Translations under genes and position numbers: made by a program
Notes under the pieces: generated by a model
Told to the model about the DNA's origin: nothing
Database searches by the model: none
What the model saw: the letters and a program-made list of their open reading frames with translations, nothing else
Shown here: positions 1 through 64,000 of the stretch, piece after piece
How positions within the stretch are numbered: position 1 is the stretch's first letter
Layout: every line of letters starts with the position of its first letter
NCBI GenBank assembly: GCA_013115125.1
Contig: JABANN010000108.1
Coordinates: 1-64,000, forward strand
Direction: 5' to 3'
From: Perkinsus olseni
Lineage: Eukaryota
DNA: 64,000 nucleotides

Positions 1-1500
1 ACATTCCTCCTCTCGCGGCCAAGCTGACGGAAAGGAACTCCTCTGTGCGGCTCGAAGGCATCTTGCTTGGCAACGTACTAGTCGTGCCAGAGATCCAGTA
101 ACAATGAAGAACTGTCGCCCGAGGACTCCCCCTTCAGATGGCGCTCTCTTCCAGGAATGCTACGACAGAGTGGCATAATTTCGCGGAAGGAGTAATTGGC
201 GCTTTTGCGCTCGAAATCCGCTCGACCTCCTTACAGATACGAAAAGCTTGAACTGAAGGCTAAGCGCTTTAGTGAACTAGTACATACGTGCAATGCTATG
301 CGAGAGTCCGTTGGTGATGAAAAGACTGCCAAGCCAGAGCTGCGGGAGCAATTTGCGCTCAATTGCAAGATGGCGCTGAGAGTGCTGATGAGCGATCTGA
401 TACTTCCTGTGACTCTTATGGGAAGAAACTTGTGAGAAGAAATCCACACGGAACATAAGTGATGCTCACCGAGTTTCTGTTTCTCGTAGTTTGCACCTCG
501 ATTCTAAGCATCTCTTGCCGGAAGAGGATCCCTCCTGGATGAAAGTGAGCATCCGATATCGTCTTCGCGATAGATCAGCCCGAAGAGCTTGAACCCAGCC
601 TTTCGCGTACGGTTGATGAATTGCAGATGGTCAGGTCGGAGCCTTTGCGAATAGCCGACCAACTCAAAGATTCTTCGGCGTGGACACTGCTTGGAGGGTC
701 ATAAACTCAGATGTAGTGCCCCGAGAATGGGTCACCCCTTTCTTTAATGGACAATGACCACCGGGAGGTCTTGATAGTTGAGATTCCGATCGGCCGTCGC
801 CTTCTAGACTCAACGCGTGTCTAGATCCGTGACGGGTCACTTCAGTTGAATGGACAGCGCTCCGCTAGGTTCCGGAAAAAAGTCCGCATCCTTCGATAGG
901 TCAAGGCAAGCTATATACGTCATTCGCGTGCTGCGTACGATGTTTCACTCTTTCTTTAGGTGCACCGCGAGTTCGAGGTTGACACCCCACGCAACTATGG
1001 CCAGTTTCTGCCGCATTTGCTTAATGGAGGACTGCGGGTTGGTCGAATTTCCTCAGTTATAGGTGAACCCGCTGTGTTAGATTCTCGTGTTTGCCGGAGA
1101 CCGAGACTATCTGTGTAATTGGATGGGAAGTCTGGCGTGGACTAAAAGACTCGACTGGATGGGATCCGATACATTTCGAAAGTCTAAGCTTATCGAATAC
1201 AGGGTCGGTGACGGCATGCGGTGCGAACAGAAATTGATTGGCTCCACCCTCAGTTGCCGAATGGGGCAACCGTTGGGAAGTGGAAAGGAAGCACGTTATC
1301 GAGTACTGGCGGCCAACTAATTTTCATGAAGGTATCTCGCAGTCCCTCACTGTGGCCGTTGCTGGACGCTACATCATGATGAGAGCTGCCTTTGCTTTAG
1401 CTATATGGTGCTGGGCATTATGCTGCAATGGACGTTCCCCAACCGGCTCTGATGATGGTCGACGAGTTCCTCAACAATAAACTTCGATGATACCTTCACG
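1..1500 (+). mobile_element. Probable degenerate LTR retrotransposon pol remnant (RNase H-integrase region, Ty3/BEL-Pao-like)
   Basis: Stop- and frameshift-ridden region with no clear intron pattern. Fragments occur in the expected order: RNase H-like 'YEKLELKA' (~237), zinc-finger-like 'H..FCRIC' (~945-1020), integrase-core-like 'IDW/APPSVAEWGNRWE' (~1232-1280), then a purine tract GAGGGCGGAG at 1501. Similarity is weak and judged by eye. Confidence 0.3.
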
Positions 1501-2211
1501 GAGGGCGGAGTAGGTACGCGAATTCTGATCGAGGGATCACGGGTATTGATTTGAATCAGGGTTTGATTGCGATGCTACATTCAAATCTGGGCTTGATCTG
1601 CGGGGCCTGGTCCAGATTACTGAAATCTGATTGAAATGCATGATTAGTGATCTTGATCACTGACCCATGAGCCGGATCAATGGTTGACGATTGTGGTCGT
1701 TGATTTGTGATTGCAATCATCAATCGAATCATGATCGTGACTAATAATCAATGGAAGCTTTCCTCATACGAGAAAAATCAACTGTTTCTGATGCAAATGG
1801 CTGATGCTAATTATAATCACGTGTGAGATCAGAAACTGATTAACGCATCTGATTGTTCAATCACAATCCCCCCTCCGAGTCAGGATCCGGATAGGAAGGA
1901 ACAATATGAAATGGTGTTCACCTCTTCAGAAGGGAAGAACGTGCCAGAGTGTCTTGGCTAGGATTACCTTCGTCGTGGTTCACTCCCGCCCATCGGCCGA
2001 AATACGAGCTCACATTGCCCTCGAATCGTTGAATACGGCTGCGACGCTAACATGAATGCCAACATGCCTGGTGTAAAATACCCACAACAGTCTCCTTCGT
2101 GTTGAGCTAGTTCGCGAGATATTAGGCATTACAACCACACAATTTGTTCACGTGCGTCAATTTTGTTTACGTGTCTCTCATTGAGTTGACGAGATCTTAA
2201 AATTGATAAGT

Positions 2212-2403
2212 AACCGCTCAGCAATACCCACACCCTGTCCTCGTAAAGGATGGATCATCGAAGTCGAGTACATGACTGTACTGACTAAACCTCCATTAGG
2301 GTGGGGTATACAACTCCTCATCACGGTTTAGGGTTTTGTCAAGAGTACTCTTGTGAACGAAAGGAATTCACTACATAAGTGATCCTGTTCGAGTACAGTC
2401 GAC
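2212..2403 (-). ncRNA. U3: U3 snoRNA (copy 1)
   Basis: Minus strand begins GTCGACTGTACTCGAACAGGATCACTTATGTAG (GAC/box A'/box A, complementary to the conserved 18S 5' end TGATCCTGCCAGTAGTC). It has box C'-like GTGATGAGG, box C-like CGATGAT, box D CTGA and a closing stem AACCG/CGGTT. Near-identical copy at 13060-13251. Confidence 0.85.
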
Positions 2404-2966
2404 ACGGGACATTGCCTCGTGAGCAGCCCCAACTAAGTACGATTTCTAGAAGGAGTGGTACCGCTAAATGTCACAAGATGATGTCCCCATTCGCTGTTGA
2501 ACCTGTCAGCAATGCTTCCTCCATGATCAGCCCGTATCATCAAGATTCCCACTGATTAACCGCACCGCCCGTGACATGGGACACGGAAGCCTTGCATGAC
2601 AGGCTTCAACCCAGCATCGTCACTCACCCTCACACCACGGCGACACGCACACAAAACAGTGGTAGAGGATCTCATCGGAATCTCGGCTCTCTCCTCTCCC
2701 ATCCGATGCTGCATCGGTGGCCGGAGTTGCCACAAGGTTGCAGTTGACTACGCAGACACTCCGCTTCTATGCTACGCAGTGACCTCCCAGGTCGCTGCAT
2801 GAGACGCTGACCGCCGATGGCTCGAAGTCCCGTCAGGAGGATTCTTCGTTACTGCGCAACTCAACGTTCTAATGTACACACCGAAGTTGAACATGACACA
2901 GTCAATTTATAATGGTATAACAGTAGTATGAACGTAATGGTATAATGACTGACAGAGGGGTGCAGA

Positions 2967-5900
2967 TCAGCAACGGCTTCCTCTGTACTTGTAGCCGTTA
3001 TCCATCATCTCCACGGTTTGTGAATGCTCCGTCAGCTTGGAATCTGCAACGTCCTTCAAAACACTCTCTCGGACTTCTTCAATCGTCTCTATACCGAGCG
3101 AGTATATATGCGTTTGCAGTGACATGAAGAGCTTAGCAATCTCTCGGCCACTGAAGCCTGAAAGCTTTTCAGCAACATCATAGAGGCAGTCGTCATCAAC
3201 TGTTGCATCAGAGTGTCCCCTGTGTGGCCCTCGGCTCTCCTCGGGGTTGCCCTCCTCAACATGTGGTCGACTGCGTCGTCTCACGCTCGCTGTCTTCCGT
3301 GCCCCTGCTGCTGCCGATCCGCCCCTCTTCACAACTGTTACAGAAGCTGGCTTGAGGAGAGGACTCGAAGGGCGGCTGACGTGGAGTTTCGACAACCTTG
3401 GCCTCTTCATCGGAGTCACGACGTACTTCTCGTAATACATACGACACAACATGTGACGCTCGATGGTATCAGGCAGCCCAAATTCGACGCTCTCATCAAT
3501 CCTATCGAGGACTGCAGCGTCGAGGTCCCCCGGGCGATTGGTAGCAAGGACGAGCATGAACTGCGACGAAGGTGTTCCTGTATGGTACAGCATGGTCGTC
3601 AAAGCGTTACGCATATGTTCCCCCATGCCAGCAGTCCGAGCGCCTGAAGAATCAACACTGCAAAGTCAAAACTTCAGAGCTTCCCACCCAGGAAAGCATC
3701 AGCCTCGTCAATGAAGAGGAGAACTCCCCGACGACTCTTCTTGACCCAATCGAAGAGGTTATGCAGTTCCGTGACGGCCATCTCGTTAAGCGGCGCGACA
3801 TCAGCGCCGCACATTATAGCATATTCCAGCCCCGAATACCTGCCAGGAAGAACATTCCTAAAGGGGTCGGTTAAACCTCCTCTTACTCAGCGAATCTCTC
3901 GGCTGTCATCGTCTTGCCAGTGCCGGGTGGGCCGTAGAACATGCAATGCAGCAACGGTTGCCCCCGCTGCTTTGCTGTACCTGCCAGGGGCCGTTGAACC
4001 ACACCCACTGGAGCTCATCTACGGGTCGCATCGGCGAGGCGCTTGATGGTGAACAGGTGATCGGGGCGGAGGACGACGTCCGAGAACACCCTTGAAGGAG
4101 CCCCTCGGTTGAAGATCCAATCTCGGACGTCCTGACGTCCAAAGTTATTTCCATCCCCAGGGTCAGGGAAGCATACATGAGCCAGAGACTTCCGACTAGT
4201 TCTCCTGAGAAGGCTTGGCTTCCCCAAACGCTTATTGAGCTGATCTCTGGCCAGCATCGCCATCTCACGCGTAAAGTAGATGGAAGCAGCACAACCTGAA
4301 CAAGGACGAGCGAGCCATCAGGGAGTGTGGTCTCTACCTGTAACTCACCCGCGAGGAAGCCGATGGTCCGGAGCACTTGGGTGGGCGAGGAGAAGAACCA
4401 CGATATCGACTCTCGAGCTTGATGCACAGATTCTCGTATATTCTGATGTCATAAACACTTAGAGGGTATTAAGCTGCTCACGATGGTTACCAACCTGTAA
4501 GGTGGTCTCCCTGTCTTCCCGAGCCCTGATCTCCATGGCCTCTAGATCATGCTTCGCTTTGGCCTCCATCTCCCGAAGGTTCACATCCTCATTCTCTCGC
4601 CTGTCCCTCAATCGGGCCTCCTCCCGAACTCTCGTTAACTCTATTTCCTTCTGAGCTTCTGCCTGACACGATCGTCATCATCACCGACCCTTCGACTCAC
4701 GCAGCGTGGACTAGAGGCCTCCCTCACGGCCTTACCTCGGCCTTCGCTCTCTCGGCGTCCACTGTCCGATTTAGTCGTTCCATTTCGAGATCGTGGCTTG
4801 CCTTCTGCTGCCTGTGCATGCAGTTCGAGGACGACGGAGCGACTCCCACCGACCCTCTTACCTCAGCTGACTTTCCTCCTGCATCTCCACCATCTTAGCA
4901 TCATGGGCTTCACGTCGATCCGATTCGGCCGCCACACGCCGTCTATGGAGGCTGAAAAGCGACATGCCGGAATCGAACCCGGGTCGTCTGTATGGCAGCT
5001 ACTCATCCTGATGCTCGTCAGCTTTCTTTTGAAGCTCTTGCTGTCGTTCCATGTTACTTCGTTCCATCTCCAGCCGCATCTTCTCGAGGCGTATCTTCGC
5101 CATGGTCGCCTCCAACTCGAGCTCCGCCTGAGGGGACCACCTCTCACCACCACCCGCCGAACTAAGACTGATCTTAGGCCATTCCCGGCATCATACTCAT
5201 ACCCGATACGATCCAAATCTGGTGGATTGGATGACCTCACATGTTTGGTGATCTGCAGGAGATCTTCACTGGCCTGTTTCTCCATAGCCTTCCACAACTC
5301 CGTCACATTACTCTCGAGAGACGCCAATCTTCGCCTGTCATCCTCGATCTCCGAGGAGAGCTCAGCCGATCGACGCTGGTAGAGTTCGCCATACTCTTCC
5401 AGGGAAGAACTGATGGGGAAGATCTTCTATGCAGAGTGGTTGTCTTGCTAGGCTTACTTGACACGACTTAGCCTCTCTTGCAATTCCTCAACGTTGCGGC
5501 TTACTCCTTCCCCTCGTTCAACCGCTTCCTGTCTATAATCCTCCACCAGAAAGGACAATGAGTAATGCAACGAACGCAGGGCCCTCATGGAGTCCTTGAG
5601 GTCATCTAAGCCGAGACCCAATACCACTCCTTTCTCAAATCATCCCTCTCGTTACCTAGCGATCGTTTGCTCCTCTCTGACTCCGTCTCTAGTTTCCTAT
5701 TCAACCCTTCTCTTTCCCGTACCATCGCTTCCTCGCTCTTAACCATCGCCTTCATGAGAACCCTGATCAGCACTTGCCGTCAGCCGAATAAATCACTTCA
5801 CAGACCCTCTCGAAAAGTCGTGCTCAATGACATATTCAAAGAACGATAGTATGAACTCTTTTTCATAAGTAACATCAGAGTAACATCGGAGATGCTATAA

Positions 5901-7947
5901 AATTATATATAAGACTGAGGTAGTGGTGGGAATACTAGAATGATAAGTAGTGTAATAATGTATCCAATATCAGCCATTAAAGAATTGATTTATCGAGAGT
6001 TGTGAAAATATTGGTATTGGGTAAATATAAATGATCTTGGTGAACTACTAGAGGCTGCAGCTAAGGAGCACTCACTCCATCTTGTCATCCATTCGAGAGG
6101 TGAGGTGTCGATGATCTTCCTTCAATCGATCAACCTCGAACTCTTGTTTCTTCCCTCGCGTATCCGTTTGCTCGACTGCGGTCTCCAGACGATGTATATC
6201 ATGGTTCACAACGTGGACCTGTTTTGAATCATGCACGCATGTATACCACGTATCTTTGGGATTACCTTAGTATTGAGGCCTTGAACTTTCTCACTCTGCC
6301 GGATCTGTTCATCATTAACCCGACTCATGTCCTCATTGATCTTTTTCATCTCGCTACTCCATTTCGACACTCTAAAGCAGGGCGCATTATCATCATCCGG
6401 ACGACCTCTAGCTCTTGAAAATCGAACCACCAAAACGGCGGTTTCCGAGGCATGCCTTGTGACTTGGCTACCCGCAGTGCTATCAACATCTTGGATGACA
6501 CAGTTCTTTCCCGACCCGTCCCAGAGATTGTGAGATTCATCGCTCCGTTGGTGAGTGATAATGTCCCAGTAGTAGTATAGCTCACTTCTCACCTATCCCA
6601 GTAGTCGCCAGCCACATGCTCATGGCGCGCTGCAAGTTCCTGTAGTGCTCCTAATGCTGTCATCAACAGATGAGCCTCCCGGACCATGTATCTGAGGTGA
6701 TTGTGATGATGATTTGGCGGAAGTGTGGTACGCCGAGTTCGCCCAAACTTACACGTTCTTCGTCCGTGCTTGGGTTCCATTCAAGGAAGTCCACCTGAGG
6801 AATCACCAGCGTATATCAAATCATGAATAACATAAACTAAATCCTCTTCGATGACTGTCGCCGCTCCGACCAAGCGTGCCCTTCATTTGGCTTTGGCAAT
6901 GCGTCTCACATTTCCCTGTTGATGATGACAGCTGGTGAGCATCGCGAGCGCACCGAGATGCCACTCATAAATAAGAAAACCCGAGATGCCACTGGACACA
7001 GTGGAGATTGGACACCCATACCGACGATACTGCCGATAATGATCCGACCGACCTTCTCTCAGGTAGTAATGACACGGCCTCAGGCATTATCGCTTGGAGC
7101 TCCTGTGCGATCAACCCGAGCTGTCTCGTCGCGAAGAACTTGTTGAAAAATTCCCGTTCGGTGTGCGTATACACTCGTAGCTGAGAAGAAGCGATGTGAA
7201 CTCGGTGTTTGCTCTTGCACCAGGATGTACTCCTGATCTTCAGTAGACCCGCGAGAACTCGAACTGCCCACCTGCATTTTCCGGAGCTGCTCATAGAGCT
7301 TCGTATGGTTAGCGGGCTGCACGTCACTCTTCAGAGAGATATCGCCGAACCTGATCCCGCGGCCCGGGTGTGTGCATGCGTGCACGTTTTACTTCCCTCA
7401 CATGCTTTGGTCTACACAACTGCTGCATTGTAGCAGCCAATTGTTGGCCGCCACTTCCTGTACAGTAGCAACGATGAAGATAACGATGCTGATGGTAGCA
7501 CGGCAACTCCGATAACGAAGGAATGATACCATCTAGGGGAAACCAATCGGCCGACTGAAAACAACTACGAAAGTCGTGCTTCTGTCAGCGATGAGGTCGA
7601 ACTGGTACCGAATGAAATCACAAAGTTCCAAGTTGGCGTTGGAAGAAGCGGTTTTGTCCACCCGACAGGATTAACAACACAACATGCGGTCAAGGATTGT
7701 CTACATGCTCCGCCAGAGAGACTTTGATTGTCTATCATTCACCACCACCACCACCACCACCACCACCAACAAACTGTCGACGACGGCAACTCATCGATTG
7801 AGATGAGTTGGTAACATCAGTAACACCCTGGGAGGGTTCGAGTGGTATCGAAATTACACCAAATAGATGACCAAGTTGAACAACGATGAGGACGATGAGA
7901 AGGAGGACGCTAACAACGAACGACGAAAACCACGACCAATGGTGCAC
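2967..7947 (-). CDS. ATAD3: ATAD3-like AAA+ ATPase with N-terminal hydrophobic segment, Peptidase_S74/intramolecular-chaperone-like domain and long coiled coil (multi-exon; 5' exons uncertain)
   Basis: Walker [13 protein letters not shown] (~3907-3942), '[34 protein letters not shown]' and ATAD3-type '[12 protein letters not shown]'. Upstream exons give 'GDISLKSDV', '[14 protein letters not shown]' and 'ALGALQEL'. A phase-compatible intron (~5764-6074) joins the two halves. Confidence 0.75.
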
Positions 7948-8057
7948 ATCGGAAATAAGGCAGAAAAATCAAGAAAAAAAAATCTAGTGATACGGCAAAC
8001 GAACCAGTGTATTTCTGTATCTTTCGCCCATCAACCCTCGTTAGCCGATTATTGATA

Positions 8058-10012
8058 TCACTGCTGGGCGCAGGAGCCGCCGGGAACATCTGTCTCCGCG
8101 GATCCAGCAATCTCAGGGGACATCTTGAACTTCCTCTTGACCTCTTCTGGAAGGGCCGCTGGATGCCCCTCGACCTGCTGAGGGATAAGCCCGTCATGTG
8201 CAGCCGAAAAAGGTCCGTTGTCCTACTGATGGTGATACAGTTGGGCGGTGAGTATTGGCATTGGAAGGGGTTGGTGATGGTACTCCCAAAGATGCTGCCA
8301 GCGTGAGGGCCACATTGGCGACCGCATCTGGAAGGACGCTCATCACGTAGGCCGACGAGGGCTATTGAAAAGAAGGTTGTCACACTACCACTGCCCTCAA
8401 GACAGAGGGGTATTCTAAATGTCATTCATGCATGATGCGGTATAACAAGCCCTACCATCTGCTACTACTACTACCTCCTCCGTTCTCGTCTGTTGCCTCG
8501 CTCGAAGCCAGCACGCCCATCGCTTGTATCAGCAGCTGCAGCCGCTCAGGCGTGGTGGCAAAGTCACGAATCTACCATCACAGGGTTGCGGACAAACCCT
8601 CATCAGCGCTCTCTAATACGTATGCGTGGAAGATGGCGATACCATCCCTACTCAGAGCAGGCCACAGTCGAAGGGGCGAACGAAGCAAAGGCGAAGTCCC
8701 CACAATCCCAGACCACCTGAACTGCCAATTCCATCGCAATGAGTGCTGGCTCAGTGGTGGTGTTGGGCGTTGCCTTCCTGTCTCTCTCGGGCTGACCAGG
8801 GATTCATCCCATCAGGAGGTACACGGGCATACACTCACTTCATTATTAATTCCACTACGTTCATAATCCGGGGACGACACATCCTGGCCTTGTCCGTAGT
8901 ATTGGTTGTCGAAGTAATAATCGTTCTCAGCTTCGCCGTAATAGAAGTCGTCATACTCATCATACTGGGAGCCACGGGGCCTCACCTGTTCAGCTATTCA
9001 ATGTTATCAAGCTCATCGGTGTCTCAGTGACAACAAACGAGGTCCCGGGTTCGAACCCCAGGTATTCCATTATTCGCACAGGGACCAGAGGTGGAAAATC
9101 ATTCTTCGAGGACCCCACAAAGCAGCACAAATCCTCCTCTCCCGCACCACCGCGATGCTACTACCGGGTATCCTATCGGTTTGGGTGGTCGGTATTTCAA
9201 CTCCTGCGGCGAGTGTACGAAGAAGCATTGTCCCTTCCGAGCGAACTCACAGTTGGGGCCGTAGCGACAAAACCTAAAACGATCGGTCTGATAATAACGA
9301 GGGTATCATCAGGATGATCGGAGCCTGACTTAGTCTTCAGGAGTCTCTGGTGACGCTCCACTTCGAAGGTGTCATGGCGAATTCCGAGAGGGATATATCG
9401 GATACCAGACTGCCGCTCTAAACTGGGTCGCCTGACACGATTTGGGGGAGAGATGGTATGATGCAGGGGCTCACCCTCGGGTGGCTCCTAATGATGCATT
9501 TGATGCGTTATCAGCCGCTCCCGTATACCTCCCGTCAACGGATCCTGCAACATGGAATCACTAACGCGAACATGCACACACGCAGTTCGTGAATATCGCG
9601 ACCCCCTAACCTCATTGGACGTGTCTCTTCTACTACTCCCAAGTCACCGAAGGTAATGAGCATTCCGAAGCCTCCCACTTCTTTCGCGATAGTGGGAATA
9701 CTCTCGGGAGACTTTTGGGAGGCTTCGGCAAGAGAAGACGAGGCAGTACGATGAGTTCAGGTGAGGCTATCCTCAAACGAGATCCTATCACGTGCGAGGC
9801 AATCCGAAGAACCGGACCGGATGGGCGTCCATTCTCCGGGTCATCACCTTTATTAGAACTGCTCTTGCCCTCGGTACTCTCCCTCGACGAGGCTGAGCTA
9901 TCTGATGCGACCTAAGGTTAACTCATGCAAGGAAGGTACGCCCCTAGGAAGTCTTGAGGGAGATCCTGTTTACCTTATCCCCTTGCTCAGCCGGTGTTTC
10001 CGAAGATACCAT
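8058..10012 (-). CDS. Hypothetical multi-exon protein ending in ...GGSCAQQ (CaaX-like)
   Basis: Series of open segments separated by GT-AG introns. The last exon reads 'FKMSPEIAGSAETDVPGGSCAQQ*'. No recognisable domain. Confidence 0.4.
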
Positions 10013-10124
10013 ACACGACGTTAGAAAAACTGGTACAATCCTTCTGCAATATTGAAGGAACACAATACCTCCAGACAAAAAGGGTGAAGAAAAACACATT
10101 CATAATGATACAGTTGCAAGATCA

Positions 10125-10811
10125 CTACGGGGTGGGCTTAGTGATGATCGTTATGGCGTGCCACTTCTTGATCTCATCCTTCAACGCTTCATTAACCATC
10201 TGATGCTGTTTGATCCGAGGAAGACCTACGATGAAGGGAATGTGTGGTATCAAGAGCCTGTAAGCAAGCACTAAAGCAACCTGCCCAGCCCTTAAGGGCA
10301 TATAGGATAACTAGCGTTAAAAGCACCGCGTCCAATGTACACAAGGGTATCAGCATAATCTCTTTTTCCCGTGCACTGAAAAGCCTAGGCTACATCCCTA
10401 CGAGTTACAACGCGCCCTATCAACATCCACGATGAATGCAGTAATATCAGAGAGTCTCTATACCCCGGTTAGTACCAACAAATTTAGGTGACTGCACTTC
10501 AACCCTGTAGCTCGATCCACATCCTCCTGATACATCTTCTACCTTGGTCGATGTCGCCCCTAATGTAGCCCGCAGGAGGGACTCGAGCTGAGATGGAGCA
10601 GACAACATACCCTCTGAAACGACGAGCGGACAGGACAACGTGAGTAAGTAGGGTTTGCTAGGCCCTCTCTTTAGAGGGAACACTTCTCAGCTCGATCAGT
10701 GTTTAGTAACTCGTCCGCCTGCGCTCTGGAAGCGAACTTCCGACAACAGAATCGAAGCTCTAATGGTATAACGAGACTATGAACACGGACATAAGGGTGT
10801 AACGTGAGCAT
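10125..10811 (-). CDS. BolA-family protein
   Basis: 'VEDVSGGCGSSYRVEVQSPKFVG|LPRIKQHQMVNEALKDEIKKWHAITI' is the BolA signature, with one ~240-nt intron. Start uncertain. Confidence 0.85.
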
Positions 10812-11104
10812 TTAATTATCCAATAATGAGCGACGGACGATTTCTACTGAGGCGACCAGCGAGTGCGAATTCCCAGCAAAGCAACTTACAGATTTCTCAT
10901 AGGCGTTGGTGGCGGCGGGAGAACAGAAAAACCGTCTCATCATCATTGGAAAACGAAGGAAGGAACTCTGTGGTAAATGCTAACCGAAAAAATGGTAGTG
11001 GGATTCGATCCCGCGACCTTCCGTAACTGGACGTCGGAGTTTCCCTGCACGACCGAAGGGCCCGTCAAAAATACTAAAAGCCACAAGTGACTGAAACATG
11101 TTTA

Positions 11105-11683
11105 TCATCCAGCAACAGTGTCTTCTTCATTATCATCGCTGACTTTATTACGATTGTCGAGCTTGTTGCCACCCCATACGCCACCACCGAACATTCGGGG
11201 CCTCACCCATCCTCGTGCTTCCAAGAGCTCTCTGCCAGCTAGCCAGCCTTTATCTTCTCGAACCTGCCGGTAAGGACATCCCTCCCAGCAGAACTCAAAG
11301 GCTACCGTACAGTGTCCGCTCTGACGTCTCGGGGTTTATGGGCACGATCGTCTTCCGGAGTGAAGCCGAGACGCTCCATCGGCTCTGGTGCCATGAGACC
11401 GTGGTCCATCCTGAACTAGAGCTTGAAGTGAGATCCAGTCGTTGAGTGCCCTCACCGACACTGAAGATACTCCTTAGCGAGAAACCGGCAACTTCGATTG
11501 TCATTTTTGTGTTTACGAAGGCATTTGAGGTACCTAATGCATGTCGCGGGTTGGCTGTCAGGATCGCGTCGGGCTAAGATACTTGTCGTGGATCTGCTTG
11601 CACTGATTGAAATGATCAAGAGGGAAGCTGCCCTTATCTGGGGGTCGCCTTTTAGGCATCAACGGCTGTAGGTGACCCGACAT
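11105..11683 (-). CDS. COX19: Cytochrome c oxidase assembly protein COX19 (twin CX9C)
   Basis: '[44 protein letters not shown]' assembled across short introns. Confidence 0.85.
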
Positions 11684-11849
11684 GATAAAAAAACTTGCGA
11701 CTTCGTAGATAAGACGCGCCGATGATACTTTCCCGAAGATTGCGCTTGCGTACATACCAAAGGCGCGGGTTCGATCCCCGGTAGAGGACCTTGCGATCGA
11801 AAAAACTCAACTCGCACATCTCATCGGAAAGGGTTCATGACAATCATGC

Positions 11850-14691
11850 TCATCCACGGGGAAGGATGATACGTGGAAGCCCAGCAGATCTACCCGGGGA
11901 CTGGACTGGTGGGACCTCGAGGAAGGCTTTGCATACACATGCAACAACACCATGGTACCACAACTTTTCGGAGAGCGTAGAGACTGTGCGCACCTTCTGC
12001 TGCAGACGCTGCAATCTTCTCCTCAAAGGGCTTACACTGGCCGTGCTGTTCTGCCTGAACGTATCTGGGCATCCGATAGGCCGAAAAGTTGGCTGGTGGA
12101 CGTCCCCACCACAAGACGCTGTGGACGCCCTCTTCTCCCTGACCTGACAGTGCCACTGACGGCGTTCAGCTGTGATGATGGCTCACTTCATTCGTTACCG
12201 CACCGCTCCTCAAGATGCGGCGCTTCACACGTGGGGCCTACCATCCTGAGGGTCACCATAAAGCGACCGAAGCCCATGGCACCTCCTCGCCTCTTTGTGC
12301 TGCCATGTTCTCGGGTACCTGCATCCTGCGTTCCGCGCCATCCCGAACATATAAACCCCGAAACCGGGGGGAGCTACATTAGTCCAATTCTCTTCGTCTT
12401 TATGCAAGCGCTCAAGTTGAGCCTCAATTTGTTCCTGTGATATTGGCAGTGAACGCAGTAGCTGCCAGAGGGATAAGCTCAAAATGGCGAGCAGCAAGGA
12501 GGCGTACGGTCGAGTCTGGCTTTAACGCCAAGGCTTCCAACACTGAGCGTGCTCGCCCCTGAGATCGGACTTGCCAAGTTTTCCCAACACGCACCGCCTA
12601 CAAAATTGACTTAACATGCTGGATGCGGCGGCTGTAGAGGATACCATATTGTTGGCACAGTCCTGCCACTGCAGCAGTTCAACATCGACATCCACCTCGT
12701 CGTCGTGTTGGGACTCTTGCAGGCGAGGAAAGACTCCGACGACCTGCGGGAGTGGACAGGTCATATACTACTGGCTGCAAGGTCAGTGGAGGGTGAGGAG
12801 TTTCGTTCCTACTTGGGCTAAACGAGCCACACCTCGTGCGAGGTTACAGACGATGCCCTCTAGATCAGATATCTGCTTTGCCACGCCCTGCAATTCACTA
12901 GCCAATAGCATCGCGGAGTTTGTCGCCGGCGGTTCCGAAAGAGCAGCTGCCCAGTTAGACTCGGCGCTGTGCAGTCTATCGCCTAGATGAAGCTGACCTG
13001 ATTGAATCAACAATAAAGTATAACGTTACCATATTACGCGAAGAAAATCATTGATAGTTAACCGCTCAGCAATACCCACACCCTGTCCTCGTAAAGGATG
13101 GATCATCGAGGCCGAGTACATGACTGTACTGACTAAACCTCCATTAGGGTGGGGTATACAACTCCTCATCACGGTTTAGGGTTTTGTCAAGAGTACTCTT
13201 GTGAACGAAAGGAAATCACTACATAAGTGATCCTGTTCGAGTACAGTCGACAAGCCCCTAAGGCCGGGAGACGCCTGGATGCAGACGCGATGTGACGGAC
13301 GAGTGGTATGAGAGCGTGACAGTTGCACACAAATTTTAGCACGCACGCACAAATTGCGATGTTCGGAGATTCACTGTCCAACACTTTGTCGAAACCGCAT
13401 TAACATCACCTTTAGAGTTCTTGTCTCCCCTCCCTCCACCGACAGGTCGGCCTACTTCACACGTTTCTTCTGAGGACCACTAATGGCTCGTTGATGGGCA
13501 GATCGGAGTGTACCGAGTGTCTCCTCCCTTCCCGTTGGCTCACCGTCAGCTATCTGCTCCTCAGAATCTGCTGTGGAGTTGAAGATCCCGGCAGCAGCTC
13601 ATCCCCAGCCAATACCTACTTCCCTCATCTAATTTATCTTCAACGCCTCCAACCGATCGATGGCCAGTTTCAGCTCGGCTCGATCCTCGATCTGGCGAGG
13701 GGCATCACTAGGATGTGACGTAGGACTCCAGGATCCACCCTGCCTACGTATCCTATTGGGTGAGTGGCCCACTAGATGTCGGCATTCCTCAATCCCTGCG
13801 TGTAGCTGTGCGATATCCCTCTTATTCTGATATAATGAATACTGCCGTATCGAGCCGGTCAGCCTCACCTCCTCAATAGCGTTTGCCAGGTCCTCCATAC
13901 AGAGCTCACTTCTCACCCTGAACTCGCTAAACTCTTCCCTCATCGATGATAGTCTCTCCTGAGATGATCAATCATCATCACCCGCCAGGAAGCCTAGAGG
14001 AAACCTTCTCTCCACTGGCGGTCTCGTCTGCGATATTCCCTCCACTGCCCGCCGCAGCAGGAGTAGGAGCCTGCGTATGAGCGCAAGATGCGGAGGCATT
14101 CACCACCCCAGAAAGGGCCTCATACCAACTGATAGTCGTGAGATCCGAGCATCGCGCCTGCTACTGCCTCCTCAAGAATCGTAAGCCGCTCATGGAGGGC
14201 ATCATCGCTTATTGGGAAGGGCGTGGGTTCGATCCCCCGCGGATGCACTCCCAGGCCGTCATCTATCATTTCTTGATGTCGCGGCGTTAGGTTAGTCGAC
14301 ACATCTCTCTGAACTGCAGTATCAGCATACTCTTCAAAGTGAGCCTGGATGATCTGATGTTCATAAGGTGGTATACTCCCATTCACCTCCTCTAGCCTTT
14401 CCTCAGTACTATCCGCTGCCAGCCTCGGGGCGGCGGCGGTGGCAGTAGCAGGAGGTGCGCCGGGGAGGGACGCCAGCTGAGCCAGATCCTTGTACTATGG
14501 CTGTGGACGGGCTGCTACAAATCCACCTTCTCATCAGCCTCCCCAAGTAACGACCTTCCTTCATCACTCAATATCAGCCCACTCATCAGTTGCTGATGCA
14601 GAGCTAGGATACTCCTAACCAGCGGTATATCCTCACAACAGCAACAGCCGTCAGCCAGGCATGTAGGAGCAGCAGTAACGGCAGCAGCCAT
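11850..14691 (-). CDS. Hypothetical coiled-coil protein, multi-exon; probable host of U3 copy 2
   Basis: Phase-compatible exons '..GREETL|EETCEVGRPVGGGRGDKNSK|GDRLHSAESNW..LASELQGVAKQISDLEG'. Both ends uncertain. Confidence 0.45.
13060..13251 (-). ncRNA. U3: U3 snoRNA (copy 2)
   Basis: 192 nt, differing from copy 1 at only three positions seen by eye. Same boxes and terminal stem. Confidence 0.85.
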
Positions 14692-14789
14692 GACGATGAA
14701 GCACAATAACCTTCGACGACCAGTAGCAAGTACCAAATCTCCCCAGAATCAACCCACGGCAGTGGTGCCTGGCACTACCATTCAGAAGT

Positions 14790-15104
14790 CTATTTGGCAG
14801 ATAAGGTTGCCGTAGCATATGTGTGGCTCGAGGATTTCACGTTGGCGGGTCGTTGAGACATCAGCAAATTGGCGGTAGGGTCGTGATGGGGGGATACAAT
14901 TGGATGCGGATAAGGAAGTCTTTTTAGCGAATAAGGCCCTCTGTTTTTCTTAGTCATCACAGACACGTACAGGAACCTGTCCCCTGACGATAGGTCAGGA
15001 ATTGGATTCATACCATACCGCGAGAAACTCTTCTTAAATGATGTAACCGAGCCACCCTTGTCCACCACTTTTGACTGCTTTACTCCTTTTCCTGTTCTTC
15101 CCAT
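14790..15104 (-). CDS. Small basic hypothetical protein (MGRTGKGVKQSK...)
   Basis: ATG-initiated Lys-rich ORF, probably with short introns. No family recognised. Confidence 0.4.
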   Translation of the reverse strand: MGRTGKGVKQSKVVDKGGSVTSFKKSFSRYGMNPIPDLSSGDRFLYVSVMTKKNRGPYSLKRLPYPHPIVSPHHDPTANLLMSQRPANVKSSSHTYATATLSAK

Positions 15105-15318
15105 GTGATGGAAGGGATGAGGTACTCATTTTCTACAGTTCTCCGGCGATCAGCCTTATAGGTCGTCAAAGCCAACGGCACCCAACCCACAGCACATGAA
15201 TGTAATGAGTCCCTCCGATCAACGACCCTGCACCACTATCTTTGGTGACAAAAACAACACTCGTTTGATGAGATGGATACTACCAGATCAGGTTGAGAGA
15301 AAAATCAATGCCATTATC

Positions 15319-17035
15319 TATTCTGTCACCTTGAACTCTTGCTCATTCTTAGATTTCCTCAACGGCGAATTATCCTTTCAAACTACTACTAGTCTACGCA
15401 TTGCGCACCTCGTTCTGATCATCACCATCTTCGGAGCTTCCCTCCTCCGCCGTTGCTGCAGCGGCTGCCGCGGCCACTGCCTTCTCCTTTTCGATGTCCT
15501 GTAGCATCTCGGCAGCCTCCTTACACCTGACAACAACGTCTGTACAAGTAGATTTACACAGGAACTCAAGACAGGGACTACTGCAGAGTACTATCGCGTG
15601 GAAAAGACCAGGATCAACCTAAGATACCCAAATTTGCCGACAGGTTCATTTCCTAACGCAATAAGATCATCATGAACCCACGCCACGGTGTGCTACTGGT
15701 GACGCGACCTAGTAATTATAAAAGTACCATGATTGCGGTTATCTAGACCCAGCTCACCAAGAGGCGTTATCCCGAAGTATCTTTTCCTCCTCTTCAGCAG
15801 TAAACCCATCTTCACCAACGCCGAGCTCTTGGCGTAGTTCCTCGACCGTCTTGGACTTGATGGAAGAGGCCACCTGAGGATAGTAGCCTGTCTTTAAATA
15901 ACGCACGCAGCCAACGCTATGGCAGCTGATAAAAGTATGATAATAGGGACTAGTAGAGCGTAGTAAATATACCCTGAGGAAAGGTGGTGGTTGTATTACA
16001 TCGTACCACATCATCTCAACTTATGATTGTAAACTCAGTTTGTTGATTGCTGAGAAGGTAGTACTCCCCGCCATTACGAAGCGTTTGAGGCAAAGTCTCT
16101 GACTGTATCTTTTTATAATCTTGTACAAGTGTGGGAGGTAGAGTGACCGTTGATATATACAAAGCTGTACAATAGTAGTGTTAATCATCATCCTGAGTAT
16201 ACCCCCCAACCCTGTTATATACAAAGCTGTACAATAGTAGTGTTAATCATCATCCTGAGTATACCCCCCAACCCTGTTATATACAAAGCTGTGCAATAGT
16301 AGTGTNNNNNNNNNNNNNNNNNNNNNNNNNNNNNNNNNNNNNNNNNNNNNNNNNNNNNNNNNNNNNNNNNNNNNNNNNNNNNNNNNNNNNNNNNNNNNNN
16401 NNNNCAATAGTAGTGTTAATCATCATCCTGAGTATACCCCCCAACCCTGTTATATACAAAGCTGTGCAATAGTAGTGCTATTCCCTCATCGCTAATGATG
16501 TTATTACCGATGCACAGCACAGCTCCAACAGGGGTTTTATGTCCATGAAGTTAGCAGCTAGCATGACGTCGAATAACTCCTTCTGAAGAACAGCAAGAAG
16601 AAGGGCGTAGATGACTAACACCGGTATTGACGGCGGTACCTCAGGCAGTTCCAGGAATTTATCGTCCCATTCGGAAACGCCGTTATCCCTCAGACGACCA
16701 CCCATCTTCAATGGTTTGTTGATTACACCTGAGTAATGAGAGGTGAGTGAAGAGTTACGATTGGAGTGGTATTACTAACTGGATTATTAACATGATATTC
16801 ACACCATTGTACGACCTTGTTGAGTATCTTCGAGCTTACATTAGGCAAGGGTATTTCCTGAATACCATCTTTCTCCCAGCTTTACTGTCATTACTACTAC
16901 CTCATCATTGATGCTACCACTAGCATCATCGACCATATTCTTGACTAAGATACTGAAGCAGGCCGCCTTCAGTGGGATAGACACCACTATCCCGTCCGAG
17001 GTACGGACCTTAACTGCAGCAGCATCTTCGGACAT
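15319..17035 (-). CDS. SKP1: Skp1 (SCF ubiquitin ligase subunit) with acidic C-terminal extension
   Basis: 'VKVRTSDG..ILVKNMVDD..IPLPNV.SKILNKV..SEWDDKFL..LFDVMLAANFMDIKPLLELCCA..VASSIKSKTVEELRQELGV..FTAEEEEKILRDNASWCKE'. 3' end uncertain. Confidence 0.9.
16154..16477. repeat. 62-bp tandem repeat (minisatellite) in a Skp1 intron, interrupted by an assembly gap
   Basis: Unit TATATACAAAGCTGT(A/G)CAATAGTAGTGTTAATCATCATCCTGAGTATACCCCCCAACCCTGT starts at 16154, 16216 and 16278 and resumes after the N run. Confidence 0.95.
16306..16404. other. Assembly gap (99 N)
   Basis: Run of N. Confidence 1.
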
Positions 17036-17378
17036 GAGTAGAAGGAAAGGAGTTAATAAAGATATCTTAAGGGATGGTAATGTGCAAGATACTCAACGTG
17101 CCACGCGAGATGACCAGTCAAAAATCTTGGAAGCTTACGTTTACTTGCATTTCCTCAACGGCAAACATTCCTATCTCGCTATCGGGTGGGAGGGGATGTT
17201 GCATCATCCTGGGGCACACGATTCGACGTTTATATAAGGAAGGCGACGGAGGGATGATACTAGATACTTGTCAGGAGAGCTCAGCAGGATCAGTAGCAGC
17301 AACGGCAGTAGAATTGGGCATTTTACGGTATGGGTGTTGTACATGCGTACATGTTCGTTGCAAGTTCCATTTTCCATC

Positions 17379-20300
17379 ATGGCCACTCAGACCTCACCAA
17401 CGAGTAAACTCAATCCCAACGCCTGTGAGTTTGTCCCTGGTAAGCGGTTACAGTCGTAGTTGTAGCATAAAATAGCGGTGCTCGTCAGGTTCCTTCGCAG
17501 CAGTGGCCGCGACTAATACCAATTTAACGTCAACAAGAACATCAGCAACTAGTACGACACAAGGCGATGAGAATCGATCATCCTCCTCTACACCCAAGCA
17601 ACAACAACGGCGGCCGTCCGAGTCAGCGCAATCAGGTTGGAGTATCGCATACCACTCCTTTCCCAAATCATATCCGTAAGGTTCTGCGGCCTCGCCATCG
17701 AATAAGCAGAGTGGTGATGGTCTTCTGCCCACCACTGGCGCCAAGGGCGGTTGGGAAAGTCAACAACAACAGGCCTACCCTATTGAGTAATACAGGAGTG
17801 TCGAATCGAAAGTGCTGAGCAAAGATTTCTACAGGTACCAATACGCCATGCCGGCTGCCAACTTCGCCAACTATCCTGGGTAAGACGCATCTTAGGTTGA
17901 AGCTGGCATTTCACAGTGTATTTAGATATTATCCTCAAGGAGCGTACTTAGTGAACTACATGACCCCTCAAGGCCCTGCTGTTGGCGTACAGGTAGTAAT
18001 AGCAACCCTCCCTTCTCCTACCCACCATAACACCCCCTCAGATGCCTACCGCTTACTACAACCCTCAGATGGGTGTCATGAATACAACAGCAGCTGGTGG
18101 CATGGGAATGATCTCTCCCAGCGGCAGCAGCAATCAGGTAGGGTTGGTCATTCCCATTGGACCTTGACTCGTATGTTTCAGGGTCCTCGGAAGAATCCTA
18201 ACATGCGGGGTGGCCCGAGGAACCCTCACAATGTTGGTAAGGGTGGTAAAGGCAAAGGCTTCGGCGGTAAAGGCAAAGGAGGGAAGGTAATCAACGATGA
18301 AGGCTGTCGTGCTTTGGAATGGTTTTGCGATGGTCCCAGGGTGCTAAGGGCGGAGCATCTTCGAACACATCCCCGGCCAACAGTCGCGGTACTGACACGC
18401 CAACGTCCACGGGAGGCCACAAGGGGGGCAGCGCTACTCCTGAGAAGAAAGAGGATGACAAGATTGATCTGTCGGGTCCCTCTTTGGCCGTGTCAGCTGC
18501 GATACTAGCGGCAGGCAAGAAGCTTGATAAGGAGGCTGTGAGGAAGGCGGACTAGGGTCTAGGGGCGCAAGGGTTTTTACGATTTTTCTATCAGTTGAAA
18601 CATTTAGAGGAAGAGGATGAGAGGAAGAAAGCTGAGAGAAAGAAGGAAGAGGAAGAGAAGGAGTCTGCTGGAGACAAGCCTAAAGTGGTTGTTGTAGTCC
18701 GAGGCCTTCACCGTGTAGGCTTTCTTCTCTAGCAGGTTTTGAACTGGGCGGCCAAGTTGAAGGCATCATCATCAGCAGTATCAACAGGCAGTCCTGCTCC
18801 TAAGGTAAGGCAAGGATTGTTATGTTGTCCTATCGTACCACTCCATCCAGGCATCGACGCCGAAGGTAGTGGTAGCCAAGACACCGACTGTAGTGGTTAC
18901 CGCGGCAACGGCACATCGCCAGCCACAGCAGCAGCACACGACAGCACCGGTGGCGGCTAAGACTACTGTGGTGAGTTGGACGAGGGTGAGGAGATGGTCC
19001 ACACTTCCTCCTCACAGGCCCCTCCTTCGCCTGTAAAACATGAGGAGAACTCGAAGGCAAAAGAAGAGGAGGTAGGGAGAGAAGGGAGAGGATAATGGCC
19101 AGCATCGTTGTTGCTCAGCCTGCTGCTGCTGCTACCACCAAGGGCCCGTCGTGGGCGGACAGAGCCAAGCAGGCCCACATCGCCCCTCCTACCGCCTCCC
19201 CTCTTGTTGTCACCACCAAATCCCCGCTAGTAACTGCCACTAAGCCCACTGCAGCGCCCACCGCTTCCCCCGCTGTATCACACACGGCGACTCCGAAGCG
19301 CTCCTTCGCCCCAGCTGCTGCTGCTGTACATACTCCTCGGACGGTGGTTGCAACCTCGCCATCCCTACCTAAGCCGACTGCCGTACCAGCTGCTGACCAT
19401 CAACCAGAGAAGCTGACGACGACGACGGCAGCATCGACCAGCCCTCCTGTGTCCCCACGCAGGCTGAAGGGCGCTTGGGCTGCTAGGGCTTCTCGGACGC
19501 CAGTCACCAAACCGGTAGGATGATGGCGAGTTGTGGTATGGCAAAGATTTTGAACGTTTCAGGCCGACATTGCTGCTGCTGCGGCCTCCTCGGAACAACC
19601 AGTGGTAATGGTTCGTTGAGTGATTGTCGTAATTGATCGGCGTGCTCTTCAGCGCGCGACTGCTTTAACGGCTGCCGCGGATTTGGCTAAGGCAAAGGCA
19701 GAAAAGGAAGAGGCCGAGAGGTTGAAGGCTAAGGAAGAGGCTGATAAGGCAGAGGCGTTGAGGAAAGCTAAGGAGGAGCAAGAACGCAAGGAAGAAGAGG
19801 CTCGCAAGAAGGAAGAGGAAGAGAAGCAGCGTGTATTAGAAGAGGAGAAGAAGGCCGAGGCCGAGGCAGCTGCCAAGAAGGCCGCGGAAGAGGCTGCCGC
19901 TGCCAAGAAGGCCGCTCAGGAGGAGGCCGCAAGAAAGGTTGCTGAGGAGGAGGCCGCCAGGAAGGCCGCTGAGGAGGAGGCCGCCAGGAAGGCCGCTGAG
20001 GAGGAGCGAATTGCCAAGGAGAAGAAAGAGAAGGAGGAGGCCGCTGCTGCTGCTGCTCTTAAGAAGGCTGAGGAGGAGGAGGCTGCCAAGGCTGAAGGTA
20101 GGTATTCGCCTATTAATGCGCTGATGGGTAGTGCTGGTCACATGTCAGCTGAGAAGGCCGCCGCTGCCGCTGCTGCTGCTCGGGAGTCTGAGGTACGACG
20201 AAGAGGGGAAGAGTTGGTATGGGAGAGTGGTATCTTACAGGAATCGGAGAAGACTGCTAGGGAGGAGAATGAAGAGGAGGAAGTGACAGCCTCCGAAGGG

Positions 20301-23300
20301 TATAGTCAGCAACAGCAGGAGGAAGAGGAGGAGGATGGTGGTTACACCCCTAGCCCGACTCCTAACTATGACGCCGTTCTTGACTACCAGTAAGGGCAGC
20401 CGCCTTCATCAGCATCAACTCAGCCGTTGTGGCCTTAGGCACTACACGCTGGACTTCCTCCGCTCCCTGAGGGACTTGCCGGAGTGTCAGGAGCTTCCGA
20501 AGGACCACAACATCCCTGCACAGATATTGAAGAACTCTAGGTGGGTAGTGTTGATGAGTATCTTAGGTCGATGCTTGCTCTTCACGGGTAGGCTTGGTCA
20601 CATGAGGAATCATAAGGGTGATGATGATGGCATGGACTGGCGTAAGGATGCGGAGAAGCACAGATCCATGAGACACAAGGACGGCCGTAAGGAAACTTGC
20701 CGAATGCATGCATCAACCTTGGATACGACTCAGGCCGCAAGGGTGGCAAATCTGGTCGTCATGGTGGCGATAGGCGCCCCGCTTCTGACCCGAACGAGTA
20801 CGTCGAACCACTTCAGCACTCTGAGAGCTCCTGGGCTACTCAACAGAAGCTCAAGTTGGAGGTAGTGCAAGAAGGTCAGGCTTGAGGGGGGATGGTGGGT
20901 GATGTCAGCAATCTGATGACGAGAAGGTCGAACGGCACATCATCGGCATCCTCAACAAGTTGACTGTCGAGAAGTTCGAGAAGCTTGTGGTAAGCAAAAT
21001 CAGAATCCTCATCATTAGTCGTACCGTACCATGCCGTTCTTCTCAGAACGAACTACAAAGTCCCGAGACCGGCATATGCAAAGAGAAGCACGTGAAGTCG
21101 CTGGTCGACAAGCTGTTCGAGAAGGCGACCACTCAGCATCACTTCATCCCAATGTACGCTGATGTCTGCCAAAGGACTGTACAATGGCTGAAGACGAGTA
21201 AGCCGGCGGAGGGGATCTTCGTGGGCGGCTAGGGCGTTGGGTTCAGGTGAAGAGCCTGTCCTGAAGGATGTGGAGCCCGGCAAGCCCCAGGTTATGGCCT
21301 TCAAGAACGTGCTGTTGAACACATGCCAGGTAGGGAGAGTTGCTGGGGGGGGAGATGATGGTGGATTTATTATTAGTCAAACTTCGAGTCCAACTTGAGG
21401 CCTCCGGTCGAGCTTATCGAGAGTGGCCTGGAGGGCGAGGAACTCCAGGAAGCCGAGATTAGGTAGTGGACGTCGTGGCCCTCTGAGTGTGTGCATACCA
21501 AATTTCCCCCAAGATACAAGACAAGGATGCTTGGTAACATCAAGCTTGTTGCACAGTTGTTGAAGCGGAAGCTCATCCATGCTAAGATTATTATTGTTTG
21601 TGTAAGGACCAGCAGCCTGCCCGTCCAGCCCCTCTTCCCTGATGGACGTCCCTATTCAGGTGAACCAGATGTGGGAGGTACCTCGGGAGGAGTGTATCGA
21701 AGCCCTCTGTGTTTTCCTGAGGGAGATCGCTCCCGTCTATGACGACCCGAAGTGGAGTCACTACCCTGAGTAAGTTGGCATACCGCCGCCATCATCATGT
21801 CCTTGGAGTCAGGTTCGCTCCCACTTTTGATAAGCTCAAGCGCGTCACTGCCGAGGGTTCCGGCTATTCGAGCAGGATCCGATTTATGTGTGAGGTGAGG
21901 TTGACTCCATATTCCATACCATATTTCCCCCAAATCCTCTACCGTCAGGATATCCTAGACTTGAGAGCTCATCGATGGGTCGACCCCAAGAAGGACAATG
22001 GCCCTCTCACTATCTCAGAGGTGCTCTTGCTATTTTGGTATCTTGCAACATCATGGCTTTTACAGGTGCACCGACGAGTGGAACTTGAGCGCGCTGAAAC
22101 TGAGTCTAAATTCACCCGTCAAAATTCTCGGGGTAAAAGTCCAGTCCATAATTTAATCACTGGTGGCCATGGTGTTGTTGTAGGCGGAGGACGCGGTGGT
22201 CTTACCCGCTCCCGTACTGGATTCGGTAGTAGCTCGAAGTTGGACAAGAAGGGTTCGGGCCTGCATCGTTCTGTATCGAGAGCCGGCAGCGTCCCCTTCG
22301 GCCTGTCCGCTACTACCAGTCGCCCTGGTAAGGGTTATGGGAGATTCTTGTAGTGGGAAGGAAATTGCATTTTCAGGGACACGCGGCTCGTTGCCTGCTG
22401 CTCCTACTCCCGCTCCTTGGGCTGCTAGAACTGCCTCTGCAGTACACGAGACTAGAAGCAGAAGTAGTGCTTTACTCGTTGTGGGCATTGCCCGGTTCTA
22501 TCCCATCCCCCTTTCAGGCGTTGAGAGGTCCTCCAGCCCTTCATCTGGCTCGATGAGCGCCTCCGAGTCCAAGCCTGCTCTTGCTGCCCCTACTCGTAAG
22601 TCCATTAGCCATCGTCATAATTGCAGCGATCATCATCACTCTCACTTAGATACTGAGGACCCTGCCAAGCAGGTCAAGAGCACCCTCGAGGAGCTCAGCG
22701 CCTCCCTTGACGTGAGAAGGCACCCTCTGCTGCTGTTGCTGGTCTAACCATTGTCATCGTTCAGGTTAATAACGCAGTACAGGAGTTGGCTGACATCTCG
22801 GCTACTCCCGAGCAGCAAACGAAGATCCTTATCGATCGTATTGGGGCTAGCTGCGACATCAAGAAGGAGCAAAGGCAGGCCCACTACGAGGTAGTCACGG
22901 CCTCACGACCCTCGAATCATCCTTACCTTATTGTCCTTCACAGGCATTAGGGAAGCTGTTCGGTTCCGAGAAGCGCGGCACTTGGGATGTCAGCGCACTC
23001 GAGAAGGCTCTCGATGAGTTCGCTGATCCTGAGTAGGTCGGGGCTGCTCCGTCCATAGCTGCGGAGGACTCGATCGATTCTGGGGGAGATATGAATCTCC
23101 CCCGAAGGGGGAAGTCCTGGTTACCACCGGCATGTTGCTGTTTGACTGGAGTTGGTAGTAATGCTTGTTATTAGGATCATCGAGGACATGAAGTTGGATA
23201 TCCCGAACATCGCCGATATCTTCGTTATGGAACTGGTGAAGACCTTACAAGATGCTAACGTCTTCAATGATGACAAGATGGCTACTTATGCCAACAGGCT

Positions 23301-23316
23301 CAACGTTAATGTTTAA
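17379..23316 (+). CDS. EIF4G: Translation initiation factor eIF4G-like (PAM2, eIF4E-binding motif, MIF4G, MA3-like)
   Basis: N-terminal 'SKLNPNACEFVPG', 'HYTLDFLRSL' (YxxxxL-phi), MIF4G 'IIGILNKLTVEKFEKL..LFEKATTQHHFIPMYADVC..FKNVLLNTCQ..RMLGNIKLVAQL..SSRIRFMCEDILDLRAHRW' and C-terminal 'QVKSTLEEL..NAVQEL..DMKLDIP'. Confidence 0.9.
19680..20100 (+). repeat. E/K/R/A-rich coding repeat in eIF4G (EEEAARKAA units)
   Basis: Repeated GAGGAGGAGGCCGCCAGGAAGGCCGCT encoding a charged helix. Confidence 0.8.
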
Positions 23317-23738
23317 ACTGTAATAATAATAATAATATTCGTCATACCACACTTCTCCTACATCGTACCAACTATCCAGGTACATTCTTCTACTATAGAA
23401 AAGAGGCGGAACCTGTCATGATGATGACCATCATCAACTACTAACACTGTTGGCAGATGTTACTACCACTGCTACTGCTGCTGCTGCTGCTGATGCTCTC
23501 ATTACGTAGTTGCCTGTTTATTAATAGAACGGTAGTAGTGGTAGGCTGATGATGTCACTGCGGATGTTGATAGCATCATCATTACTCTTCATCACAATCA
23601 CTATGTTGTTTCTATCTGACCCGTCCTATCTCCCGCTATACTAGTATTCTTGTGTTCTCTTCACAACGGGGCGGAGCGAAGCAATAATTGTTTGCAGTTT
23701 TTGTATCCCAGAAGTAGCAATCATCATTCGCGAGTAGT

Positions 23739-25654
23739 ATGAAGTCGTTCAGTGAGCTGTTATACTATCTCGAATCCCTGGATTGGGTATTAGAGGGAAT
23801 AGTCGTCCCCTTAGGGGCCTTCCTAGTGCGGTTCTTCGTCCAATTCCCTTTGGAAACTTTTTGGCCGCTCTACCAGAGGTAATAATAAAGCTGAGGGCCG
23901 TGGCAGTTATCCGTTGATATACATATCCTGTTCCTCGTCACTACTGCGTCGCCCTCGTCAAACCGGCAGCGGTCGTAATGAGATATATGAAGATTCCACG
24001 GTCGATGAGTGTCATCGACAGAGGCTTAAGATTCCTCCGTGAAACGCTATTCTGGAACTGTCTGGTCTTACCGACTGCACGATTGATATTATGTCTAATA
24101 CGGATTGCTTTGGATGAATTCGCGCCATTCCTGATGAAGTAATAGACCGAACTCGTCGCCGCCGTCATCGTTCTGAAATCATCATTGTCGATCTTTACTT
24201 CTCTCAGGCACGTCCACCTCCCAGGTCGTTTCGGCGGCTGTCTTGGAGGACTGGAAGCTCAGGATGGAGCGGTACCACCCGCCAAGGATTGCATCGTTAC
24301 CTTCAAGGAGTACCGTTACGGTCCAGAGAACCGTCAAACAATCGACGTTATTCGCCCTGTTGACACCTCTTCGACTGATGCCACACCTCTTCTGTAGGAT
24401 GGATGCTAACGAGCGGTCGGGAATAGGTGGCTTTCAGGTACATCCACGGCGGTGGGTTCGTTGCTGCCAATTCTGCCGTGATGGTGCATAGCGTGACGGC
24501 CTTTGCGAGAGCACCCTATTATTTACCAGTCTACTCAGTAGACTATCCCCTCAGTCCTGAGCACCCCTACCCGTGTCCTTTGATCTCCGTAGGTTACCAT
24601 GGGTAATGATGGGAGGGTTGGCATCGTCGTGCTCTTGCTGTCAGGTGATGGCAGCGCTGCGCTACATGAAGGAGCAACTAGGTGGGCGGCTTGCTTTCAT
24701 CATTTTCGTCAATCGCTTATTCTGTGTTAATTCGATCTCAATTTTTCTCTCAACTCTCTGTAATATTTTGGAACCCGCCTTCTGCAGGTTTCCATTCGGT
24801 CTGCATCCTCGGTGACAGTGCGGGCGCCTCATTGGCGTTGATGGCCACCCTGTGGGCGACTGAAGGATTCGGTGAGCCGTCTCCTACCACGTCATACCAC
24901 ACCATCCGCATCTTTACAGATATGCCTGAGCTGTCTTGCGGCTGTTCCTACCCTCCCCTACACCCTTCACAGCTGCCAAACATTCTCGGCGTCGCTTCTG
25001 CGTACTGATAATACATGACCACCGGCAGCAGCAGGCTGACGATGATGATCTCCTCAACTTCAGTTACGGCGTACTGGACTCCCATTCATGGCATCACGAC
25101 CACTGCGGACGTCAAAAATCGATATCCCCCACTGAGCAGGCCGTCGCCGAGTTCGGCTTGGAAGCTTCCATGAGGATGTAATGCACGGAGAGAGTGGATT
25201 CCGGGAGCCCTCGGGTTAGGTACACCAAGAATCGGCACTTAAAGCAGGGACAGCCGACACAATTTCTAGATGTCCTCAAACAGATGCCCCCCCGAGCTGC
25301 TTGGGGTCTGCCTCCCATCAACCTTCAATGCGGTGGAAAAGATATCCTCGTCAACAGCACGAAGGCTACCTATGGATACCTCAGGAAGCGAGGAGCTAGG
25401 GTCACTATGCAGGTTGGTATCCAAGCTCGATCCACGGACATCACAAAATTTCCCAGGTCTATCCTCAATCCCGACACGCGTTCGTAGGCTTACCACCGGC
25501 CTGGGTGTGTAACAAAGATTCTCGTCACGCCACCAGAGAGATCGCCGACTTCCTGTACGACCTCTGCCACGCCCCCTCGGAGCCCAAGAGCCCCTCTTCT
25601 ACTATCAGTCGTTCGGCTGGCTCAACCACTGCCGCCGATTCCTCATCATCGTGA
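23739..25654 (+). CDS. Alpha/beta hydrolase, HSL/abhydrolase_3 family esterase
   Basis: 'YIHGGGFV', 'VDYPLSPEHPYP', nucleophile 'GDSAGA', 'CGGKDILV' and 'THAFVG' across introns. Confidence 0.85.
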
Positions 25655-26189
25655 CAATAGTAGTGACATGCTCACTGTTATGTATCCTATTATCATTCCA
25701 CCAGCAGCAGCAGTATTCGCAAACACAATTCTCGTATTGATAATTTCGGTAACAGATGGTATCGTCTGTTCTGGGCTGCTACCTTTCAGCCTCCTACCGA
25801 TCATCATCATCGCTGGACCAGCGATTCCCCTTCACTGCTGCTGCCGCTACTACTGCTGTATCATGCATCTCCCTGATACTGTCCTAGAGTAAAAGAAAAT
25901 TAGTATATTTTCTCAGCGGAGCGAAGCAGCAACTGCCGCTGTTCACAATTGATATTTTACGAGTAGTGCGGTGTATGGGGAAGCACATCAACCGAAGCGT
26001 TGCGTTCAGTCGGAAGTTGAAGAATGCAGCCTCCGGGGATCGAACCTCCGGCTTTCTATCGTCATCAGCGCTCGCCATTTCGATCGATTTCTCTGAACAC
26101 ATCGCCCTGACCTGCCCCACGAGAATGGTAGTGTAACCAACGTGGTGTGTAGGAGTATCTCTTGTTGTCGTTTTCCCTTCCCGTCATTG

Positions 26190-28223
26190 ATGTCATCTGA
26201 TAACGCTTCCAGTCAGCTGAAGGACTGCGACCCCCGGCCCCATCTCAACTTGGTCTTCATAGGTCATGTTGATGCTGGCAAGTCCACCACATGCGGCAAT
26301 ATCATGTACCTTTCCGGTAGTAGAGGGAGGGAGGGGGGGCTGTCGTGGGTAGGATGGGGGAAATGTGGTTGTGGTGGTAGGGTTGGTTGACAATCGTACT
26401 ATTGAGAAGTTCGAACGGGAGGCGAAGGACAAGAACCGAGAGTCATGGTTTTTGGCTTATATTATGGATACTAACGAGGAGGAGAGGGCAAAGGGTATCA
26501 CCGTTGAGGTTAGTTGGGCGAAATGTGGTATCGGATGCATAGGAGGTGGTGGTGTTATTAGGTCGGTCGGGCACACTTCGAGACGCCCAAACGTCGATTC
26601 ACCATCCTGGATGCCCCTGGCCATAAAAACTACGTCCCTAATATGATCTCCGGTGCCGCCCAGGCCGATATCGGAGTGTTGATGATCTCAGCACGGAAGG
26701 GTGAGGAGGTTCATGGAGGCACCGCGCCGCCCGTTGTACTCGCCCTGGTCAGGTGAATTCGAGACGGGCTTCGATAAGGGCGGCCAGACTCGTGAGCACG
26801 CCATGCTTGCCAAGACTTTGGGGGTCAATAAACTCATCGTTACTGTTAACAAGATGGACGACCCGACGGTTAACTGGTAGTAGCACTAACTGGCGGGTGT
26901 TGGTGGTATCATCTGTGGCAGGTCGAAGGATCGTTATGACCAAATAGTCGAAAAATTGACCCCCTTCCTCAAGAGCTGCGGCTTCAACGTGAAGAGTCAG
27001 GATGATGTCCACTTCCTACCCATCTCCGGTCTTAAGGGTGAGCTGCGCTGCCGTCGGTAGTTCATCATCATTATCGTACTGGTTAGGGGATAACTTGAAG
27101 GAGCCAGCGAAGTCGCCGGGCTCGGATTGGTACAAGGGCCCTACTCTCTTCCAGGTCCTGGACTGCGCCAACCCTCCCTACAGGTTAGTCATGATGATGG
27201 TCATTACTGGTCAGAAATTTGGGTGTTTTAGGGACCTCGAAGCTCCTCTGCGAATTCCCATCGTGGACGGTTATAGGGATATGGGAACCATTGCTATGGG
27301 GAAGATCGAGCAGGGGAGAGCTCGTCCTGGTAGGAATGGAAGACAGCTAGAGGTGTCAGAAAGAAGACAACTGTCCGGTGGTCGCAGGTCAACAGTGTAT
27401 GATTCTGCCCAATAAGACCATCACTGAGATACAGTCAGTTTACGTCGAGGATGATGAGTATAAATACGCCAACCCTGGTAATAATAACAGTCGTCCGAAG
27501 ACTCATACAGCAAAACCCTGGTGAGTAGGTGAAGACATCAGGCTGAAGCTGAAGAACGTTGACGAAGATCAAGTCCAGAAGGGTGAGGCCAATACCTCCA
27601 CCAATGCTGCTCATCAACTCTGATCAGGTTTCGTTCTCTCCGCTATTGACCACCCTTGCCCAGTCGTTCAGAAGTTCCAAGCACAGCTCGTCATCACGGA
27701 CTTACTCGAGCATAAGTGAGACCACTACTACTGCTGTTGTTGTCATCATCATCATCATCCACCCCTCCAGGCCCATCATCACCATCGGTTACACGGCTGT
27801 CCTTCACGTCCACACTGCCATTGAGGAGTGCACCATTACCAAACTACTCGAAGTAATAGGGAGGACGCCTCTTTCGATTGATCATTATATTGGTTGTTGT
27901 TAGTGCGTGGACAAGCAGAAGAAGACTAAGCAGAAGAGGCCACGCTTCGCCAAGACGGGCCAGATGCTCCTCTGTGAGTCTTCCGCCATCCATGGTTCCC
28001 TTTCTACAGCGACTTGTTGTTGTTAGGTGTGATCGAGACTACCAACAAGATCTGTGTTGACACTTTCAAGAGGACACCCCAACTTGGACGATTCACGTTG
28101 AGAGATGAGGGTAAGTGAAGGAACCGTTGGTGTTGTGAAGTGTGGTGATGAGATTCAGGTAAAACCATCGCTATTGGGAAGATTGTGGAGTTGCCCAAGT
28201 CCGCCACGGAGGAGGGGGCCTAA
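26190..28223 (+). CDS. SUP35: Eukaryotic peptide chain release factor GTPase eRF3
   Basis: '[16 protein letters not shown]', '[37 protein letters not shown]', '[21 protein letters not shown]', '[10 protein letters not shown]', '[18 protein letters not shown]'. Confidence 0.92.
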
Positions 28224-29143
28224 GCAGCGACAGGGGCGACCGCTTTATCAAGTCTCCGCTGATGTATTGTTATTTTGTGTTCATCAACAGTTTGATGCCC
28301 CAATGGGGATGGAAGTGAGCCAGTCCGCACATCAAAACGAAAAAAATAGACGACCTTCGAAATACACGATTTTGTGTTACGATAAATGTCACGTTCGCAT
28401 AATTTCCTGAATTGTAAACAGCAGGATGTCATAGCAGATGAGCCCTCCCTTCCATTACTGAACAAAACAAGTTATCGATGGTGAAATAAGTGCTCGTTCG
28501 ATTCTCATCTCGTAAATCATCTATACCAATGTATCTTTGCTGTTACTTCGTCGTCATTGGTAAACACATAATGGCGATTATTATCATTCTCATCCAGTAT
28601 AACAACACGCCGCCGCCGCAACCACATCACCGTCGTAGTAATCACCAATACTATCACTACTAGTGATGATGTAACTAATTAGACTAAGTAGTCGAGTAGC
28701 CAGTCGAGTACAGTGTTAGTTTTAGCAGAGAGGAGTACTTGTGGTAGTAGTGGTAGTAAGGAGGAAGTGGTAGTAATCATAACCACCAATACTCATACAA
28801 TGTTTCATCGTTCTTCTTGTTAAATGCTAGGAATATGACAGAATAAAAGGATGATGACGAGGCTAATCAAAAAATGAGCTACTCAACTACCCCGGCGTAG
28901 CATCATCACTGGCGAATTGGCACAAAAACGCTGCTAAACAGTGCACAGTGAGTGGCACTAGAAATAATAATAAGAAGTACCCAATAGGCTACATGATTGA
29001 TACAAGCCCATCGGTCAACAACAGTCTACGAAAATAATAGGCATAGTGATAGTGGTGGTGGTGGTGGTGCTGGAGATGGGATACGCCAAGCATCCAGAAG
29101 TACCGATAATAGACGATCGGACTCGGCAGAAATGATGCCCTTA

Positions 29144-30625
29144 CTATTGCTGGGCACAATCAGGATCGGTGGTGACACGGGGCTCTTCAGTGAAGGTAGC
29201 ATCACCACCATCCCAAGGCTGGTAAGTATCTTCCTTATCGACGACGTCATTATCGACGATATCCTTGGCGTAGAGGTAATAGCACCCTCCACTGGTGTAT
29301 GCGGCTCTAGCCAAACCCTCACGTTTCTGCTCATCAACGGTAGTACGGAGGCAGTCGAGATTGAGCTCATCAGTGTAATGACTATTACTGCCGCCAAGCA
29401 GTGACTCAAAGCCATTGCTCTTGCCGACCGCCGGGGACGGGAAGATGGTGGGACTGCTACCAACACTTGTTGGTATCGAATTACTCGAGGAACCCGACCG
29501 CTGTATAATTTCTGATGAGCCGCCTCCGTCGGGTCGCCCTCCAATTAAGCGACGAGAGGCGGCGTAGTAAGGATAGGTATCATCAGTATTGCCGTTGTTG
29601 TTGTGGTTGAAGTTATGCCCTAGGAGAGCAGCACCATTACCACCAGAAGCATCGACCGTAATGAAGGACCTTCGCGGAACCTGTTCGTAGTGCTTCACGC
29701 GAGCACTCGAGCCCAGGTGGCGAAGTAGACCACCAGCCGCGGGGTTACCCTGCAGAGCCGAGTTACTGGCGTTAACGGCGGCAACTGCCGACGAAGAATG
29801 CTCAAAACTACAGAAACCAAAACAGCGGCTCTTGCCAGTACTGCGGCACCTCTTGACCTCACAGTCGATAACTGCGCCAAATTGCCGCGACATGAGGGCT
29901 TTCAAATCTGCGGTGTTGATGGCAGGCGACAACCCACCCACGAACACAGTGTTCTCCGGGGGAGGGTTCACGTAGTTATTGATATTATTGACCATGTGGA
30001 TGGGGGAGTCGCCAGGCACCTCCACCCTGCCACCGCCACCATCAGCAGCACTGCCATCAGTGACGACTGTGCTGCAGTGGCTGGAGGCTCTAAAACGACC
30101 ATCAGTGATGTGACCATCGGGTTGACCTTCACCAGGGGAATCGTCAAAACTGAAGTGCTTCACTTGAGTAGTCGCCCAAGTGACGCAGCTAGTTTTACTC
30201 GATCTGGTGGTGTTCCTCGGCCACTGGTAACCGTTGAAGATGGTCATAAACCTATCAGCCACCGGCCTCGATGTGAGGTTGATGAAGGCGTAACCGCGAT
30301 TGCACTTGTTGTAGTCGTCCCAAGGCAGATAGACACTATGGTACTCTCGGTCGTTGCCGTACTCGAACCCATGTTCGTTCATGACTTGGACCAGCATCTC
30401 ATAGGTGTAACGATTGGGTATGTTGCGCCACATGACCGAGGTTAGCTCATCAGGAGGGCACCCAGGGGGCATGGACTTTTCTATCTGCTTTCGCAGGAGG
30501 GAGGCCTCTTCTTTGACGTGGTGGAGTGGAGGGGGAGGGGGAGGAGGAGGAGGAGAGGAAGGGAGTTCCAACAGACCATCGGGAGACATTGTATTAATGG
30601 TAGTAGATCGAACTGAGTTCACCAC
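29144..30625 (-). CDS. Mei2-like RNA-binding protein (Mei2-type RRM followed by a canonical RRM)
   Basis: 'TSVMWRNIPNRYT..VYLPWDDYNKCNRGYAFIN' (Mei2 RRM3 signature), then 'TVFVGGL..KSRCFGFCSF'. Continuous 493-aa ORF. Confidence 0.85.
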   Translation of the reverse strand: MVNSVRSTTINTMSPDGLLELPSSPPPPPPPPPLHHVKEEASLLRKQIEKSMPPGCPPDELTSVMWRNIPNRYTYEMLVQVMNEHGFEYGNDREYHSVYLPWDDYNKCNRGYAFINLTSRPVADRFMTIFNGYQWPRNTTRSSKTSCVTWATTQVKHFSFDDSPGEGQPDGHITDGRFRASSHCSTVVTDGSAADGGGGRVEVPGDSPIHMVNNINNYVNPPPENTVFVGGLSPAINTADLKALMSRQFGAVIDCEVKRCRSTGKSRCFGFCSFEHSSSAVAAVNASNSALQGNPAAGGLLRHLGSSARVKHYEQVPRRSFITVDASGGNGAALLGHNFNHNNNGNTDDTYPYYAASRRLIGGRPDGGGSSEIIQRSGSSSNSIPTSVGSSPTIFPSPAVGKSNGFESLLGGSNSHYTDELNLDCLRTTVDEQKREGLARAAYTSGGCYYLYAKDIVDNDVVDKEDTYQPWDGGDATFTEEPRVTTDPDCAQQ

Positions 30626-30827
30626 GCTGAATCACCGCCCAAAGATTCCTTCGGGACGATAAGAATGCGCTGGGGCGAGCGATATCAAGGTATATCATAA
30701 AAATGCCGCATGTGGGTATCGAACCCGGGCCCTTCTCCGCCACACCTCGAACTGACAACGCAACGTCGGTGTGGGTAATTGAAACGTACCAAGTGGTATA
30801 AGGTGGCATCTTAGGTTGATGACGGTG

Positions 30828-32437
30828 TCATTCATGACAACGCATCCTCTTATTCTTATTAATAAGCAACTGTGGTGAAGGTGGCGTCACCCCGGCCTGC
30901 TGCTGTTGTTGTTGCCGTAGTAGTATGCCCAAGATGGGCTCCCCATTATTGCCGTCAGCATAACGATGCCTTTTTTGTATCCTGCCAGCATCAACAAAAG
31001 ATCCTCGCTCTCGGCAGTGGCTGACGAGATCCCCCCAGACCTTCGATGATCGTCCGAGGCTCTCAGCGTTACCGACTATCCACAAGGAGTACTTGGCTCG
31101 AGTCAAGGACACGTTCAAGCGTCGGTAGTCGGCAACAAAACCGATACCGCCATCACGACTACTCCTCACGCAGGACATGATGATGATATCTTTCTCCTGA
31201 CCTTGATAGGCGTCCACGGTGTCCACCTCCGCTCCGCTAGATACTATTCTTTTTATCAGAGAGGCTTGCTGACGGTAAGGCGTAACAACACCGATCGACA
31301 TGTTTCTGGTGGCCATAGCCTCCACCATCTTGCCCACTAGACCAGCCTCCTCAGTGTTCACCAGCGACGTCCCCCCTCGGCCCCGCTCCTCAGCCCCCAG
31401 TCGAGAGTCAAGGAACAGCAGTGGCCGCAGAGGCTGCCCCAAGGAGGGCGGAAAGCGGCAGCTGTCAGCGGTCCTCAGGCGGCCATCGTAGAACTCTCTC
31501 GAGGCGAAGTCAGCAATCTCCGGGAGCATACGGTATTGTTCGTCGAGCAAGTGGGCCTGCCAGCCGGCGTCCACAAGACGTTCGAATAGAGACCTTTCAT
31601 ACCGCAAGGCCTTGGCCTCCATCGACACCACCGTAGCCGGCAGCTGCTGAGGGTCGCCGACCAACACCAGACGCTTAACTCCACGGAGCTTTAGTGGTAT
31701 CAAAGCTGATGGCTCGATAGCCTGGCACGCCTCGTCGATGATACAAGTAGCGTCACGCGCCACGAAATTAGTAGTGATAGTGTTGCTGCCAAACGAGCTG
31801 AGCGTGCCCAGCACCACCCTAGCCCTGCCTAGGAGCTGCTTGCAGGCCTCGTCACGCGACCGGGAGAGGGCCCGCGAGGAGCGCTGCTTCAACTTATCCA
31901 ACTGTTCCTTCAACTCCTTCTTCTGGGCTATCAGTCTGCCCCGATCAGCCCTCACTTCGGGGTCGTTATCGCCAGCTAGCTCCTTGATGGTCTCGTCCAA
32001 CTTTCGCACCTCCGCCAGAATGCCCTCCCTCTGTCCCCTATGCTGCCCCCTCAGCTCCGACTCCTTCTCTCGGCCGCCCGTCTTGGCCAACTCCTCCAGC
32101 GATATCGCCTTCACCTCTTCCCGAGTAATCCTTCTGTAGGACCCAACGCGGAGGACGCTATGGACCCCCGGCGGCTCCTCACCAGGCGGCAGTAACGTCC
32201 CCAGAATCCTCGACGTCAACTCATCAACAGCAGCATTCGACGGCGCACAGATCACCAACTTGCTCGTCGTCTCCAACAGCGTCTTCACCATCGCCACAAT
32301 AGTTTTGGTCTTGCCCGTCCCCGGTGGTCCCTGCACCAGGGTGATGGGTGATGACACATCAGCAGCGCTGGCCACAGCCCTAGCCTGGGCTTGGTTCAAG
32401 TCGGTTGAAGCGCCCACACCAGCATTGGAAGCATTGC

Positions 32438-32512
<75 letters not shown>

Positions 32513-35500
32513 GGCGCCTCAGCACAGGGACTGATGGCGTGATGAGGAGGTCTCGTAGCGGCGATAGGGTGCTGTTGGACAGGACCCAGTCCAGGGCCTC
32601 GCACTCTCGTTCGGAGGTGGTAGTACTGCCGAGGACGACGGCTTGGCAGAAGGACCCGACAGACCAAGGCGATTGGGGGGATAGACCGTAGGGTGCCTGA
32701 TGACCACAAAAGCTGCCACAATCTTGCTAATTCTCGAAGTGTTATACGCATTAGCGCGCGCCCTGCACCAACCTCGTCCGATTGGAATGGTATCTTAATC
32801 CTCGCACTGCGGAACTTGCCGACCTCCTCCTCCCCCGGTTGTTGACTGGCTGCATCCTCCTTGAATACCACTCCAAACGCAACTGTAATGTCCACTAGGC
32901 CGCCGACGGTCGTCAAGGGAGACCCCGCCAGCAGTGCGTCGTAGAGCGGTGGTGATGAGCCGTCGTCTCGCGGATGGATGAGCAGCACCTGCGATGTGTC
33001 ACCACTACTCCAGCATCGCTCCCAATAAGGCGTACCAAATCGCCCTGACTGAGAGTTTCCACCCTCCGCTCGGATCTACTACTACTTTCACGACGATCGT
33101 CGCCGGGCTGGTCTAGCTGGGACTTCACTGTCAACCTGTTGGAGCCTCCTGGGGTGGATGCTGGGGGGCACTCGACACTCGCCTACGTGGCCCACTTCCC
33201 CTTACGACTCGACCTGCTGATCTTGACAGCGGGTATGCCCCAGTACAGACTGCTGCCCTCGGTGCTCGACAGGGAGCGACGAAGAGCTTCTGCTGACTCA
33301 TACAACAACGCTGGACGGAACCATTTAACGTAACTGGACATTATAACAGCCTTTCATCCCAAAGGTCCCCGATTTGATCCCTCCTACTCGTCGGCCGATG
33401 TGAAGCTTTCGTTTCCCCTATCGCCCCTCTGCATCCCCATTCGACCCAGCATAGCGGACGTATCCTGTCGGGTCGAGAATGGATCTCGACACAGGAGTAT
33501 CTTATGCAAGTCGTCGACCGCGTGCTCCCTCTCAACCCTAAAGATACGTCGTCATCCAGGCCCTACACGCACGCCCCCTACTCGATAGCGTTGCCATTCT
33601 TCCGTTCATGCTGCTGCGCCGCCGAGCCGCGAGTCAACTTGATTTTAGTTCTCTCCATCTTCATCCTCCTGGGTTTGCTCCGACTCTCGAACATCGGCGG
33701 CGGCTTCCCTGTTGCCTCAGCCTTGGCCACTGCAGCCGCGCCCGTCGGGATCGCAAAGCCGCTGGTCGCCCTCTTCGGACTAGGCGCCAACTTAGCTACT
33801 GGTCGAGGCTTCCGTGGAGGGGGCGGCGGAGGAGCAGTGACTTTATGCTTCGCTCCGTCGACCGGGGCAGTTTTTTTCGCCGCCACTTGATCCCACATAT
33901 TAGCGAACGCTCTCTCCACTTTAGAGTTCCGAGAAGTCGAATGCCATGCTGACGACGACGTGGCCGCAGCCTTGGCCGACGCCGCGGGCTTCAGGAAACC
34001 GTCTAGTTTGGACTGGACTAGTTTACCGGTACCTTCCCCTCGATTGTTGGTGAAGGAGCGGTATGACGGAGCTGCACGCATCCGGTCGAGAGCTCCGGCG
34101 ATGGACTTCAACGCCCCGTTGCTGCTATCAGTAGACCTGCTCGCCGGCTTCGCCTCCTGAGCAACACCCATCATCGCTCACCCAAAGCGCCGGCCCACCT
34201 ACCTCGGCCGCGGGAGGAGGAGGTGCCTCGGCTGCAGGCTTCTCCTCCTCCTCATCGCTACTACTGCTGCTTGATACCGATAGTACCCCTACCGACCGAC
34301 TAGGGGTGTAAGCGTCCCAGTCGTCCGGTGATGATGGTAAGGAAGCTGAGAACCAACAGCAACAGAAGATGCACAGTCGGGCAGAGGAACAGAGGCTGTC
34401 GCCCCTTCACGAGCGTATCACAAGAAGTCCCCACGACTCAGCAGAGTTGAACAACTCCACTTTCCAATGAAGAACGCTGCCACCAACACTATGATTTACC
34501 CTTCCGACTGGCCTGTCCGAGGATGAGATTAACAAGATGCCCCTTTCTACTACGTAAGGAAGCTGTTGGGTCCTCATCACTCGGGTGTACGAACGAGGGA
34601 GGCTGCGGCGCAGACTTCTTCGGTTTGGGTTTGGGTGCCGCTGCCGGCGGAGGGGGCCGGTCGCCGTGGATCCGCTTCTCAAGAGCGGACAAAGCCGCAG
34701 TCATCGCGGTGAATCCAGCAGCCGTCTGGAAGATCACTGTCACGCGCCACGAAATTCCCCTTCAGTCATACCTGGGCATTGGTAGCTGGGGCTGCCGCTG
34801 TTCCCTGAGCAGACCAGTCCCCTGGAACGTTCTCGAATACCCAATCCGAGAGGGCGGTGTGAAGGGCAGCGACATCGAAGAGGTTGTACGACAGAGACGC
34901 CTTCGGGGACTCAGTCAACTGAGGAACCACACTGCTGTAGCGGGCAGAGGGAGGGAGGGGCCCTACCGTATCGACCAGGGCCTTGACAAAGCGGAGGGGG
35001 CCGGGAAGGGAGGCTGAGGGGCCGCCAGAAGTGCCACGACGCTCCAACACCTCCACGGCCAGCGTACCGATGGATCGGAGGAAGACCTGAAGACGATGCT
35101 GTTGATGGTCGGGGACTAGGAGCTCATCATCATCATCATGATCATGATCACCTTGAGCACAGGGATGGAGGCCATGAACTGCAGGGCGGCGGGGAGGGCA
35201 CAGCTGGAGAGGAGGTCCCAGGCGTAGTCGGACACCTAGGAGGAGGAGGAACCATACCACCCACTCCAGCGTGTAGGGGCCCTACGTTCTCCACACCCAC
35301 CGCTAGCATCTGTTGTTGGCACCACAACGCTAGGCCATCCACAGCCCTGGGGTCCGATGACAGTACCTGCCATCCGTACCATCGTCTTTTATCGAACCCC
35401 AGCCAATACTACCTCCCTCAGGCCAGCCAACTTGTCCGTGTTCTCCTCCACCGCCCTACTCGATTCCCTCCTCAACCTCCTGTCGACGATCTCAGTGAGT

Positions 35501-36763
35501 CCAGGGATGGTGGCCAGAGAGAAGCTGGTGTCCTTGAGAACTGTCAAGCCCTCATTCCTCAACTTCTCGACGGCCGTCCTCGCCCCTTCCTCCAAGACCG
35601 CCGTGTTGTGAGCCGACGTGGCTGCCGCTGACGTGATGGCCAAGACGCAGGGCTCTCCCCGGGCTGCCATCGCCGTCCAGAGGGCGCGGGGGAACCACCA
35701 GCCCTCGGACGACGAGGAGCAGCAGGCGGCTGCCGATGCCTCCAGAAGGGCCTCCGCTATTTGACGGCCCCGTGAGGACTCCTCGACCTTGGCCAGCAAA
35801 GGCTCCTCCCACCTCACCCACGGGCTGTCGGGGAAAGATATCCAATTGTCAGGATTGGTGACACGTATCCGACGGAGCGAAGCACAGACAGTTTCCACCA
35901 CCCAGTCATCATTTTCGTATTTTTCCATCAGTTTTGCGTGCACGGCTCGAGAAGAAAAGTGCAAGGACTCCAGGAACTCGCTCGGCGCCTGCTGCGCCTC
36001 CACTTCTTTGACATCAAGCTTGGACGGTATGCCTCCCCAGTACTGGAGCAACGCGATGGCCCGACTGACGGGAGGGCAGCCCCAGGCGAGGCAGGCACGA
36101 AGCCTCTCGTCATGATAGGGGTAATACACCGACTCCAGAGCTTCGTCTACTGTATCTTTCTCGAAGTTGGCCAGGAGGAACCTGAAATCCCATACCACAT
36201 TTCCGCCAACTCCTCCTCGGACCCCCCTGTATGCTACTACTCAGTCATCTCACATGATGCTTTAACAAAGGCCTCCACACAGTCAGGACATAGAGTGACT
36301 TTCAGATGGCGATCGATGAGCTCCATTACTCTCCGGAACGGCCTCTGACCAACCAAAGACGCTCCTACGGGTAGTCGGTAGGGCGGTAGTCGCTCGATGA
36401 GGGCGCATCACCTCCAACTGGCTGGACGGGTCCATCTCCACCAACAACAGCCGCAGGAAAATCGACAAGGCGCTGGTCAGGTCCGAGGCTTTAAATCGGG
36501 CCCGGCACAGCTGCAAGGGTATCTTTACTCCCCGTGATTAACCAGAGTGAGCCTACCCAATGGCCGCCGTAGTCCACTGATTCCCTACAGGCCGCCTCGA
36601 GCGTATTGAGAGCAGCCACGGCTCCATCTGAGGTTATTCGGAGTTCCTCCATCTCCTCCTCCTACTCCGACGAGAACAAGCGTACGACCAAACAAGCTTG
36701 AGTGGCGACTGTGCGATGACGATGATGATGAACGCAACCACGCGGAGGAGTGTTGGAGGACAT
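30828..36763 (-). CDS. SEN1: Sen1/senataxin-like UPF1-family SF1 helicase
   Basis: '[13 protein letters not shown]', 'ICAPSNAAVDE', 'IIDEACQAIEPSALIPL', 'VGDPQQLPATV', 'SLFERL', 'QYRM', 'TVDAYQGQEKDII', 'RRLNVSLTRAK'. Long multi-exon N-terminal region; start uncertain. Confidence 0.85.
32439..32510. repeat. (GTT)24 microsatellite encoding poly-Asn in the helicase
   Basis: 72 nt of perfect trinucleotide repeat immediately before the helicase core. Confidence 0.95.
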
Positions 36764-36809
36764 CTTCTACATGACTACACCAACGTGATGGTAGCGGATA
36801 ATAAGAGGC

Positions 36810-38007
36810 TTAGTAGCCGAAAGTGGTGTACACAAAACTGCCAAAGCCGATGGAATCTAAGGTCGAAGCACGCAGTCGGCAGAATAGTGGCGACGACGTG
36901 ATGATACTCACCTTCTGAAACTCCTCGGCCTGGCAGAGAAGCTGTCTTGGGCCGAGGCCGACCGAAGCCACATCTAAATGGAATGGAGAATTGCATCGAC
37001 CAGGGATCGAACCCGGGACCTACTTCCGTGCATTCTGTCCGATGCGACCGTGCTCTGCATACGCTCCAGGACCCGGGCCAGTGTCGTCGCCTCGCCTGTG
37101 AGATACAGTCGAAGCATACCCGCTTTGAAAGGCCTCACCGAAGGCGAGAACGGTAAGAGGTTCCGAAGGTCCATCGAGGGCCGCTCCCTTGAGGGGAAGG
37201 ACCGGTCAATCGGTAGTGGCCAGGGCCAGGCATTGACGCCGCGTCCGACGCTGAAAAAATACTCCACAGAGACTCGAACCAGGGACGTCTCTAGACTAAC
37301 ACGACGTCTTAACCACTAGACGATGTGGATGCACATAGTCCTGGCCCGATACTACTCTCCCCGGCAGGCCCATGCCTGGACTTCATGCTGAACATCTTCC
37401 CTGTCTTCCCCAAGGAGGACGGTGGATTGTAATGCCCCGGCCCCGGCTCGGAATACCTCCGCGTCGCTCCGCCACAGCTCGACCTGACCATGGCCATAAA
37501 CAGCCGCCACAGCTAGACACCCACCTTCCACTTCCAAAGCCGACTTTGGCACTACTGCCCACCTCCCGGGGATTGTACGACCCCGGCCCTGGACCATCAT
37601 CAGACCGTGTCCGGGTATCCTGGCGGGAATATTCGACCGGAAGTTGCTCCCCCTCCTCCCCTTACCCCATCTCGCCTGCCTGTACCGAAGCGGAAGGAGG
37701 CCCCTCTGCCCAGGTCATTGAGCCGTGTTGTTCTATACTGCCCTACAACGCAGGCACAGATGATTAATAAGAGCCCTCATCGACCTACCTGGGCCGGGGA
37801 TCATGTTCCCTCTAGAGACCGACTCGCCGCTCCTCCGACCACCGATGGTCCACTTGGGGGAGGTACGGATCTACGGAGGGGTGTCAGGTGAGGGGGCCGG
37901 GCCAATGCTGCTACCTGGGACATTCTGGTCAGCTGTGTGACCTGCCCGAGCCCCGACTGTCGGAGGGAGGGAGAGGCGCTGTTCGGCCGGTCGGCGTACA
38001 TTGACAT
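36810..38007 (-). CDS. SHIPPO/ODF3-like PGP-repeat (flagellar) protein
   Basis: Repeated 'PGPGSYNP', 'PGPGHYNP', 'PGPGHYRL' and 'PGPGAY' across exons. Confidence 0.75.
37262..37329 (-). pseudogene. tRNA-like element filling an intron (acceptor stem, D arm, A and B boxes; anticodon and T stems broken)
   Basis: TCCACATCGTCTAGTGGTTAAGAC...CCTGGTTCGAGTCTCTGTGGAG followed by T6. Confidence 0.55.
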
Positions 38008-38142
38008 GAAACAGTAAGGCTTACAAGAACTAGAAAGAATAGAACCCGGGTCGTCAGATAGCGCGACCACAACTCTAACCGTTGTACCATTCCAACTCAA
38101 CCCTACTCCACTAAAGTCTCCTGAAACAAAAAGTATTGCAAC

Positions 38143-38875
38143 TCATTCTCCTTTCTCCTTCAACTGCTGCTTCACGGCCTCCAACGCCTACAAACATTCC
38201 CATCAGCATCAGCAGCCCTCCCCCAAGCACCCGAACCTGTTGGCCGTTCTTCAGCGTGTTGAACGCCTCATCGGGCAATTTAACGTCGAAAGCCTCTTCG
38301 ATCTGCAGCAAGCATTCCACCTCCTCCAACTCATCAAAGCCGAGGGACTCAAAACTGAGCGTCAACTAACAGCGAGGGCATCATCATCATCATCATCACG
38401 CAGGACAACACCACAACCTACCAACTCTTCCGGAGTTTTCGACCCGAACGTGGCGATATTTTCATCCAACTTTTTCAGGGCCTCTTCGGCAACGCCTTTG
38501 GCCGCCTCTCCTCCCTTCTCAGCCTGCTGCTCCACAGCAACCTACACAGACCAGGAATGTGCGCTCAATTTAACAATAATCGATCATTCGGGCGAGCGCG
38601 TTATGCCCTCTACTACCTCCTCTCGCCTCATTTGTAGATACCCCTTGATGGCCGCTGCTGTCCGCGTAGCTAATTCCGCAGGATTTTGCCTAACGTTCAC
38701 CATCAGCGTTCCGTAACTCACCCGCTTCAACCTAAGATTCCCCTCACCCTTCCGATGAAAATAGCGCACGCCCCGGAGTTGATCCAATGCGCCATGATGA
38801 CATCCTTCCGGCCATTCCACCGAGGACCGATGCAGCGGCGCGTGAAATAACAAGTTGGCTTCGGACGGGGAGCAT
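38143..38875 (-). CDS. Mitochondrial acyl carrier protein-like, lacking the phosphopantetheine serine
   Basis: Arg/Ser-rich presequence 'MLPVRSQLVISRAAAS..RALFSS'. 'SFESLGFDELEEVECLLQIEEAFDVKLPDEAFNTLK' aligns with ACP 'DLGLDSLDxVExxxxxEEEFxxxIPD'. Confidence 0.75.
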
Positions 38876-39058
38876 GGAGAGAAGCGGAAAGGCAACTGTC
38901 AGCGTAAACGGCACCAGAGTGACTAAGAATAAACACAACAAGGGCTATCCTAACGATGATAATGATTACTAGTACCACACTTCGGGTTCTACGCGACTAC
39001 GGAGGGAACAATGTACAGAATTATTACTTCGACTAAATTACGACAGACGGGTGGCCGC

Positions 39059-40167
39059 TCAATAATCCCATCCTTCCTCTCGAGCGTACATATCGACCAT
39101 CGGAGGCTCGCTATTCCAATCGATCTGTCTAGAGTAGGTGTTATCAATAGCATCATCAGCGCTGCTGTGCTCCTCCACCTGCCCCTCGTCCCTGGCCACA
39201 TCCCGACAGTTGTTATACCAAGAAAAGTACAACTTCCGATCAACTGTACTCTTCCCGTCCGCCCTTAAGCTCATCTCCAACTCCTGCAACTTCTCGAAGA
39301 ATCCACAGTTGGGCCGGATGTTGCGACAGTGCCTCACATGCGTGAGGGCGTGGTACAAGGACTGGCCTCTCCGCTTGACCAGATACGAAAGCAAGGTGGA
39401 CGCAGACCGGGACACTCCGCTGCGGCAATGAATCAAAACACAACCCGAGGAGGAGGCAAGCGAGGAGGGGGAAGAAGACGGTGACGTATCTAAGGTCGAA
39501 CCCTGCACTGGACAGAAAACACCGCTTGCCCGCCTCCTACCCTGCTCCATGTAAGGCCGCAATGTCTTGTCAATGTGCTCATGCGCCTCGTCCCAAAACC
39601 AATCTATGGGCTCACAGGACATATCTTCGACATCAACCCTGACAGGACAACAACCAATACCACCAGAACGAACTGCTTCGTTCCGACGGCGGTACGGACT
39701 CCGAGCGTGACGATGATAGATTCGCCTCAGCCCGACCTACCGGTAATAATCAACCCCATCTGCTGTGAAGAAGATATCTTCCGGATACTCGGTTATGGTA
39801 CAACAACAAACAACACTTGTAATATTATACTTACGAAGCAGCTCTCTGTTACGCGCCACAATGTGACCACCCAAAAAGATACGCGGGAAAATCTGATACA
39901 AAAACTGACAAAACGCACCCCAACCACCAGCACTGCCCACCTCATGAGCCGTCTCTTGAGGGTCCAATGGCGGCCGAATGCGCAGCCGAGCCAACGAATC
40001 TGCCATCCACCACTGCCACTCAAATCACGTCAACAATGCCCATCACTACGTCGCTCAGCCCTCCGCCGTTTCCGCCTGTTGCCGCTCTCCTTCAGATCAG
40101 CCCTCGGGGTATCCAACTCCGTCGTGTGGACCATCGACGATGAGGCAACTTCCATCGTGGCCAACAT
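39059..40167 (-). CDS. Dual-specificity protein phosphatase
   Basis: 'QIFPRIFLGG..LLRKYNITSVVCC', active site 'VLIHCRSGVSRSAS', 'IRPNCGFFEKLQELE'. Confidence 0.9.
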
Positions 40168-40273
40168 CTGAGGGGAGCGAGTCGTGAATCATGAAAGGGC
40201 AGTTGCCGTTGATCAATGAACAGTTTACATCATCCCCATCACTCGGGACGTGGATAAATAATCACCAGTAGGT

Positions 40274-41629
40274 TTATCTGAGCAACTTGTGAGTCACCGC
40301 CTTCGACCTCCTCTCCACAAGATACTTCCCGCGACCCTCCCCCCTGTGGCCCCCTATTACGTTGCTGCGTCGAAGGCGATGGTCCTCAGCACTGGACGAT
40401 TCCGCCGAGGATGTCGACATGTCAGGCGAGGGGCTACTGCTGCTGATGTTTGCCGAGTCCAAACCGCCATCATCGTCGTCACTTTCTTCGAGTAAATTAA
40501 GCCGCTCCAAGATGGTGCGATGGGAATATATCCGACCTGATACATAGAACCCCGGATCGATCCCGGCACCCGGCACTTTTCCCAACCACCAAAGTCACTA
40601 CCCTTTTCCTTCTTTTTCCTATGCTGATTCATCGTACTCATCTGCAGCCTCGCCAACGCATCAATTCCCGACGGCTGAGAACACAACCAACTAGCCACCA
40701 CCTCCTGACGGAATAGCAAGAGCGCAAGATACTACCTGTGAGGCCCCTAGCTGAGCTACACCTCCGACCACCGTTTGCATTGCGTCTGGCGGAAGGTTAA
40801 CTGACAGAACGACGAGTCTTCGTCCCATGAAGCCTCGTCCCCTCACCTTCATCTTCGGCATCACTGCCGTCCTCGTCGCTCTCTTCGACCAAATTAAACC
40901 TTTCCAGTATCGATCGGCCCCGCATGAGGGCTCCTATGATGGACCATACGATCACATAACCCCTGCACAGCACTACCCCTCCTTCCCGCTGCCGCTTGTT
41001 GACGCATCAGAGTGGCCTCCAACGGCGCCATGTAGTCTAACGAGCTCGGTTGGGGCTGCAAACAGAACAAAAGATTCCCTCGAGGCCAACCACCTCCAAC
41101 TCACCTGGGTCGGGGAGCTCTCAGCTGACGCATCGCCAATGAATGGCTTAAATGCGACCAATGGGACCGCGGGGGCCACCGTGGATGGTGGGATGGACGA
41201 CGACGAGGAGGACAGACCTGACGAAAGTTTCTCTGGTGGTCGGATGGCATAGGGACGCTCACCGTCCACCATCATCTGGTAGGGGGAGTCCCCCGAGGCC
41301 AGCGCTACCGGAGGCTCGCTGTGGATGCTCTGAAGAGGAGCGTCGTAGTAGAACGGAGCGGTTAGGCGTACCTCATTCTCCGATGGTAAGATACAACCCT
41401 TGGCTGGAGTGGTTACAGAGGTGGTCGCAGGTTCGATCCCCGGCGTCGGCATCATCTCAGCAGCTAGCACTTCTGCTGGACAGGAGGAGAGCATAACCCC
41501 ACTGCCACTGCGGCTCCTCCTTTTGCCCCTCCCTCGGCCGGCGAAGTATTCATCCGCAGTCTGTGCCACTCGATTGGGGGAGGTGTCATCGACCGCAACT
41601 TCGCCATGGCAGGAATCAACAGATTCCAT
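40274..41629 (-). CDS. Hypothetical low-complexity protein with a duplicated motif
   Basis: Exons join in phase (e.g. GAA G|gtgagg..cag|TT AAC). The motif R[ST]ILER[LF]NL[LV]EESD occurs twice. Confidence 0.5.
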
Positions 41630-42746
41630 TCGACTGAAGAGAACAACAGAGACGATGGTGGTGACACGCCCCGGGCCCGAACTGACTGAGGGACTACAGC
41701 AAGCTGGAGATTATGAGAACGATCCGAGGCAGTCTAATGAGGTCCTCTCCACCACTGATGGCCACTGTGATGGTTGGTAAGATGACATCAGATGATGCAA
41801 TACAGGAGTACTCAATCTACCTCAAAAAATAGAAAGAAATCCGATTTACGAAATATAGTTTACATTTACCAATCATCGTACTAACCACTTCCGCTGCTGC
41901 CATTCCGCAGCCGTAACGCTCAACGCCGGCATAGATTTCACGACAGGCGGAGGGATGGGGCACTAGAGGTTTCACTCCGGGTGTTGTTGAAGACACACGC
42001 AGATGGTTATCTACGGTGGTGATCTCTAATACCCACCACCCTCCATAAAGATTATAATGGCGATTCTGCTGATACCCAATAAAGATGCTCACAATGGACG
42101 ATAAATTGATACGTGGCCCTTCATCAATCAGGTTTAGTGAAGCGATGCGTCAGTAATAGATGATGGTAGCCCTGACGACGAATGATGATCACAATCGGAT
42201 CATCATTGTGAAGATCCGATCGTCATGATAGTCAGGACCTATATAATGATGATCTTGGAGCATTGATAACGACGAATGATAGCACGTCATGTGCGGTCAT
42301 CGTGCGCCATCGGATCTGTATAGATCCGATAATACACGACAAATTTAAAGTCATCCGCTAAAAAATATTTCCGGCAATTTTTTTGTAAATATAATCACGA
42401 GTATTTCCCACGGCGTCGTCGAGTTGACGATGACACCACCCACCTCCAAGCCTGCCCTCTCCCTTCGCTAGTCCGGAGTGTTTGATACCGTAAATCCCCC
42501 TCATCGTAGGATGATAGCAGATGGTGATTATCAAACTCCCCCACAGCAGCGGCTCCCCCTTCGGCCACGTCACGGTCGATCTCTGCACCACGAGACAGCG
42601 GAAGGTTGCGATGGTAGTAATAACTGCTGCCATTACTCTACAATTTAACCAACACAACAGCAAGACGGTGATGGCAAGTGGTAGTAGCAACTCTAGAAGC
42701 TGTTATGATGATGATGACGGTGGTGGTCGAGTCCGCGGACGGTCAT

Positions 42747-42975
42747 TTACTTCTGGTTAGAGTTGGGACCCCTCTTAGGGCCACCAGTCACCTTGGCGGA
42801 GAAGCGACGGTTGTACTGCATACGCTTGCGAGCGCGACCTGACAGCGATGGTGATACAATTAACGGATGTTATGGTATTACCAGTGATGGCCTTCTTCTT
42901 CTCCTGCTTGGGGACCTTGGGGGTCTGATTCTTAACCTTACCGGCACGAGCTAACGATCCGTGAACTTTTCCCAT
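42747..42975 (-). CDS. RPS30: 40S ribosomal protein S30 (eS30), one intron
   Basis: [44 protein letters not shown]...GPNSNQK*. Confidence 0.97.
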
Positions 42976-43402
42976 GGGGTAACAACAAAGGAGCCAGCAA
43001 CTACCTAGGGTCAACCTAAGATACCATCCCTCGACCAAATCCTGTACGTGGATCCACGCCATCACGCTTCGACGGTTCGATAATATTCAACAGCGACAAC
43101 TCATAGCCTTACTAGATCACTACTGATGGGACTCAAAAACGCATCACGGACGAGTGGACCACCACCCGACCGGTAGAAGGACCTTTCCGCCGCCGGAGCA
43201 CCTCGCTAAGGATAAATCGATCACAATGGCGAGCGAGATTTACGCCAACTCCGACATGATTAGCAGCCGACCATGCGGTGGAGCCATGAAGACGAAGCGA
43301 CGCAAAACTAGCGGGTTGGGGCAGTGGGAAAGGAATTTGCGGGGCTACGTGTTTGGATCGTAACCTATTGCGTATCTTCCCATAGTCGACCTTGGATATT
43401 CT

Positions 43403-46400
43403 ATGATTCGTCGGTCATCATTATTCCTTCTTGTGTTGCTGCTCGGCTTGCTCTTCTGTGCCGATGCTGAGGAAGAGGAGTACTCATACCGTCGACGTAA
43501 CCGTAGTATCTTTCAACCTCATCATTGCCGCGCTTAACCTAAAGATACTTTCAGGCGGTAAACGAGCTCGGCGCATGGAGCTTATGCGTCACAGCTTCGT
43601 CAGCCCACTTACATACTCCAACACTCTTGGTAATACCTATTCTGTGAAATGCCAGCATGATGAAAAGATACGTCAGGTGATTGGTTCATGAATGGCGCCA
43701 CAGTAGCCACCGATGATCATGTTATTCTTACCCCGAGCATAGCCCAAAGATACGGCATATTTATGCATACCATGCCGATCGATACCAATGATTTTGAAAT
43801 CCTTTTTGATGTCTCGGTAAGAGGGCATCTTAGGTTGACCCGTGCAAGATACACAATAGGTTGGATTGGAGGCATAATCCACATCTCAGGTATCCGATGG
43901 TCCTTCGGGTAGTCGTGACTCTGGCTTTGCTTTGTGGTAATAAGTCATCACGGAGGGTCTCTCTGATGGCATATGAGTATCTTAGGTTCACCACGATGAA
44001 TTACACAGCCGAGTTCTCGAAGGTGCGGGATGAGCTGCAGAAGGGGGATAATAAGAAGGACTGGAAGAATGCTTTCAAGGCTCTCGATTATTCATTACTC
44101 GGACAAAAGGTAGGTTGAACCTAGGAAGATACGAATGGGGTTCGAGTGAGGTATCTTGTCGGCAACAAGCGTCGGCGAATCTTCATCTCTCATAGTCCCC
44201 TCGCTTCAACATAAGATACGTTGTCGTTTCTCAGTCCCGTTTCGATGGTTTTGGCGTCGTCTTCACCCCCAAAGGGGCATCCGGAGATGAACACACTGGT
44301 AGGTGATGATGATCGAAGCGTCTTGGTATGTTGTTACTTGACCGAGTTGAGCTCCGGTGTTGGACTTAGTACTCACGCACTATTCCTGTCTCGTCAATTA
44401 CTCGGCCAGTAGTGTCTCAAACGAATGGATCATTTTCCTGTATATGGAATTCATAGTGAAGGCCAGCGGTGGCTGGCAGTACTAGCCGTTCTCACCCTAG
44501 CGTATGTAGCCCTTTTTGTCTGTATTGAGCACGATCGGACAGCGGTGGACTACTCCACGGTCCATCACGAACCATCCCTCCTAAAGATGCTGTCGCCTTG
44601 ATTCGCTTTTTTTGCGCAATGAATACTAAACGGCGATCTGTGACGGGTTTTCGGGGAAGCATCGGACGTGCTGTTGTGGTTGGGAGGAAAAATGACCCGA
44701 AATGGCTATTTTACGTTCCTGTTTTTAGTAATCCGGATGTCGATAGATTGAAACTCGGTGTTGTGGTATGCTGATGGTTGGTGGTCATCTCTTCAGTTTC
44801 GATCATCACCAATCGGAATGATAGGGCCTTGTCATTCGATATGGACGTGCCTGATAGAGAGTCTTCAGCGAGGGTCAACTTGCACGGCATGGGTGTTCCT
44901 TTTCGGGTAGTATCTTGGCTCGATGCATGCAAGATTCAAAACTGGTCACCTTTAGATTGGTATTCGTGTTCGTCCTGATCTCATTATGGTCCGATATCGT
45001 GATGCGAATAGACGTTGGCAGGAGCTCACCGCCAAGAGGGGTGTCACCGTGCCGTAAGATTACTATCGCCATAGATAGTCCATACCACTCCTCCCCCAAA
45101 TCATACCCAGGTCCAGCGGCTACATCGGGTTCACATCGTGGAGCGGCGACTCTCTGCCTACCGAGAAGGTGTCCGTCGTCGACATGCACGTGTAAGTCAT
45201 TCGACAGTCCCCTCCACTCAGCAGCCCTGACCTCGTCGGGATAAGATTCCCTTCATCGTTAATGCGTAAAATATCGGTCATGGAGATGGTCATGCGCAAG
45301 CTCGAGCGGGCAGCGTCAGGAATGTCTTTGCCATATGAAAATTATACATTTTTAATTTCATTTGAATAGTTCAGTAAATTATCTATGGCAGAATATTTTA
45401 TTTTTGATCATCTTTTATCGCTGTATTCCTCGTTGTTATCTGTGATACTATCACATTATCTCAGCTACAACATGGACATGAGGCGGCCTGGGGAGACTCT
45501 GATGCAGGAAGTCGTCGACGAGCTCTCCGATGGTGGGAAGATTGATTGGAAAGAAGTATCGCCGGGACCAGGGGGTGTATGCTCAGCTCCATCGCATTTG
45601 GTACCTTGCCTTACTGGTAGTATTATAGCAAGGCCCGAGGGCGGTCGAGTGAATGGTCCTAGACTTGTGTATCATTTATTGCACTCTGGTCGATTGGTCT
45701 CACTTTTGTCGGTGTGGTTGGACCCTTCATGTCTCTACTAAGATGGAGACTGGAAATGCGATATGAAGCTCCGTTAATTCTGAGCTCAGAATAAAAAATA
45801 AACTTAACCTCAGTGGAACTAACAACGTGACAGAATCATCATCTGTTATGTTCTTGTATCCTTATTGTAGCGTTTACTCTATTCAGTTGCTGACGTCTGA
45901 TATCGGGGAGGACACCTTTCAGCAGACACTAACCCTCCAGAAGATCACGGATATGCTGGTCAACTACATTCAAACCACCCAACCGGAGATGGCCAAGATG
46001 CACTCCCAACTGGGTAGGGAGGGAGCTTCGTAGCAGACTATGTCTAGCCTACGTCAGTGGCCGCCACTGGACAGATTTTCCCGCGCGCCAGGAAATTATG
46101 GAATTTTTTGACGGCGGCGTTGTTGTTCAGGTAAGATAACTCATCATATCGTGGATTTGGAGTCTCGAATGAAGCAATTGAGGAAGGAGATCAAAGCAAC
46201 CAGTGAAGGTATCTTTACGCACAGCGAGGGTTTTTTCCTCCGTTTAGATGGGAATCTTTCAGGTTCGGGTGGATTATCAACTCTGAAGAACCAAATGGTG
46301 GGCTTGAGAGAAATGCTGACGAGGGAGTCGGGCGATCATAAGGTGAGTTTTGTCAGCCGTCTGTGAAAAAAGCGCGCGCCCGAAAAAGAAATTTGCCGAG

Positions 46401-46767
46401 GTTCGGTCGGATTGTCGGTGGAGTTGTGATGATTTCAGGATCGCGTGGAGAAGGTCAGGGAACAGCTGACTATTGCTGATGGGAGTGAAGGACGGTAATA
46501 TATAGCGGAGCGAAGCGTTTCATGTTGCGCAATTTTGTGATTATTCCTCAGCTCGATGATAGGCGACGATTTGGAAGACTCCATCAGCAGCTCACATAGT
46601 TTGGCGAACAAGCTTTTTATGCTCTGTAAGATTGGCGACGAATCTTGCAATCTTATGAAATCTTGCGTTTTCTCAACATTTCCTCGACAGGTATCATAGT
46701 GGTTGTGGTCGGCGGTTTATACGTTTGGCGGCAACTTCAAGTTGTGGAGAAAAAGCATCTTTTCTGA
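43403..46767 (+). CDS. ERGIC-53/LMAN1-like L-type lectin (signal peptide, lectin domain, coiled coil, TM, KKxx-type tail)
   Basis: Signal 'MIRRSSLFLLVLLLGLLFCA', then 'HSFVSPL', 'HVILTPSIAQRYG..PIDTNDFEILF', 'FDGFGVVF', 'GYIGFTSWSG', a coiled coil and C-terminal 'IIVVVVGGLYVWRQLQVVEKKHLF*'. Confidence 0.7.
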
Positions 46768-47016
46768 TCTCGGCAACGGGGATGAGGAGTATCTTTTTTA
46801 GACGAGGTCAAAAACAGAGGCGGAGCGAAGCGTAATTTTTTGCTGCCGTGGCTGAACGAATTTTGTGCCGCGTGACGGCAGTAGCCACTGTACTTACATT
46901 GGTCTTTGCGTTTCGTAACACTCAGCTCGTGGTGTTGGACTGGAGGGAGCGTATCTTTGATTCTTCCGGCTGCGCTCGGAGGAGTAGCTTTTGAAGATTT
47001 GTATTCCCTATCTGAG

Positions 47017-48415
47017 ATGGCATCGCTTTCTACCCTAACCCCTCGTCACCTTTCCTGCCACGCTCCGTCGGTCACTCGGACCTCGGACGACCCGTCGGCT
47101 GCCTCGGGCCAATCGGCCGGGACCTCTCCTAAGATGACAGTGAGAGACGGCTGGCCTGCGGTGGGACTGGGAAAATCTTCGCTGTGCGCAACGGAAGATA
47201 CTGGAAGTCGATTTAATGAGGAATCTTTGGCGTTGTTGGAGGATGAGGACGAAGATTTGGTTATCGGCGGAGCGAAGCAGAGAATTGACGCGAAGGTCAT
47301 CTGCATGGAGGAGGGCGTTGCGGAAAAAATTGAAGTTGTCGGTTGCAGTGTTGTGAGTGTCAAAGTTCGAGACTTCTGTATCAGCAGAAACGAGATGGTA
47401 GTAATAATTACGACGGAGCGAAGCGAGTTTTATATTTGGTTTTTGTGTTTTCTCATCAGGTTGATTACGTACTGGAGCTCACTCTCAATGGTATCTACCA
47501 TCGCGCGCCCAATGATTCCTTCGTCCGAATCCACACTCCGCCGTCTCCTTGCTTCACCGGTCTACCGCTCACCCCCTCCGCAGTAGCAGCCCTGCGTGCA
47601 ACCGCTTCTGCGGAGGCAGGGGTTGCTGTTGAAGATGCACAGGAATCTTCGGGGAACGGTTTCTCGCCGACGGTCGGCCCCACTGCTGCCCCTCTTCGGT
47701 ATCAAGTCCTGCTGGAGGGGCCTCCTGACCCATCGGCCGAATTCGAGGTTATAAAAACTGATCTTGCATCGCTCCGCTAAGGAATCTTGTCAGGTACTGA
47801 AGTTCACTACATCCTCCGTGGTACGTCTCGATGTTGATCGGTATCATGATGTCTCGCCCGAGGACTACCATCGGCTCACCTTCGAGGAGCCTCGGTTAGT
47901 ATTCGAGGCCCTCGCTCACGAGCTCTTCCCGCAAGTCAACAGCAGCTCTCCTACTAACTACCACCACTGAGCGTCTTCTCGTCCCCATCGACCTTCCCGA
48001 GTCATCACAATTTTACCGCCCCGCGGTGGCCACTGTTGCCGCGTGAGGAGGAGGAGGGGGTCGAGGACTTGAAAAAGTCGCTTTTCCTGCTGACGAGCTG
48101 CTGGTGTAATAGTTGCGTCGATATGTACCATTACTTCCCCAACTCTCGTCCGCTCGTCCAACGTCGAGGAGGCGGTCATCTCGCCCCTGCTGCTGCTGTT
48201 GTCTGGTGGGCATGTATATTTCGTGGCGCGCGGTCGGGATGCGAGGTATCTTGGTAACAGTTTGACGGTTGGAATTATCGACTAATATTTAATTGTATTT
48301 TTTATGATGGTTACTCGAATCTGCTGAAGTAGTTGAGGAATGCCAAGAAGGAGCAAGATTGCAAGTATTTCCAGACTTCCGCTATGATGATGATCATCAG
48401 CCCCCCCCGTTTTGA
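47017..48415 (+). CDS. Hypothetical multi-exon protein
   Basis: Open exons bounded by GT-AG introns. No domain recognised. Confidence 0.45.
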
Positions 48416-48647
48416 TGGTACAACCGTGCGCTCTATGAGAACGTGGATGCGCCCGCAGTGTGCTGCCGAAACACCGTAGTGAGAGCCGTGTCGCTCACAG
48501 CAATATTTAAAAACTGTATCATAATCTTAGCGGAGCGAAGCAGGAGGACGAAAGATTCTCTTGGAATCTTCGTCTCCCATTCTCGTATGTGAGGAATCGT
48601 TGACGGCCTCAAGTGGCCGACATTTTGGGATGATTGTCATCCTCTCC

Positions 48648-50527
48648 ATGATACGAGATGGGTCGCGTTTGAGGACAGGGAAGATACTTCCTGTCCGCAC
48701 AGCGAAGATTTTTTCTCCCGGATATGAGAGGCAACAGGAAGGGTCGATGGGACAGCATGCGGTTCTACCGGCTGGGTCACATGAAGCATGGCAAGGAGAA
48801 GCAGGGATTTCGGAGGATAGGGCCGAGCTTTCGGTAGGTTGTTGTTAGCGGAGCGAAGCAGTAGGGATTTTTTTGTAGCGGACGAGAATAGTGGGTTGGG
48901 TATGGCCATGATGGCCTGAGAGAGTATCTTCGCTTTTGAATCATCCTTGAGTGAACCTTTGATGCTTCGGCAAGTGCTGATTGTATAGAATAGAGATTCC
49001 ACAATCGGAGGGTTGACAAATTTATGGAGGCGCTTAGCGGAGCGAAGCGATGAAGATTACAAGTGCCTTCGAGAGTGCGGGACTTGAGAACCCAGGATTC
49101 ATCAATCCCCGGGTGGAACGCGTCGTCTCCTTGTTGGTGTTCTTATTATCGTTGGTTGACAAGCGAAGAATCCTACGTCTGTGGACGCGCCGAAAGGTTG
49201 CATGTCTTCAAGGGTTCTTCCGCTGCTGCATACGAGACAGTCCCGAGGGTTGGGTGGATGTAGGGCAGTGAATCAGGGCCACATCCCCGGTCCAGGGAGA
49301 GGGAGGGTGATCGGAGTATGTCCCTGGAGCAGACATGCGTGCGTTTGGGCGTACGCGTGCACACGCGGGCGTCGAGGCTCAGTCGAGGCCGCTTAAGTGA
49401 AGAAGCGAGAAGACTTAGAATACTCTTCGCGTGTGTTAACTGGTGCTCTGCCTCGTTTTGGAGGTGATTTTGGAACTTTGGCTACGCTCCGCTCCACGCC
49501 AGGCACGGGAGAGTATCTTTTTGGGTTAGGTACTGGCATGAGATGAAGGATTGGTTGGATAAGCTGATTATCTATCAAAGGATTGAAGGGCCGTTGAACA
49601 GGATGAAAGAAGTTCAACAATACGCGGAGGAGATAGTATTCCATGCTAGACGGAGTAAGAATGGTACCCTTGTTGACCTATTTTGTATCATGCGTGCTCG
49701 AGTTAATGGATATCTTTTCAGATACGGCTTATTCTTCGCAGATTGTCGAGTCAATGTTGAGATCTGCCGAGGCAAGGCAAATCTTGTACGAATATTTGGT
49801 TCCGAGATACAAGTAGGCGGAGCGAAGCGTTTTTTGTTTAAAAGAACAGTTTCCAGTGAGATGTATGAATTGCCATATCGATCCCCGTGGCGTGCTTTGT
49901 CCTTCCTTAGAGTTGAACCTGCGGTCTTCGGATTAGTAGTCACAGTTTTTACGGGAAGAGTAACTGCTCCTGCTCCTCAGAGATCGGCCATACTTCGTGA
50001 CGCGGATGTTGAATCCATTTTATTTGCGATATTATGACGCACAGCAGAGAGGTAGACGGCGGGCGTTTGATCGCTGGTCTGTTCGTTTGGTGGTGGTGGT
50101 GGTGGTGGTGGTCGTCGTCCTGTGCATTGCTGGACCTCGACGCTGCGAGCTTCCATCGCGTATCTTGGGTTCTCTATAAGTCGACGTGAGCAAGGCAAAG
50201 AGCCTCCCATCCCGGATTTTGGTCTTTCTACCTATAGTTCGCTGCATCTTATTCGATGGTATCTTCATGTGCACGCGTGCAGTAAGATACCCTTGTATAG
50301 GTTATTTGGAGTTCATCGATTGGCCTGGCGAGTTCCGGGCGGCCAATCCTGTAGGAGAGGGGAGGAAGAAGCGGGTCGCCATAGAATTCGATGCCTCTAG
50401 GAAAGGTCGACGAAGACATCTAGTGGTGAGTGGTATCTTTATAATCGATCGCGTGATCGATATCTGCTCGTATACTAAGCGCCGCCTACACGCGGAGTTC
50501 TCCTCGCTACCATTGCGACAGTTGTAG
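48648..50527 (+). CDS. MRPL17: Mitochondrial ribosomal protein L17 (bL17m)-like
   Basis: 'MKHGK..FRR', 'LDKLIIYQRIEGPLNRMKEVQQYAEEIVFHAR', 'ARQILYEYLVPRY', 'LRDAD..YLEFIDWPGE' follow the bL17 pattern. Confidence 0.7.
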
Positions 50528-50906
50528 CTACTACAAAATTGAATTCAAACACGCAGGATTTTTCAATTCGAAATGAAGATTACTGAGTCTACCAGATCCT
50601 ACGTGTCCCCATCTGGAATTTGACTCTGAAATGTATCAACGTAGCAGCTCGAGTAGTGAACGCAGGCGAGGGGACCCCGGCCTACTGCTCGGTTAGCGAC
50701 GCTTGTGTATGCTTTAAAGTATGTTTATCCACGTTTCGTGAAGTGTTCGTCCTGCTTTTTCATGCACATATCTTGTCTGCGTACGGCTTAACACTATGGA
50801 AGGTATCATTCGTTACCGCTCGCCTTTGTAATTCAACTCCGGGAGGCCTGCTTAGATATTCTCGCGCGCCATTAAATTCAGGAAGCCCGTGTCCTGGGTA
50901 TCCTCA

Positions 50907-52303
50907 ATGAAGCTGACCCAAGATTCCTCACGACCGAAGCCTATGAGAAATACGTCCGCGCAACGCGGGAGGGGCAAACTGCCTTGGAGGCGACACCGTC
51001 AGAGGGAGAATGATCAGGCATGTTGATGTTGCTATTCATGATGATGATGGTTTCTGTTACGGACTTTTTTCGTTTGTACCGTGCTCAACCTCAGGATACG
51101 TTTGTGTTGCCTTTTGTCTCCCTTGGTGGTGATTGTGTCCTTCCGGCGTGACTGCTCATCTAGCTGTTCATCCCTTACTAATACACCTATTAAATGCAAA
51201 CAACAAACAACAACAGTCCCCAAATCAATCCCTCATCTCCCCCGACGGTCCAAGGTGTGGCCTACAAACCAAAGAGAGTGTAACCCTTCTGTATCTTGCA
51301 AGGGCGACTCGAAGATATCTTTCCCTTCAGACTGGGTCTTCATCTTGCTGACGACCGTCTGGCGTTCCGAGTGAGGCTGACTTTCTACCTGTCTCTTCTG
51401 CCCATCATCTTTTGTATCGCCTTCGCTATTGTGGTGTGGTTCGTATCGGTACCTGTGTATATTTGGTAAGGAATGGAGGCGAAGCGAAGCGTTTCATGTT
51501 AACCAATTTTGGTTGTAGGTACTATGCTTTGTTGGTTATTACAGTGGTGTCCCCGACCACTTTGTACTATTCCTACGCTAATAATAGTCATTCGTTCATG
51601 GGTCTCTTTGCTTTTCTTAATGGTGCCCTAGCGGTATGCCAAGTTCTATCAGTATGGCAGGTAATGGTCTAATACTTGACCTCATTCGTATCTTGCTAGG
51701 TCGACCTAAAGATATTTCTCAGGTGTTAGCCTATGTTAACAACTGTGAGACGTTCGTTGATGAGTGCAAAGTGTCAGGGCTGAGGGTAGTCCCGGCCGTC
51801 ACCGATCCGACGTAAGCACCAATTTCGTGGCGCGTGACGCTTTTGCTGGTCTTGTTTAATTTTAAAAGATACGCCTGCTCGTTCTACTCGGTGATGGACT
51901 ATTCGACGTTCCAACACTGGGCGGATAGTCAGACGACCACTTTTGTTATGTACCTGTCGTTCTTCGTGCCGGTGGTGGTGTTCCATTTGGTAATTGGGGA
52001 AGGAGTGGTATGAAATGGTCATAAATGCGACTATTTGTCAGATGCTGTTGGCCTTGTCGTTGATGTGGTATTCTAAGCTGAGAAAGGGTCTCAGAATTTC
52101 TACCACAGGACCAGCCGGCGGTGTGGCTGCCACCGTAGGATTTGGGAGAGGAGTGGTATGATAAGCACGTATAAACACGTGTGCGTTGGCAGGTTATAAC
52201 TAGCGGGTATGTCGCTAGAGGCACTGAGGCCGATGATGCGGATAAGGTCGCCGTTGGTGTTCCCGTTTCCAGTCCGAAAATCAAAGAAGAAGATAAAATA
52301 TGA
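50907..52303 (+). CDS. Multi-pass membrane protein, tandem paralog A
   Basis: Hydrophobic exons 'YYALLVITVVSPTTLYY..ALAVCQVLSVWQ|..ECKV..VPAVTDP' and tail 'VARGTEADDADKVAVGVPV'. Confidence 0.6.
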
Positions 52304-53006
52304 AGGGTTTTCCGCACAGGGAAGATGTTCTCCACTAGTTGTGACTGAATTTTTCAGTCGTCCTGATTTGTGGTATCTTTCCCTGTGGCATTCGGGGCGA
52401 TCTCCGAAGATGATTTCCGCTCCTTTGTATGCAAAGAGATGGGTTTTCGCGACTGGCCTCGGGAGAGGAGTTAGTTGACGAGGTCATATCTGAATCGATT
52501 GTCTGATCGATTTATATCTCCTGTTCTTTAGTGCAGTTAGTGGTCAATAGTGATCGATTCTGATTTTGTAATTTTCGACATTGATGGTATCGGAGAATCC
52601 TGACTGCGGTGGAAGACCGGTAGTAACCCGTCTCTGGATGACTCTTCTGTTGTGTTCATCATTATGGTATGGCAGGGCCAGGTGAGGGTAGATGGTATCT
52701 TAGGTTGAAGGAGTTTAAGATACTTAAAGCGTATCTTTCTGTAGTATAACCTCCATGCCACCCTCTGACACAGAAGATACTCCATCGCCTCCTTCAACGG
52801 TTCTCGGAGTAAGATTCCATCCTCGTATTGTGTAAGTCCCTTCATGCAGGTTAAATAATTTCGTGGCGCGCGGGAAATACTATTCTTTGCATATAGCGAC
52901 TCCTCGTCTTGTAGCAGGGTATCGCTCGCTAGGTGCTAATCATATCTTTCCCTTTGCGTTGCCTATCGGACGGCTTTCGTTAGCACAGCGGCGTGAGTTC
53001 GATTGA

Positions 53007-54753
53007 ATGGTGGGGCTCTCTAGAGGGGTATCTAAGGTTGAAGCTAGGAGTTCATGGTGTTGCGGTTTGGTCAGGTTTGGCCTTCCTATCGCCAAGCCTG
53101 AGTTGGCTCCGATAATTCGAACAATATTCCTGCTGGCCCTGGCCCCGATACTGTTAGTAGCAGTATTTGCAGCTGTCACTCTGACCTTGGGAACACCTGT
53201 ATTCTTCTGGTAATAGAAATGAGGGTTGACCTTATTTGTATCTTGCACGAGTCTAGCTAGGATATTTCAGTGGCACTGGTTTTGTGTCCCTGTATACCGT
53301 GAATGCGAAACGGTTGATCGATTTGCCAATCTTACTCTACATGCAACTCAGGTATTATGTTGTCTTTGTTACCACCATTCTAGCTCCTGCTGCCCTCTAC
53401 TACGGTGTACAGTATAATAAGAGCGGTGCCTTAGAGCTCTATGCTGTTTGTAATGTGGCATTGGCAGTACTACAAGCTGTTGGGATATGGCAGGTCATAT
53501 TCGGCTGCGAATCGGGGGAAATGTGGTATCAACCTGTTGTTGGTCCTTCTGGTTTCGATGAAATTATAATTGAACCGATTCATTGAAAGCGCATTCACCC
53601 ATGGTGACATTTATTACGTATCCGCATCGGTCGCGCTCTCGAAGGCTCCGGGAGGGGATGTCCGAATGATTTCCCTAGCGGAGCGAAGTTTTTTTAGATT
53701 GTGAGATTCCTGGACCAGAGCGAGTTGTTCCTTCAGCAGTGTGCTGTTAAGAACGGTCTCATCGTGCCGGCGGTTGCCAACCCCGAGTAACTAACGATAA
53801 TATAAATCGATCATCTGATCGATTTGCCCATTTTTCAGTTTCGACTGTCAGAGTTACCATTCGTATGAATATTGGAAGAGTAGCAACACCGTGGCCAATG
53901 CAGACCGGACCTTGGTCATCTACAGCGTTCTCATGGGGTTAGCGATCATAATACACTCGGTAATACTCCTCCCCGTGCAGACGTTCTCCCTCGCTCTTGA
54001 GGCGAGCAAGGTGGTGGTGGTGTTCTCCTGGCGATCACACATCCACGTTCTTCGGCGCCGCTCACCGGCAGGGCCGTCGTTGTGGTGGTGGAATACCGCA
54101 TTTCACCAGAATGAGCGATTCTGGAGGTGTAGAAGTACCCGAAGTTGATTCGTGTCATTCAGGCACTGATGGCCCTGTCTATATTTTTATACAAGAAGTT
54201 GGCTGGCTCCAGGACGTTGGTGCTTGCCCCGACCTTCTCAGAGGTGGTACGCGGTGGGCGTTACCTGTCCATCCAATGACTACATGAGTGTGTTACAGTA
54301 ACACTGTCATGGCTATAGTGGCTCACGGAGTTGGAGAGAATGCGATATTTGGTCTGCGAATATGATATTTAATGGTTGAGCGAACTGGGGGGAAACTTGG
54401 CATACATATTTCTGAAACACTTCTTAATGTGCCTTTGAAAGATTGGCATCTAACACGCTTATATATCTGAATTTCAACATCGAAACTGGGCGAGAAGTAG
54501 TGGAAAGCCGTTTATTGATGAGAGTCATCGGCATAAGCATTGTCATTCGGTTCAGGGTCAGATGCGCCCCGTAGACGCCGCGGTCGCGGAGGGTACTGAA
54601 GCTAGCGATTCGGCAAAGGTCACCACGGGAGTTCCGGTTAAACGATCAGAATCTTCGCTGTGCGAAGTCGATATGGAAGCAGGAGAAGTAGCGCTCCCAT
54701 CGGCATCGCGGGATGGGGCCTCTGCAAACAGTAGCATCGCAGTTGCTGTGTGA
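53007..54753 (+). CDS. Multi-pass membrane protein, tandem paralog B
   Basis: 'YYVVFVTTILAPAALYY..ALAVLQAVGIWQ|..QCAV..VPAVANP' and tail 'VAEGTEASDSAKVTTGVPV'. Confidence 0.65.
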
Positions 54754-55238
54754 GGAACGTCAAGAAGTCTTAAGATTTCAAGATTATACTTCGCGCGGTT
54801 CTGCGCTGATATTATCTTCCTTATAATCAATTGTTGTTGTTAATCGTCGTTGTTGTTGTTGTTGTTCTATAATGGCCAGTAGTGGCCGATCCGTAGTGAC
54901 CATTCCCGACACCAACCGCTGCCCCTCTGCTGGTGACCTTTCCTTCTCTACTGTAGATAAAAGTGAGTTCATTAGGAGCATAAATGTATGGCAACAAAAA
55001 AGAAGTGGTATAATTTCGGCGGAGCGAAGCTCTTGTTGTTTGTTTGTTGTTTTCTTTGCTGCTCTCTGATGGAGACTTCTTCCTTCGTTCCTACTCTCGC
55101 GAATAACGTTGTTGTGATAGAGTTGCTCGACATTTCTCTTTATGCTGTACACATGGGGTTGAGTCTATTAATTGCGTGTAGCAGGTGGAAGGCATGTTCT
55201 GTGTGGATTCCGGTAGGGTTCAGTACTTGTTCTTAACA

Positions 55239-55309
55239 GCATCATTGGTCTAGTGGTAGAATACAACGTTGCCATCGTTGTGACCCGAGTTCGATTCTCG
55301 GATGATGCA
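55239..55309 (+). tRNA. tRNA-Gly (GCC)
   Basis: Full cloverleaf: GCATCAT/ATGATGC acceptor, anticodon arm CAACG-TTGCCAT-CGTTG, T arm CCGAG-TTCGATT-CTCGG, followed by TTTT. Confidence 0.97.
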
Positions 55310-55348
55310 GCTTTTCTTCCTCACTATTTAGCATCGCCACATCAGTCG

Positions 55349-57040
55349 ATGAATACTGCCGAATACCCCCTATCGCTGTCAGGCATTCTTTCTCTCTTTC
55401 TGACACCCATGTTCGGAGGCGCTCCTGAAAAGTCGCATAACACGAAGTCCTCCTCCCAGCTTGTTGAAGTGTAGGAGGAATCCTCGCCCGTGAGAAGGAT
55501 GCTGCCGATTATTTTCTTCTTCAGCGTCGGCATCGATATGGTGGAAAGAAGCTACGCTCGCCGAGTTGGTGGCTTCATCTTCCTCACTTATCTGCCTCCA
55601 TTCATAAACCTCACCTTCATGGTCGTGGCGGTTGTATTGTCGATCCCGTTGACCAACTTGTAAGCGAAAGGGCGTCGGTTCGGACCAGGGAAGCGGTACT
55701 TTAGGTCTGATTTCCTGACGCTTGTGAGCCCCTTTCTGCCACTATTGGCCTACTACGGATTCGTCCTCGTCTCACCCAAGATGATGCTCACCTACGGAGC
55801 TCTGGTATGGATCATGATCGGCCTTCGTGCGCTGGCTTTGGCACAGGTAAAGATGAGATCGATCATCAGGGCATGCGCTACTCTCCTCCCACAGATGTTT
55901 CACTATGTATCTCTGGTCCAGCGACTCGTAGCATCCTGCACAATCGACGGCGCTGGGAAGGTGATCGATGCCGTGAGCCATCCCGTGTAGGTTGGGGAAG
56001 CCCGGCAGCGAATAATGCGGTAGATTGTACGTATAGTTGATCACTAGTGGTAGTGCAAAAATCTCTCCTTTCATTCCGATTGATAGAAAAACAGTTTGGC
56101 GTGCTTCGACGGCTCAAAATACAGGAAACGCGGGAGGAAGAGTATTCAAATGGTGGCCTATTATGATGCTGTTGACAATGGCGTGTGCTCCGCCAGTGAC
56201 TTTGGTTGTTATTGTTGTTGTTGAGGGATGGTTTTGGTCGAAGGTACGACTGTGGCAAGATATCATCCAGCGTGTGGGAGGTCGCAGCCGATCATCATGC
56301 ACACAATAGTGGAAATATTTATGCTATTTATCTCACATGCTTCTTCATGGAGGTGGCAGTCTATTTGGTAAGGGGTTGTAGGACGGCTGCCTGTCCTGGG
56401 AGAGAGAAGAATCACCCAAGTTCAAATCCCACGGATGTCATTTTCAATCGATTTACGGGCAGCAGTTGATAAGTTGCTCGAGTACACTTTCCCATCATCC
56501 CCGTGGCTAGAACTGATAGATGATATCCGCATTCCGATTCCTGTTCTTAATGGAACCGGATATCTCCGTACGCCCTCGCAAAGTTACTATGACGTGGGAC
56601 AGCCGCCTCGCTGGCTCCTTCACAGTTGTACATCAAACATGGTGTTCAAGTTCCGTAATAGAAATCCGGTTTTTTACTGCCGTTGATGAGGCGTACTTGC
56701 TATATCCCTTCGCGAGAGTCTCCTCGACATCCGCCCATCTTCTGCTGTTATTGATATCGGCAGTGGTGTGAGCATAGGGTGGCTAAGCGGTCGAGCCGTC
56801 ACAACCCGGAAGGCTTTAGTGTCCTTCTCAGGTCCTCGGTGTATTGGCCGTGAGGTTTTCCATGTTGACGAGGAGAGGCAAAGTTGTGAAGAAATCAGCG
56901 GAAGTCGATGCATCGGGGGTAGTAGTGGTGTGGGTGCAAGAACTAATGTCGTTTTACCGAAGACCGGTGCTGTTTCTACTAATGGGAACGGTTCCGGTGT
57001 ATCGGAGAAGGAGAGTTTTCCCGTTCAAGATTCCGGGTGA
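55349..57040 (+). CDS. Multi-pass membrane protein, tandem paralog C (more divergent)
   Basis: 'FLPLLAYYGFV..LRALALAQ|..SCTI..IDAVSHP', with introns placed as in A and B. Confidence 0.55.
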
Positions 57041-57887
57041 TATCAAAAAGCCCTGATTATTCTCATCACACATTGGGAAAATCGTCTCCGGCGTCGTGCG
57101 GGACCGACAGTCTTGCGGAGGGTGGGGGAGTGTTGGTTGGTTCTCAGATTCCCTATGACCGTCAGTTAGTGAGGATGGACACATGCGCAACTCAGTGCTC
57201 AGAGGCTGATCTGGTGCAGGTCGGAATACCAGTAGCTGAGATCAGACGTGGTGACAAGGTCGCAGATAGCCGCCCGGTATAGGGCAGTTTTTTAATGCGG
57301 GAGATCGTCGGATCTATCCCCGGGTACAGCGTCGTTTATTAAGACTCTATACATGAGCATTTTATTAGTCGAATTCATGAGTCAGTAACTCAACAGCTGT
57401 CGTTCAGACCAGTCGTTGTGGGCTGTGGTGTTGAGAATCATCAATTTAAGGAAAAGCAAGATTACTAAAGAGAGCAAGAGAGACGAGTAAAGATACCATT
57501 GCAGTTCAGGTGATGGAGCTTGGATTTGAACGAGGGACCTCTCGGTTGCTAGGTGGAAGCATTGTAGCAGTTGTCCGCTTTACCATTTGCGAGATTTCAC
57601 TCCTTGCCATGAGGTCTGTGCCGACACTGCGAGGGCATGCCTTCATTCAACTACGGTAGGAGGGCGGAGCGAAGCGAACATCTCCGCATTTAGTCGGAAA
57701 TATTTGCGCTCAGAAAATTCAGTCGAACGTCGAATGTGACGGCGAAGATCCAAAAGCGGCGGGAGGAGTTCGTAAAGGAAAAGTTTCCGTATTTTCGTGG
57801 CGCGGTGACGGAGGAGATGCCGAAGCGGGGCAGGAAGTAATGGATGGGGCATTTTGTGGCGCGTGAAGCTACTACGCGGCCTTCGAT

Positions 57888-59753
57888 GCTATGGCAGCGC
57901 CTGCCTCGGCGGCAGTATTTCGGTGCGCGGACACCACTTGCAAACCCAATATCGACGACTCAAACGTTGAGGGTGGTCTTTCCTCACCGGAAAGTCGCTA
58001 CTCCTGGAAGGGGGGCAGGGTGGACGGGCTAGGGCCTAGTACCAACGTCTACCCGCTTCCGCCGCTCTATCGAGATCTGCGCCACCCATCGTTAGCGTTT
58101 ATCTTGCCGTACGGGTGAACTGTGTTGATTTGGAGATACTTTGGGATCGAGGATAGTAATAGATTGACTTTATCCCTGCTTGGACACCACACAGGCTTCT
58201 GGGCTCGTGACAGCGTTGGCTGCCTCTCAGGTCGGGTGGGCATTTCCTGGATCCGTCGATGGACCCTCTGAACCTCGATGGTGATGATTCGGTGCACGAC
58301 AGCTACATGAAGAGGAGGATGGACGAGATCGACGGCGACTTTGTAGACAACTTGGTTAGGGAGGGGAAAACGGGAGGAGGTCGGAGGGGGGGGGGAATCC
58401 GAAGAGTATCTTTTATCGACCTCGACTTAGATATGTTCCAAACCTTTGAAGCGCATCTTTCGGCCATAGCAGATTTCAAGGCTACTAAGGTTGCGGTAAC
58501 AAGGGGGGATGGGAAGAGGGAGAGTCGTTGCATTCTGGATGCGACCCTTTGCGGTCGGCATTGTCCTGCTTCATTCGGCCCCTATTTTGATTGATCATCA
58601 GTGCGTCGTTAAGCCTGGGTTGTATCGGGTGCCCGGATGATTTGCCAATGATCAGGCGGCAAGCCAACGAGAATCCCATATTAAGAAGATAACGCAGGTA
58701 GAGTACAACCCCCTGCATGGGGAGAGTGGAAAGGCTCGTCTAATGGAAGCTACCGTGGTAGTACTGGGAGGGGCAATCGTGTGGTCGACCCGACCCTTCT
58801 TTTGTAGTGCTACTGAGCGGTGGTAAATTTCGTGCTGATTTTGGAGTCTATTTTGATGGTTGGTCTGAGAGAAATTGAAGATGAATTCGCGATCGTTGGT
58901 GGGGTCCATGGGGGGTTGTTTTCACTCGGGGCCTTTTCGGTCCGGGGAAGCACCGCCGCGCCTGGCTGGATGGAATCCTGAGTTTCAAGATGAAAGTTCC
59001 TCTGTACCAGTGGGGGTTCCACCCAACAGTGAGTTGATAGTTAAGCGATGATTACTCAGCCGCCGTCGTATGCTTTGGAGGACGGGAGAGGACGGCGGCT
59101 GCTGCCAGCGGAGCAACACGCGAGTCTGCAGCCTAGAGGGAAGGCGGTGAACGGACGGTTCATCTCGGGGAAGCGGTCGCGGGATAAGAAGGTGGTTCTA
59201 TGCAGCCGTGGGTGGTGGGGGATATTCTGTGGGTTTAGTCGGACCCTCGGTTTTCCACGCCCGATACGAGATCGGCCTCGGCGCCGAGAATAGACGAACA
59301 GTGGATGATGCAGCAGCAACAGGAGGACAAGGAGGATGAGAATGAGTTGAGGTAGCAGGGTTGACCGAAGTGAGCTACCCCTGAGTGAGTGTCGTCTCGG
59401 ATTGACTCTTCGATTCGGACATGGCATCTTGCACATTATGCATGTGCGTTGTGGTCGTTGTGATTTCCTCATAGTGAATGTTGAGGCTTTCACGATGGAC
59501 GTCCGAGGTCAGTGTTGCTGCTCACTATGAGTGTACTTATATGACTCTGTTGTTGGAATTGATGCTGCTTGTTAGCGATGAGGGGGAAGGAGAGGATGTC
59601 TCGTTGATTGACGAGGATGAGGATGAGTTGAGGCCATCGAGGGAGGAGGAGTTCAGCGACGAGGATAGTGATGATGACGATGGGGATAGGTTCGAGAGAC
59701 CGTATGAGGAGAAAGGGGTAGTTGTGGGGGAGCACGGCTTGGTGGGTGGCTAG
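57888..59753 (+). CDS. Hypothetical protein with acidic C-terminus (multi-exon)
   Basis: Open exons from 'MAAPASAAVFRC' to 'DEDSDDDDGDRFERPYEEKG..GG*'. Could be two genes. Confidence 0.4.
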
Positions 59754-62700
59754 AGTAGGGCTGATGCGTGCACGGAGCCCCGGAATACACCTATGATCGT
59801 TGGGGGCTCTGAGGTAGTGGTGACAGAGCGTACGAGTGGTTTTAGATAACGTCCTCGATCGCCATGACGCACAACTTCAAGTCCCTCCGGGCGAATGACG
59901 GTGAAGCCTTCCCGGTGAAGTAGGTGGAGGGCCGGGTTGTAGAACAGACCGGTGTTGTTGGTGTAGTGTCGATACCGAGAGTCCGTACGGTGGCAGGATG
60001 CGGGCATCGGGGTTAGGGCAGGTTTGGAGGGAACTCAGTAAGTTGGGGACATGGCCGCCGCTCACTGAGGAGGTGGACGGTCTGTTCCGTAGGGGAATGA
60101 GGAATCTTTCCTTCATTCAAGCTCATCACGGAGGGGCCCCCTTGATCTGCCGTTGAACGTGAATTTTCGAATAATCGCCGTCGGAAGAGTACGGTAATGA
60201 TGATGAAGTGCCGTACTGTAGGCCCGGAGGTTCGGTTTGGCGAGTACTTGGAGACAGCAGTGCCACTCACCCATACCACGACACTGGGGGAATATCGGAG
60301 AGCGCGGACGGACGCTGTAGGCGGGGCGGCAGTGGTGGCGAATCATAGGTTGATGCTAGGTAGTAGCAGATGAGTCTTATAAACAACTGTACTGGATTAC
60401 GGGCGAGGACAGGTAGTAGAAGGGGATTGGGTTGAGGACGACATGGCGTTCCTTGTTGTTGTTGATCTGCCGTGTGAGGGCTGCTGTACATGACTACTGT
60501 TCGTACTACCTAGTGGCCTTGCCACTACTTGCGGAGGTCCCGGCACGTCCGGTATCGGTGGCTCCTCTATCGTAGTCTAGCGTGATCTTCTTGCTGTCCT
60601 CCCTCAGGCAGATGGTAGCAGATCATTTCCTCACTACGGGACTTCGTAATATGACACCCGGGGACGTCCAGTAAGTTCGTGCTGGTGGGCATGTTCCTGG
60701 AGCTGCCCGCGCTGTTGCAGGTTTTCTTGCATTATCGATACACGGGCACTTGTCTTGGATCTGTGCCATGTTTATGTCCATCCTGACGCTGTGGCGGTGA
60801 GGATTCCTTATCATTTGATGACCATCTTGTTATTATCAAGCTTCGACCTTAGATACTCACTGAAGGCCATGCCCGTCCCCAACTGTACGACTACCTCTGC
60901 CAGTATGTACTATACTCTCGTCAATCCGGTCTGGATGTGCGGATACAACCCGTCACTTTGCAGGCCGTGCTGTCTGTCCATGGGCCTGGAGGTAGTCGTG
61001 AGAGGGTAGCTGGAGGGAGTTCGAAGGGAGTTCGGGTTAATGAAGGGAAGCTTCCATCCCTCACCACTGTCCGACACTACCACTCGGGAAACGGTTGCCT
61101 CACCAGTGACAGTGACTCGGTATACTGTGGTCCGCCGTTAAGGTCGCTCATAAGAAGCAATAGATCATGAGGTTTGTCGTATAGAGACAGTAGTAGCCCA
61201 ATAATCTTTACCAGCTTCGGTATTGACTCAATTTTTGTTTTCATCTGTTCCTTTCCCCTCAGCATCGATAGCCCTGGCAGAGATGTTCCAGGCCTTACCG
61301 GCGGCTAGACTCGAGACCCTCAATAGAGTCGCTGACCCCGAATCTGACGAGGCATTGAAGCTGTCTCCTGGAGCGGTAGGGTTGGCTCGATCACTGTACG
61401 GTGATTTCATTTCACAACTGTTGGTTGATGTCGTTGTTCGGATAGAAGGTTCACGTAGGAAGCCCTGCTGGTCCTCATAGAAGCTGCATCTTTCGTTCTT
61501 CCCACGTGTCCCTTCAGGAATAGCGCTGCCTTCCATTAGTAATTATTGCCATTATTGATCCCCTGCACATACTCAGATAATACACCAGCCGTTCCAGTCG
61601 GCATTGGAATTCCACACCGACTCAGCCAGTGGTGTCATCATCAGGGGGGGCAGCATCGGCAGCGGGCTGGATGCATTCACCCTTCTCCTCGATGTGGATG
61701 CCGATGGTGAGCCTCTCATTTCCGCTGCCCACGTGTTCATGGCTCGTCGAGCTGCCCTCAGGGGCGTCAATTCTCCGGTCGTTGTGTACTGACCATGACG
61801 TCCTTCCCGCTGGCATCCTAGCTGTTGATATGTTGCGCAACGAGGCAGGCCTTCCAAGGTAGGCAGGGGGTCTGCTCACTGAGGCCGCCGTGAGCCCATC
61901 GCAGGCCCGGTGTGGACGTGACGCCCCTGACCAGTCCGATAAGAGCATCATTGGCGTGGACGATCGACCAGTAGTAGTAGGCGTTCACTCTGTTGTAGAG
62001 GGTGGTATCATGCAGGTACAAGTTGAGGCTGCACACGATGTTTGGCTGGAAACAGATATTTGCCCAGCTTGGTGGCGGTCCTCGGTTTGTGAGGACGGGT
62101 ATAATACTTCAATCGTAATTCAGGGATCGGGGACTGGGGCAACCTTCGCTGTCGTCGGAACGATAAAGTTACTCTCTCTGAGGCAGCAACTTAGTTGGTT
62201 CGGCGAGGTTCGCGGCCATCCCCGTTTGGACTGGGAGCTGACCAGGCAGGTACGCCCACGCGGGTTGCCGGTTACTATCAACACCTCATCGTCGTCCAGT
62301 GGGGGAGATCACCAGCTGTACTTGGAGTCCTGAGCTCAAGGCTAGGATCTGCCAGGCTTACATCAAACCGGAGTTCTCGAAACCAGGTCAGCTGCCGTTC
62401 GGTTGCCGTGGTGGAGTTGGTGGTGGTGTGGTAGGGCGGAACCTGCTGGCATCGGTGCCATACAATCTCCCTGATGGGATGAAGTATTCTAAGAAAAAGC
62501 GTTTGCTCTCCCAAGGAGTCTTCCGTGGCCAGTATCGGAGGCTGACGGCTGCTCGAGTGTATGGGCTTCCTTTTGTGAGTGCTGGGGGGGGGACGGCGAC
62601 GATGGATCGGGTCGGAGCTGTAGGGTCCTCGTGTAGGTCGAGCATACCTATCCGGGTGCGGAGGGCATGAAGGTGGTTGAGTTCAGTAAGCCCGATAGGG

Positions 62701-63355
62701 ACGAGCTGGTTAGGAAGCCTCACCGAGTCAACGGAGTAATGTGGGGGTCGTGGCCACCGCGATGCTGTGGGTCATCTGAAGTCGGATGTCTCCGGTAAAG
62801 AGAAGGTCATCGGAGCTGTCCGGGCGTGTTTGTCAGTATTCCTTGCCGAGTTCAATCCGTCACCCTTTCGTGGTCGGCAATCATATTCGGCCGAAGATTT
62901 CCTCATCGTTGGTGATAAGCGTTACTGCCATTGATGGTCAGGCTGTGGAATCCAAGTTGGTACGGCAGCGCGACCGCCGGCGGAACCTCAAACAGATGGG
63001 ACGACAGCGGCAGCAGCAGCATGTGACCGCATAGGCCGGCATGGCTGATTCGAAACGTTTCCGATGAGTTTCCGGAAATGCCCACTGCTTGCGTTGAAGT
63101 GGTGTAACTGTGCGAAGTCGGGAAATTCCCAGTGTGGTTTTTGTGAGGATGCCGAGCCCTGAGACGTATCTTAGCGGTACGACCCACCCCTGGCCAGCTC
63201 TGTCGCAGGAAGACGTTAGCGCTGACATCAAGTATGTTATGCAGCACGCTCGGAAGGACGGCGCAGACGCGTCGCCGAGCAGGCAGCGGAAGAACACGGT
63301 TGGTCATTGGTCGTGGTCCGCCGATCAACGCCTCACTTTGTAGGGATTGGCTCAT
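59750..63355 (-). CDS. Hypothetical multi-exon protein(s)
   Basis: Succession of minus-strand open segments with GT-AG boundaries. No domain recognised; may be more than one gene. Confidence 0.35.
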
Positions 63356-64000
63356 GAGGTTGCGAGGGCCGATGCCGCCTCGTCGCTCTGGTCACTGTTA
63401 ACCGAGGCTGAGATGCTCAGGATGGCGCTGTGAGGGCTTTTGGCGACGGCGGAGCGATGCAATATTGTTGGTTTTCGTTCTTTTCAGTTTGAAACTGTCG
63501 CTGCCTGCAGTAGGCAGTGGGATCGTCGGAGCTCCGCTGCTGTCGGACACGTCGCTGGCTTTCACGGAGGACCTGCCAGAATTGGTCCTTCCGTCGACAC
63601 CCTCGGTCACCACTGTGGACGAGTACCTTGACGTCTGCCGAGAGAATAAAAGTCTGCCGGGCGTATCTTTCTGCTAAGCTGGCATGATATCCATCAGGTC
63701 GGTCGTACCCCATGAGGGCTATCCAGGGTGACGAGCTGCCGCTTGATCTCACTGATGTTGATGTCAAGCAGGATACTAAAGACATGAAGCGGGACATTAT
63801 CACAGTTGGCAGCGACGGCTACCGCCTTTGCTGGCAGCGTTGTTGGTCAGGTTAATGGCGTCCTGTACGAAGGAGCTCATGTTGGGTACGATGGGATAGT
63901 CAGCGCGGTGCAGTTTGCTTTACCACAGCGGATCATCAACGCCGAGAGTATAGCCCGAGTAATCATATCAATTGCCAATAGAACAAATTCAGGTAGGGTC
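63353..64000 (-). CDS. 3' part of a hypothetical gene running in from the right edge
   Basis: Exons 'DYSGYTLGVDDPLW', 'ILLDINISEIKRQLVTLDSPHG', '..DEAASALATS*'. Confidence 0.35.

Follow-up and report, generated by a model that had tools for sequence, protein, structure and literature searches.

The minus strand of the window, the 64,000-nt stretch of Perkinsus olseni contig JABANN010000108.1 (positions 1–64,000) that was analysed, carries at nt 7532–2967 a spliced gene that probably, with a probability of roughly 0.6, encodes a secretory type I paralog of the AAA+ ATPase ATAD3, with a predicted trimeric luminal stalk and a cytosolic AAA+ motor. The gene model, built from the P. olseni protein P0001, which aligned to the window exon for exon, comprised 20 exons and encoded 951 aa; no stop or frameshift interrupted the 951 codons, and all 19 introns had GT-AG ends. 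In the predicted protein, a hydrophobic leader was followed by a Peptidase_S74/ICA domain and an extended stretch predicted to form a coiled coil, behind which came ATAD3_N, a single transmembrane (TM) helix, and an AAA+ domain (Table 1). The AAA+ domain, which sat behind the membrane helix, was intact, with Walker A, Walker B, and an Arg-finger-type motif, the last assigned by sequence motif. The three exon peptides quoted in the first-pass annotation, the third being ALGALQEL, were located on the same strand at about nt 7346–7272, 7120–7070, and 6651–6630, and the genome (G000) contained one match to nt 4800–7600.

Table 1. Features of the predicted gene in the window
Feature	Position (nt)	Strand	Residues (aa)	Basis or remarks
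Probable start and hydrophobic leader, predicted cleavable signal peptide	7446–7532	-	1–29	ATG 7532 directly behind AG
Conserved 16-residue segment with CxxC motif, before S74	7347–7445	-	30–45	Spans intron 1; alignments
Peptidase_S74/ICA	6634–7346	-	46–146	Exons 2–5; Pfam and hhalign
Gly at catalytic Ser position; Lys kept	7346–7344; 7331–7329	-		
Predicted 258-nt GT-AG intron within S74	6795–7052	-		Kept in the contig that bridges the junction; would add a stop at aa 142
Predicted coiled coil between S74 and ATAD3_N	5310–6633	-	147–361	Heptad count; long helix starting in structure model
313-nt AT-rich phase-2 intron, disputed junction	5763–6075	-		GC 0.36; skipped in X1 contig record 4
Predicted 48-nt GT-AG intron	5410–5457	-		Kept in X1 contigs; would add a stop at aa 329
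ATAD3_N, lacking the first 46 profile positions	4204–5309	-	362–599	PF12037, E 4.9e-16, profile 47–265 of 265
Predicted TM helix	4273–4382	-	558–576	Spans intron
AAA+ domain and C-terminal tail	2967–3980	-		Pfam AAA, E 1.1e-22; stop at 2967
Walker A; Walker B; Arg-finger-type motif	3933–3910; 3721–3704; 3509–3495	-		

RNA contigs from 4 of the 11 listed runs were compared with the gene, run X1 being counted as RNA because its contigs are spliced. One X1 contig skipped exactly the 313-nt intron, in frame and with 106 letters on the shorter side, just as the first-pass annotation had read the splice into the ATAD3 part: the exon ends at nt 6076, a GT..AG intron in phase 2 occupies nt 6075–5763, and the frame runs on into VLMKAM. 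This contig (record 4, 1132 nt, from nt 5387 to about 7300) had joints at 5605/5656, 5761/6075, 6216/6264, 6371/6593, 6691/6753, and 7180/7272, as read from the pieces listed and from the arithmetic of the record; record 3 overlapped it by 28 nt and then ran, spliced, into ATAD3_N. Among the joints listed, at least 10 of the 19 model introns were matched and 7 further ones were without a match. RNA support for the junction came from one contig of one run, the contigs of runs X2, X3, and X5 being confined to the upstream gene and the last exon, and separate transcripts ending or starting within nt 5800–6070 did not turn up. The bridging contig ended at nt 5387, short of the ATAD3_N match, and kept the introns at nt 6795–7052 and 5410–5457, each adding a stop; therefore, in this organism the complete reading frame is seen in no RNA, and none of the RNA pieces listed spanned the whole gene. 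The spliced junction, together with the same architecture in relatives (see below), makes it almost certain that S74, coiled coil, and ATAD3 belong to a single fused gene, as had been suggested from the letters of the DNA. The 313-nt intron was also considered as a repeat or an RNA host and rejected as such, as it was present in a single genomic copy and an Rfam search of nt 2500–8500 gave no match. The bin at nt 4236–4452 was without RNA cover and depth dropped above about nt 7550; neither was used as evidence.

The start of the gene is probably the ATG at nt 7532 and not nt 7947, where the first-pass annotation had placed the 5′ end. The ATG at nt 7949–7947 lies behind the stop of the upstream gene (near nt 8058) and was rejected as a start, as it opens a frame of only 31 codons within the transcript of that gene; contigs of all 4 runs covered approximately nt 7780–8170 unspliced as part of this transcript, and thus nt 7947 falls in its 3′ UTR. 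The upstream gene (nt 10,012–8064, CCCH-like by inspection) is merged into the public model P0001, and the public model P0002 takes in a BolA gene as well as the upstream gene. Since both models swallow neighbouring genes, public models alone prove nothing about the fusion, and they were rejected as proof of it.

Pfam recovered the S74 domain named in the first-pass annotation above the cut-off of 22 bits, both among 24 frames scanned, of which one exon frame matched at 24.7 bits (E 2.9e-5), and in the spliced protein P0001 (32.4 bits, E 1.2e-7); the ATAD3 N-terminal profile likewise matched the spliced protein (PF12037, 59.3 bits versus a cut-off of 25). Alignment by hhalign to the MYRF-type protein P0089 gave a probability of 95.9 over 111 columns, C-terminal helix included, a second hhalign probability for the S74 region was 95.6, and the best Atlas matches for this region were S74 clusters (0.90). 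Of 1002 candidates searched with the S74 exon frame, 3 proteins matched, each of them named Perkinsus. Confidence in the fold model was low (pLDDT 58); with it, chains of the MYRF ICA structure 7DC3 ranked 1–3 (E 0.13–0.18, TM 0.31), and a wide fold search gave coiled coils only, at Z 5.8 or less. A PDB profile search showed AAA proteins only among the best 60 of 326 matches, and a PDB search with the exon query gave one chance match only.

In the alignment to the MYRF-type protein, a Gly of the window protein fell on the catalytic Ser, as the first-pass annotation had noticed, and a Lys on the Lys, so that the Ser-Lys dyad motif S-D-x-R-x-K reads G-D-I-S-L-K. Among 30 close relatives, the Ser position was occupied by S in 17, G in 11, and A in 1, with one gap; the catalytic Lys was kept in all 30 and the motif Arg in none. 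The full motif was present in 6 of 9 distant members, and two other S74 genes of the same genome keep it. As described in PMC8326128 and PMC3742443, S587A or K592A abolishes MYRF cleavage, and a C-terminal triple coiled coil of MYRF drives trimerisation of the ICA. Since the catalytic Ser is replaced by Gly and the position varies between S, G, and A among close relatives, self-cleavage is unlikely; the window protein very probably does not cut itself, which agrees with the non-cleaving domain envisaged earlier. Trimerisation of its S74 domain may be expected by analogy with the family only. The segment between the predicted leader and S74 was only about 16 residues, so that the domain, standing at the mature N-terminus, has no client to fold or release, and no upstream beta-helix client was seen in the window protein.

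A separate ATAD3 with the canonical N-terminal FDP..LER motif, overlooked by the first-pass annotation, was found elsewhere in the genome (G000:C2158). The window gene is therefore a paralog, an ATAD3 whose N-terminus, as judged from the predicted protein, is replaced by a predicted signal peptide, S74/ICA, and coiled coil; the FDP..LER motif is missing from it, and ATAD3_N begins at profile position 47. For phylogeny, 26 of 95 cores were removed as sharing an identical 45-residue stretch of AAA, so that 69 remained, and 306 columns were kept. The IQ-TREE phylogeny, without an outgroup, split 36 canonical cores, including the copy of this genome, from the other 33 (UFBoot 93), and the window protein lay outside the canonical clade, nested in a clade of N-W type (UFBoot 87); deeper nodes among the non-canonical cores were weak (56–66). 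According to PMC13249166 and PMC8785211, the ATPase of canonical ATAD3 lies in the mitochondrial matrix, and the hexameric ring of ATAD3A is, in PMC8785211, a prediction.

P. chesapeaki shares this architecture, as do complete transcripts of dinoflagellates and a clade further removed, and this wide family had likewise gone unnoticed in the first-pass annotation. A search with residues 325–690 of P0001 returned 18 proteins from 5161 candidates, 15 of them labelled S74, ATAD3_N, and AAA; a rescan at E 1e-5 found S74 in 14 of the 18, and ATAD3_N and AAA in all. Five homologues were named as complete transcript ORFs, one being from Gymnodinium smaydae. An unrestricted search with the N-terminal part of a homologue gave 60 matches, and 27 of these plus 3 proteins from another search were scanned further: 18 of the 30 had S74 and ATAD3_N, 5 had ATAD3_N without an S74 call, 4 had S74 only, and 3 were of MYRF type. 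The distant group comprised P0046, P0050, P0052, P0054, P0055, P0058, P0065, P0068, and P0083, one of which is named Durusdinium trenchii. Among 80 metagenomic loci, 8 matched the S74 profile, and the canonical FDP motif occurred in none of these 8. Identity between the window protein and that of P. chesapeaki was 90% in S74 and 93% in AAA versus 17% in the leader, and 100% in the 16 residues following the leader.

The named members of the fused family were Perkinsus and dinoflagellates. The Atlas clusters nearest to P0052 were long ATAD3s, mostly of diatoms and oomycetes (0.96, 0.95), from which we infer that the family may extend to stramenopiles; since the Atlas shows three families per cluster, S74 was not confirmed in these clusters. 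Automatic annotation shows these domains, the proteins bearing generic AAA names. Full-text searches, whose coverage leaves most subscription journals outside, yielded no description of this architecture, and four myzozoan names had no match in 10 text supplements of the Plasmodium ATAD3 paper.

The leader looked like a cleavable signal peptide, predicted to be cut before a conserved N-W, at which small residues precede the invariant pair in the family alignment. The 10-residue Kyte-Doolittle maximum reached at least 2.0 in 28 of 31 fused proteins, after exclusion of eight of truncated appearance, versus 1 of 21 canonical ones. In 28 close relatives, N-x-S/T sequons numbered 76 before the TM helix versus 46.8 in shuffled sequences (the reversed control motif likewise being somewhat raised, at 56) and 36 versus 39.3 behind it, counts that are not independent because the sequences are related; seven canonical proteins had 4 versus 6.1. 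One hairpin loop had a sequon at either of two positions in 28 of 30 proteins, and Asn-Gly is favoured in beta-turns anyway, which tempers the excess. The TM helix had a median hydrophobicity of 2.03 in the family (n = 29) versus 1.23 in canonical proteins (n = 7), the helix of the window protein, at 1.16, being within the canonical range. The conserved domain began directly after the leader, with no transit-peptide-like stretch. Thus, the signal-like leader and the conserved sequons behind it predict a secretory type I membrane protein, and it is likely that the N-terminal half is luminal and the ATPase cytosolic; the luminal half would be glycosylated, and disulfide bonds may form. The hydrophobic N-terminus, thought earlier to be an extra anchor on a mitochondrial ATAD3, was not supported in that role, the leaders of the family looking like cleavable signal peptides. 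Neither the main text nor the searched supplements of the P. marinus complexome paper (PMC13623125) contained a label for ATAD3 or S74.

Nearest to the first-pass annotation, and unlikely though it carries some weight, is a mitochondrial ATAD3 in which the uncleaved leader anchors the protein in the ER or outer membrane and a cytosolic stalk of S74 and coiled coil tethers two organelles. ATAD3_N, helix, and AAA+ are kept, the helix of the window protein does not exceed canonical ones in hydrophobicity, the MYRF ICA domain lies on the cytosolic side, and the N-terminal region of ATAD3A, according to PMC13249166 and PMC8785211, is turned towards the outer membrane or cytosol and has a link with ER contacts. 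Such an arrangement is at odds with the cleavage-site-like small residues at a fixed distance before N-W, with sequons raised on the N-terminal side only, with the more hydrophobic helices of the family, and with the missing canonical N-terminal motif and the presence of a canonical paralog. A rather improbable alternative has the protein enter the ER but work in the membranes that enclose a complex plastid, or in some other compartment specific to alveolates or stramenopiles, in keeping with the named members in Perkinsus and dinoflagellates, with the mostly diatom and oomycete clusters nearest in the Atlas, and with the signal peptide by which complex-plastid targeting begins; however, the conserved domain starts at once after the leader, with no transit-peptide-like stretch between, and oomycetes are not known to have plastids.

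The RNA bears on two other explanations. With introns retained, the gene might rarely give full-length protein here and yield nothing more than short S74 products that are secreted, or RNA that is degraded, the fused frame being a relic or limited to a stage. There is a slim chance of this: in the only bridging contig, two introns remain and introduce stops at aa 142 and aa 329, whereas both introns have canonical GT-AG ends, contigs drop variants, the 951 codons are free of stops and frameshifts, and S74 and AAA are far better conserved with P. chesapeaki than the leader (90% and 93% versus 17%). That gene prediction merged two neighbouring genes across an intergenic stretch at nt 5763–6075 is hardly credible, since spliced RNA crosses this stretch in frame and the fusion recurs in complete transcripts from other organisms, although the stretch is AT-rich, an in-frame stop follows the exon immediately, an ATG stands 7 bases behind the acceptor, and P0001 and P0002 do swallow upstream neighbours.

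For the secretory type I paralog, the following course may be proposed. The chain would enter the ER and lose its leader; the S74 domains would nucleate a parallel three-stranded coil without cutting themselves, giving a stalk of about 400 coiled-coil residues in the window protein and up to about 60 nm at a coiled-coil rise of 0.15 nm per residue. The TM helix would stop transfer and the AAA+ domains would assemble in the cytosol, with two trimers per hexameric ring or with trimers linking rings. ATP cycles could then act on a cytosolic or membrane substrate, or put tension on the luminal stalk, and the role of the protein would be that of a spacer or remodeller, driven by ATP, across the lumen of an endomembrane. 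A more far-reaching reading, tentative and somewhat doubtful when its parts are taken jointly, is that an ancient and so far undescribed subfamily of ATAD3, present in alveolates and probably in stramenopiles, has moved out of the mitochondrion; that it would span a secretory membrane and couple a cytosolic hexameric motor to a luminal three-stranded stalk of up to about 40–60 nm, capped by a phage-tail chaperone as N-terminal trimer nucleator; that one clade may still self-cleave just behind the leader and the dinoflagellate-Perkinsus clade may have dropped cleavage; and that, because symmetries of 3 and 6 do not match, trimers would be able to cross-link the rings, forming a lattice that spaces membranes.

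The window protein shares with the ATAD3 family (human ATAD3A, Plasmodium PF3D7_0707400; PF12037 and PF00004) the coiled coils of ATAD3_N, one helix, and an AAA+ domain with Walker A, Walker B, and Arg-finger-type motifs, but it lacks the first 46 profile positions with the FDP motif, falls outside the canonical clade, adds a leader, S74, and about 215 extra coiled-coil residues, and is predicted to be secretory, not mitochondrial. With the ICA of MYRF/MrfA (PF13884 and PF13887; PDB 7DC3), it has in common an S74 core with a coiled coil and then a membrane helix behind it, whereas its S74 stands at the mature N-terminus, has Gly for Ser, is predicted to be luminal and not cytosolic, and is joined to an ATPase instead of a transcription factor. 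The intramolecular chaperones of phage tailspikes (endosialidase, Peptidase_S74) belong to the same Pfam family; these are C-terminal and remove themselves, in contrast to the N-terminal and probably retained domain of the window protein. SUN proteins of the LINC complex also have a trimeric luminal coiled coil, a terminal domain, and a membrane anchor, but no ATPase; with them there is analogy only, no homology being shown.

ATAD3 has been regarded as strictly mitochondrial and S74/ICA as a self-cleaving chaperone behind its client, and both rules appear to be broken here. The fused family would offer a natural test of an ATAD3 motor without the mitochondrion and of trimer-hexamer coupling and, since it includes both Ser-type and Gly-type members, of how an ICA functions when it does not cleave. 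Counts of alveolate ATAD3 mix two different proteins. The predicted signal has likely moved the motor from mitochondria to secretory membranes in this shellfish parasite and its marine plankton relatives.

The two upstream neighbours of the fused ATAD3 gene in the window, a CCCH-like zinc-finger gene and a BolA gene, were in the same order as in P0002, the public P. chesapeaki model in which the fused gene is merged with its upstream neighbours. The last intron of the CCCH-like gene (window 8172-8227) occurred in two forms, 8172/8225 in RNA runs X1, X3 and X5 versus 8177/8227 in X2, and the transcript of this gene carried a (CAC)n run at its 3′ end (window 7741-7768). Just past the 3′ end of the fused gene, window 2500-2854 was covered by an X1 contig, which terminated at 2854 with an adapter end.

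Coordinates of neighbouring, S74 and ATAD3-type features
Feature	Location	Remarks
CCCH-like zinc-finger gene	window 7778-10012	identity by our own reading
BolA gene	window about 10200-10700	
S74 gene L008	G000:C3123:137785-138003	intact T-S-D-R-R-L-K motif
S74 gene L009	G000:C1104:106353-106538	intact T-S-D-R-R-L-K motif
Non-canonical ATAD3	L021:13-1956	hydrophobic leader; without S74 call
Non-canonical ATAD3	L070:1593-5657	hydrophobic leader; without S74 call
Non-canonical ATAD3	L074:2193-4775	borderline S74, 22.7 bits
Non-canonical ATAD3	L077:669-2786	near twin of L074
Non-canonical ATAD3	L083:40-2679	S74-like stretch, by eye only
ATAD3-like protein, 774 aa	L055:8-2329	N-terminus Arg-rich, mitochondrial-looking

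In the two other S74 genes of the P. olseni genome, L008 and L009, the motif was apparently placed close to the C-terminus of the respective proteins.

Among the ATAD3 cores, the branch of L055 lay between the canonical cores and the others. P0055, named as a Durusdinium trenchii protein, joined the distant clade (support 100) and not the dinoflagellate-type proteins; this protein may be an additional paralog, or its record may stem from contamination. Five non-canonical ATAD3s grouped with the fused proteins, and since in these (L021, L070, L074 with its near twin L077, and L083) S74 was not called, borderline or recognized only by eye, the domain is suggested to have decayed or been lost in parts of the fused-type ATAD3 subfamily.

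Follow-up and report, generated by a model that had tools for sequence, protein, structure and literature searches.

The 64,000-nt stretch of Perkinsus olseni DNA analysed here, which we call the window, contains about 11 dispersed look-alikes of the tRNA 3' half, each 30 nt long and laid out as a variable loop, a T arm with the B box, an acceptor strand, a discriminator and a T-rich trailer that lacks CCA. Proteins encoded in the window are 95-100% identical to P. olseni proteins, which places the DNA in Perkinsus, a parasite of oysters and clams. At about one site per ~6 kb, these orphan copies outnumber true tRNA genes by 11 to 1, the window's sole bona fide tRNA gene being the reference tRNA-Gly(GCC) at 55239..55309 on the plus strand (ARAGORN; Rfam tRNA model, 58.5 bits). 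A preliminary description had listed 11 sites as a T-arm/B-box family, and 10 of them hold (near 9045, 11000, 11765, 14225, 26035, 30705-45, 37005, 37275, 40555 and 41430); the remaining member, at 4958-4987 (-), is newly added and lies beyond the range covered by that description. The listed site near 57525 is marginal: the T-arm likeness at 57511..57540 (-) has a TTCAAAT loop and a replaced G52, its CM score is 12.9 bits (E = 0.3), and it was left outside the family. The ~24 remaining GGWTCGA matches in the window are chance occurrences.

Elements in their gene contexts

Four elements lie in introns, one is intronic or exonic (36992-37021), four lie in spacers between same-strand genes, and two lie in conserved coding exons. 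The preliminary description had put many of the sites within introns or directly before start codons, which is partly right. Relative to their host or neighbouring genes, five copies are sense and six antisense.

Within an AAA-ATPase gene, the sense copy at 4958..4987 (-) (CM 31.0 bits; flank score +7.3) occupies most of the 51-nt intron 4952-5002 (GTAGCT..TTTTCAG), exactly the 51 nt that P. olseni protein P0121 omits, and 21 of its 30 bases are identical to the 3' part of the true tRNA-Gly (alignment A1, counted by eye). The antisense copy at 9040..9069 (+) (31.3 bits; flank score +6.3), with AGGTC, a CCGGG/CCCAG stem and the end ..TTCCA, is held by intron 8986-9161 of a minus-strand gene; this intron is 176 nt long, ~3x the usual length, and its flanking exons match P. 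olseni P0121 at 100%. Also antisense is the copy at 40546..40575 (+) (29.7 bits; flank score +3.8), which carries GGATCGATCC and ..ACCCGGCA followed by CTTTT within the 62-nt intron 40537-40598, and an intron occupies the same position in the P. chesapeaki model. A whole degenerate tRNA of ~68 nt is found in sense orientation at 37262..37329 (-) (22.7 bits for 37259-37288), at the 3' end of a ~105-nt intron (37251-37355) whose 5' border is predicted only. Its acceptor strands are TCCACA/TGTGGA, its D arm is perfect (GTCT-AGTGGTTA-AGAC), GTC stands in the anticodon region, and the T stem is broken. The 5' part resembles the tRNA-Gly 5' half (z = 4.5), the T6 plus CAG forms the splice acceptor preceding exon SDAASMPGPGHY, and neither ARAGORN nor Rfam calls the element.

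The best-formed copy, at 36992..37021 (-) (37.6 bits), combines AGGTC, a 5/5 T stem and TCGATGCA with a 7/7 complement, GCATCGG, 24 nt upstream, and gives no match to the Rfam tRNA model. It is either a 50-nt intron (36974-37023, GTAGGT..TTTAG), spliced so in one P. olseni model, or, read in frame as ..VGPGFDPW.., an exon of a SHIPPO-repeat gene.

Downstream of a CHCH (cox19-like) coding block, the copy at 10990..11019 (-) (25.5 bits) has the weakest flank score among members (+2.3), an A54-type loop (GGATCGAATCC) and the end ..ACTACCA followed by T6; a P. olseni gene model reads across it as a doubtful last exon. The antisense copy at 11760..11789 (+) (33.6 bits; flank score +8.7) falls within the 341 nt (11639-11979) that separate two minus-strand coding blocks, which are joined in one fused P. 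olseni model. The copy at 26025..26054 (-) (32.3 bits) lies in a 163-nt spacer between two plus-strand genes, ~100 nt before the spliced-leader acceptor at position 26151. The RNA contigs end at 25987 and resume at 26151, and they lack this copy. The contig starting at 26151 carries the loose end CTTGGCTCA; the spliced-leader sequence occurs in the primer listings of PMC3101222. The sense copy at 30704..30733 (-) (36.1 bits) has the best flank score of the family (+16.8) and consists of AGGGC, GGTTCGATACC and ..ATGCGGCA followed by T5. It occupies a ~190-nt spacer between the 3' end of a helicase gene and the 5' end of an RRM gene and is likewise absent from the RNA contigs, which end at 30614 and 30805.

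Both exonic copies are antisense, and their box encodes "GIEP". At 14218..14247 (+) (35.8 bits; flank score +9.2), the minus frame reads ..VHPRGIEPTPFPISDDAL.., and GIEP..FPISDDA is retained in two P. olseni relatives with 53-55% identity. The copy at 41422..41451 (+) (31.8 bits; flank score +7.5) has GGTC and the end ..GGCA, and its minus frame reads ..MMPTPGIEPATTS..; here PGIEPA stands out as an island identical to P. chesapeaki amid weakly conserved sequence. The adjacent stretch resembling a tRNA-Gly 5' half (KGCILPSENEVR, z = 3.2) is a gap in P. chesapeaki.

B-box enrichment and tRNA likeness

GGWTCGA gave 35 strand-specific matches, several being a single near-palindromic site scored on both strands, against 20.5 ± 4.7 in 100 dinucleotide shuffles, one of which reached 35. 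The full B box GGTTCGANNCC gave 9 matches at 8 loci against 0.68 ± 0.81 expected, a count reached in none of 200 shuffles, and the reversed control CCNNAGCTTGG gave no matches in the window against 0.62 expected. For GGTTCGATCC, five occurrences were observed against 0.09-0.27 predicted by Markov models of orders 2-5. The 14-mer GGTTCGATCCCCGG is present in three exact copies (11768+, 26033- and 41430+, within the elements at 11760, 26025 and 41422), and 18 matches with up to three mismatches were found against 6.5 ± 2.4, none of 100 shuffles reaching 18.

The likeness to tRNA extends outside the core. Among the 35 GGWTCGA matches, GCA occurs at +19..21 in six (P = 1.4e-5) and GGTC at -7..-4 in four (P = 1e-5). 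In the six bases past the discriminator, T occupies 37 of 66 positions compared with a 24% background (P = 2.5e-8), and CCA directly follows the discriminator in none of the 11 copies. We built a leave-one-out weight matrix from the orphans' flank columns only and applied it to 60 RGWTCGA core matches; the 12 members scored +2.3 to +16.8, whereas the remaining 48 all scored +0.5 or less, and the true tRNA-Gly ranked third of 60 with +11.5. All 11 copies retain GG(T/A)TCGANNC(C/T), and the orphan B boxes are nearer to the consensus than the box of the true tRNA-Gly gene (AGTTCGATTCT; alignment A1). These intact boxes and flank features, far above chance, bear out the proposed tRNA 3'-end origin or mimicry and support the view that the sites are tRNA-derived or tRNA-mimicking 3' halves.

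Missing 5' halves, folding and insertion marks

The 5' half is mostly missing, as the preliminary description had it: a D arm is present only in 37259-, and a weak tRNA-Gly 5'-half likeness only in 41422+. Completeness is graded, with one whole degenerate tRNA (37262-37329), one weak 5'-half likeness (41422) and nine copies without a recognisable 5' half. TAGTGGT matches the window 21 times; the only two D arms among these belong to the true tRNA and the pseudo-tRNA, and no orphan D arm was found. The A box is kept in one of the 11 copies. ARAGORN found one tRNA gene in the window and called no orphan; a second call, obtained with introns allowed, was spurious (767-nt intron). The Rfam tRNA model also recognised one tRNA and no orphan, and a 601-nt search around two copies gave no tRNA even at E <= 10. 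No orphan copy is a working tRNA.

T-stem cells are paired in 71.7% of cases against 72.5% in shuffled columns, the three outermost pairs are lost in 7, 6 and 4 of the 12 rows, and no covariation was seen across the aligned copies.

The elements had also been described as a possible eroded tRNA-SINE, which stands loosely, in the sense of old tRNA-derived copies. No common non-tRNA body was found between copies, their similarity stopping at 10-18 nt of the T arm; no A tail and no following SINE body were found at any copy; and there were no target-site duplications, with 7-base direct repeats flanking 2 of 11 copies compared with 2.7 at random sites. Because nothing beyond the T arm is common to the copies and target-site duplications are absent, a young SINE family is ruled out. 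Like tRNA-derived SINEs such as the AfuSINE2 families of Aspergillus fumigatus (PMC5063351), the Perkinsus copies are dispersed, tRNA-related and bear polymerase III promoter sequence in non-coding DNA. However, they have no shared body, tail or target-site duplications, the tRNA-like part forms the unit's 3' end rather than its head, and 10 of 11 have no A box.

Origin and possible role

The reading towards which we lean is that the elements are old copies of the 3' parts of tRNA genes, kept or detected through the B box. The copied part, mostly 5'-truncated, would begin with the variable loop and comprise the T arm/B box, acceptor strand, discriminator and T-rich trailer. Since all copies lack an encoded CCA and retain the T-rich trailer, we infer that the source was tRNA gene DNA or unprocessed pre-tRNA and not mature tRNA. 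In the very compact Perkinsus genome, dense in introns, the copies may have settled, largely neutrally, where they were tolerated: in short introns, in ~160-340-nt same-strand spacers and, twice, in frame within exons. Mixed orientation and mixed contexts are as expected from scattered insertions. If the conserved PGIEPA reflects the element, at least one insertion would be older than the split between P. olseni and P. chesapeaki. Divergence has left only the 11-14-nt B box as a surviving block, and the tRNA fold is lost. Most copies are probably inert at the RNA level. Like tRNA pseudogenes and fragments, they are degenerate, with a recognisable B box, a gene-type 3' end (no CCA, T-rich trailer) and no working cloverleaf. 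Unlike these, the set is strongly biased to 3' halves, with 9 of 11 lacking a recognisable 5' half, it exceeds the true tRNA genes of the window, and two copies are exonised and conserved.

A tentative alternative, which we regard as possible and which matches the chromatin-organising role raised in the preliminary description, is that selection retains the B boxes as TFIIIC landing sites resembling the ETC sites of Saccharomyces cerevisiae and the COC sites of Schizosaccharomyces pombe, the tRNA-like flanks being leftovers of origin. Judged by their bases, the intact boxes are chemically competent, candidate TFIIIC landing sites, and in their putative role they would separate densely arrayed, spliced-leader trans-spliced genes, serving as boundaries or polymerase II roadblocks. 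The box is kept in 11 of 11 copies while T-stem pairing is at shuffle level, which points to preservation at the DNA and not the RNA level, and the orphan boxes surpass that of the true gene in consensus match. Three copies have the exact 14-mer and two more are one base off; this conservation reaches 3' of the box beside diverged flanks, the T-stem 5' strands of these copies differing from the complementary CCG in 8 of 15 cells and their acceptor strands being ~30% off consensus (A1, by eye). The mismatch classes 0/1/2/3 of the 14-mer, with 3/2/3/10 matches, lack the steep rise of uniform neutral decay, which hints at constraint on the box itself. The four copies in short same-strand spacers, outside mature mRNAs, and the PGIEPA island also favour retention by selection. 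ETC and COC sites are orphan B boxes without a tRNA gene, some in short intergenic regions, with a consensus that continues 3' of the box and, in yeast ETC sites, is kept across species (PMC3395662). However, the Perkinsus elements were found via the B box, and its conservation is partly ascertainment; 7 of 11 are not intergenic, and conservation in the exons is confounded by protein constraint. In contrast to ETC/COC sites, the flanks still resemble a tRNA 3' half, the copies are mostly in introns or exons, their TFIIIC binding is putative, and their density is far above that of the eight yeast loci cited in PMC3395662.

It is unlikely that the elements are the motif of another DNA-binding factor, or a quirk of mutation or composition, resembling a T arm by accident. 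The box occurs in unrelated exons encoding GIEP and only a short core is common to the copies, as such a motif would have it, but the flanks carry tRNA features at fixed offsets, the flank-only matrix picks the true tRNA, the trailers are T-rich, one copy is a whole degenerate tRNA, and higher-order Markov models leave the excess unaccounted for.

Quite improbable is a role as RNA-level signals, in which RNase P or RNase Z would cleave acceptor/T-arm minihelices formed by transcribed copies, so that transcripts are punctuated or small RNAs released. In favour, five copies share the orientation of the local genes, a 7/7 acceptor stem can form above the 5/5 T arm of 36992-, and 30704- has a 7/7 complement with three G-U pairs. 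Nevertheless, the T stem is not maintained and does not covary, close 5' partners with at least 6/7 pairs accompany 3 of 11 copies, about the chance rate of ~0.27 per element estimated by hand, six copies are antisense, splicing removes the intronic ones, and the Rfam tRNA model finds no match. Several supposed oligo-T terminators (three counted) belong to 3' splice sites as their polypyrimidine tracts. The earlier suggestion that tRNA-like folds punctuate transcripts is accordingly disfavoured.

Trypanosomatid snRNA and 7SL genes have companion tRNA or tRNA-like promoter elements, and tRNA-like A/B boxes upstream of the snRNA genes serve as promoter elements; these too are degenerate tRNA-like boxes that stand outside a tRNA, in protists that trans-splice a spliced leader. 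Two U3 snoRNA genes in the window and the T runs after several copies would suit companion promoters of polymerase III small-RNA genes, but this is the least probable explanation, given that none of the elements has a small-RNA gene at the ~100-nt spacing required, Rfam shows no further one beside them, and the ~100-150 nt upstream of each U3 gene are free of elements (13060-13250, nearest upstream element 14218, ~970 nt off; 2212-2402, nearest 4958, ~2.5 kb off).

Against the preferred origin as old tRNA-gene copies stand the absence of insertion marks, the lack of similarity between copies past the T arm and the mismatch classes of the 14-mer. This origin also does not account for the dominance of 3' halves, and the 51-nt and 62-nt introns are too short for a 30-nt insert into an older intron. 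Two copies lie within conserved coding sequence (GIEP), an odd location for junk.

B-box enrichment and tRNA-like flanks

The full B box, GGTTCGANNCC, gives nine matches at eight loci of the window where 0.68 are expected, a number reached in 0 of 200 shuffles, and the reversed B box used as a control has no match in the window. Likewise, GGTTCGATCC occurs five times versus 0.09–0.27 occurrences predicted by Markov models of orders 2–5. Enrichment over background, which the preliminary description had proposed to examine, is therefore present within the window. The shorter motif GGWTCGA is mildly enriched (35 matches against 20.5 ± 4.7, a level reached in 1 of 100 shuffles), a count inflated by near-palindromes scored on both strands, and T-arm-like hairpins number 14 where 5.9 ± 2.4 are expected (2 of 300 shuffles equal). 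In addition, the 14-mer GGTTCGATCCCCGG is present in three exact copies, and its mismatch spectrum is top-heavy, with 3/2/3/10 matches at 0/1/2/3 mismatches and diverged flanks beside the box. About 24 of the 35 GGWTCGA matches are attributable to chance; as the source of the whole 11-member set of orphan 30-nt elements, chance is negligible.

The elements, named here by start coordinate and strand, carry a B-box consensus match without a tRNA gene, which is a trait of extra-TFIIIC sites. In the alignment of all 11 with the true tRNA-Gly(GCC) gene at 55239–55309 (+), positions G53, T55, C56, G57, A58, and C61 are kept in every element, which in part reflects ascertainment. Outside this core, GCA is found 19–21 nt after G52 in 6 of the 35 GGWTCGA matches (P = 1.4e-5), and GGTC occupies positions −7 to −4 in four of them (P = 1e-5). 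The B box is thus accompanied at fixed offsets by tRNA flanks, namely the variable loop and C72-A73, as would be expected of tRNA relics. The 3′ ends are also of the gene type expected of relics: an encoded CCA at the start of the tail is found in 0 of 11 elements, and the trailers are rich in T (37 of 66 bases versus a background of 24%, P = 2.5e-8). The missing CCA and the T-rich trailers suggest that the source was gene DNA or primary transcripts and not mature tRNA. In at least three intronic elements (4958−, 36992−, and 37259−), the oligo-T tract noted in the preliminary description also serves as a 3′ splice-site pyrimidine tract.

The cleanest test of membership was a weight matrix built from the flank columns only and applied leave-one-out. 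All 12 aligned members scored positive (+2.3 to +16.8), whereas the other 48 RGWTCGA matches all scored +0.5 or less, and the true tRNA-Gly ranked third of 60 under a matrix made from the 11 orphans alone. With a covariance model built on the 30-nt unit, its 12 seeds score 22.7–37.6 bits, as they must by construction, and the next match scores 15.0 bits. Ten of the eleven sites originally listed are members; the remaining one, at ~57525, is marginal at 12.9 bits, and the element at 4958–4987 is an addition to that list.

Anatomy and relation to tRNA genes and repeats

The most complete copy, at 37262–37329 (−), to which the unit 37259− belongs, is an entire but degenerate tRNA of ~68 nt. Its acceptor is good and its D arm perfect, the anticodon region holds GTC, and the T stem is broken. 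This copy is the only 1 of the 11 with a D arm or A box, in agreement with the earlier statement that most sites lack a 5′ half. Upstream of 41422+, a stretch bears a weak likeness (z = 3.2) to the tRNA-Gly 5′ half, and the other elements begin near the variable loop. Counted by eye in the alignment, 21 of the 30 bases of 4958− agree with the true tRNA-Gly 3′ part. Acceptor strands vary among the elements, and their ends are mostly ..GC-A, as expected of tRNAs with a first base G and discriminator A. The motif TAGTGGT is enriched in the window (21 matches versus 5.5 expected), but this excess does not represent orphan 5′ halves, as it consists of low-complexity GTAGTAGTGGT-type sequence and only two of the 21 matches are D arms, those of the true tRNA and of 37262–37329. 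Motif strings that could point to a source tRNA, such as one with the T arm CCGGGTTCGATCCCCGG, gave no match in the supplement text of PMC9550989.

The elements are not working tRNA genes, as judged by ARAGORN, Rfam, and a decayed T stem. ARAGORN called one tRNA gene in the window, the true tRNA-Gly, and no element; with introns allowed, it called two, the second being spurious with a 767-nt intron. Rfam found one tRNA in the window and no element, both at the gathering score and at E ≤ 10, and a search of 601 nt covering 36992 and 37259 gave no tRNA at E ≤ 10. Pairing in the T stem does not exceed that of shuffled columns (71.7% of cells versus 72.5%, with 335 of 500 shuffles as high), and the three outer pairs are disrupted in seven, six, and four of the 12 rows, respectively.

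Similarly, a young repeat family or SINE can be dismissed, because similarity is confined to the T arm and flanking direct repeats are at chance level. Pairwise blastn-short comparison of the elements revealed no common body unrelated to tRNA, only matches of 10–18 nt at the T arm, and self-BLAST of the window found no dispersed repeats beyond two U3 genes and simple repeats. Direct 7-mer repeats surround 2 of 11 elements versus 2.7 at random places, and an 8-mer repeat surrounds 1 of 11 versus 0.87 at random, although target-site duplications may have been lost if the copies are old. The polymerase III head of A box plus B box that marks SINEs is likewise missing, an A box being present in 1 of 11. 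With no common body, target-site duplications, or such a head, the suggestion of an eroded tRNA-SINE holds only loosely, in that the elements would be old tRNA-derived copies. An upstream body common to 11760+ and 40546+ was considered and found too weak for a family (z = 3.8); z exceeds 3 in 3 of 66 upstream alignments, two of which involve the true tRNA-Gly.

Genomic setting

The window is a compact, intron-dense, and trans-spliced Perkinsus nuclear region with long one-strand gene runs. RNA contigs from two public runs define GT..AG introns of 45–73 nt. Contigs of two runs start at 26151 with the extra letters CTTGGCTCA in front, with which the Perkinsus spliced leader ends in the primers listed in PMC3101222; position 26151 is thereby marked as a trans-splice acceptor of an eRF3/HBS1-like GTPase gene. 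This gene has at least 12 introns of 45–64 nt in 2 kb. A helicase frame at 30831–32726 (−) shares 93–95% identity with P. olseni proteins and 72% with P. chesapeaki, and for further exons the identity with a P. olseni protein is 100%. A metagenome scan with the helicase protein returned one distant locus of 37% identity. Genes run on the minus strand at ~3–17 kb, plus at ~18–28 kb, minus at ~29–43 kb, and plus from ~44 kb; the strand switches lie near 17–18 kb, 28.3 kb, and 43–44 kb, and no element is located at a switch. A ~62-nt tandem repeat with 88–100% identity between copies (16151–16483) flanks a 99-N assembly gap at 16306–16404.

The RNA data comprised contigs of poly(A)-type libraries and host-labelled reads. 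The two host-labelled runs yielded 35 partial reads on low-complexity spots (X21) and none (X23) and were uninformative on expression. Among the RNA contigs listed, the ribosomal protein S30 gene (42676–43342) is by far the highest expressed, with a depth of ~96,000 in run X1 versus tens to hundreds in its neighbours.

Contexts of the elements were read from public Perkinsus protein models aligned back to the window and from the RNA contigs. As these models are automatic and often fuse neighbours, exon calls are those supported by conservation and not by models alone. For 29147–43086, a P. olseni model fuses helicase, RRM, and SHIPPO-repeat protein, a P. chesapeaki model fuses S30, phosphatase, SHIPPO, and helicase, and the frame of one model at 37010–37300 conflicts with the SHIPPO repeats, so that annotation of this interval is unreliable.

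Four elements are intronic. An intron of 51 nt is filled by 4958− (sense), whereas 9040+ and 40546+ are both antisense, within introns of 176 nt and 62 nt, respectively, the second at a position common to P. chesapeaki; the degenerate tRNA at 37262–37329 (sense) ends an intron of ~105 nt. For a further element, 36992−, the context is a 50-nt intron or, alternatively, an in-frame exon of the SHIPPO-repeat gene. Spacers between same-strand genes hold 11760+, 26025−, and 30704−, with RNA contigs ending on both sides of the latter two, and 10990− is directly downstream of a cox19-like coding block. The last two, 14218+ and 41422+, are antisense within coding exons, in the frames ..RGIEPTPF.. and ..PGIEPAT.., respectively; these protein alignments overturned the result of a crude codon-usage finder that had placed no element in coding DNA. 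Relative to local genes, five elements are sense and six antisense. No B-box-like motif was found among the 15 RNA-supported introns listed, indicating that the box is no general intron signal.

Relics, constraint, and other readings

The elements are a solid, somewhat odd observation, and the plain reading of them is debris. The simplest account, towards which we lean, is that they are old, mostly 5′-truncated copies of tRNA-gene 3′ parts. Such copies would have been scattered wherever they were tolerated, and the B box would be the main feature by which they can now be recognised. Sequences of these kinds, namely orphan B boxes, tRNA fragments, and tRNA-derived repeats, are already known, and the elements would be a new, dense perkinsid instance. 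We did not find such elements described in the Perkinsus literature on tRNA, spliced leader, intergenic DNA, or SINEs, repeats, and transposable elements. In the text consulted, a survey of tRNAs in P. marinus and P. olseni lists 50 canonical ones and mentions no such fragments (PMC9550989). If the elements are only relics, they are ordinary but unreported tRNA-derived debris, relevant mainly to Perkinsus genome annotation, where public gene models read through some elements and merge neighbouring genes.

An origin as relics does not account for several features: 3′ halves predominate, insertion hallmarks are missing, some very short introns are made largely of one element, the 14-mer spectrum is top-heavy, and the two exonic copies are conserved. 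These features would fit constraint on the box at the DNA level, a possible but tentative alternative drawn by analogy with yeast extra-TFIIIC sites, in which, according to the consulted text of PMC3395662, the B box has a conserved 3′ extension. Two effects can mimic such constraint. One is ascertainment, as the elements were found through the box; the other is protein constraint. In the minus frames of 14218–14247 and 41422–41451, the B box, read as its reverse complement, codes for Gly-Ile-Glu-Pro (GIEP) in two unrelated proteins, paralogy of the two exons being rejected (BLASTP E = 0.28). The GIEP of 14218 is kept in two P. olseni relatives with 53–55% identity, and PGIEPA of 41422 forms an island of identity with P. 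chesapeaki, both at the protein level. Synonymous sites in these two exonic copies offer a clean test of DNA-level versus protein-level constraint.

If the B boxes are used, they would constitute dense, sequence-defined extra-TFIIIC sites in a trans-splicing alveolate with very short spacers; to our knowledge, the insulation of neighbouring genes from one another has not been described in the Perkinsus lineage. In an extended form that we consider unlikely, Perkinsus would carry thousands of orphan extended GGTTCGATCCCCGG-type B boxes derived from tRNA 3′ halves, serving at about one per 6 kb as TFIIIC landing sites that partition or roadblock transcription in densely packed, same-strand, spliced-leader trans-spliced gene arrays, with DNA constraint fixing the exonic GIEP across species.

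It is improbable that the elements represent some non-tRNA motif, given tRNA flanks at fixed offsets. Transcript punctuation by tRNA-like folds, also raised in the preliminary description, is very improbable: the T stem is at shuffle level, 6 of 11 elements are antisense to local genes, and a close 5′ partner with at least six of seven pairs is found for 3 of 11, which is about chance. Processing signals of the mascRNA type fold an acceptor stem with a T arm, whereas the elements lack this fold. A minihelix in which the acceptor closes directly on the T arm is attractive for 36992− but at chance level over all elements. The antisense of 36992, at 36991–37045 (+), matches the Rfam family Plastid-ycf2 5′UTR (E = 0.004 when 601 nt were searched and 0.43 for the entire window); at 26.1 bits versus a gathering score of 65.7 it was rejected as a member, and the match probably arises as the model itself resembles an antisense tRNA acceptor and T arm.

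Small-RNA genes of trypanosomatids use as a companion promoter a tRNA-like element that lies ~100 nt upstream in divergent orientation; such a role is the least probable here, as the nearest elements upstream of the U3 snoRNA genes at 2212–2402 (−) and 13060–13250 (−) are 4958, at ~2.5 kb, and 14218, at ~970 nt, respectively. Rfam assigns both genes to the non-fungal, non-plant 'ACEA' type. Their similarity extends no further than ~10 nt past the gene ends, which leaves no common flanking promoter visible. The two copies (2202–2404 and 13050–13252, minus strand) are 97.5% identical over 203 nt, and a fused P. olseni gene model places the second within an 'intron'.

Follow-up and report, generated by a model that had tools for sequence, protein, structure and literature searches.

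A sense-oriented 12-mer recurring in introns and other transcribed sequence of a Perkinsus olseni contig

What is the role of a single exact 12-nt word, GCGGAGCGAAGC, which recurs along a contig of Perkinsus olseni and always reads in the direction of transcription? Perkinsus is a mollusc parasite, whose genes contain dense, short cis-introns and are subject to spliced-leader trans-splicing. To our knowledge, the promoters, processing signals and mobile elements of Perkinsus are almost unknown, and no published description of the 12-mer was found in the literature. All results on the word rest on one window, i.e., the whole 64-kb stretch of DNA that was analysed (contig JABANN010000108.1, positions 1 to 64,000).

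Counts, strand and location

Within the window, GCGGAGCGAAGC matches exactly at 11 sites of the + strand (starts 23671, 25916, 46505, 46820, 47267, 48530, 48848, 49037, 49817, 55019 and 57664) and at none of the - strand. The number expected from 100 shuffles is 0.01, and none of these shuffles reached 11 matches; the copies and the chance expectation given in a preliminary description of this DNA were thus both recovered. The word is the top over-represented 12-mer of the window, where the next unrelated word has four copies, and its density is about one per 6 kb. Arithmetic on a mismatch search of the window yields nine one-mismatch copies versus about 0.3 expected, and 26 matches with up to two mismatches were found versus 4.9 expected. 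The search returned the variants that had already been reported at 47413 (ACGGAGCGAAGC), 51479 (GCGAAGCGAAGC) and 53678 (GCGGAGCGAAGT) as well as a reverse variant in a - strand gene, and added further one-mismatch copies at 35872 and 63449 on the + strand and at 37461, 47766 and 49481 on the - strand.

The copies were said to lie in + strand gene blocks, and the + direction of transcription could be read from GT..AG joints in four of four RNA runs, spliced-leader ends and Pfam-bearing + strand ORFs. The - strand gene blocks, which make up about 31 kb of the window, contain no exact copy. Exact antisense copies are absent from the window; the antisense copies that exist are degenerate ones (47766, 49481 and 35872). 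Three of the 14 good sense copies are located in RNA-confirmed GT..AG introns, four more in introns backed by paralogy, a contig boundary or prediction, six in 3'UTRs or between the genes of same-strand arrays, and one is in-frame coding sequence. Seen from the introns, three of the 17 RNA-confirmed introns listed have a sense copy and 14 lack one. Four non-intronic copies, all sense, lie within stretches that RNA contigs span unspliced, and the 12-mer is therefore present in RNA. The individual copies are given below; those at 23671, 25916 and 48848 were placed from the sequence only.

Copies in introns:
46505..46516, +, exact copy in lectin-like gene 1; intron 46495-46551 (57 nt, GT..AG, RNA joint 46493>46551 in 4/4 runs), 10 nt past the donor and 35 nt ahead of the CAG acceptor
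47413..47424, +, one-mismatch copy (ACGGAGCGAAGC) in gene 2; intron 47398-47459 (62 nt, RNA pieces 46999-47396 and 47459-47745), 15 nt past the donor and 35 nt ahead of the acceptor; P. olseni protein P0125 skips the intron stretch holding this copy
53678..53689, +, one-mismatch copy (GCGGAGCGAAGT) in gene 4; 3' end of intron 53494-53697 (204 nt, RNA joint 53491>53696 in 4/4 runs), TAG acceptor 8 nt downstream
51479..51490, +, one-mismatch copy (GCGAAGCGAAGC) in gene 3; inferred intron 51466-51518 (53 nt), at the position that corresponds to intron 53210-53351, which is RNA-confirmed, in its tandem paralog gene 4
57664..57675, +, exact copy; candidate intron 57656-57693 (38 nt), 8 nt past the donor and 18 nt ahead of TAG; an RNA contig piece ends at 57654, beside the predicted donor; GCGGAG pairs with a downstream CTCCGC, the only such internal pair
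48848..48859, +, exact copy; predicted intron 48834-48878 (45 nt, GTAGGT..TTGTAG), with no RNA joint among the matches listed
49817..49828, +, exact copy; 4 nt past a GTAGGC donor-like site, predicted intron 49813-49849 (37 nt), or alternatively 3'UTR straight after an in-frame TAG
47766..47777, -, one-mismatch antisense copy; within the RNA-confirmed intron 47748-47793 of gene 2 (46 nt)

Copies in UTR, intergenic and coding sequence:
46820..46831, +, exact copy; 53 nt past the stop of gene 1 (46765-46767) and 186 nt ahead of the ATG of gene 2 (47017); an RNA contig is unspliced across 46691-46867
47267..47278, +, exact copy within the coding sequence of gene 2 (exon 1), in frame (..IGGAKQR..); RNA contigs are contiguous over 46999-47396, and protein P0125 of P. 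olseni has the same residues
48530..48541, +, exact copy; 3'UTR or intergenic transcript, about 560 nt past the stop of gene 2 (47968); contiguous RNA contigs extend from 47792 up to 48626-48651; an imperfect inverted repeat of 14-16 nt follows
49037..49048, +, exact copy; 1 nt ahead of an ATG (49050) with which a short first coding exon begins; 49032-49150 is common to a locus outside the window, with loose ends at 49032 and 49150 in three RNA runs, whose letters have no match in the window
55019..55030, +, exact copy; about 270 nt past the stop of gene 4 (about 54750, read by eye) and 209 nt upstream of a tRNA-Gly; RNA contigs are contiguous over 54554-55143, and a TG/T-rich run follows the copy
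23671..23682, +, exact copy; between the stop of a MIF4G gene (about 23314) and an ATG at 23739; TTGCAG acceptor-like site 15 nt downstream
25916..25927, +, exact copy; between a hydrolase-like gene and an EF-Tu-type GTPase gene (ATG 26190, Pfam GTP_EFTU match), inside a 64-nt intron-like unit (25903-25966)
33847..33858, -, one-mismatch copy (ACGGAGCGAAGC) in the - strand ORF 33581-34177, hence sense; read DGAKHK, in the same reading frame as the coding copy at 47267

The preliminary description had assigned the copies to introns and to gaps before genes. This holds for part of them; however, 47267 is coding, and 46820, 48530 and 55019 lie in unspliced RNA past stop codons.

Conserved block, context and turnover

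Alignment of the copies revealed a conserved block of the form R-12mer-R, and the information content of the columns falls to background beyond positions -1 to +12. The flanks are unrelated, as had been proposed, with the exception of one pair: a self-BLAST of the window showed that 46505-46537 and 51479-51511, which lie in introns of unrelated genes, are alike over 33 nt (88%). This shared segment is evidence of copying. Apart from the pair, no longer alike sequence surrounds the 14 copies in the window, and no larger repeat that would make them fragments of a larger transposon was found there. Likewise, shared terminal inverted repeats or target-site duplications were not seen by eye in the aligned flanks and the listed introns. 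Sharp conservation edges next to unrelated flanks argue against a decaying repeat, unless selection acts on the core or insertion involves a unit of only about 13 nt. Gene 3 and gene 4, which are tandem paralogs, share the same two intron positions, and at each position only one of the two genes has the word, which demonstrates turnover by gain or loss.

GTA begins 1-21 nt upstream in nine of the 14 copies versus 3.7 expected (P=0.003), and the T-rich sequence noticed earlier after the copies is reflected in a mean T fraction of 0.41 over the next 25 nt, which 0 of 20000 random samples from + blocks reach (P<5e-5). A mini-intron-like frame consisting of GTA, 4-15 nt, the word, a T-rich tract and YAG can be recognized in 9 to 11 of the 14. 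The copies are clustered, with seven in 3.3 kb (P=0.0015) and nine in 11.2 kb. The locus uses spliced-leader trans-splicing, with acceptors at 51162/3 and 52744/5 defined by the ends of spliced-leader-bearing RNA contigs. No copy was found in the 120 nt upstream of these two acceptors, so that the general trans-splicing signal suggested earlier was not seen at them; the only copy near a candidate acceptor is 23671, 15 nt before it. Relative to the two mapped acceptors, copies lie at +315, +930 and +2270 nt, so that their position is not fixed. A consistent RNA structure at the copies was not detected, as all fold z-scores range from -1.0 to +0.9.

Readings of the word

The best explanation, which we favour tentatively, is that R-12mer-R is a sense-strand binding site kept by selection in non-coding parts of transcripts, which is spread by short-segment copying. 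Perkinsus genes would then contain a family of short, dispersed non-coding modules with GCGGAGCGAAGC as their conserved core, recognized by a putative sequence-specific protein or guide RNA on the sense strand, i.e., on the pre-mRNA or the non-template DNA strand. Copies would be tolerated in the free space just past the 5' splice site of very short introns and in spacers and UTRs of same-strand arrays. An exact 24-bit word cannot recur by point mutation, and new copies would thus arise via copying of short, intron-sized segments, after which the flanks may decay while selection retains the core. The likeliest activity, judged from the sequence, would be in pre-mRNA processing, where the word may contribute to the definition of very short introns or of acceptor modules, because it has purine-rich GGAG/GAAG cores, a GTA donor upstream and a T-rich tract with YAG downstream. 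The sequence of the word, its counts, strand, location in transcripts, clustering and turnover between paralogs are observed, whereas we infer binding, selection, how the word is copied and what it does in processing. As expected of a pre-mRNA cis element, the copies are sense, three of them in RNA-confirmed introns and four in unspliced RNA, and the strand-specific cis signal of the preliminary description is a fair reading, given that the word is non-random and strictly sense in transcribed sequence. However, one would expect a more even distribution of a general processing signal than seven copies in 3.3 kb and no exact copy in the - strand gene blocks. Most introns lack the word, and it is not conserved between paralogous introns, so that a need for any individual copy is not evident.

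Splicing enhancers are one comparison for such a role. Purine-rich enhancers are bound by SR-type proteins, and U-rich or other intronic enhancers act by 5' splice sites; they are 5-8 nt long and degenerate. The 12-mer resembles them as a sense-strand pre-mRNA element with GGAG/GAAG cores near splice sites of short introns, but it is invariant with fixed C positions, present in a minority of introns and regionally clustered. The very short introns of Trichomonas and Giardia also contain a conserved 12-nt word, a fused motif of branch point and 3' splice site with AG, which is present in essentially every intron. In contrast to this 3' motif, the Perkinsus word is mostly found near the 5' end, has no branch-point consensus and is missing from most introns; in the one intron checked (46495-46551), a GTGAT-type candidate branch site of its own is present. 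We know of no machinery that acts on the Perkinsus 12-mer.

A rather unlikely alternative is an orientation-dependent DNA site for a transcription or chromatin factor, e.g., a four-finger zinc-finger protein that reads four triplets, with a homotypic cluster regulating the 44-58 kb neighbourhood; introns and spacers would be occupied since a compact genome has little other non-coding DNA. The clusters of seven and nine copies resemble homotypic site clusters, and the copy tolerated in coding sequence at 47267 fits as well. Two other long exact words of the window look like DNA sites: TTTCGTGGCGCG has six exact, sense-oriented copies, some of them about 10 nt past intron donors, and overlaps canonical E2F-like TTTCCCGCGC forms, and ATCTTAGGTTGA has seven exact, sense-oriented copies, five of which are placed near gene 5' ends. 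Since both are sense-oriented and one is intronic, orientation and intron location cannot separate an RNA-level from a DNA-level site. However, the co-orientation of 11 of 11 exact copies, even deep in genes and after stops, is stricter than most factor sites need, and the distance to mapped 5' ends is not fixed. Bacterial oriented words (Chi, KOPS, DNA uptake sequences, REP) are likewise exact words of 8-12 nt with huge over-representation and a strand polarity linked to a directional process, but they belong to another domain of life, and the polarity of the 12-mer follows transcription in the one window.

It is unlikely that the word is a young, essentially neutral miniature mobile sequence, either an introner-like mini-intron inserted by reverse splicing, which would account for sense-only copies, or another short insertion whose antisense copies would have been purged, as transcription is impeded when the template strand forms a stable hairpin. 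Such a sequence would explain the presence/absence differences between paralogous introns, the 33-nt segment in introns of unrelated genes, the local clustering and the mini-intron-like frame; the ratio of exact, one-mismatch and two-mismatch copies also fits, by arithmetic, a neutral family diverged by about 5%. At this divergence, however, alike flanks would be predicted unless the unit is 12-14 nt, and the flanks are unrelated up to the word in all but one pair; we know of no mechanism that inserts such a unit. The four copies in unspliced RNA contig stretches also weigh against it, as does the fact that no terminal inverted repeats or target-site duplications were visible by eye in the aligned flanks. 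The mobile-element footprint proposed in the preliminary description leaves the sense-only bias unexplained, yet some copying mechanism is needed, and one pair of introns has 33 nt in common.

Introners, which are known from Micromonas, Aureococcus and Amoebophrya, have several features in common with the word, namely repeats inside spliceosomal introns, occurrence in an alveolate relative, lineage-specific spread and presence/absence differences; the 33-nt likeness of one intron pair from unrelated genes also recalls them. Introners are alike over their whole length, and those of Amoebophrya carry inverted repeats of 8-20 nt at the intron ends and direct repeats of 3-5 nt at the boundaries (PMC7789003). 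Copies of the Perkinsus 12-mer share only 12-13 nt between unrelated flanks. Unlike introners, the 12-mer also occurs in unspliced UTR or intergenic RNA and in one exon. An introner defined by whole-length likeness was rejected, as the self-BLAST of the window found only the 33-nt match of the 46505/51479 pair among the 14 copies. An introner that created its intron was rejected in the two testable cases: 51466-51518 and 53494-53697 are at positions which the other paralog has without the word, and the word is thus not the origin of these shared, older introns.

A DNA mini-hairpin with a GGA or GAA loop on the opened non-template strand, serving as a priming, pausing or R-loop-related signal, is improbable. 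As had been recognized before, the word consists of two overlapping units, GCGGAGC at positions 1-7 and GCGAAGC at positions 6-12, both of which fit GCGNAGC. In the available excerpts of PMC13037366, GCGNAGC is the mini-hairpin DNA consensus of extraordinary stability, both loops are reported, and natural uses, with GCGGAGC among the sequences, comprise the priming sites of phage G4 and ssiA and the phage N4 promoters. In the Perkinsus window, the strand that would form the hairpin is in every case the non-template strand. However, the uses documented in these excerpts are all in phages and plasmids, i.e., in single-strand priming and N4 promoters rather than in nuclear eukaryotic genes (PMC13037366). 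In addition, the two hairpins share GC and are mutually exclusive, which leaves the invariance of both unexplained, and the invariant purines at -1 and +1 are not hairpin parts. Nearest-neighbour folding with ViennaRNA gave no hairpin, with -0.2 kcal/mol for RNA and 0 kcal/mol for DNA, though such models cannot account for the GCGNAGC motif according to the same excerpts (PMC13037366).

The idea that the word is a docking site on pre-mRNAs, which pairs with a small nuclear RNA of the spliceosome or another one and was spread by reverse splicing of the mini-introns that carry it, is likewise improbable. A candidate partner would be the free 5' end of U2; in this case the word would imitate the U6 strand in U2/U6 helix II, to which the word and its frequent GTTT.CAT tail bear a loose resemblance. 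If true, the docking site would provide an extra sequence-specific anchor for very short introns and acceptor modules. Finally, chance, compositional bias or an assembly artefact is refuted for practical purposes by the shuffles, the unique flanks, public DNA runs in which a share of 0.99-1.00 of the words in the stretch is present, and RNA contigs of four runs, which span the copies and for which no deviating letters were reported.

Implications for Perkinsus

For several Perkinsus species, assemblies and RNA data are publicly available. If the invariant, sense-only 12-mer is found genome-wide at its density of one per 6 kb, it would be among the first defined cis elements of the Perkinsus group and would offer a handle on its binding factor and on how very short introns are defined. 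The word could further illustrate how introns come to be colonized by short sequences, a point relevant to the question of intron gain.

Abundance, form and orientation of the word

A string search of the window recovered all eleven copies of the 12-mer GCGGAGCGAAGC at the positions claimed in the preliminary description, all on the plus strand and none on the minus strand. In shuffled sequence, 0.01 copies are expected and eleven were reached in 0 of 100 shuffles; the word also tops the over-representation ranking among the window's 12-mers. A mismatch search confirmed the three plus-strand variants (47413, 51479 and 53678) and the minus-strand variant at 33847, and five additional one-mismatch copies are located at 35872 and 63449 on the plus strand and at 37461, 47766 and 49481 on the minus strand. 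The one-mismatch copies number nine versus around 0.3 expected (arithmetic under a uniform model), the six two-mismatch copies are close to the chance level of around 4.5, and with up to two mismatches the window contains 26 matches versus 4.9 expected. Alignment of the 14 sense copies, i.e., the eleven exact copies and the variants 47413, 51479 and 53678, revealed a conserved block from position -1 to +12, with a purine at -1 in all 14 copies (6 A, 8 G) and at +1 in 12 of them. Outside this block, the information content is at background, which agrees with the earlier claim of unrelated flanks; likewise, self-BLAST of the window detected no larger repeat around any copy except for one 33-nt pair (51479-51511 and 46505-46537), which is 88% alike and lies in introns of unrelated genes.

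Gene direction, derived from Pfam-bearing ORFs, RNA joints and skews, is plus at 17.8-28.4 kb and 43.8-64 kb and minus at 1-17 kb and 29-43 kb. All eleven exact copies are found in the plus blocks and in sense orientation. The minus blocks (around 31 kb) contain no exact copy in either orientation, only one-mismatch sense copies at 33847 and 37461 and a one-mismatch antisense copy at 35872; throughout the window, the antisense copies are all degenerate. Seven exact copies lie inside 3312 nt (P = 0.0015, tested within the plus blocks) and nine inside 11.2 kb (P = 0.02); the distribution is thus patchy and not a trait of every gene.

The word in genes and transcripts

RNA contigs from four runs were placed on 44001-64000; the 15 RNA joints listed of 64, together with contig pieces, yielded 17 GT..AG introns, all on the plus strand. 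RNA contigs end at 51162 and 52743 with ..CTTGGCTCA preceding a genomic AG; the same letters make up the 3' part of ACCGTAGCCATCTTGGCTCAAG, the spliced leader (SL) published for Perkinsus (excerpts of PMC3101222). The SL-bearing contig ends and the GT..AG joints show that the window uses short introns plus SL trans-splicing. The mapped acceptors stand at the head of a tandem pair of paralogous genes for multi-pass membrane proteins (51164-52638 and 52746-55143). A general role of the word at SL acceptors, as in the proposed link to trans-splicing, was not seen at these two sites, the ones that could be mapped.

Copies of the word and mapped SL acceptors
23671 and 25916, plus: exact, spacers between same-strand genes; sequence only
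46505, plus: exact, intron 46495-46551; RNA-supported
46820, plus: exact, 53 nt past the stop of gene 1 (lectin-like); unspliced RNA contig cover
47267, plus: exact, coding (..IGGAKQR..); unspliced RNA contig cover
47413, plus: variant, intron 47398-47459; RNA-supported
47766, minus: antisense variant, plus-strand intron 47748-47793; RNA-supported
48530, plus: exact, ~560 nt past the stop of gene 2; unspliced RNA contig cover
48848, plus: exact, intron 48834-48878; prediction only
49037, plus: exact, 1 nt upstream of an ATG
49817, plus: exact, intron 49813-49849; prediction only
51162-51163 and 52744-52745, plus: SL acceptors; SL-bearing RNA contig ends
51479, plus: variant, intron 51466-51518; by paralogy with RNA-confirmed 53210-53351
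53678, plus: variant, 8 nt short of the acceptor of intron 53494-53697; RNA-supported
55019, plus: exact, downstream of gene 4; unspliced RNA contig cover
57664, plus: exact, candidate intron 57656-57693; contig piece ending beside the donor

A sense copy is present in three of the 17 RNA-supported introns listed. The description of the copies as lying in introns and in gaps before genes is correct for the intron and spacer copies, but not for the coding copy 47267 and the copies past stop codons. The word starts 4-15 nt past the donor in six of the seven copies that lie in introns; in short introns, no other stretch escapes splice-signal constraints. A GTA starts 1-21 nt upstream in 9 of the 14 sense copies (3.7 expected; P = 0.003), and the reported T-rich downstream sequence was also found, with 41% T over the next 25 nt versus an average of 31% in confirmed introns. 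The tandem paralogs, genes 3 and 4, have common intron positions, at one of which the word is present only in gene 3 and at another only in gene 4. Introns that already existed thus gained or lost the word, and in neither case was the intron created by it.

At the coding copy 47267, P. olseni, the only relative found, keeps GGAKQR. The coding copies 47267 (exact) and 33847 (variant) lie on opposite strands and share one reading frame, which gives G-A-K (GGAKQ and DGAKH). A 495-aa Mei2-like ORF shares 83% identity with a protein of P. olseni, 74% with P. marinus and 62% with P. chesapeaki. Exon 1 of another gene is identical at 123 of 127 positions to P. olseni FOZ60_007224, whose 281 aa agree with the gene model derived here from RNA. 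Together with the SL sequence, these identities place the window in Perkinsus, in P. olseni or a very close relative. The 119-nt stretch 49032-49150 begins 5 nt upstream of copy 49037, with a GT donor at its end, and RNA contigs of three runs carry non-window letters on either side of it; exact search and short BLAST did not find the loose-end letters of these and other contigs in the window. The foreign letters on both flanks suggest that a second locus with a near-identical first exon probably exists.

Several known RNA signals were considered and rejected. An origin of the word and its tail from U6 or another snRNA was not supported by an Rfam E-value scan of 46470-46580, which returned three chance-level matches, none of them an snRNA; at the gathering threshold, Rfam identified two U3 genes, one tRNA and nothing else in the whole window. 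A role as branch point is at odds with intron 46495-46551, the only one inspected for it: a GTGAT-type candidate separate from the word was seen there by eye, 15 nt from the acceptor, and the word lacks the YTRAY core. For a polyadenylation signal, the word lies 36, ~110 and ~113 nt from the last RNA-contig-covered base, distances that carry no weight since contigs cannot reveal RNA ends, and gene 3 is without a copy in the same comparison.

Other words and features of the window

A second exact 12-mer, TTTCGTGGCGCG, occurs six times, with TGAC or CGGGAAA often following, and overlaps E2F-like TTTCCCGCGC forms. All six are sense with the local gene block, and the copies at 51823 and 52859 lie ~10 nt past intron donor sites. 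A third, ATCTTAGGTTGA, usually in the form GGTATCTTAGGTTGA, has seven copies, five of which are placed near gene 5' ends: 52697 is 35 nt upstream of the SL acceptor 52744/5, 43827 is 58 nt upstream of the gene 1 ATG, 43011(-) is ~35 nt upstream of the S30 ATG, and 15614(-) and 17889(+) mark the starts of divergent gene blocks. The copy at 30808(+) is antisense, between two minus-strand genes. ATCTTAGGTTGA is a candidate for a word that marks promoters or start sites.

Further words and RNA genes
TTTCGTGGCGCG, exact: 31756(-), 34743(-), 48219(+), 51823(+), 52859(+), 57793(+)
TTTCGTGGCGCG, one mismatch: 46084(-), 57852(+)
ATCTTAGGTTGA, exact: 15614(-), 17889(+), 30808(+), 38727(-), 43011(-), 43827(+), 52697(+)
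2212-2402(-) and 13060-13250(-): U3 snoRNA genes; Rfam ACEA_U3, 118 and 114 bits
55239-55309(+): tRNA-Gly(GCC), between protein-coding genes

The two U3 genes are 97.5% alike across 203 nt, and the RNA contig breaks on both sides of the tRNA gene, as expected of a multi-copy gene. Window-wide, AGTATCTT/AAGATACT and GAATCTT/AAGATTC rank with the most frequent 8-mers of either strand and often form inverted pairs in introns and UTRs (e.g., introns 44110-44234 and 46626-46690, and 48545-48580). Self-BLAST also revealed tandem repeats of ~62 nt at 16151-16483, which flank a 99-N assembly gap (16306-16404).

Possible origin and function of the word

Judged by their sequence, the exact 12-mers with sharp edges and unrelated flanks look like a selected binding site. 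A 24-bit word cannot recur by point mutation, and the patchy, paralog-variable distribution together with the 33-nt pair suggests that it was spread by copying. Because a binding-site appearance is combined with a need for copying, we tentatively favour, with somewhat less than even confidence, a model in which a short non-coding module would spread into introns and spacers, while its 12-nt core would be retained owing to its recognition on the sense strand; the likeliest reader would act on pre-mRNA during processing.

It is possible, albeit rather unlikely, that the word is an oriented site for a DNA factor; in line with this, the E2F-like word and the 5'-end word are likewise sense-oriented, and the E2F-like word sits in introns, too. 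A neutral young mini-element is an unlikely source, and the mismatch spectrum by itself would be compatible with a divergence of ~5%. A DNA hairpin on the non-template strand is very improbable, even though the word is, as previously noted, built from two overlapping copies of GCGNAGC, the consensus of mini-hairpin DNA. With DNA parameters, the 12-mer yields 0 kcal/mol, a value to be read with the statement in the review PMC13037366 that nearest-neighbour models miss the stability of GCGNAGC. The same review describes RNA forms of the hairpin as much weaker and gives as its known natural uses the priming sites of phages and plasmids and the promoters of phage N4. Folding of the 12-mer and of six motif-bearing introns yielded no shared RNA structure and none of unusual stability (intron z-scores of -1.0 to +0.9).

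A scan of metagenome contigs with TAGCGGAGCGAAGC, a 14-mer version of the word, returned at least 120 loci; among those listed, 118 have one 12-mer and two an inverted pair. These loci look like chance matches in unrelated contigs, and the listed matches comprised no relatives, no Perkinsus relative among them, no clustering and nothing near the density of the window. In the searchable portions of full texts, the 12-mer, its reverse complement and its 10-11-mers occur in unrelated primer lists only, and the word is unmentioned in the accessible parts of the literature on Perkinsus, introners and spliced leaders, including PMC3101222, PMC9399869 and PMC7789003, subscription papers aside. Its closest likeness is to introner-type intron repeats and splicing enhancers; however, in those defining tests for introners that could be run, the word did not behave as an introner. 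This oriented word of a Perkinsus genome is real and striking, apparently has no earlier description, and is known from a single window.

Follow-up and report, generated by a model that had tools for sequence, protein, structure and literature searches.

Intron 5 of a nine-exon gene of Perkinsus olseni contains a decayed copy of a tRNA gene, which yields neither a tRNA-shaped RNA nor a working tRNA. The relic lies on the minus strand, in sense orientation to its host gene, in the 64,000-nt stretch of contig JABANN010000108.1 that was analysed here (hereafter, the window). Its A and B boxes stand in order and at tRNA spacing between complementary acceptor strands, and they are followed by an oligo-T run and no CCA. 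This arrangement of motifs goes beyond chance, and the segment that holds it derives from a tRNA gene. As to how the relic came to be there, we lean, with somewhat better than even confidence, towards a neutral history, in which the copy came to lie in intron 5, degenerated there and now leaves the transcript together with the intron, with no demonstrated role. The features discussed below are listed in Table 1.

Table 1. Positions of the host gene, of the relic in intron 5 and of other tRNA-like pieces in the window
Feature	Position	Strand	Description or basis
Host gene, PGPGxY-repeat (SHIPPO/STPG, PF07004), 255 aa, nine exons	36810..38007	-	Reading-frame model and protein FOZ63_016452
Host exons 1-5	38007-37915, 37870-37789, 37742-37666, 37619-37525, 37483-37356	-	
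Host exons 6-9	37250-37139, 37095-37024, 36973-36912, 36856-36810	-	
Intron 5, most likely borders	37251..37355	-	105 nt, GTAGTATC...TTTTTTCAG; donor position weight matrix, FOZ63_016452 junction
84-nt segment of the initial annotation	37251..37334	-	Alternative in-frame donor GTGCATCC; would add 7 residues, SSIGPGL
tRNA-gene relic	37261..37330	- (sense to host gene)	Rfam tRNA alignment, composite motif test, tRNA-Gly alignment
Acceptor 5' strand TCCACA	37329-37324	-	Pairs with TGTGGA
D arm: D stem GTCT/AGAC, 4/4 pairs, loop AGTGGTTA	37321-37306	-	
A box	37323-37313	-	9/11 consensus positions matched
Degenerate anticodon region	about 37304-37286	-	
B box (GGTTCGAGTC at 37280-37271)	37280-37270	-	10/11 consensus positions matched
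Acceptor 3' strand TGTGGA	37268-37263	-	Pairs with TCCACA
T6 run	37259-37254	-	Two bases past the relic 3' end, just 5' of CAG
CAG acceptor	37253-37251	-	
Intron 7, 50 nt, tRNA 3' half	36974..37023	-	Begins GTAGGTC
Intron 7 T arm CCGGG-TTCGATC-CCTGG	37016-37000	-	5/5 T-stem pairs
Intron 7 acceptor 3' strand TCGATGC and discriminator A	36999-36993, 36992	-	
GCATCGG in exon 7	37039..37045	-	7/7 complement (one G-U) to intron 7 acceptor 3' strand
51-nt candidate intron of coiled-coil gene	4952..5002	-	T-arm-like piece, TTTT, CAG at 3' end; frame logic by eye
T-loop/acceptor-like relic followed by T5, between helicase and RRM genes	30701..30729	-	79% identity to 4955-4983 over 29 nt
B-box places	9048, 11768		GGTTCGANYC matches

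Host gene and borders of intron 5

The introns of the host gene, from first to eighth, are 44, 46, 46, 41, 105, 43, 50 and 55 nt long. Its product has been called a flagellar protein. The gene model was compared with a database protein of 285 aa, 'hypothetical protein FOZ63_016452 [Perkinsus olseni]', which belongs to PF07004 and is 93% identical over exon 5. A tblastn search of the window with this protein tracks the host exons and agrees with introns 1-7; intron 8 and the stop at 36810 come from the model only, FOZ63_016452 reading through intron 8. It is the one close relative recovered with the exon 5 translation, and among the longer proteins searched only it shares words with exon 5. A protein search with it gave 147 proteins at E<=1e-5, and among the best 120 of these 147 no other exceeded 36% identity, which leaves a single ortholog model for comparison. 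Three metagenome loci (L001-L003) were considered as orthologs and set aside; at 39-43% identity they are generic SHIPPO-repeat genes and are uninformative on the presence or absence of the intron.

The initial annotation had described an 84-nt intron consisting almost entirely of a tRNA-shaped sequence, and the letters that it quoted were read directly on the minus strand, at 37334-37251, just as given. That the segment is intronic was borne out. Stops occur in all three of its frames, the exons on either side share one frame and carry on the PGPGxY repeat, and FOZ63_016452 passes over it, ...SRHGPAGE running straight into TSDAASMPGPGHY... (...GPAGE/TSDAAS...). From the stops, the in-phase exons and the protein that skips it, we deduced that the segment is not exonic, and the question of whether it might be, which had been raised along with the annotation, was thus answered in the negative. 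Bordered by GT and AG, untranslatable, lying between exons in phase and skipped by the ortholog protein, the sequence has the features of a spliceosomal intron.

The 5' border at 37334, in contrast, is probably wrong. We built a donor position weight matrix from 15 RNA-confirmed donors (the best 15 of 89 joints), which themselves score 5.2-12.6 bits. On this scale GTGCATCC at 37334 obtains -3.8 bits, a score that 75% of the GT sites in the window equal or exceed. The donor GTAGTATC at 37355 scores +5.8 bits, which is inside the confirmed range and among the top 4.8% of GT sites in the window; the same 8-mer also opens the RNA-confirmed intron 44907-44955. The protein junction of FOZ63_016452 fits 37355 exactly. 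Because of this stronger donor and this junction, intron 5, which lies in phase 1, most likely spans 37251-37355 and is 105 nt long. When the donor at 37355 is used, the spacer of repeat unit 3 has 31 residues, as in unit 4, and it has 7 residues more with the donor at 37334. Because 84 and 105 are both multiples of three, both donors keep the frame, and it is possible that the two are used alternatively. Translated in frame, the 21 nt at the start of the 105-nt intron give SSIGPGL, which includes the hallmark GPG of the protein and hints at a past or present coding role for these nucleotides.

Short GT-AG introns with RNA-contig support are numerous in the window. Among the best 15 of 89 RNA joints (25500-45499; X7, X8, X19 and X1), none lies in the host gene. 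The depth of RNA contigs over 36839-37505 was 22.4 (X7), 1.07 (X8) and 0 (X19), a measure that is uninformative on splicing, and a search for transcript-derived peptides across the junction gave no protein of 26-86 aa that shares words with exon 5. At 105 nt, intron 5 stands out against the 41-55 nt of the seven other introns of the gene and against a median of 50 nt over 23 introns, and two thirds of its length is relic.

Anatomy of the relic

The acceptor stem, D arm, A box and B box that had been described in the segment are all there, in canonical order and at tRNA spacing; the B box was scored by its match to the consensus. Six of seven acceptor positions pair, as do all four of the D stem. 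The anticodon arm is scrambled, as had also been noted, with about three of its five stem pairs left. The T stem is broken as well, since two nucleotides are missing behind the T loop in the Rfam alignment, and the distance from the D arm to the T loop is one base under the standard. The TCC start of its 5' acceptor strand may be Glu/Asp-like.

The letters after the acceptor 3' strand were read directly and hold no CCA. Because a terminator is present and CCA is absent, the source of the relic was a gene rather than a mature tRNA, and the T6 run is probably the old Pol III terminator. An earlier suggestion, that this run doubles as the polypyrimidine tract of the intron, was not confirmed. We examined 20 introns shorter than 130 nt, 12 of them RNA-confirmed and 8 from the host gene model, and T6 is the longest T run among them. 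In the other 19, no T run exceeds 4 and the pyrimidine tracts are weak; across the 20, pyrimidines make up a fraction of 0.27 to 0.80 of the sequence before the acceptor. Therefore, because introns here need no such tract, T6 is better read as the relic of a Pol III terminator.

How often would such a structure arise by chance? A composite test was set up that requires an A box (at most 2 mismatches) and a B box (at most 1 mismatch) at tRNA spacing, acceptor strands complementary at 6/7 positions and a T run close behind. The full composite matches a single place in the window, which is the segment at 37251-37334. In 300 dinucleotide-shuffled windows, the count was 34 for the A and B boxes together, 2 when the acceptor complement was added and 0 when the T run was added. 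A looser composite, defined before the exact geometry of the element was known, matched at least once in 33 of 1000 shuffles. Semi-global alignment of the segment with the window's own tRNA-Gly gene gave a z of 4.87, which none of 300 shuffles equalled. Because this likeness lies mostly in universally conserved parts, the alignment does not name the parent tRNA. A parent isotype of Thr(agt), suggested by a relaxed ARAGORN call, was within noise and was dropped, so that the relic carries no isotype assignment.

The relic fails as a tRNA, and to call it tRNA-shaped, as had been done at the outset, goes too far: Rfam, ARAGORN and minimum free energy (MFE) folds all speak against a cloverleaf. On a 106-nt slice, the Rfam tRNA model (RF00005) aligns over its full length (model positions 1-71) with 12.6 bits (E=3.4), against the gathering score of 29 bits that a functional tRNA gene should reach. 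When 701 nt or the full window was searched, the same model did not report the relic at E<=10. By our own arithmetic (E=3.4, 4227 families, 212 nt), about 0.5 matches to the tRNA model are expected per 128 kb, and the Rfam score alone is therefore near chance at the scale of the window. ARAGORN at its default settings missed the relic and found only tRNA-Gly in the window; at -ps80 it reports 37260-37331, in a total of 36 matches in the window, compared with a mean of 39.35 in 20 shuffles. The MFE fold is not a cloverleaf, with z-scores of -1.07 (74 nt) and -1.69 (105 nt). With its anticodon and T stems broken, the relic lacks the four-stem cloverleaf of a functional tRNA gene, and the proposal of an intron-encoded tRNA-like RNA finds no structural support where two of four stems are lost.

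tRNA pieces elsewhere in the window

Intron 7 of the same gene had likewise been called tRNA-like. It does hold a T arm, an acceptor 3' strand and the A that follows, and the Rfam search reported no tRNA match in it, only an antisense look-alike, Plastid-ycf2, at 26.1 bits (gathering score 65.7). Because the frame changes across it and FOZ63_016452 reads ...NARK/CGFGRP..., it is a real intron. The heptamer GCATCGG in exon 7 would complete, on paper, an acceptor/T-arm minihelix with the intron 7 strand across the 5' splice site, the stem appearing in the Rfam alignment. However, because the heptamer is coding sequence for a regular segment of the protein repeat, the match is probably due to chance, for which we roughly estimate a p of about 0.01-0.05.

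Apart from these, the window holds two ACEA-type U3 snoRNA genes and one tRNA-Gly(GCC) gene, at a GC content of around 0.44-0.60. The B-box word GGTTCGANYC has 9 matches at 8 places, of which one is palindromic; 100 shuffles gave 1.00 on average and 5 at most. B-box motifs are thus about nine-fold enriched in the 64-kb window, where they fall within introns, in gaps that are probably intergenic and on the antisense strand of ORFs; there are 5 copies of the exact 10-mer GGTTCGATCC. By frame logic, three of the places are in sense-strand introns, namely introns 5 and 7 of the host gene and the candidate at 4952-5002. Around a ninth, related piece, the relic between the helicase and RRM genes, RNA contigs of X7 and X8 stop at 30614 and restart at 30805 (X7) and 30789 (X8), which is a weak hint that the site at 30701-30729 is intergenic. 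The place at 26037-26046 is upstream of a spliced-leader acceptor at 26151, where loose ends of X7 and X19 match the end of the published Perkinsus leader. Those at 14226 and 41430 are antisense within ORFs of 124 and 245 aa, respectively. Pfam, run on 135 of the 204 ORFs of at least 90 aa (those up to 45.7 kb), gave no match at the other B-box places. A codon-usage log-ratio, with three Pfam-supported ORFs for training, did not separate the strands at the B-box places, and enumeration of the flanking ORFs was not discriminating there.

A full B-box match was found in none of the 15 RNA-confirmed introns (the best 15 of 89 joints), one of which, 44110-44234, has a near match, GGTTCGAGTG. We therefore regard the B boxes as a scatter of tRNA-gene fragments that includes introns, and not as a general intron feature. 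At the other places with the A-box-like word TAGTGGTNA, five of six, there is no B box downstream. Intact T arms number 6 in the window against 2.65 expected, a marginal excess, as 21 of 500 shuffles reach 6; the count of B-box words is the stronger measure. The T-arm pieces form a repeat family of four members with 69-79% identity over just 29 nt. A second copy of the intron 5 element was not found in the 64-kb window. A branch-point role for TTCGA was also considered and was rejected, because the other introns, inspected by eye, give it no support.

Origin of the relic and of intron 5

How might a tRNA gene have come to occupy most of a short intron? In the neutral history that we prefer, a copy of a tRNA gene, made at the DNA level and with its own oligo-T terminator, would have entered an existing intron 5 in sense orientation. 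The copy would then have lost its anticodon and T stems, after which it could give no tRNA, and would now be removed with the intron at 37355/37251 without a demonstrated role. It accounts for an intron of about twice the local norm (median 50 nt), and it is one of several tRNA-gene fragments scattered through the window. Splicing at these two borders, the entry into an existing intron and the neutrality of the relic are what we infer. The A and B boxes have survived in better condition than the stems, a difference that is not expected of a relic under pure neutrality.

The part of intron 5 that is neither relic nor T6 measures about 27-29 nt, compared with 41 nt for the shortest intron seen here and 39 nt for the shortest Perkinsus intron reported in PMC3101222. 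Because this remainder is under the length of the shortest intron, deletions must have followed if the copy simply inserted into an older, intact intron. The same shortness, too short for a former intron, is an argument for the birth of the intron at this place, a history that is the main rival to ours and that we consider rather unlikely. A tRNA-gene fragment with its terminator would have hit a coding exon, and splicing would have rescued the transcript: a cryptic donor 21 nt upstream (GTAGTA in GAG-AGT-AGT-A) would have been joined to the CAG past the T run, removing the insert and seven codons in frame. This scheme would agree with the in-frame GPG within the first 21 nt of the intron and with the fact that both possible borders keep the frame. 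Moreover, intron 7 (50 nt) and the candidate at 4952-5002 (51 nt) are of normal length yet about 60% tRNA-like, which is unlike insertion into normal-sized introns, and the intron-associated repeat motifs in the window suggest that intron-forming insertions may occur in this lineage. However, deletion bias in a compact genome can return an invaded intron to normal size. This junction is already present in the P. olseni gene model, and no intron-less state is known; because the intron of that model ends at the same acceptor, the intron is at least that old. With the seven extra residues, repeat unit 3 would have 38 residues, compared with 25-32 for the others, so that the 21 nt need never have been coding. 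Nor is a target-site duplication evident, and the element occurs only once in the window. A SINE as the inserted element, one of the sources proposed in the initial annotation, is disfavoured by the same single occurrence and by the lack of a body and a tail.

The remaining readings are less probable still. The relic might be a working element, whose A and B boxes bind TFIIIC (an 'extra TFIIIC' site), drive a Pol III RNA that ends at T6, or act as a splicing enhancer like the human nimtRNAs, which are tRNA look-alikes in introns. We think this improbable. In its favour, the boxes match 9/11 and 10/11 positions, are canonically spaced and are closely followed by T6, the window has a roughly nine-fold excess of B-box motifs, the pieces at 26037-26046 and 30701-30729 give a weak hint in lying where contigs of at least two RNA runs stop between genes, and nimtRNAs promote splicing (PMC7722341). 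On the other hand, nimtRNA activity needs the cloverleaf according to the same source, and that of the relic is broken; none of the 15 RNA-confirmed introns (best 15 of 89 joints) has a full B box, and the role is a prediction from sequence. That an ordinary intron merely happens to hold tRNA-like motifs is very improbable. The weak response of the structure detectors would fit such an accident: ARAGORN detects the relic only at a setting where shuffles give as many matches, the Rfam score is far under the gathering score, and the fold z-scores are unremarkable. It does not explain the ordered motifs with stems and T run, found together in 0 of 300 shuffled windows, or a second tRNA-like intron in the same gene of a window that is rich in B boxes.

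Relation to known systems

Genes and pseudogenes for tRNAs are well known in the introns of animals (PMC4999229, PMC3342880). In such nested genes, for example those of Caenorhabditis described in these reports, a Pol III-type unit with A and B boxes and oligo-T lies in a Pol II intron, as it does here. The Perkinsus case differs in that the intron is only about 105 nt long, two thirds of it being relic, and in that the relic is decayed and fails tRNA models, in a compact protist with 50-nt introns. The nimtRNAs of human introns, which enhance splicing (Hoser et al. 2020, PMC7722341), are also tRNA-derived, reside in spliceosomal introns and are not processed as tRNAs. However, nimtRNAs are mitochondrial in origin, and the account in PMC7722341 is that they keep and need their cloverleaf, whereas the Perkinsus relic, with its A and B boxes and T6, looks nuclear and is missing two stems, and thus lacks the maintained cloverleaf of an enhancer of this kind.

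In the introners of Micromonas, Aureococcus, dinoflagellates and Amoebophrya, as reported in PMC11282704 and PMC7789003, inserted repetitive DNA likewise dominates a short intron, and Amoebophrya, a lineage related to Perkinsus, has introner families according to these reports. For the relic, the window yielded neither near-identical copies nor terminal inverted repeats nor duplications of the target. With tRNA-derived SINEs it shares a tRNA-like head with A and B boxes, but it lacks their tRNA-unrelated body and 3' tail, has the acceptor 3' strand and terminator of a gene copy, and is single in the window. Among the matches listed from the open-access literature, we found no description of tRNA-derived introns or introners in Perkinsus, and no tRNA-derived introners by title or abstract.

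For P. marinus, Kojima and Jurka (2013, PMC3706591) report more than 500 copies of five types of tRNA gene, along with Dada DNA transposons whose insertion is specific to tRNA genes. Such amplified genes, in the same genus, are a plausible source of tRNA copies, and a link to the locus studied here may be supposed. Where new spliceosomal introns come from, and how very short ones acquire their content, is an open question, and relatives of Perkinsus (Amoebophrya, dinoflagellates) are reported to gain introns from mobile elements (PMC11282704, PMC7789003). Introns 5 and 7, together with the nine-fold excess of B boxes, suggest that amplified tRNA genes of this genus may feed sequence into introns, an idea that is testable. 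A broader proposal, which we regard as unlikely, is that amplified tRNA-gene fragments (T arm, acceptor strand and oligo-T) are a recurrent raw material for short introns and also serve as TFIIIC-type landmarks between genes. If this were true, introns 5, 7 and 4952-5002 would have been born from, or rebuilt around, pieces of tRNA genes, and the B box would have been kept because it is bound. Taken alone, one decayed tRNA copy in an intron is unsurprising, and the relic of intron 5 illustrates how introns pick up stray sequence.

Short repeats and intron boundaries

Two short sequences recur in the window far more often than expected (Table). The motif ATACCA-N(6-11)-CCMAMATC has five matches against 0.00 expected, and the AG of GT-AG candidate introns lies 4-20 nt downstream of the motif and its weaker relatives. 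These candidate introns are 43-60 nt long at 21909, 23343, 45081, 9439 and 36185, the last copy lying in reverse orientation inside a minus-strand candidate intron, and 74-109 nt long at the five further places that yield a candidate; one intron carrying the motif (45054-45110) is RNA-confirmed. The motif represents either an introner-like, intron-associated repeat family or a conserved intronic signal. A search of the open-access literature found no description of it.

The 12-mer ATCTWAGGTYGA occurs in 12 copies, against 0.02 expected. A GT donor-like site precedes it by 9-15 nt in at least five places, among them the RNA-confirmed intron 43817-43889, and candidate intron 8 of the host gene, the nine-exon SHIPPO/STPG gene, has the reverse complement of the 12-mer at its 3′ end. 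The 12-mer itself contains AG|GT and is similar both to the local acceptor consensus and to the end of the spliced leader, and one copy ends 6 nt upstream of where the RPS30 transcript appears to begin. Position 26151 is a trans-splice acceptor and belongs to a gene assigned by Pfam matches to the EF-Tu-family GTPases: immediately ahead of this position, contigs from the RNA data sets X7 and X19 carry the loose letters ...CTTGGCTCA, which agree with how the published Perkinsus spliced leader ends.

The window is also enriched, approximately nine-fold, in B-box/T-arm pieces of tRNA genes. In several cases an acceptor-like 7-mer plus GCA, or a run of T, comes next, and the sites that the pieces occupy are mixed, comprising sense introns, probable intergenic gaps and, in antisense, long open reading frames.

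Positions in the window of the short repeats, tRNA-gene pieces and snoRNA genes
Feature	Positions	Strand	Score (bits)
ATACCA-N(6-11)-CCMAMATC	9439-9459(-), 17649-17669, 21916-21936, 45082-45102, 52139-52159(-)		
Same, weaker copies	5620, 21488, 23343, 36185, 42478		
ATCTWAGGTYGA	15614, 17889, 20560, 30808, 36855, 38727, 39488, 43011, 43827, 52697, 53030, 60843		
B-box/T-arm pieces	4970, 9048, 11768, 14226, 26037, 30701, 37004, 37271, 41430		
U3 snoRNA gene (ACEA_U3)	2212-2402	-	117.7
U3 snoRNA gene (ACEA_U3)	13060-13250	-	113.7

Possible alternative structures of the host gene

The probable 105-nt intron opens with 21 nt (37335-37355, minus strand) that are in frame with exon 5 and translate as SSIGPGL, and a weaker donor, also in frame, follows immediately at 37334. 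This stretch may reflect alternative splicing, with or without seven residues, or a former exon end. The candidate intron 8 (36857-36911, minus strand) is read through by the P. olseni protein model P0001 (FOZ63_016452), whose final part is a hydrophobic tail; if the intron is removed, the predicted protein has a short end carrying one extra xGFG repeat motif. One of these two models is wrong.

Other repeated sequences

The two U3 snoRNA genes lie 10.8 kb apart and are 98% identical across 203 nt. A 62-nt tandem repeat of at least three copies (identity 92-96%) occupies 16151-16483 and flanks a 99-N assembly gap at 16306.
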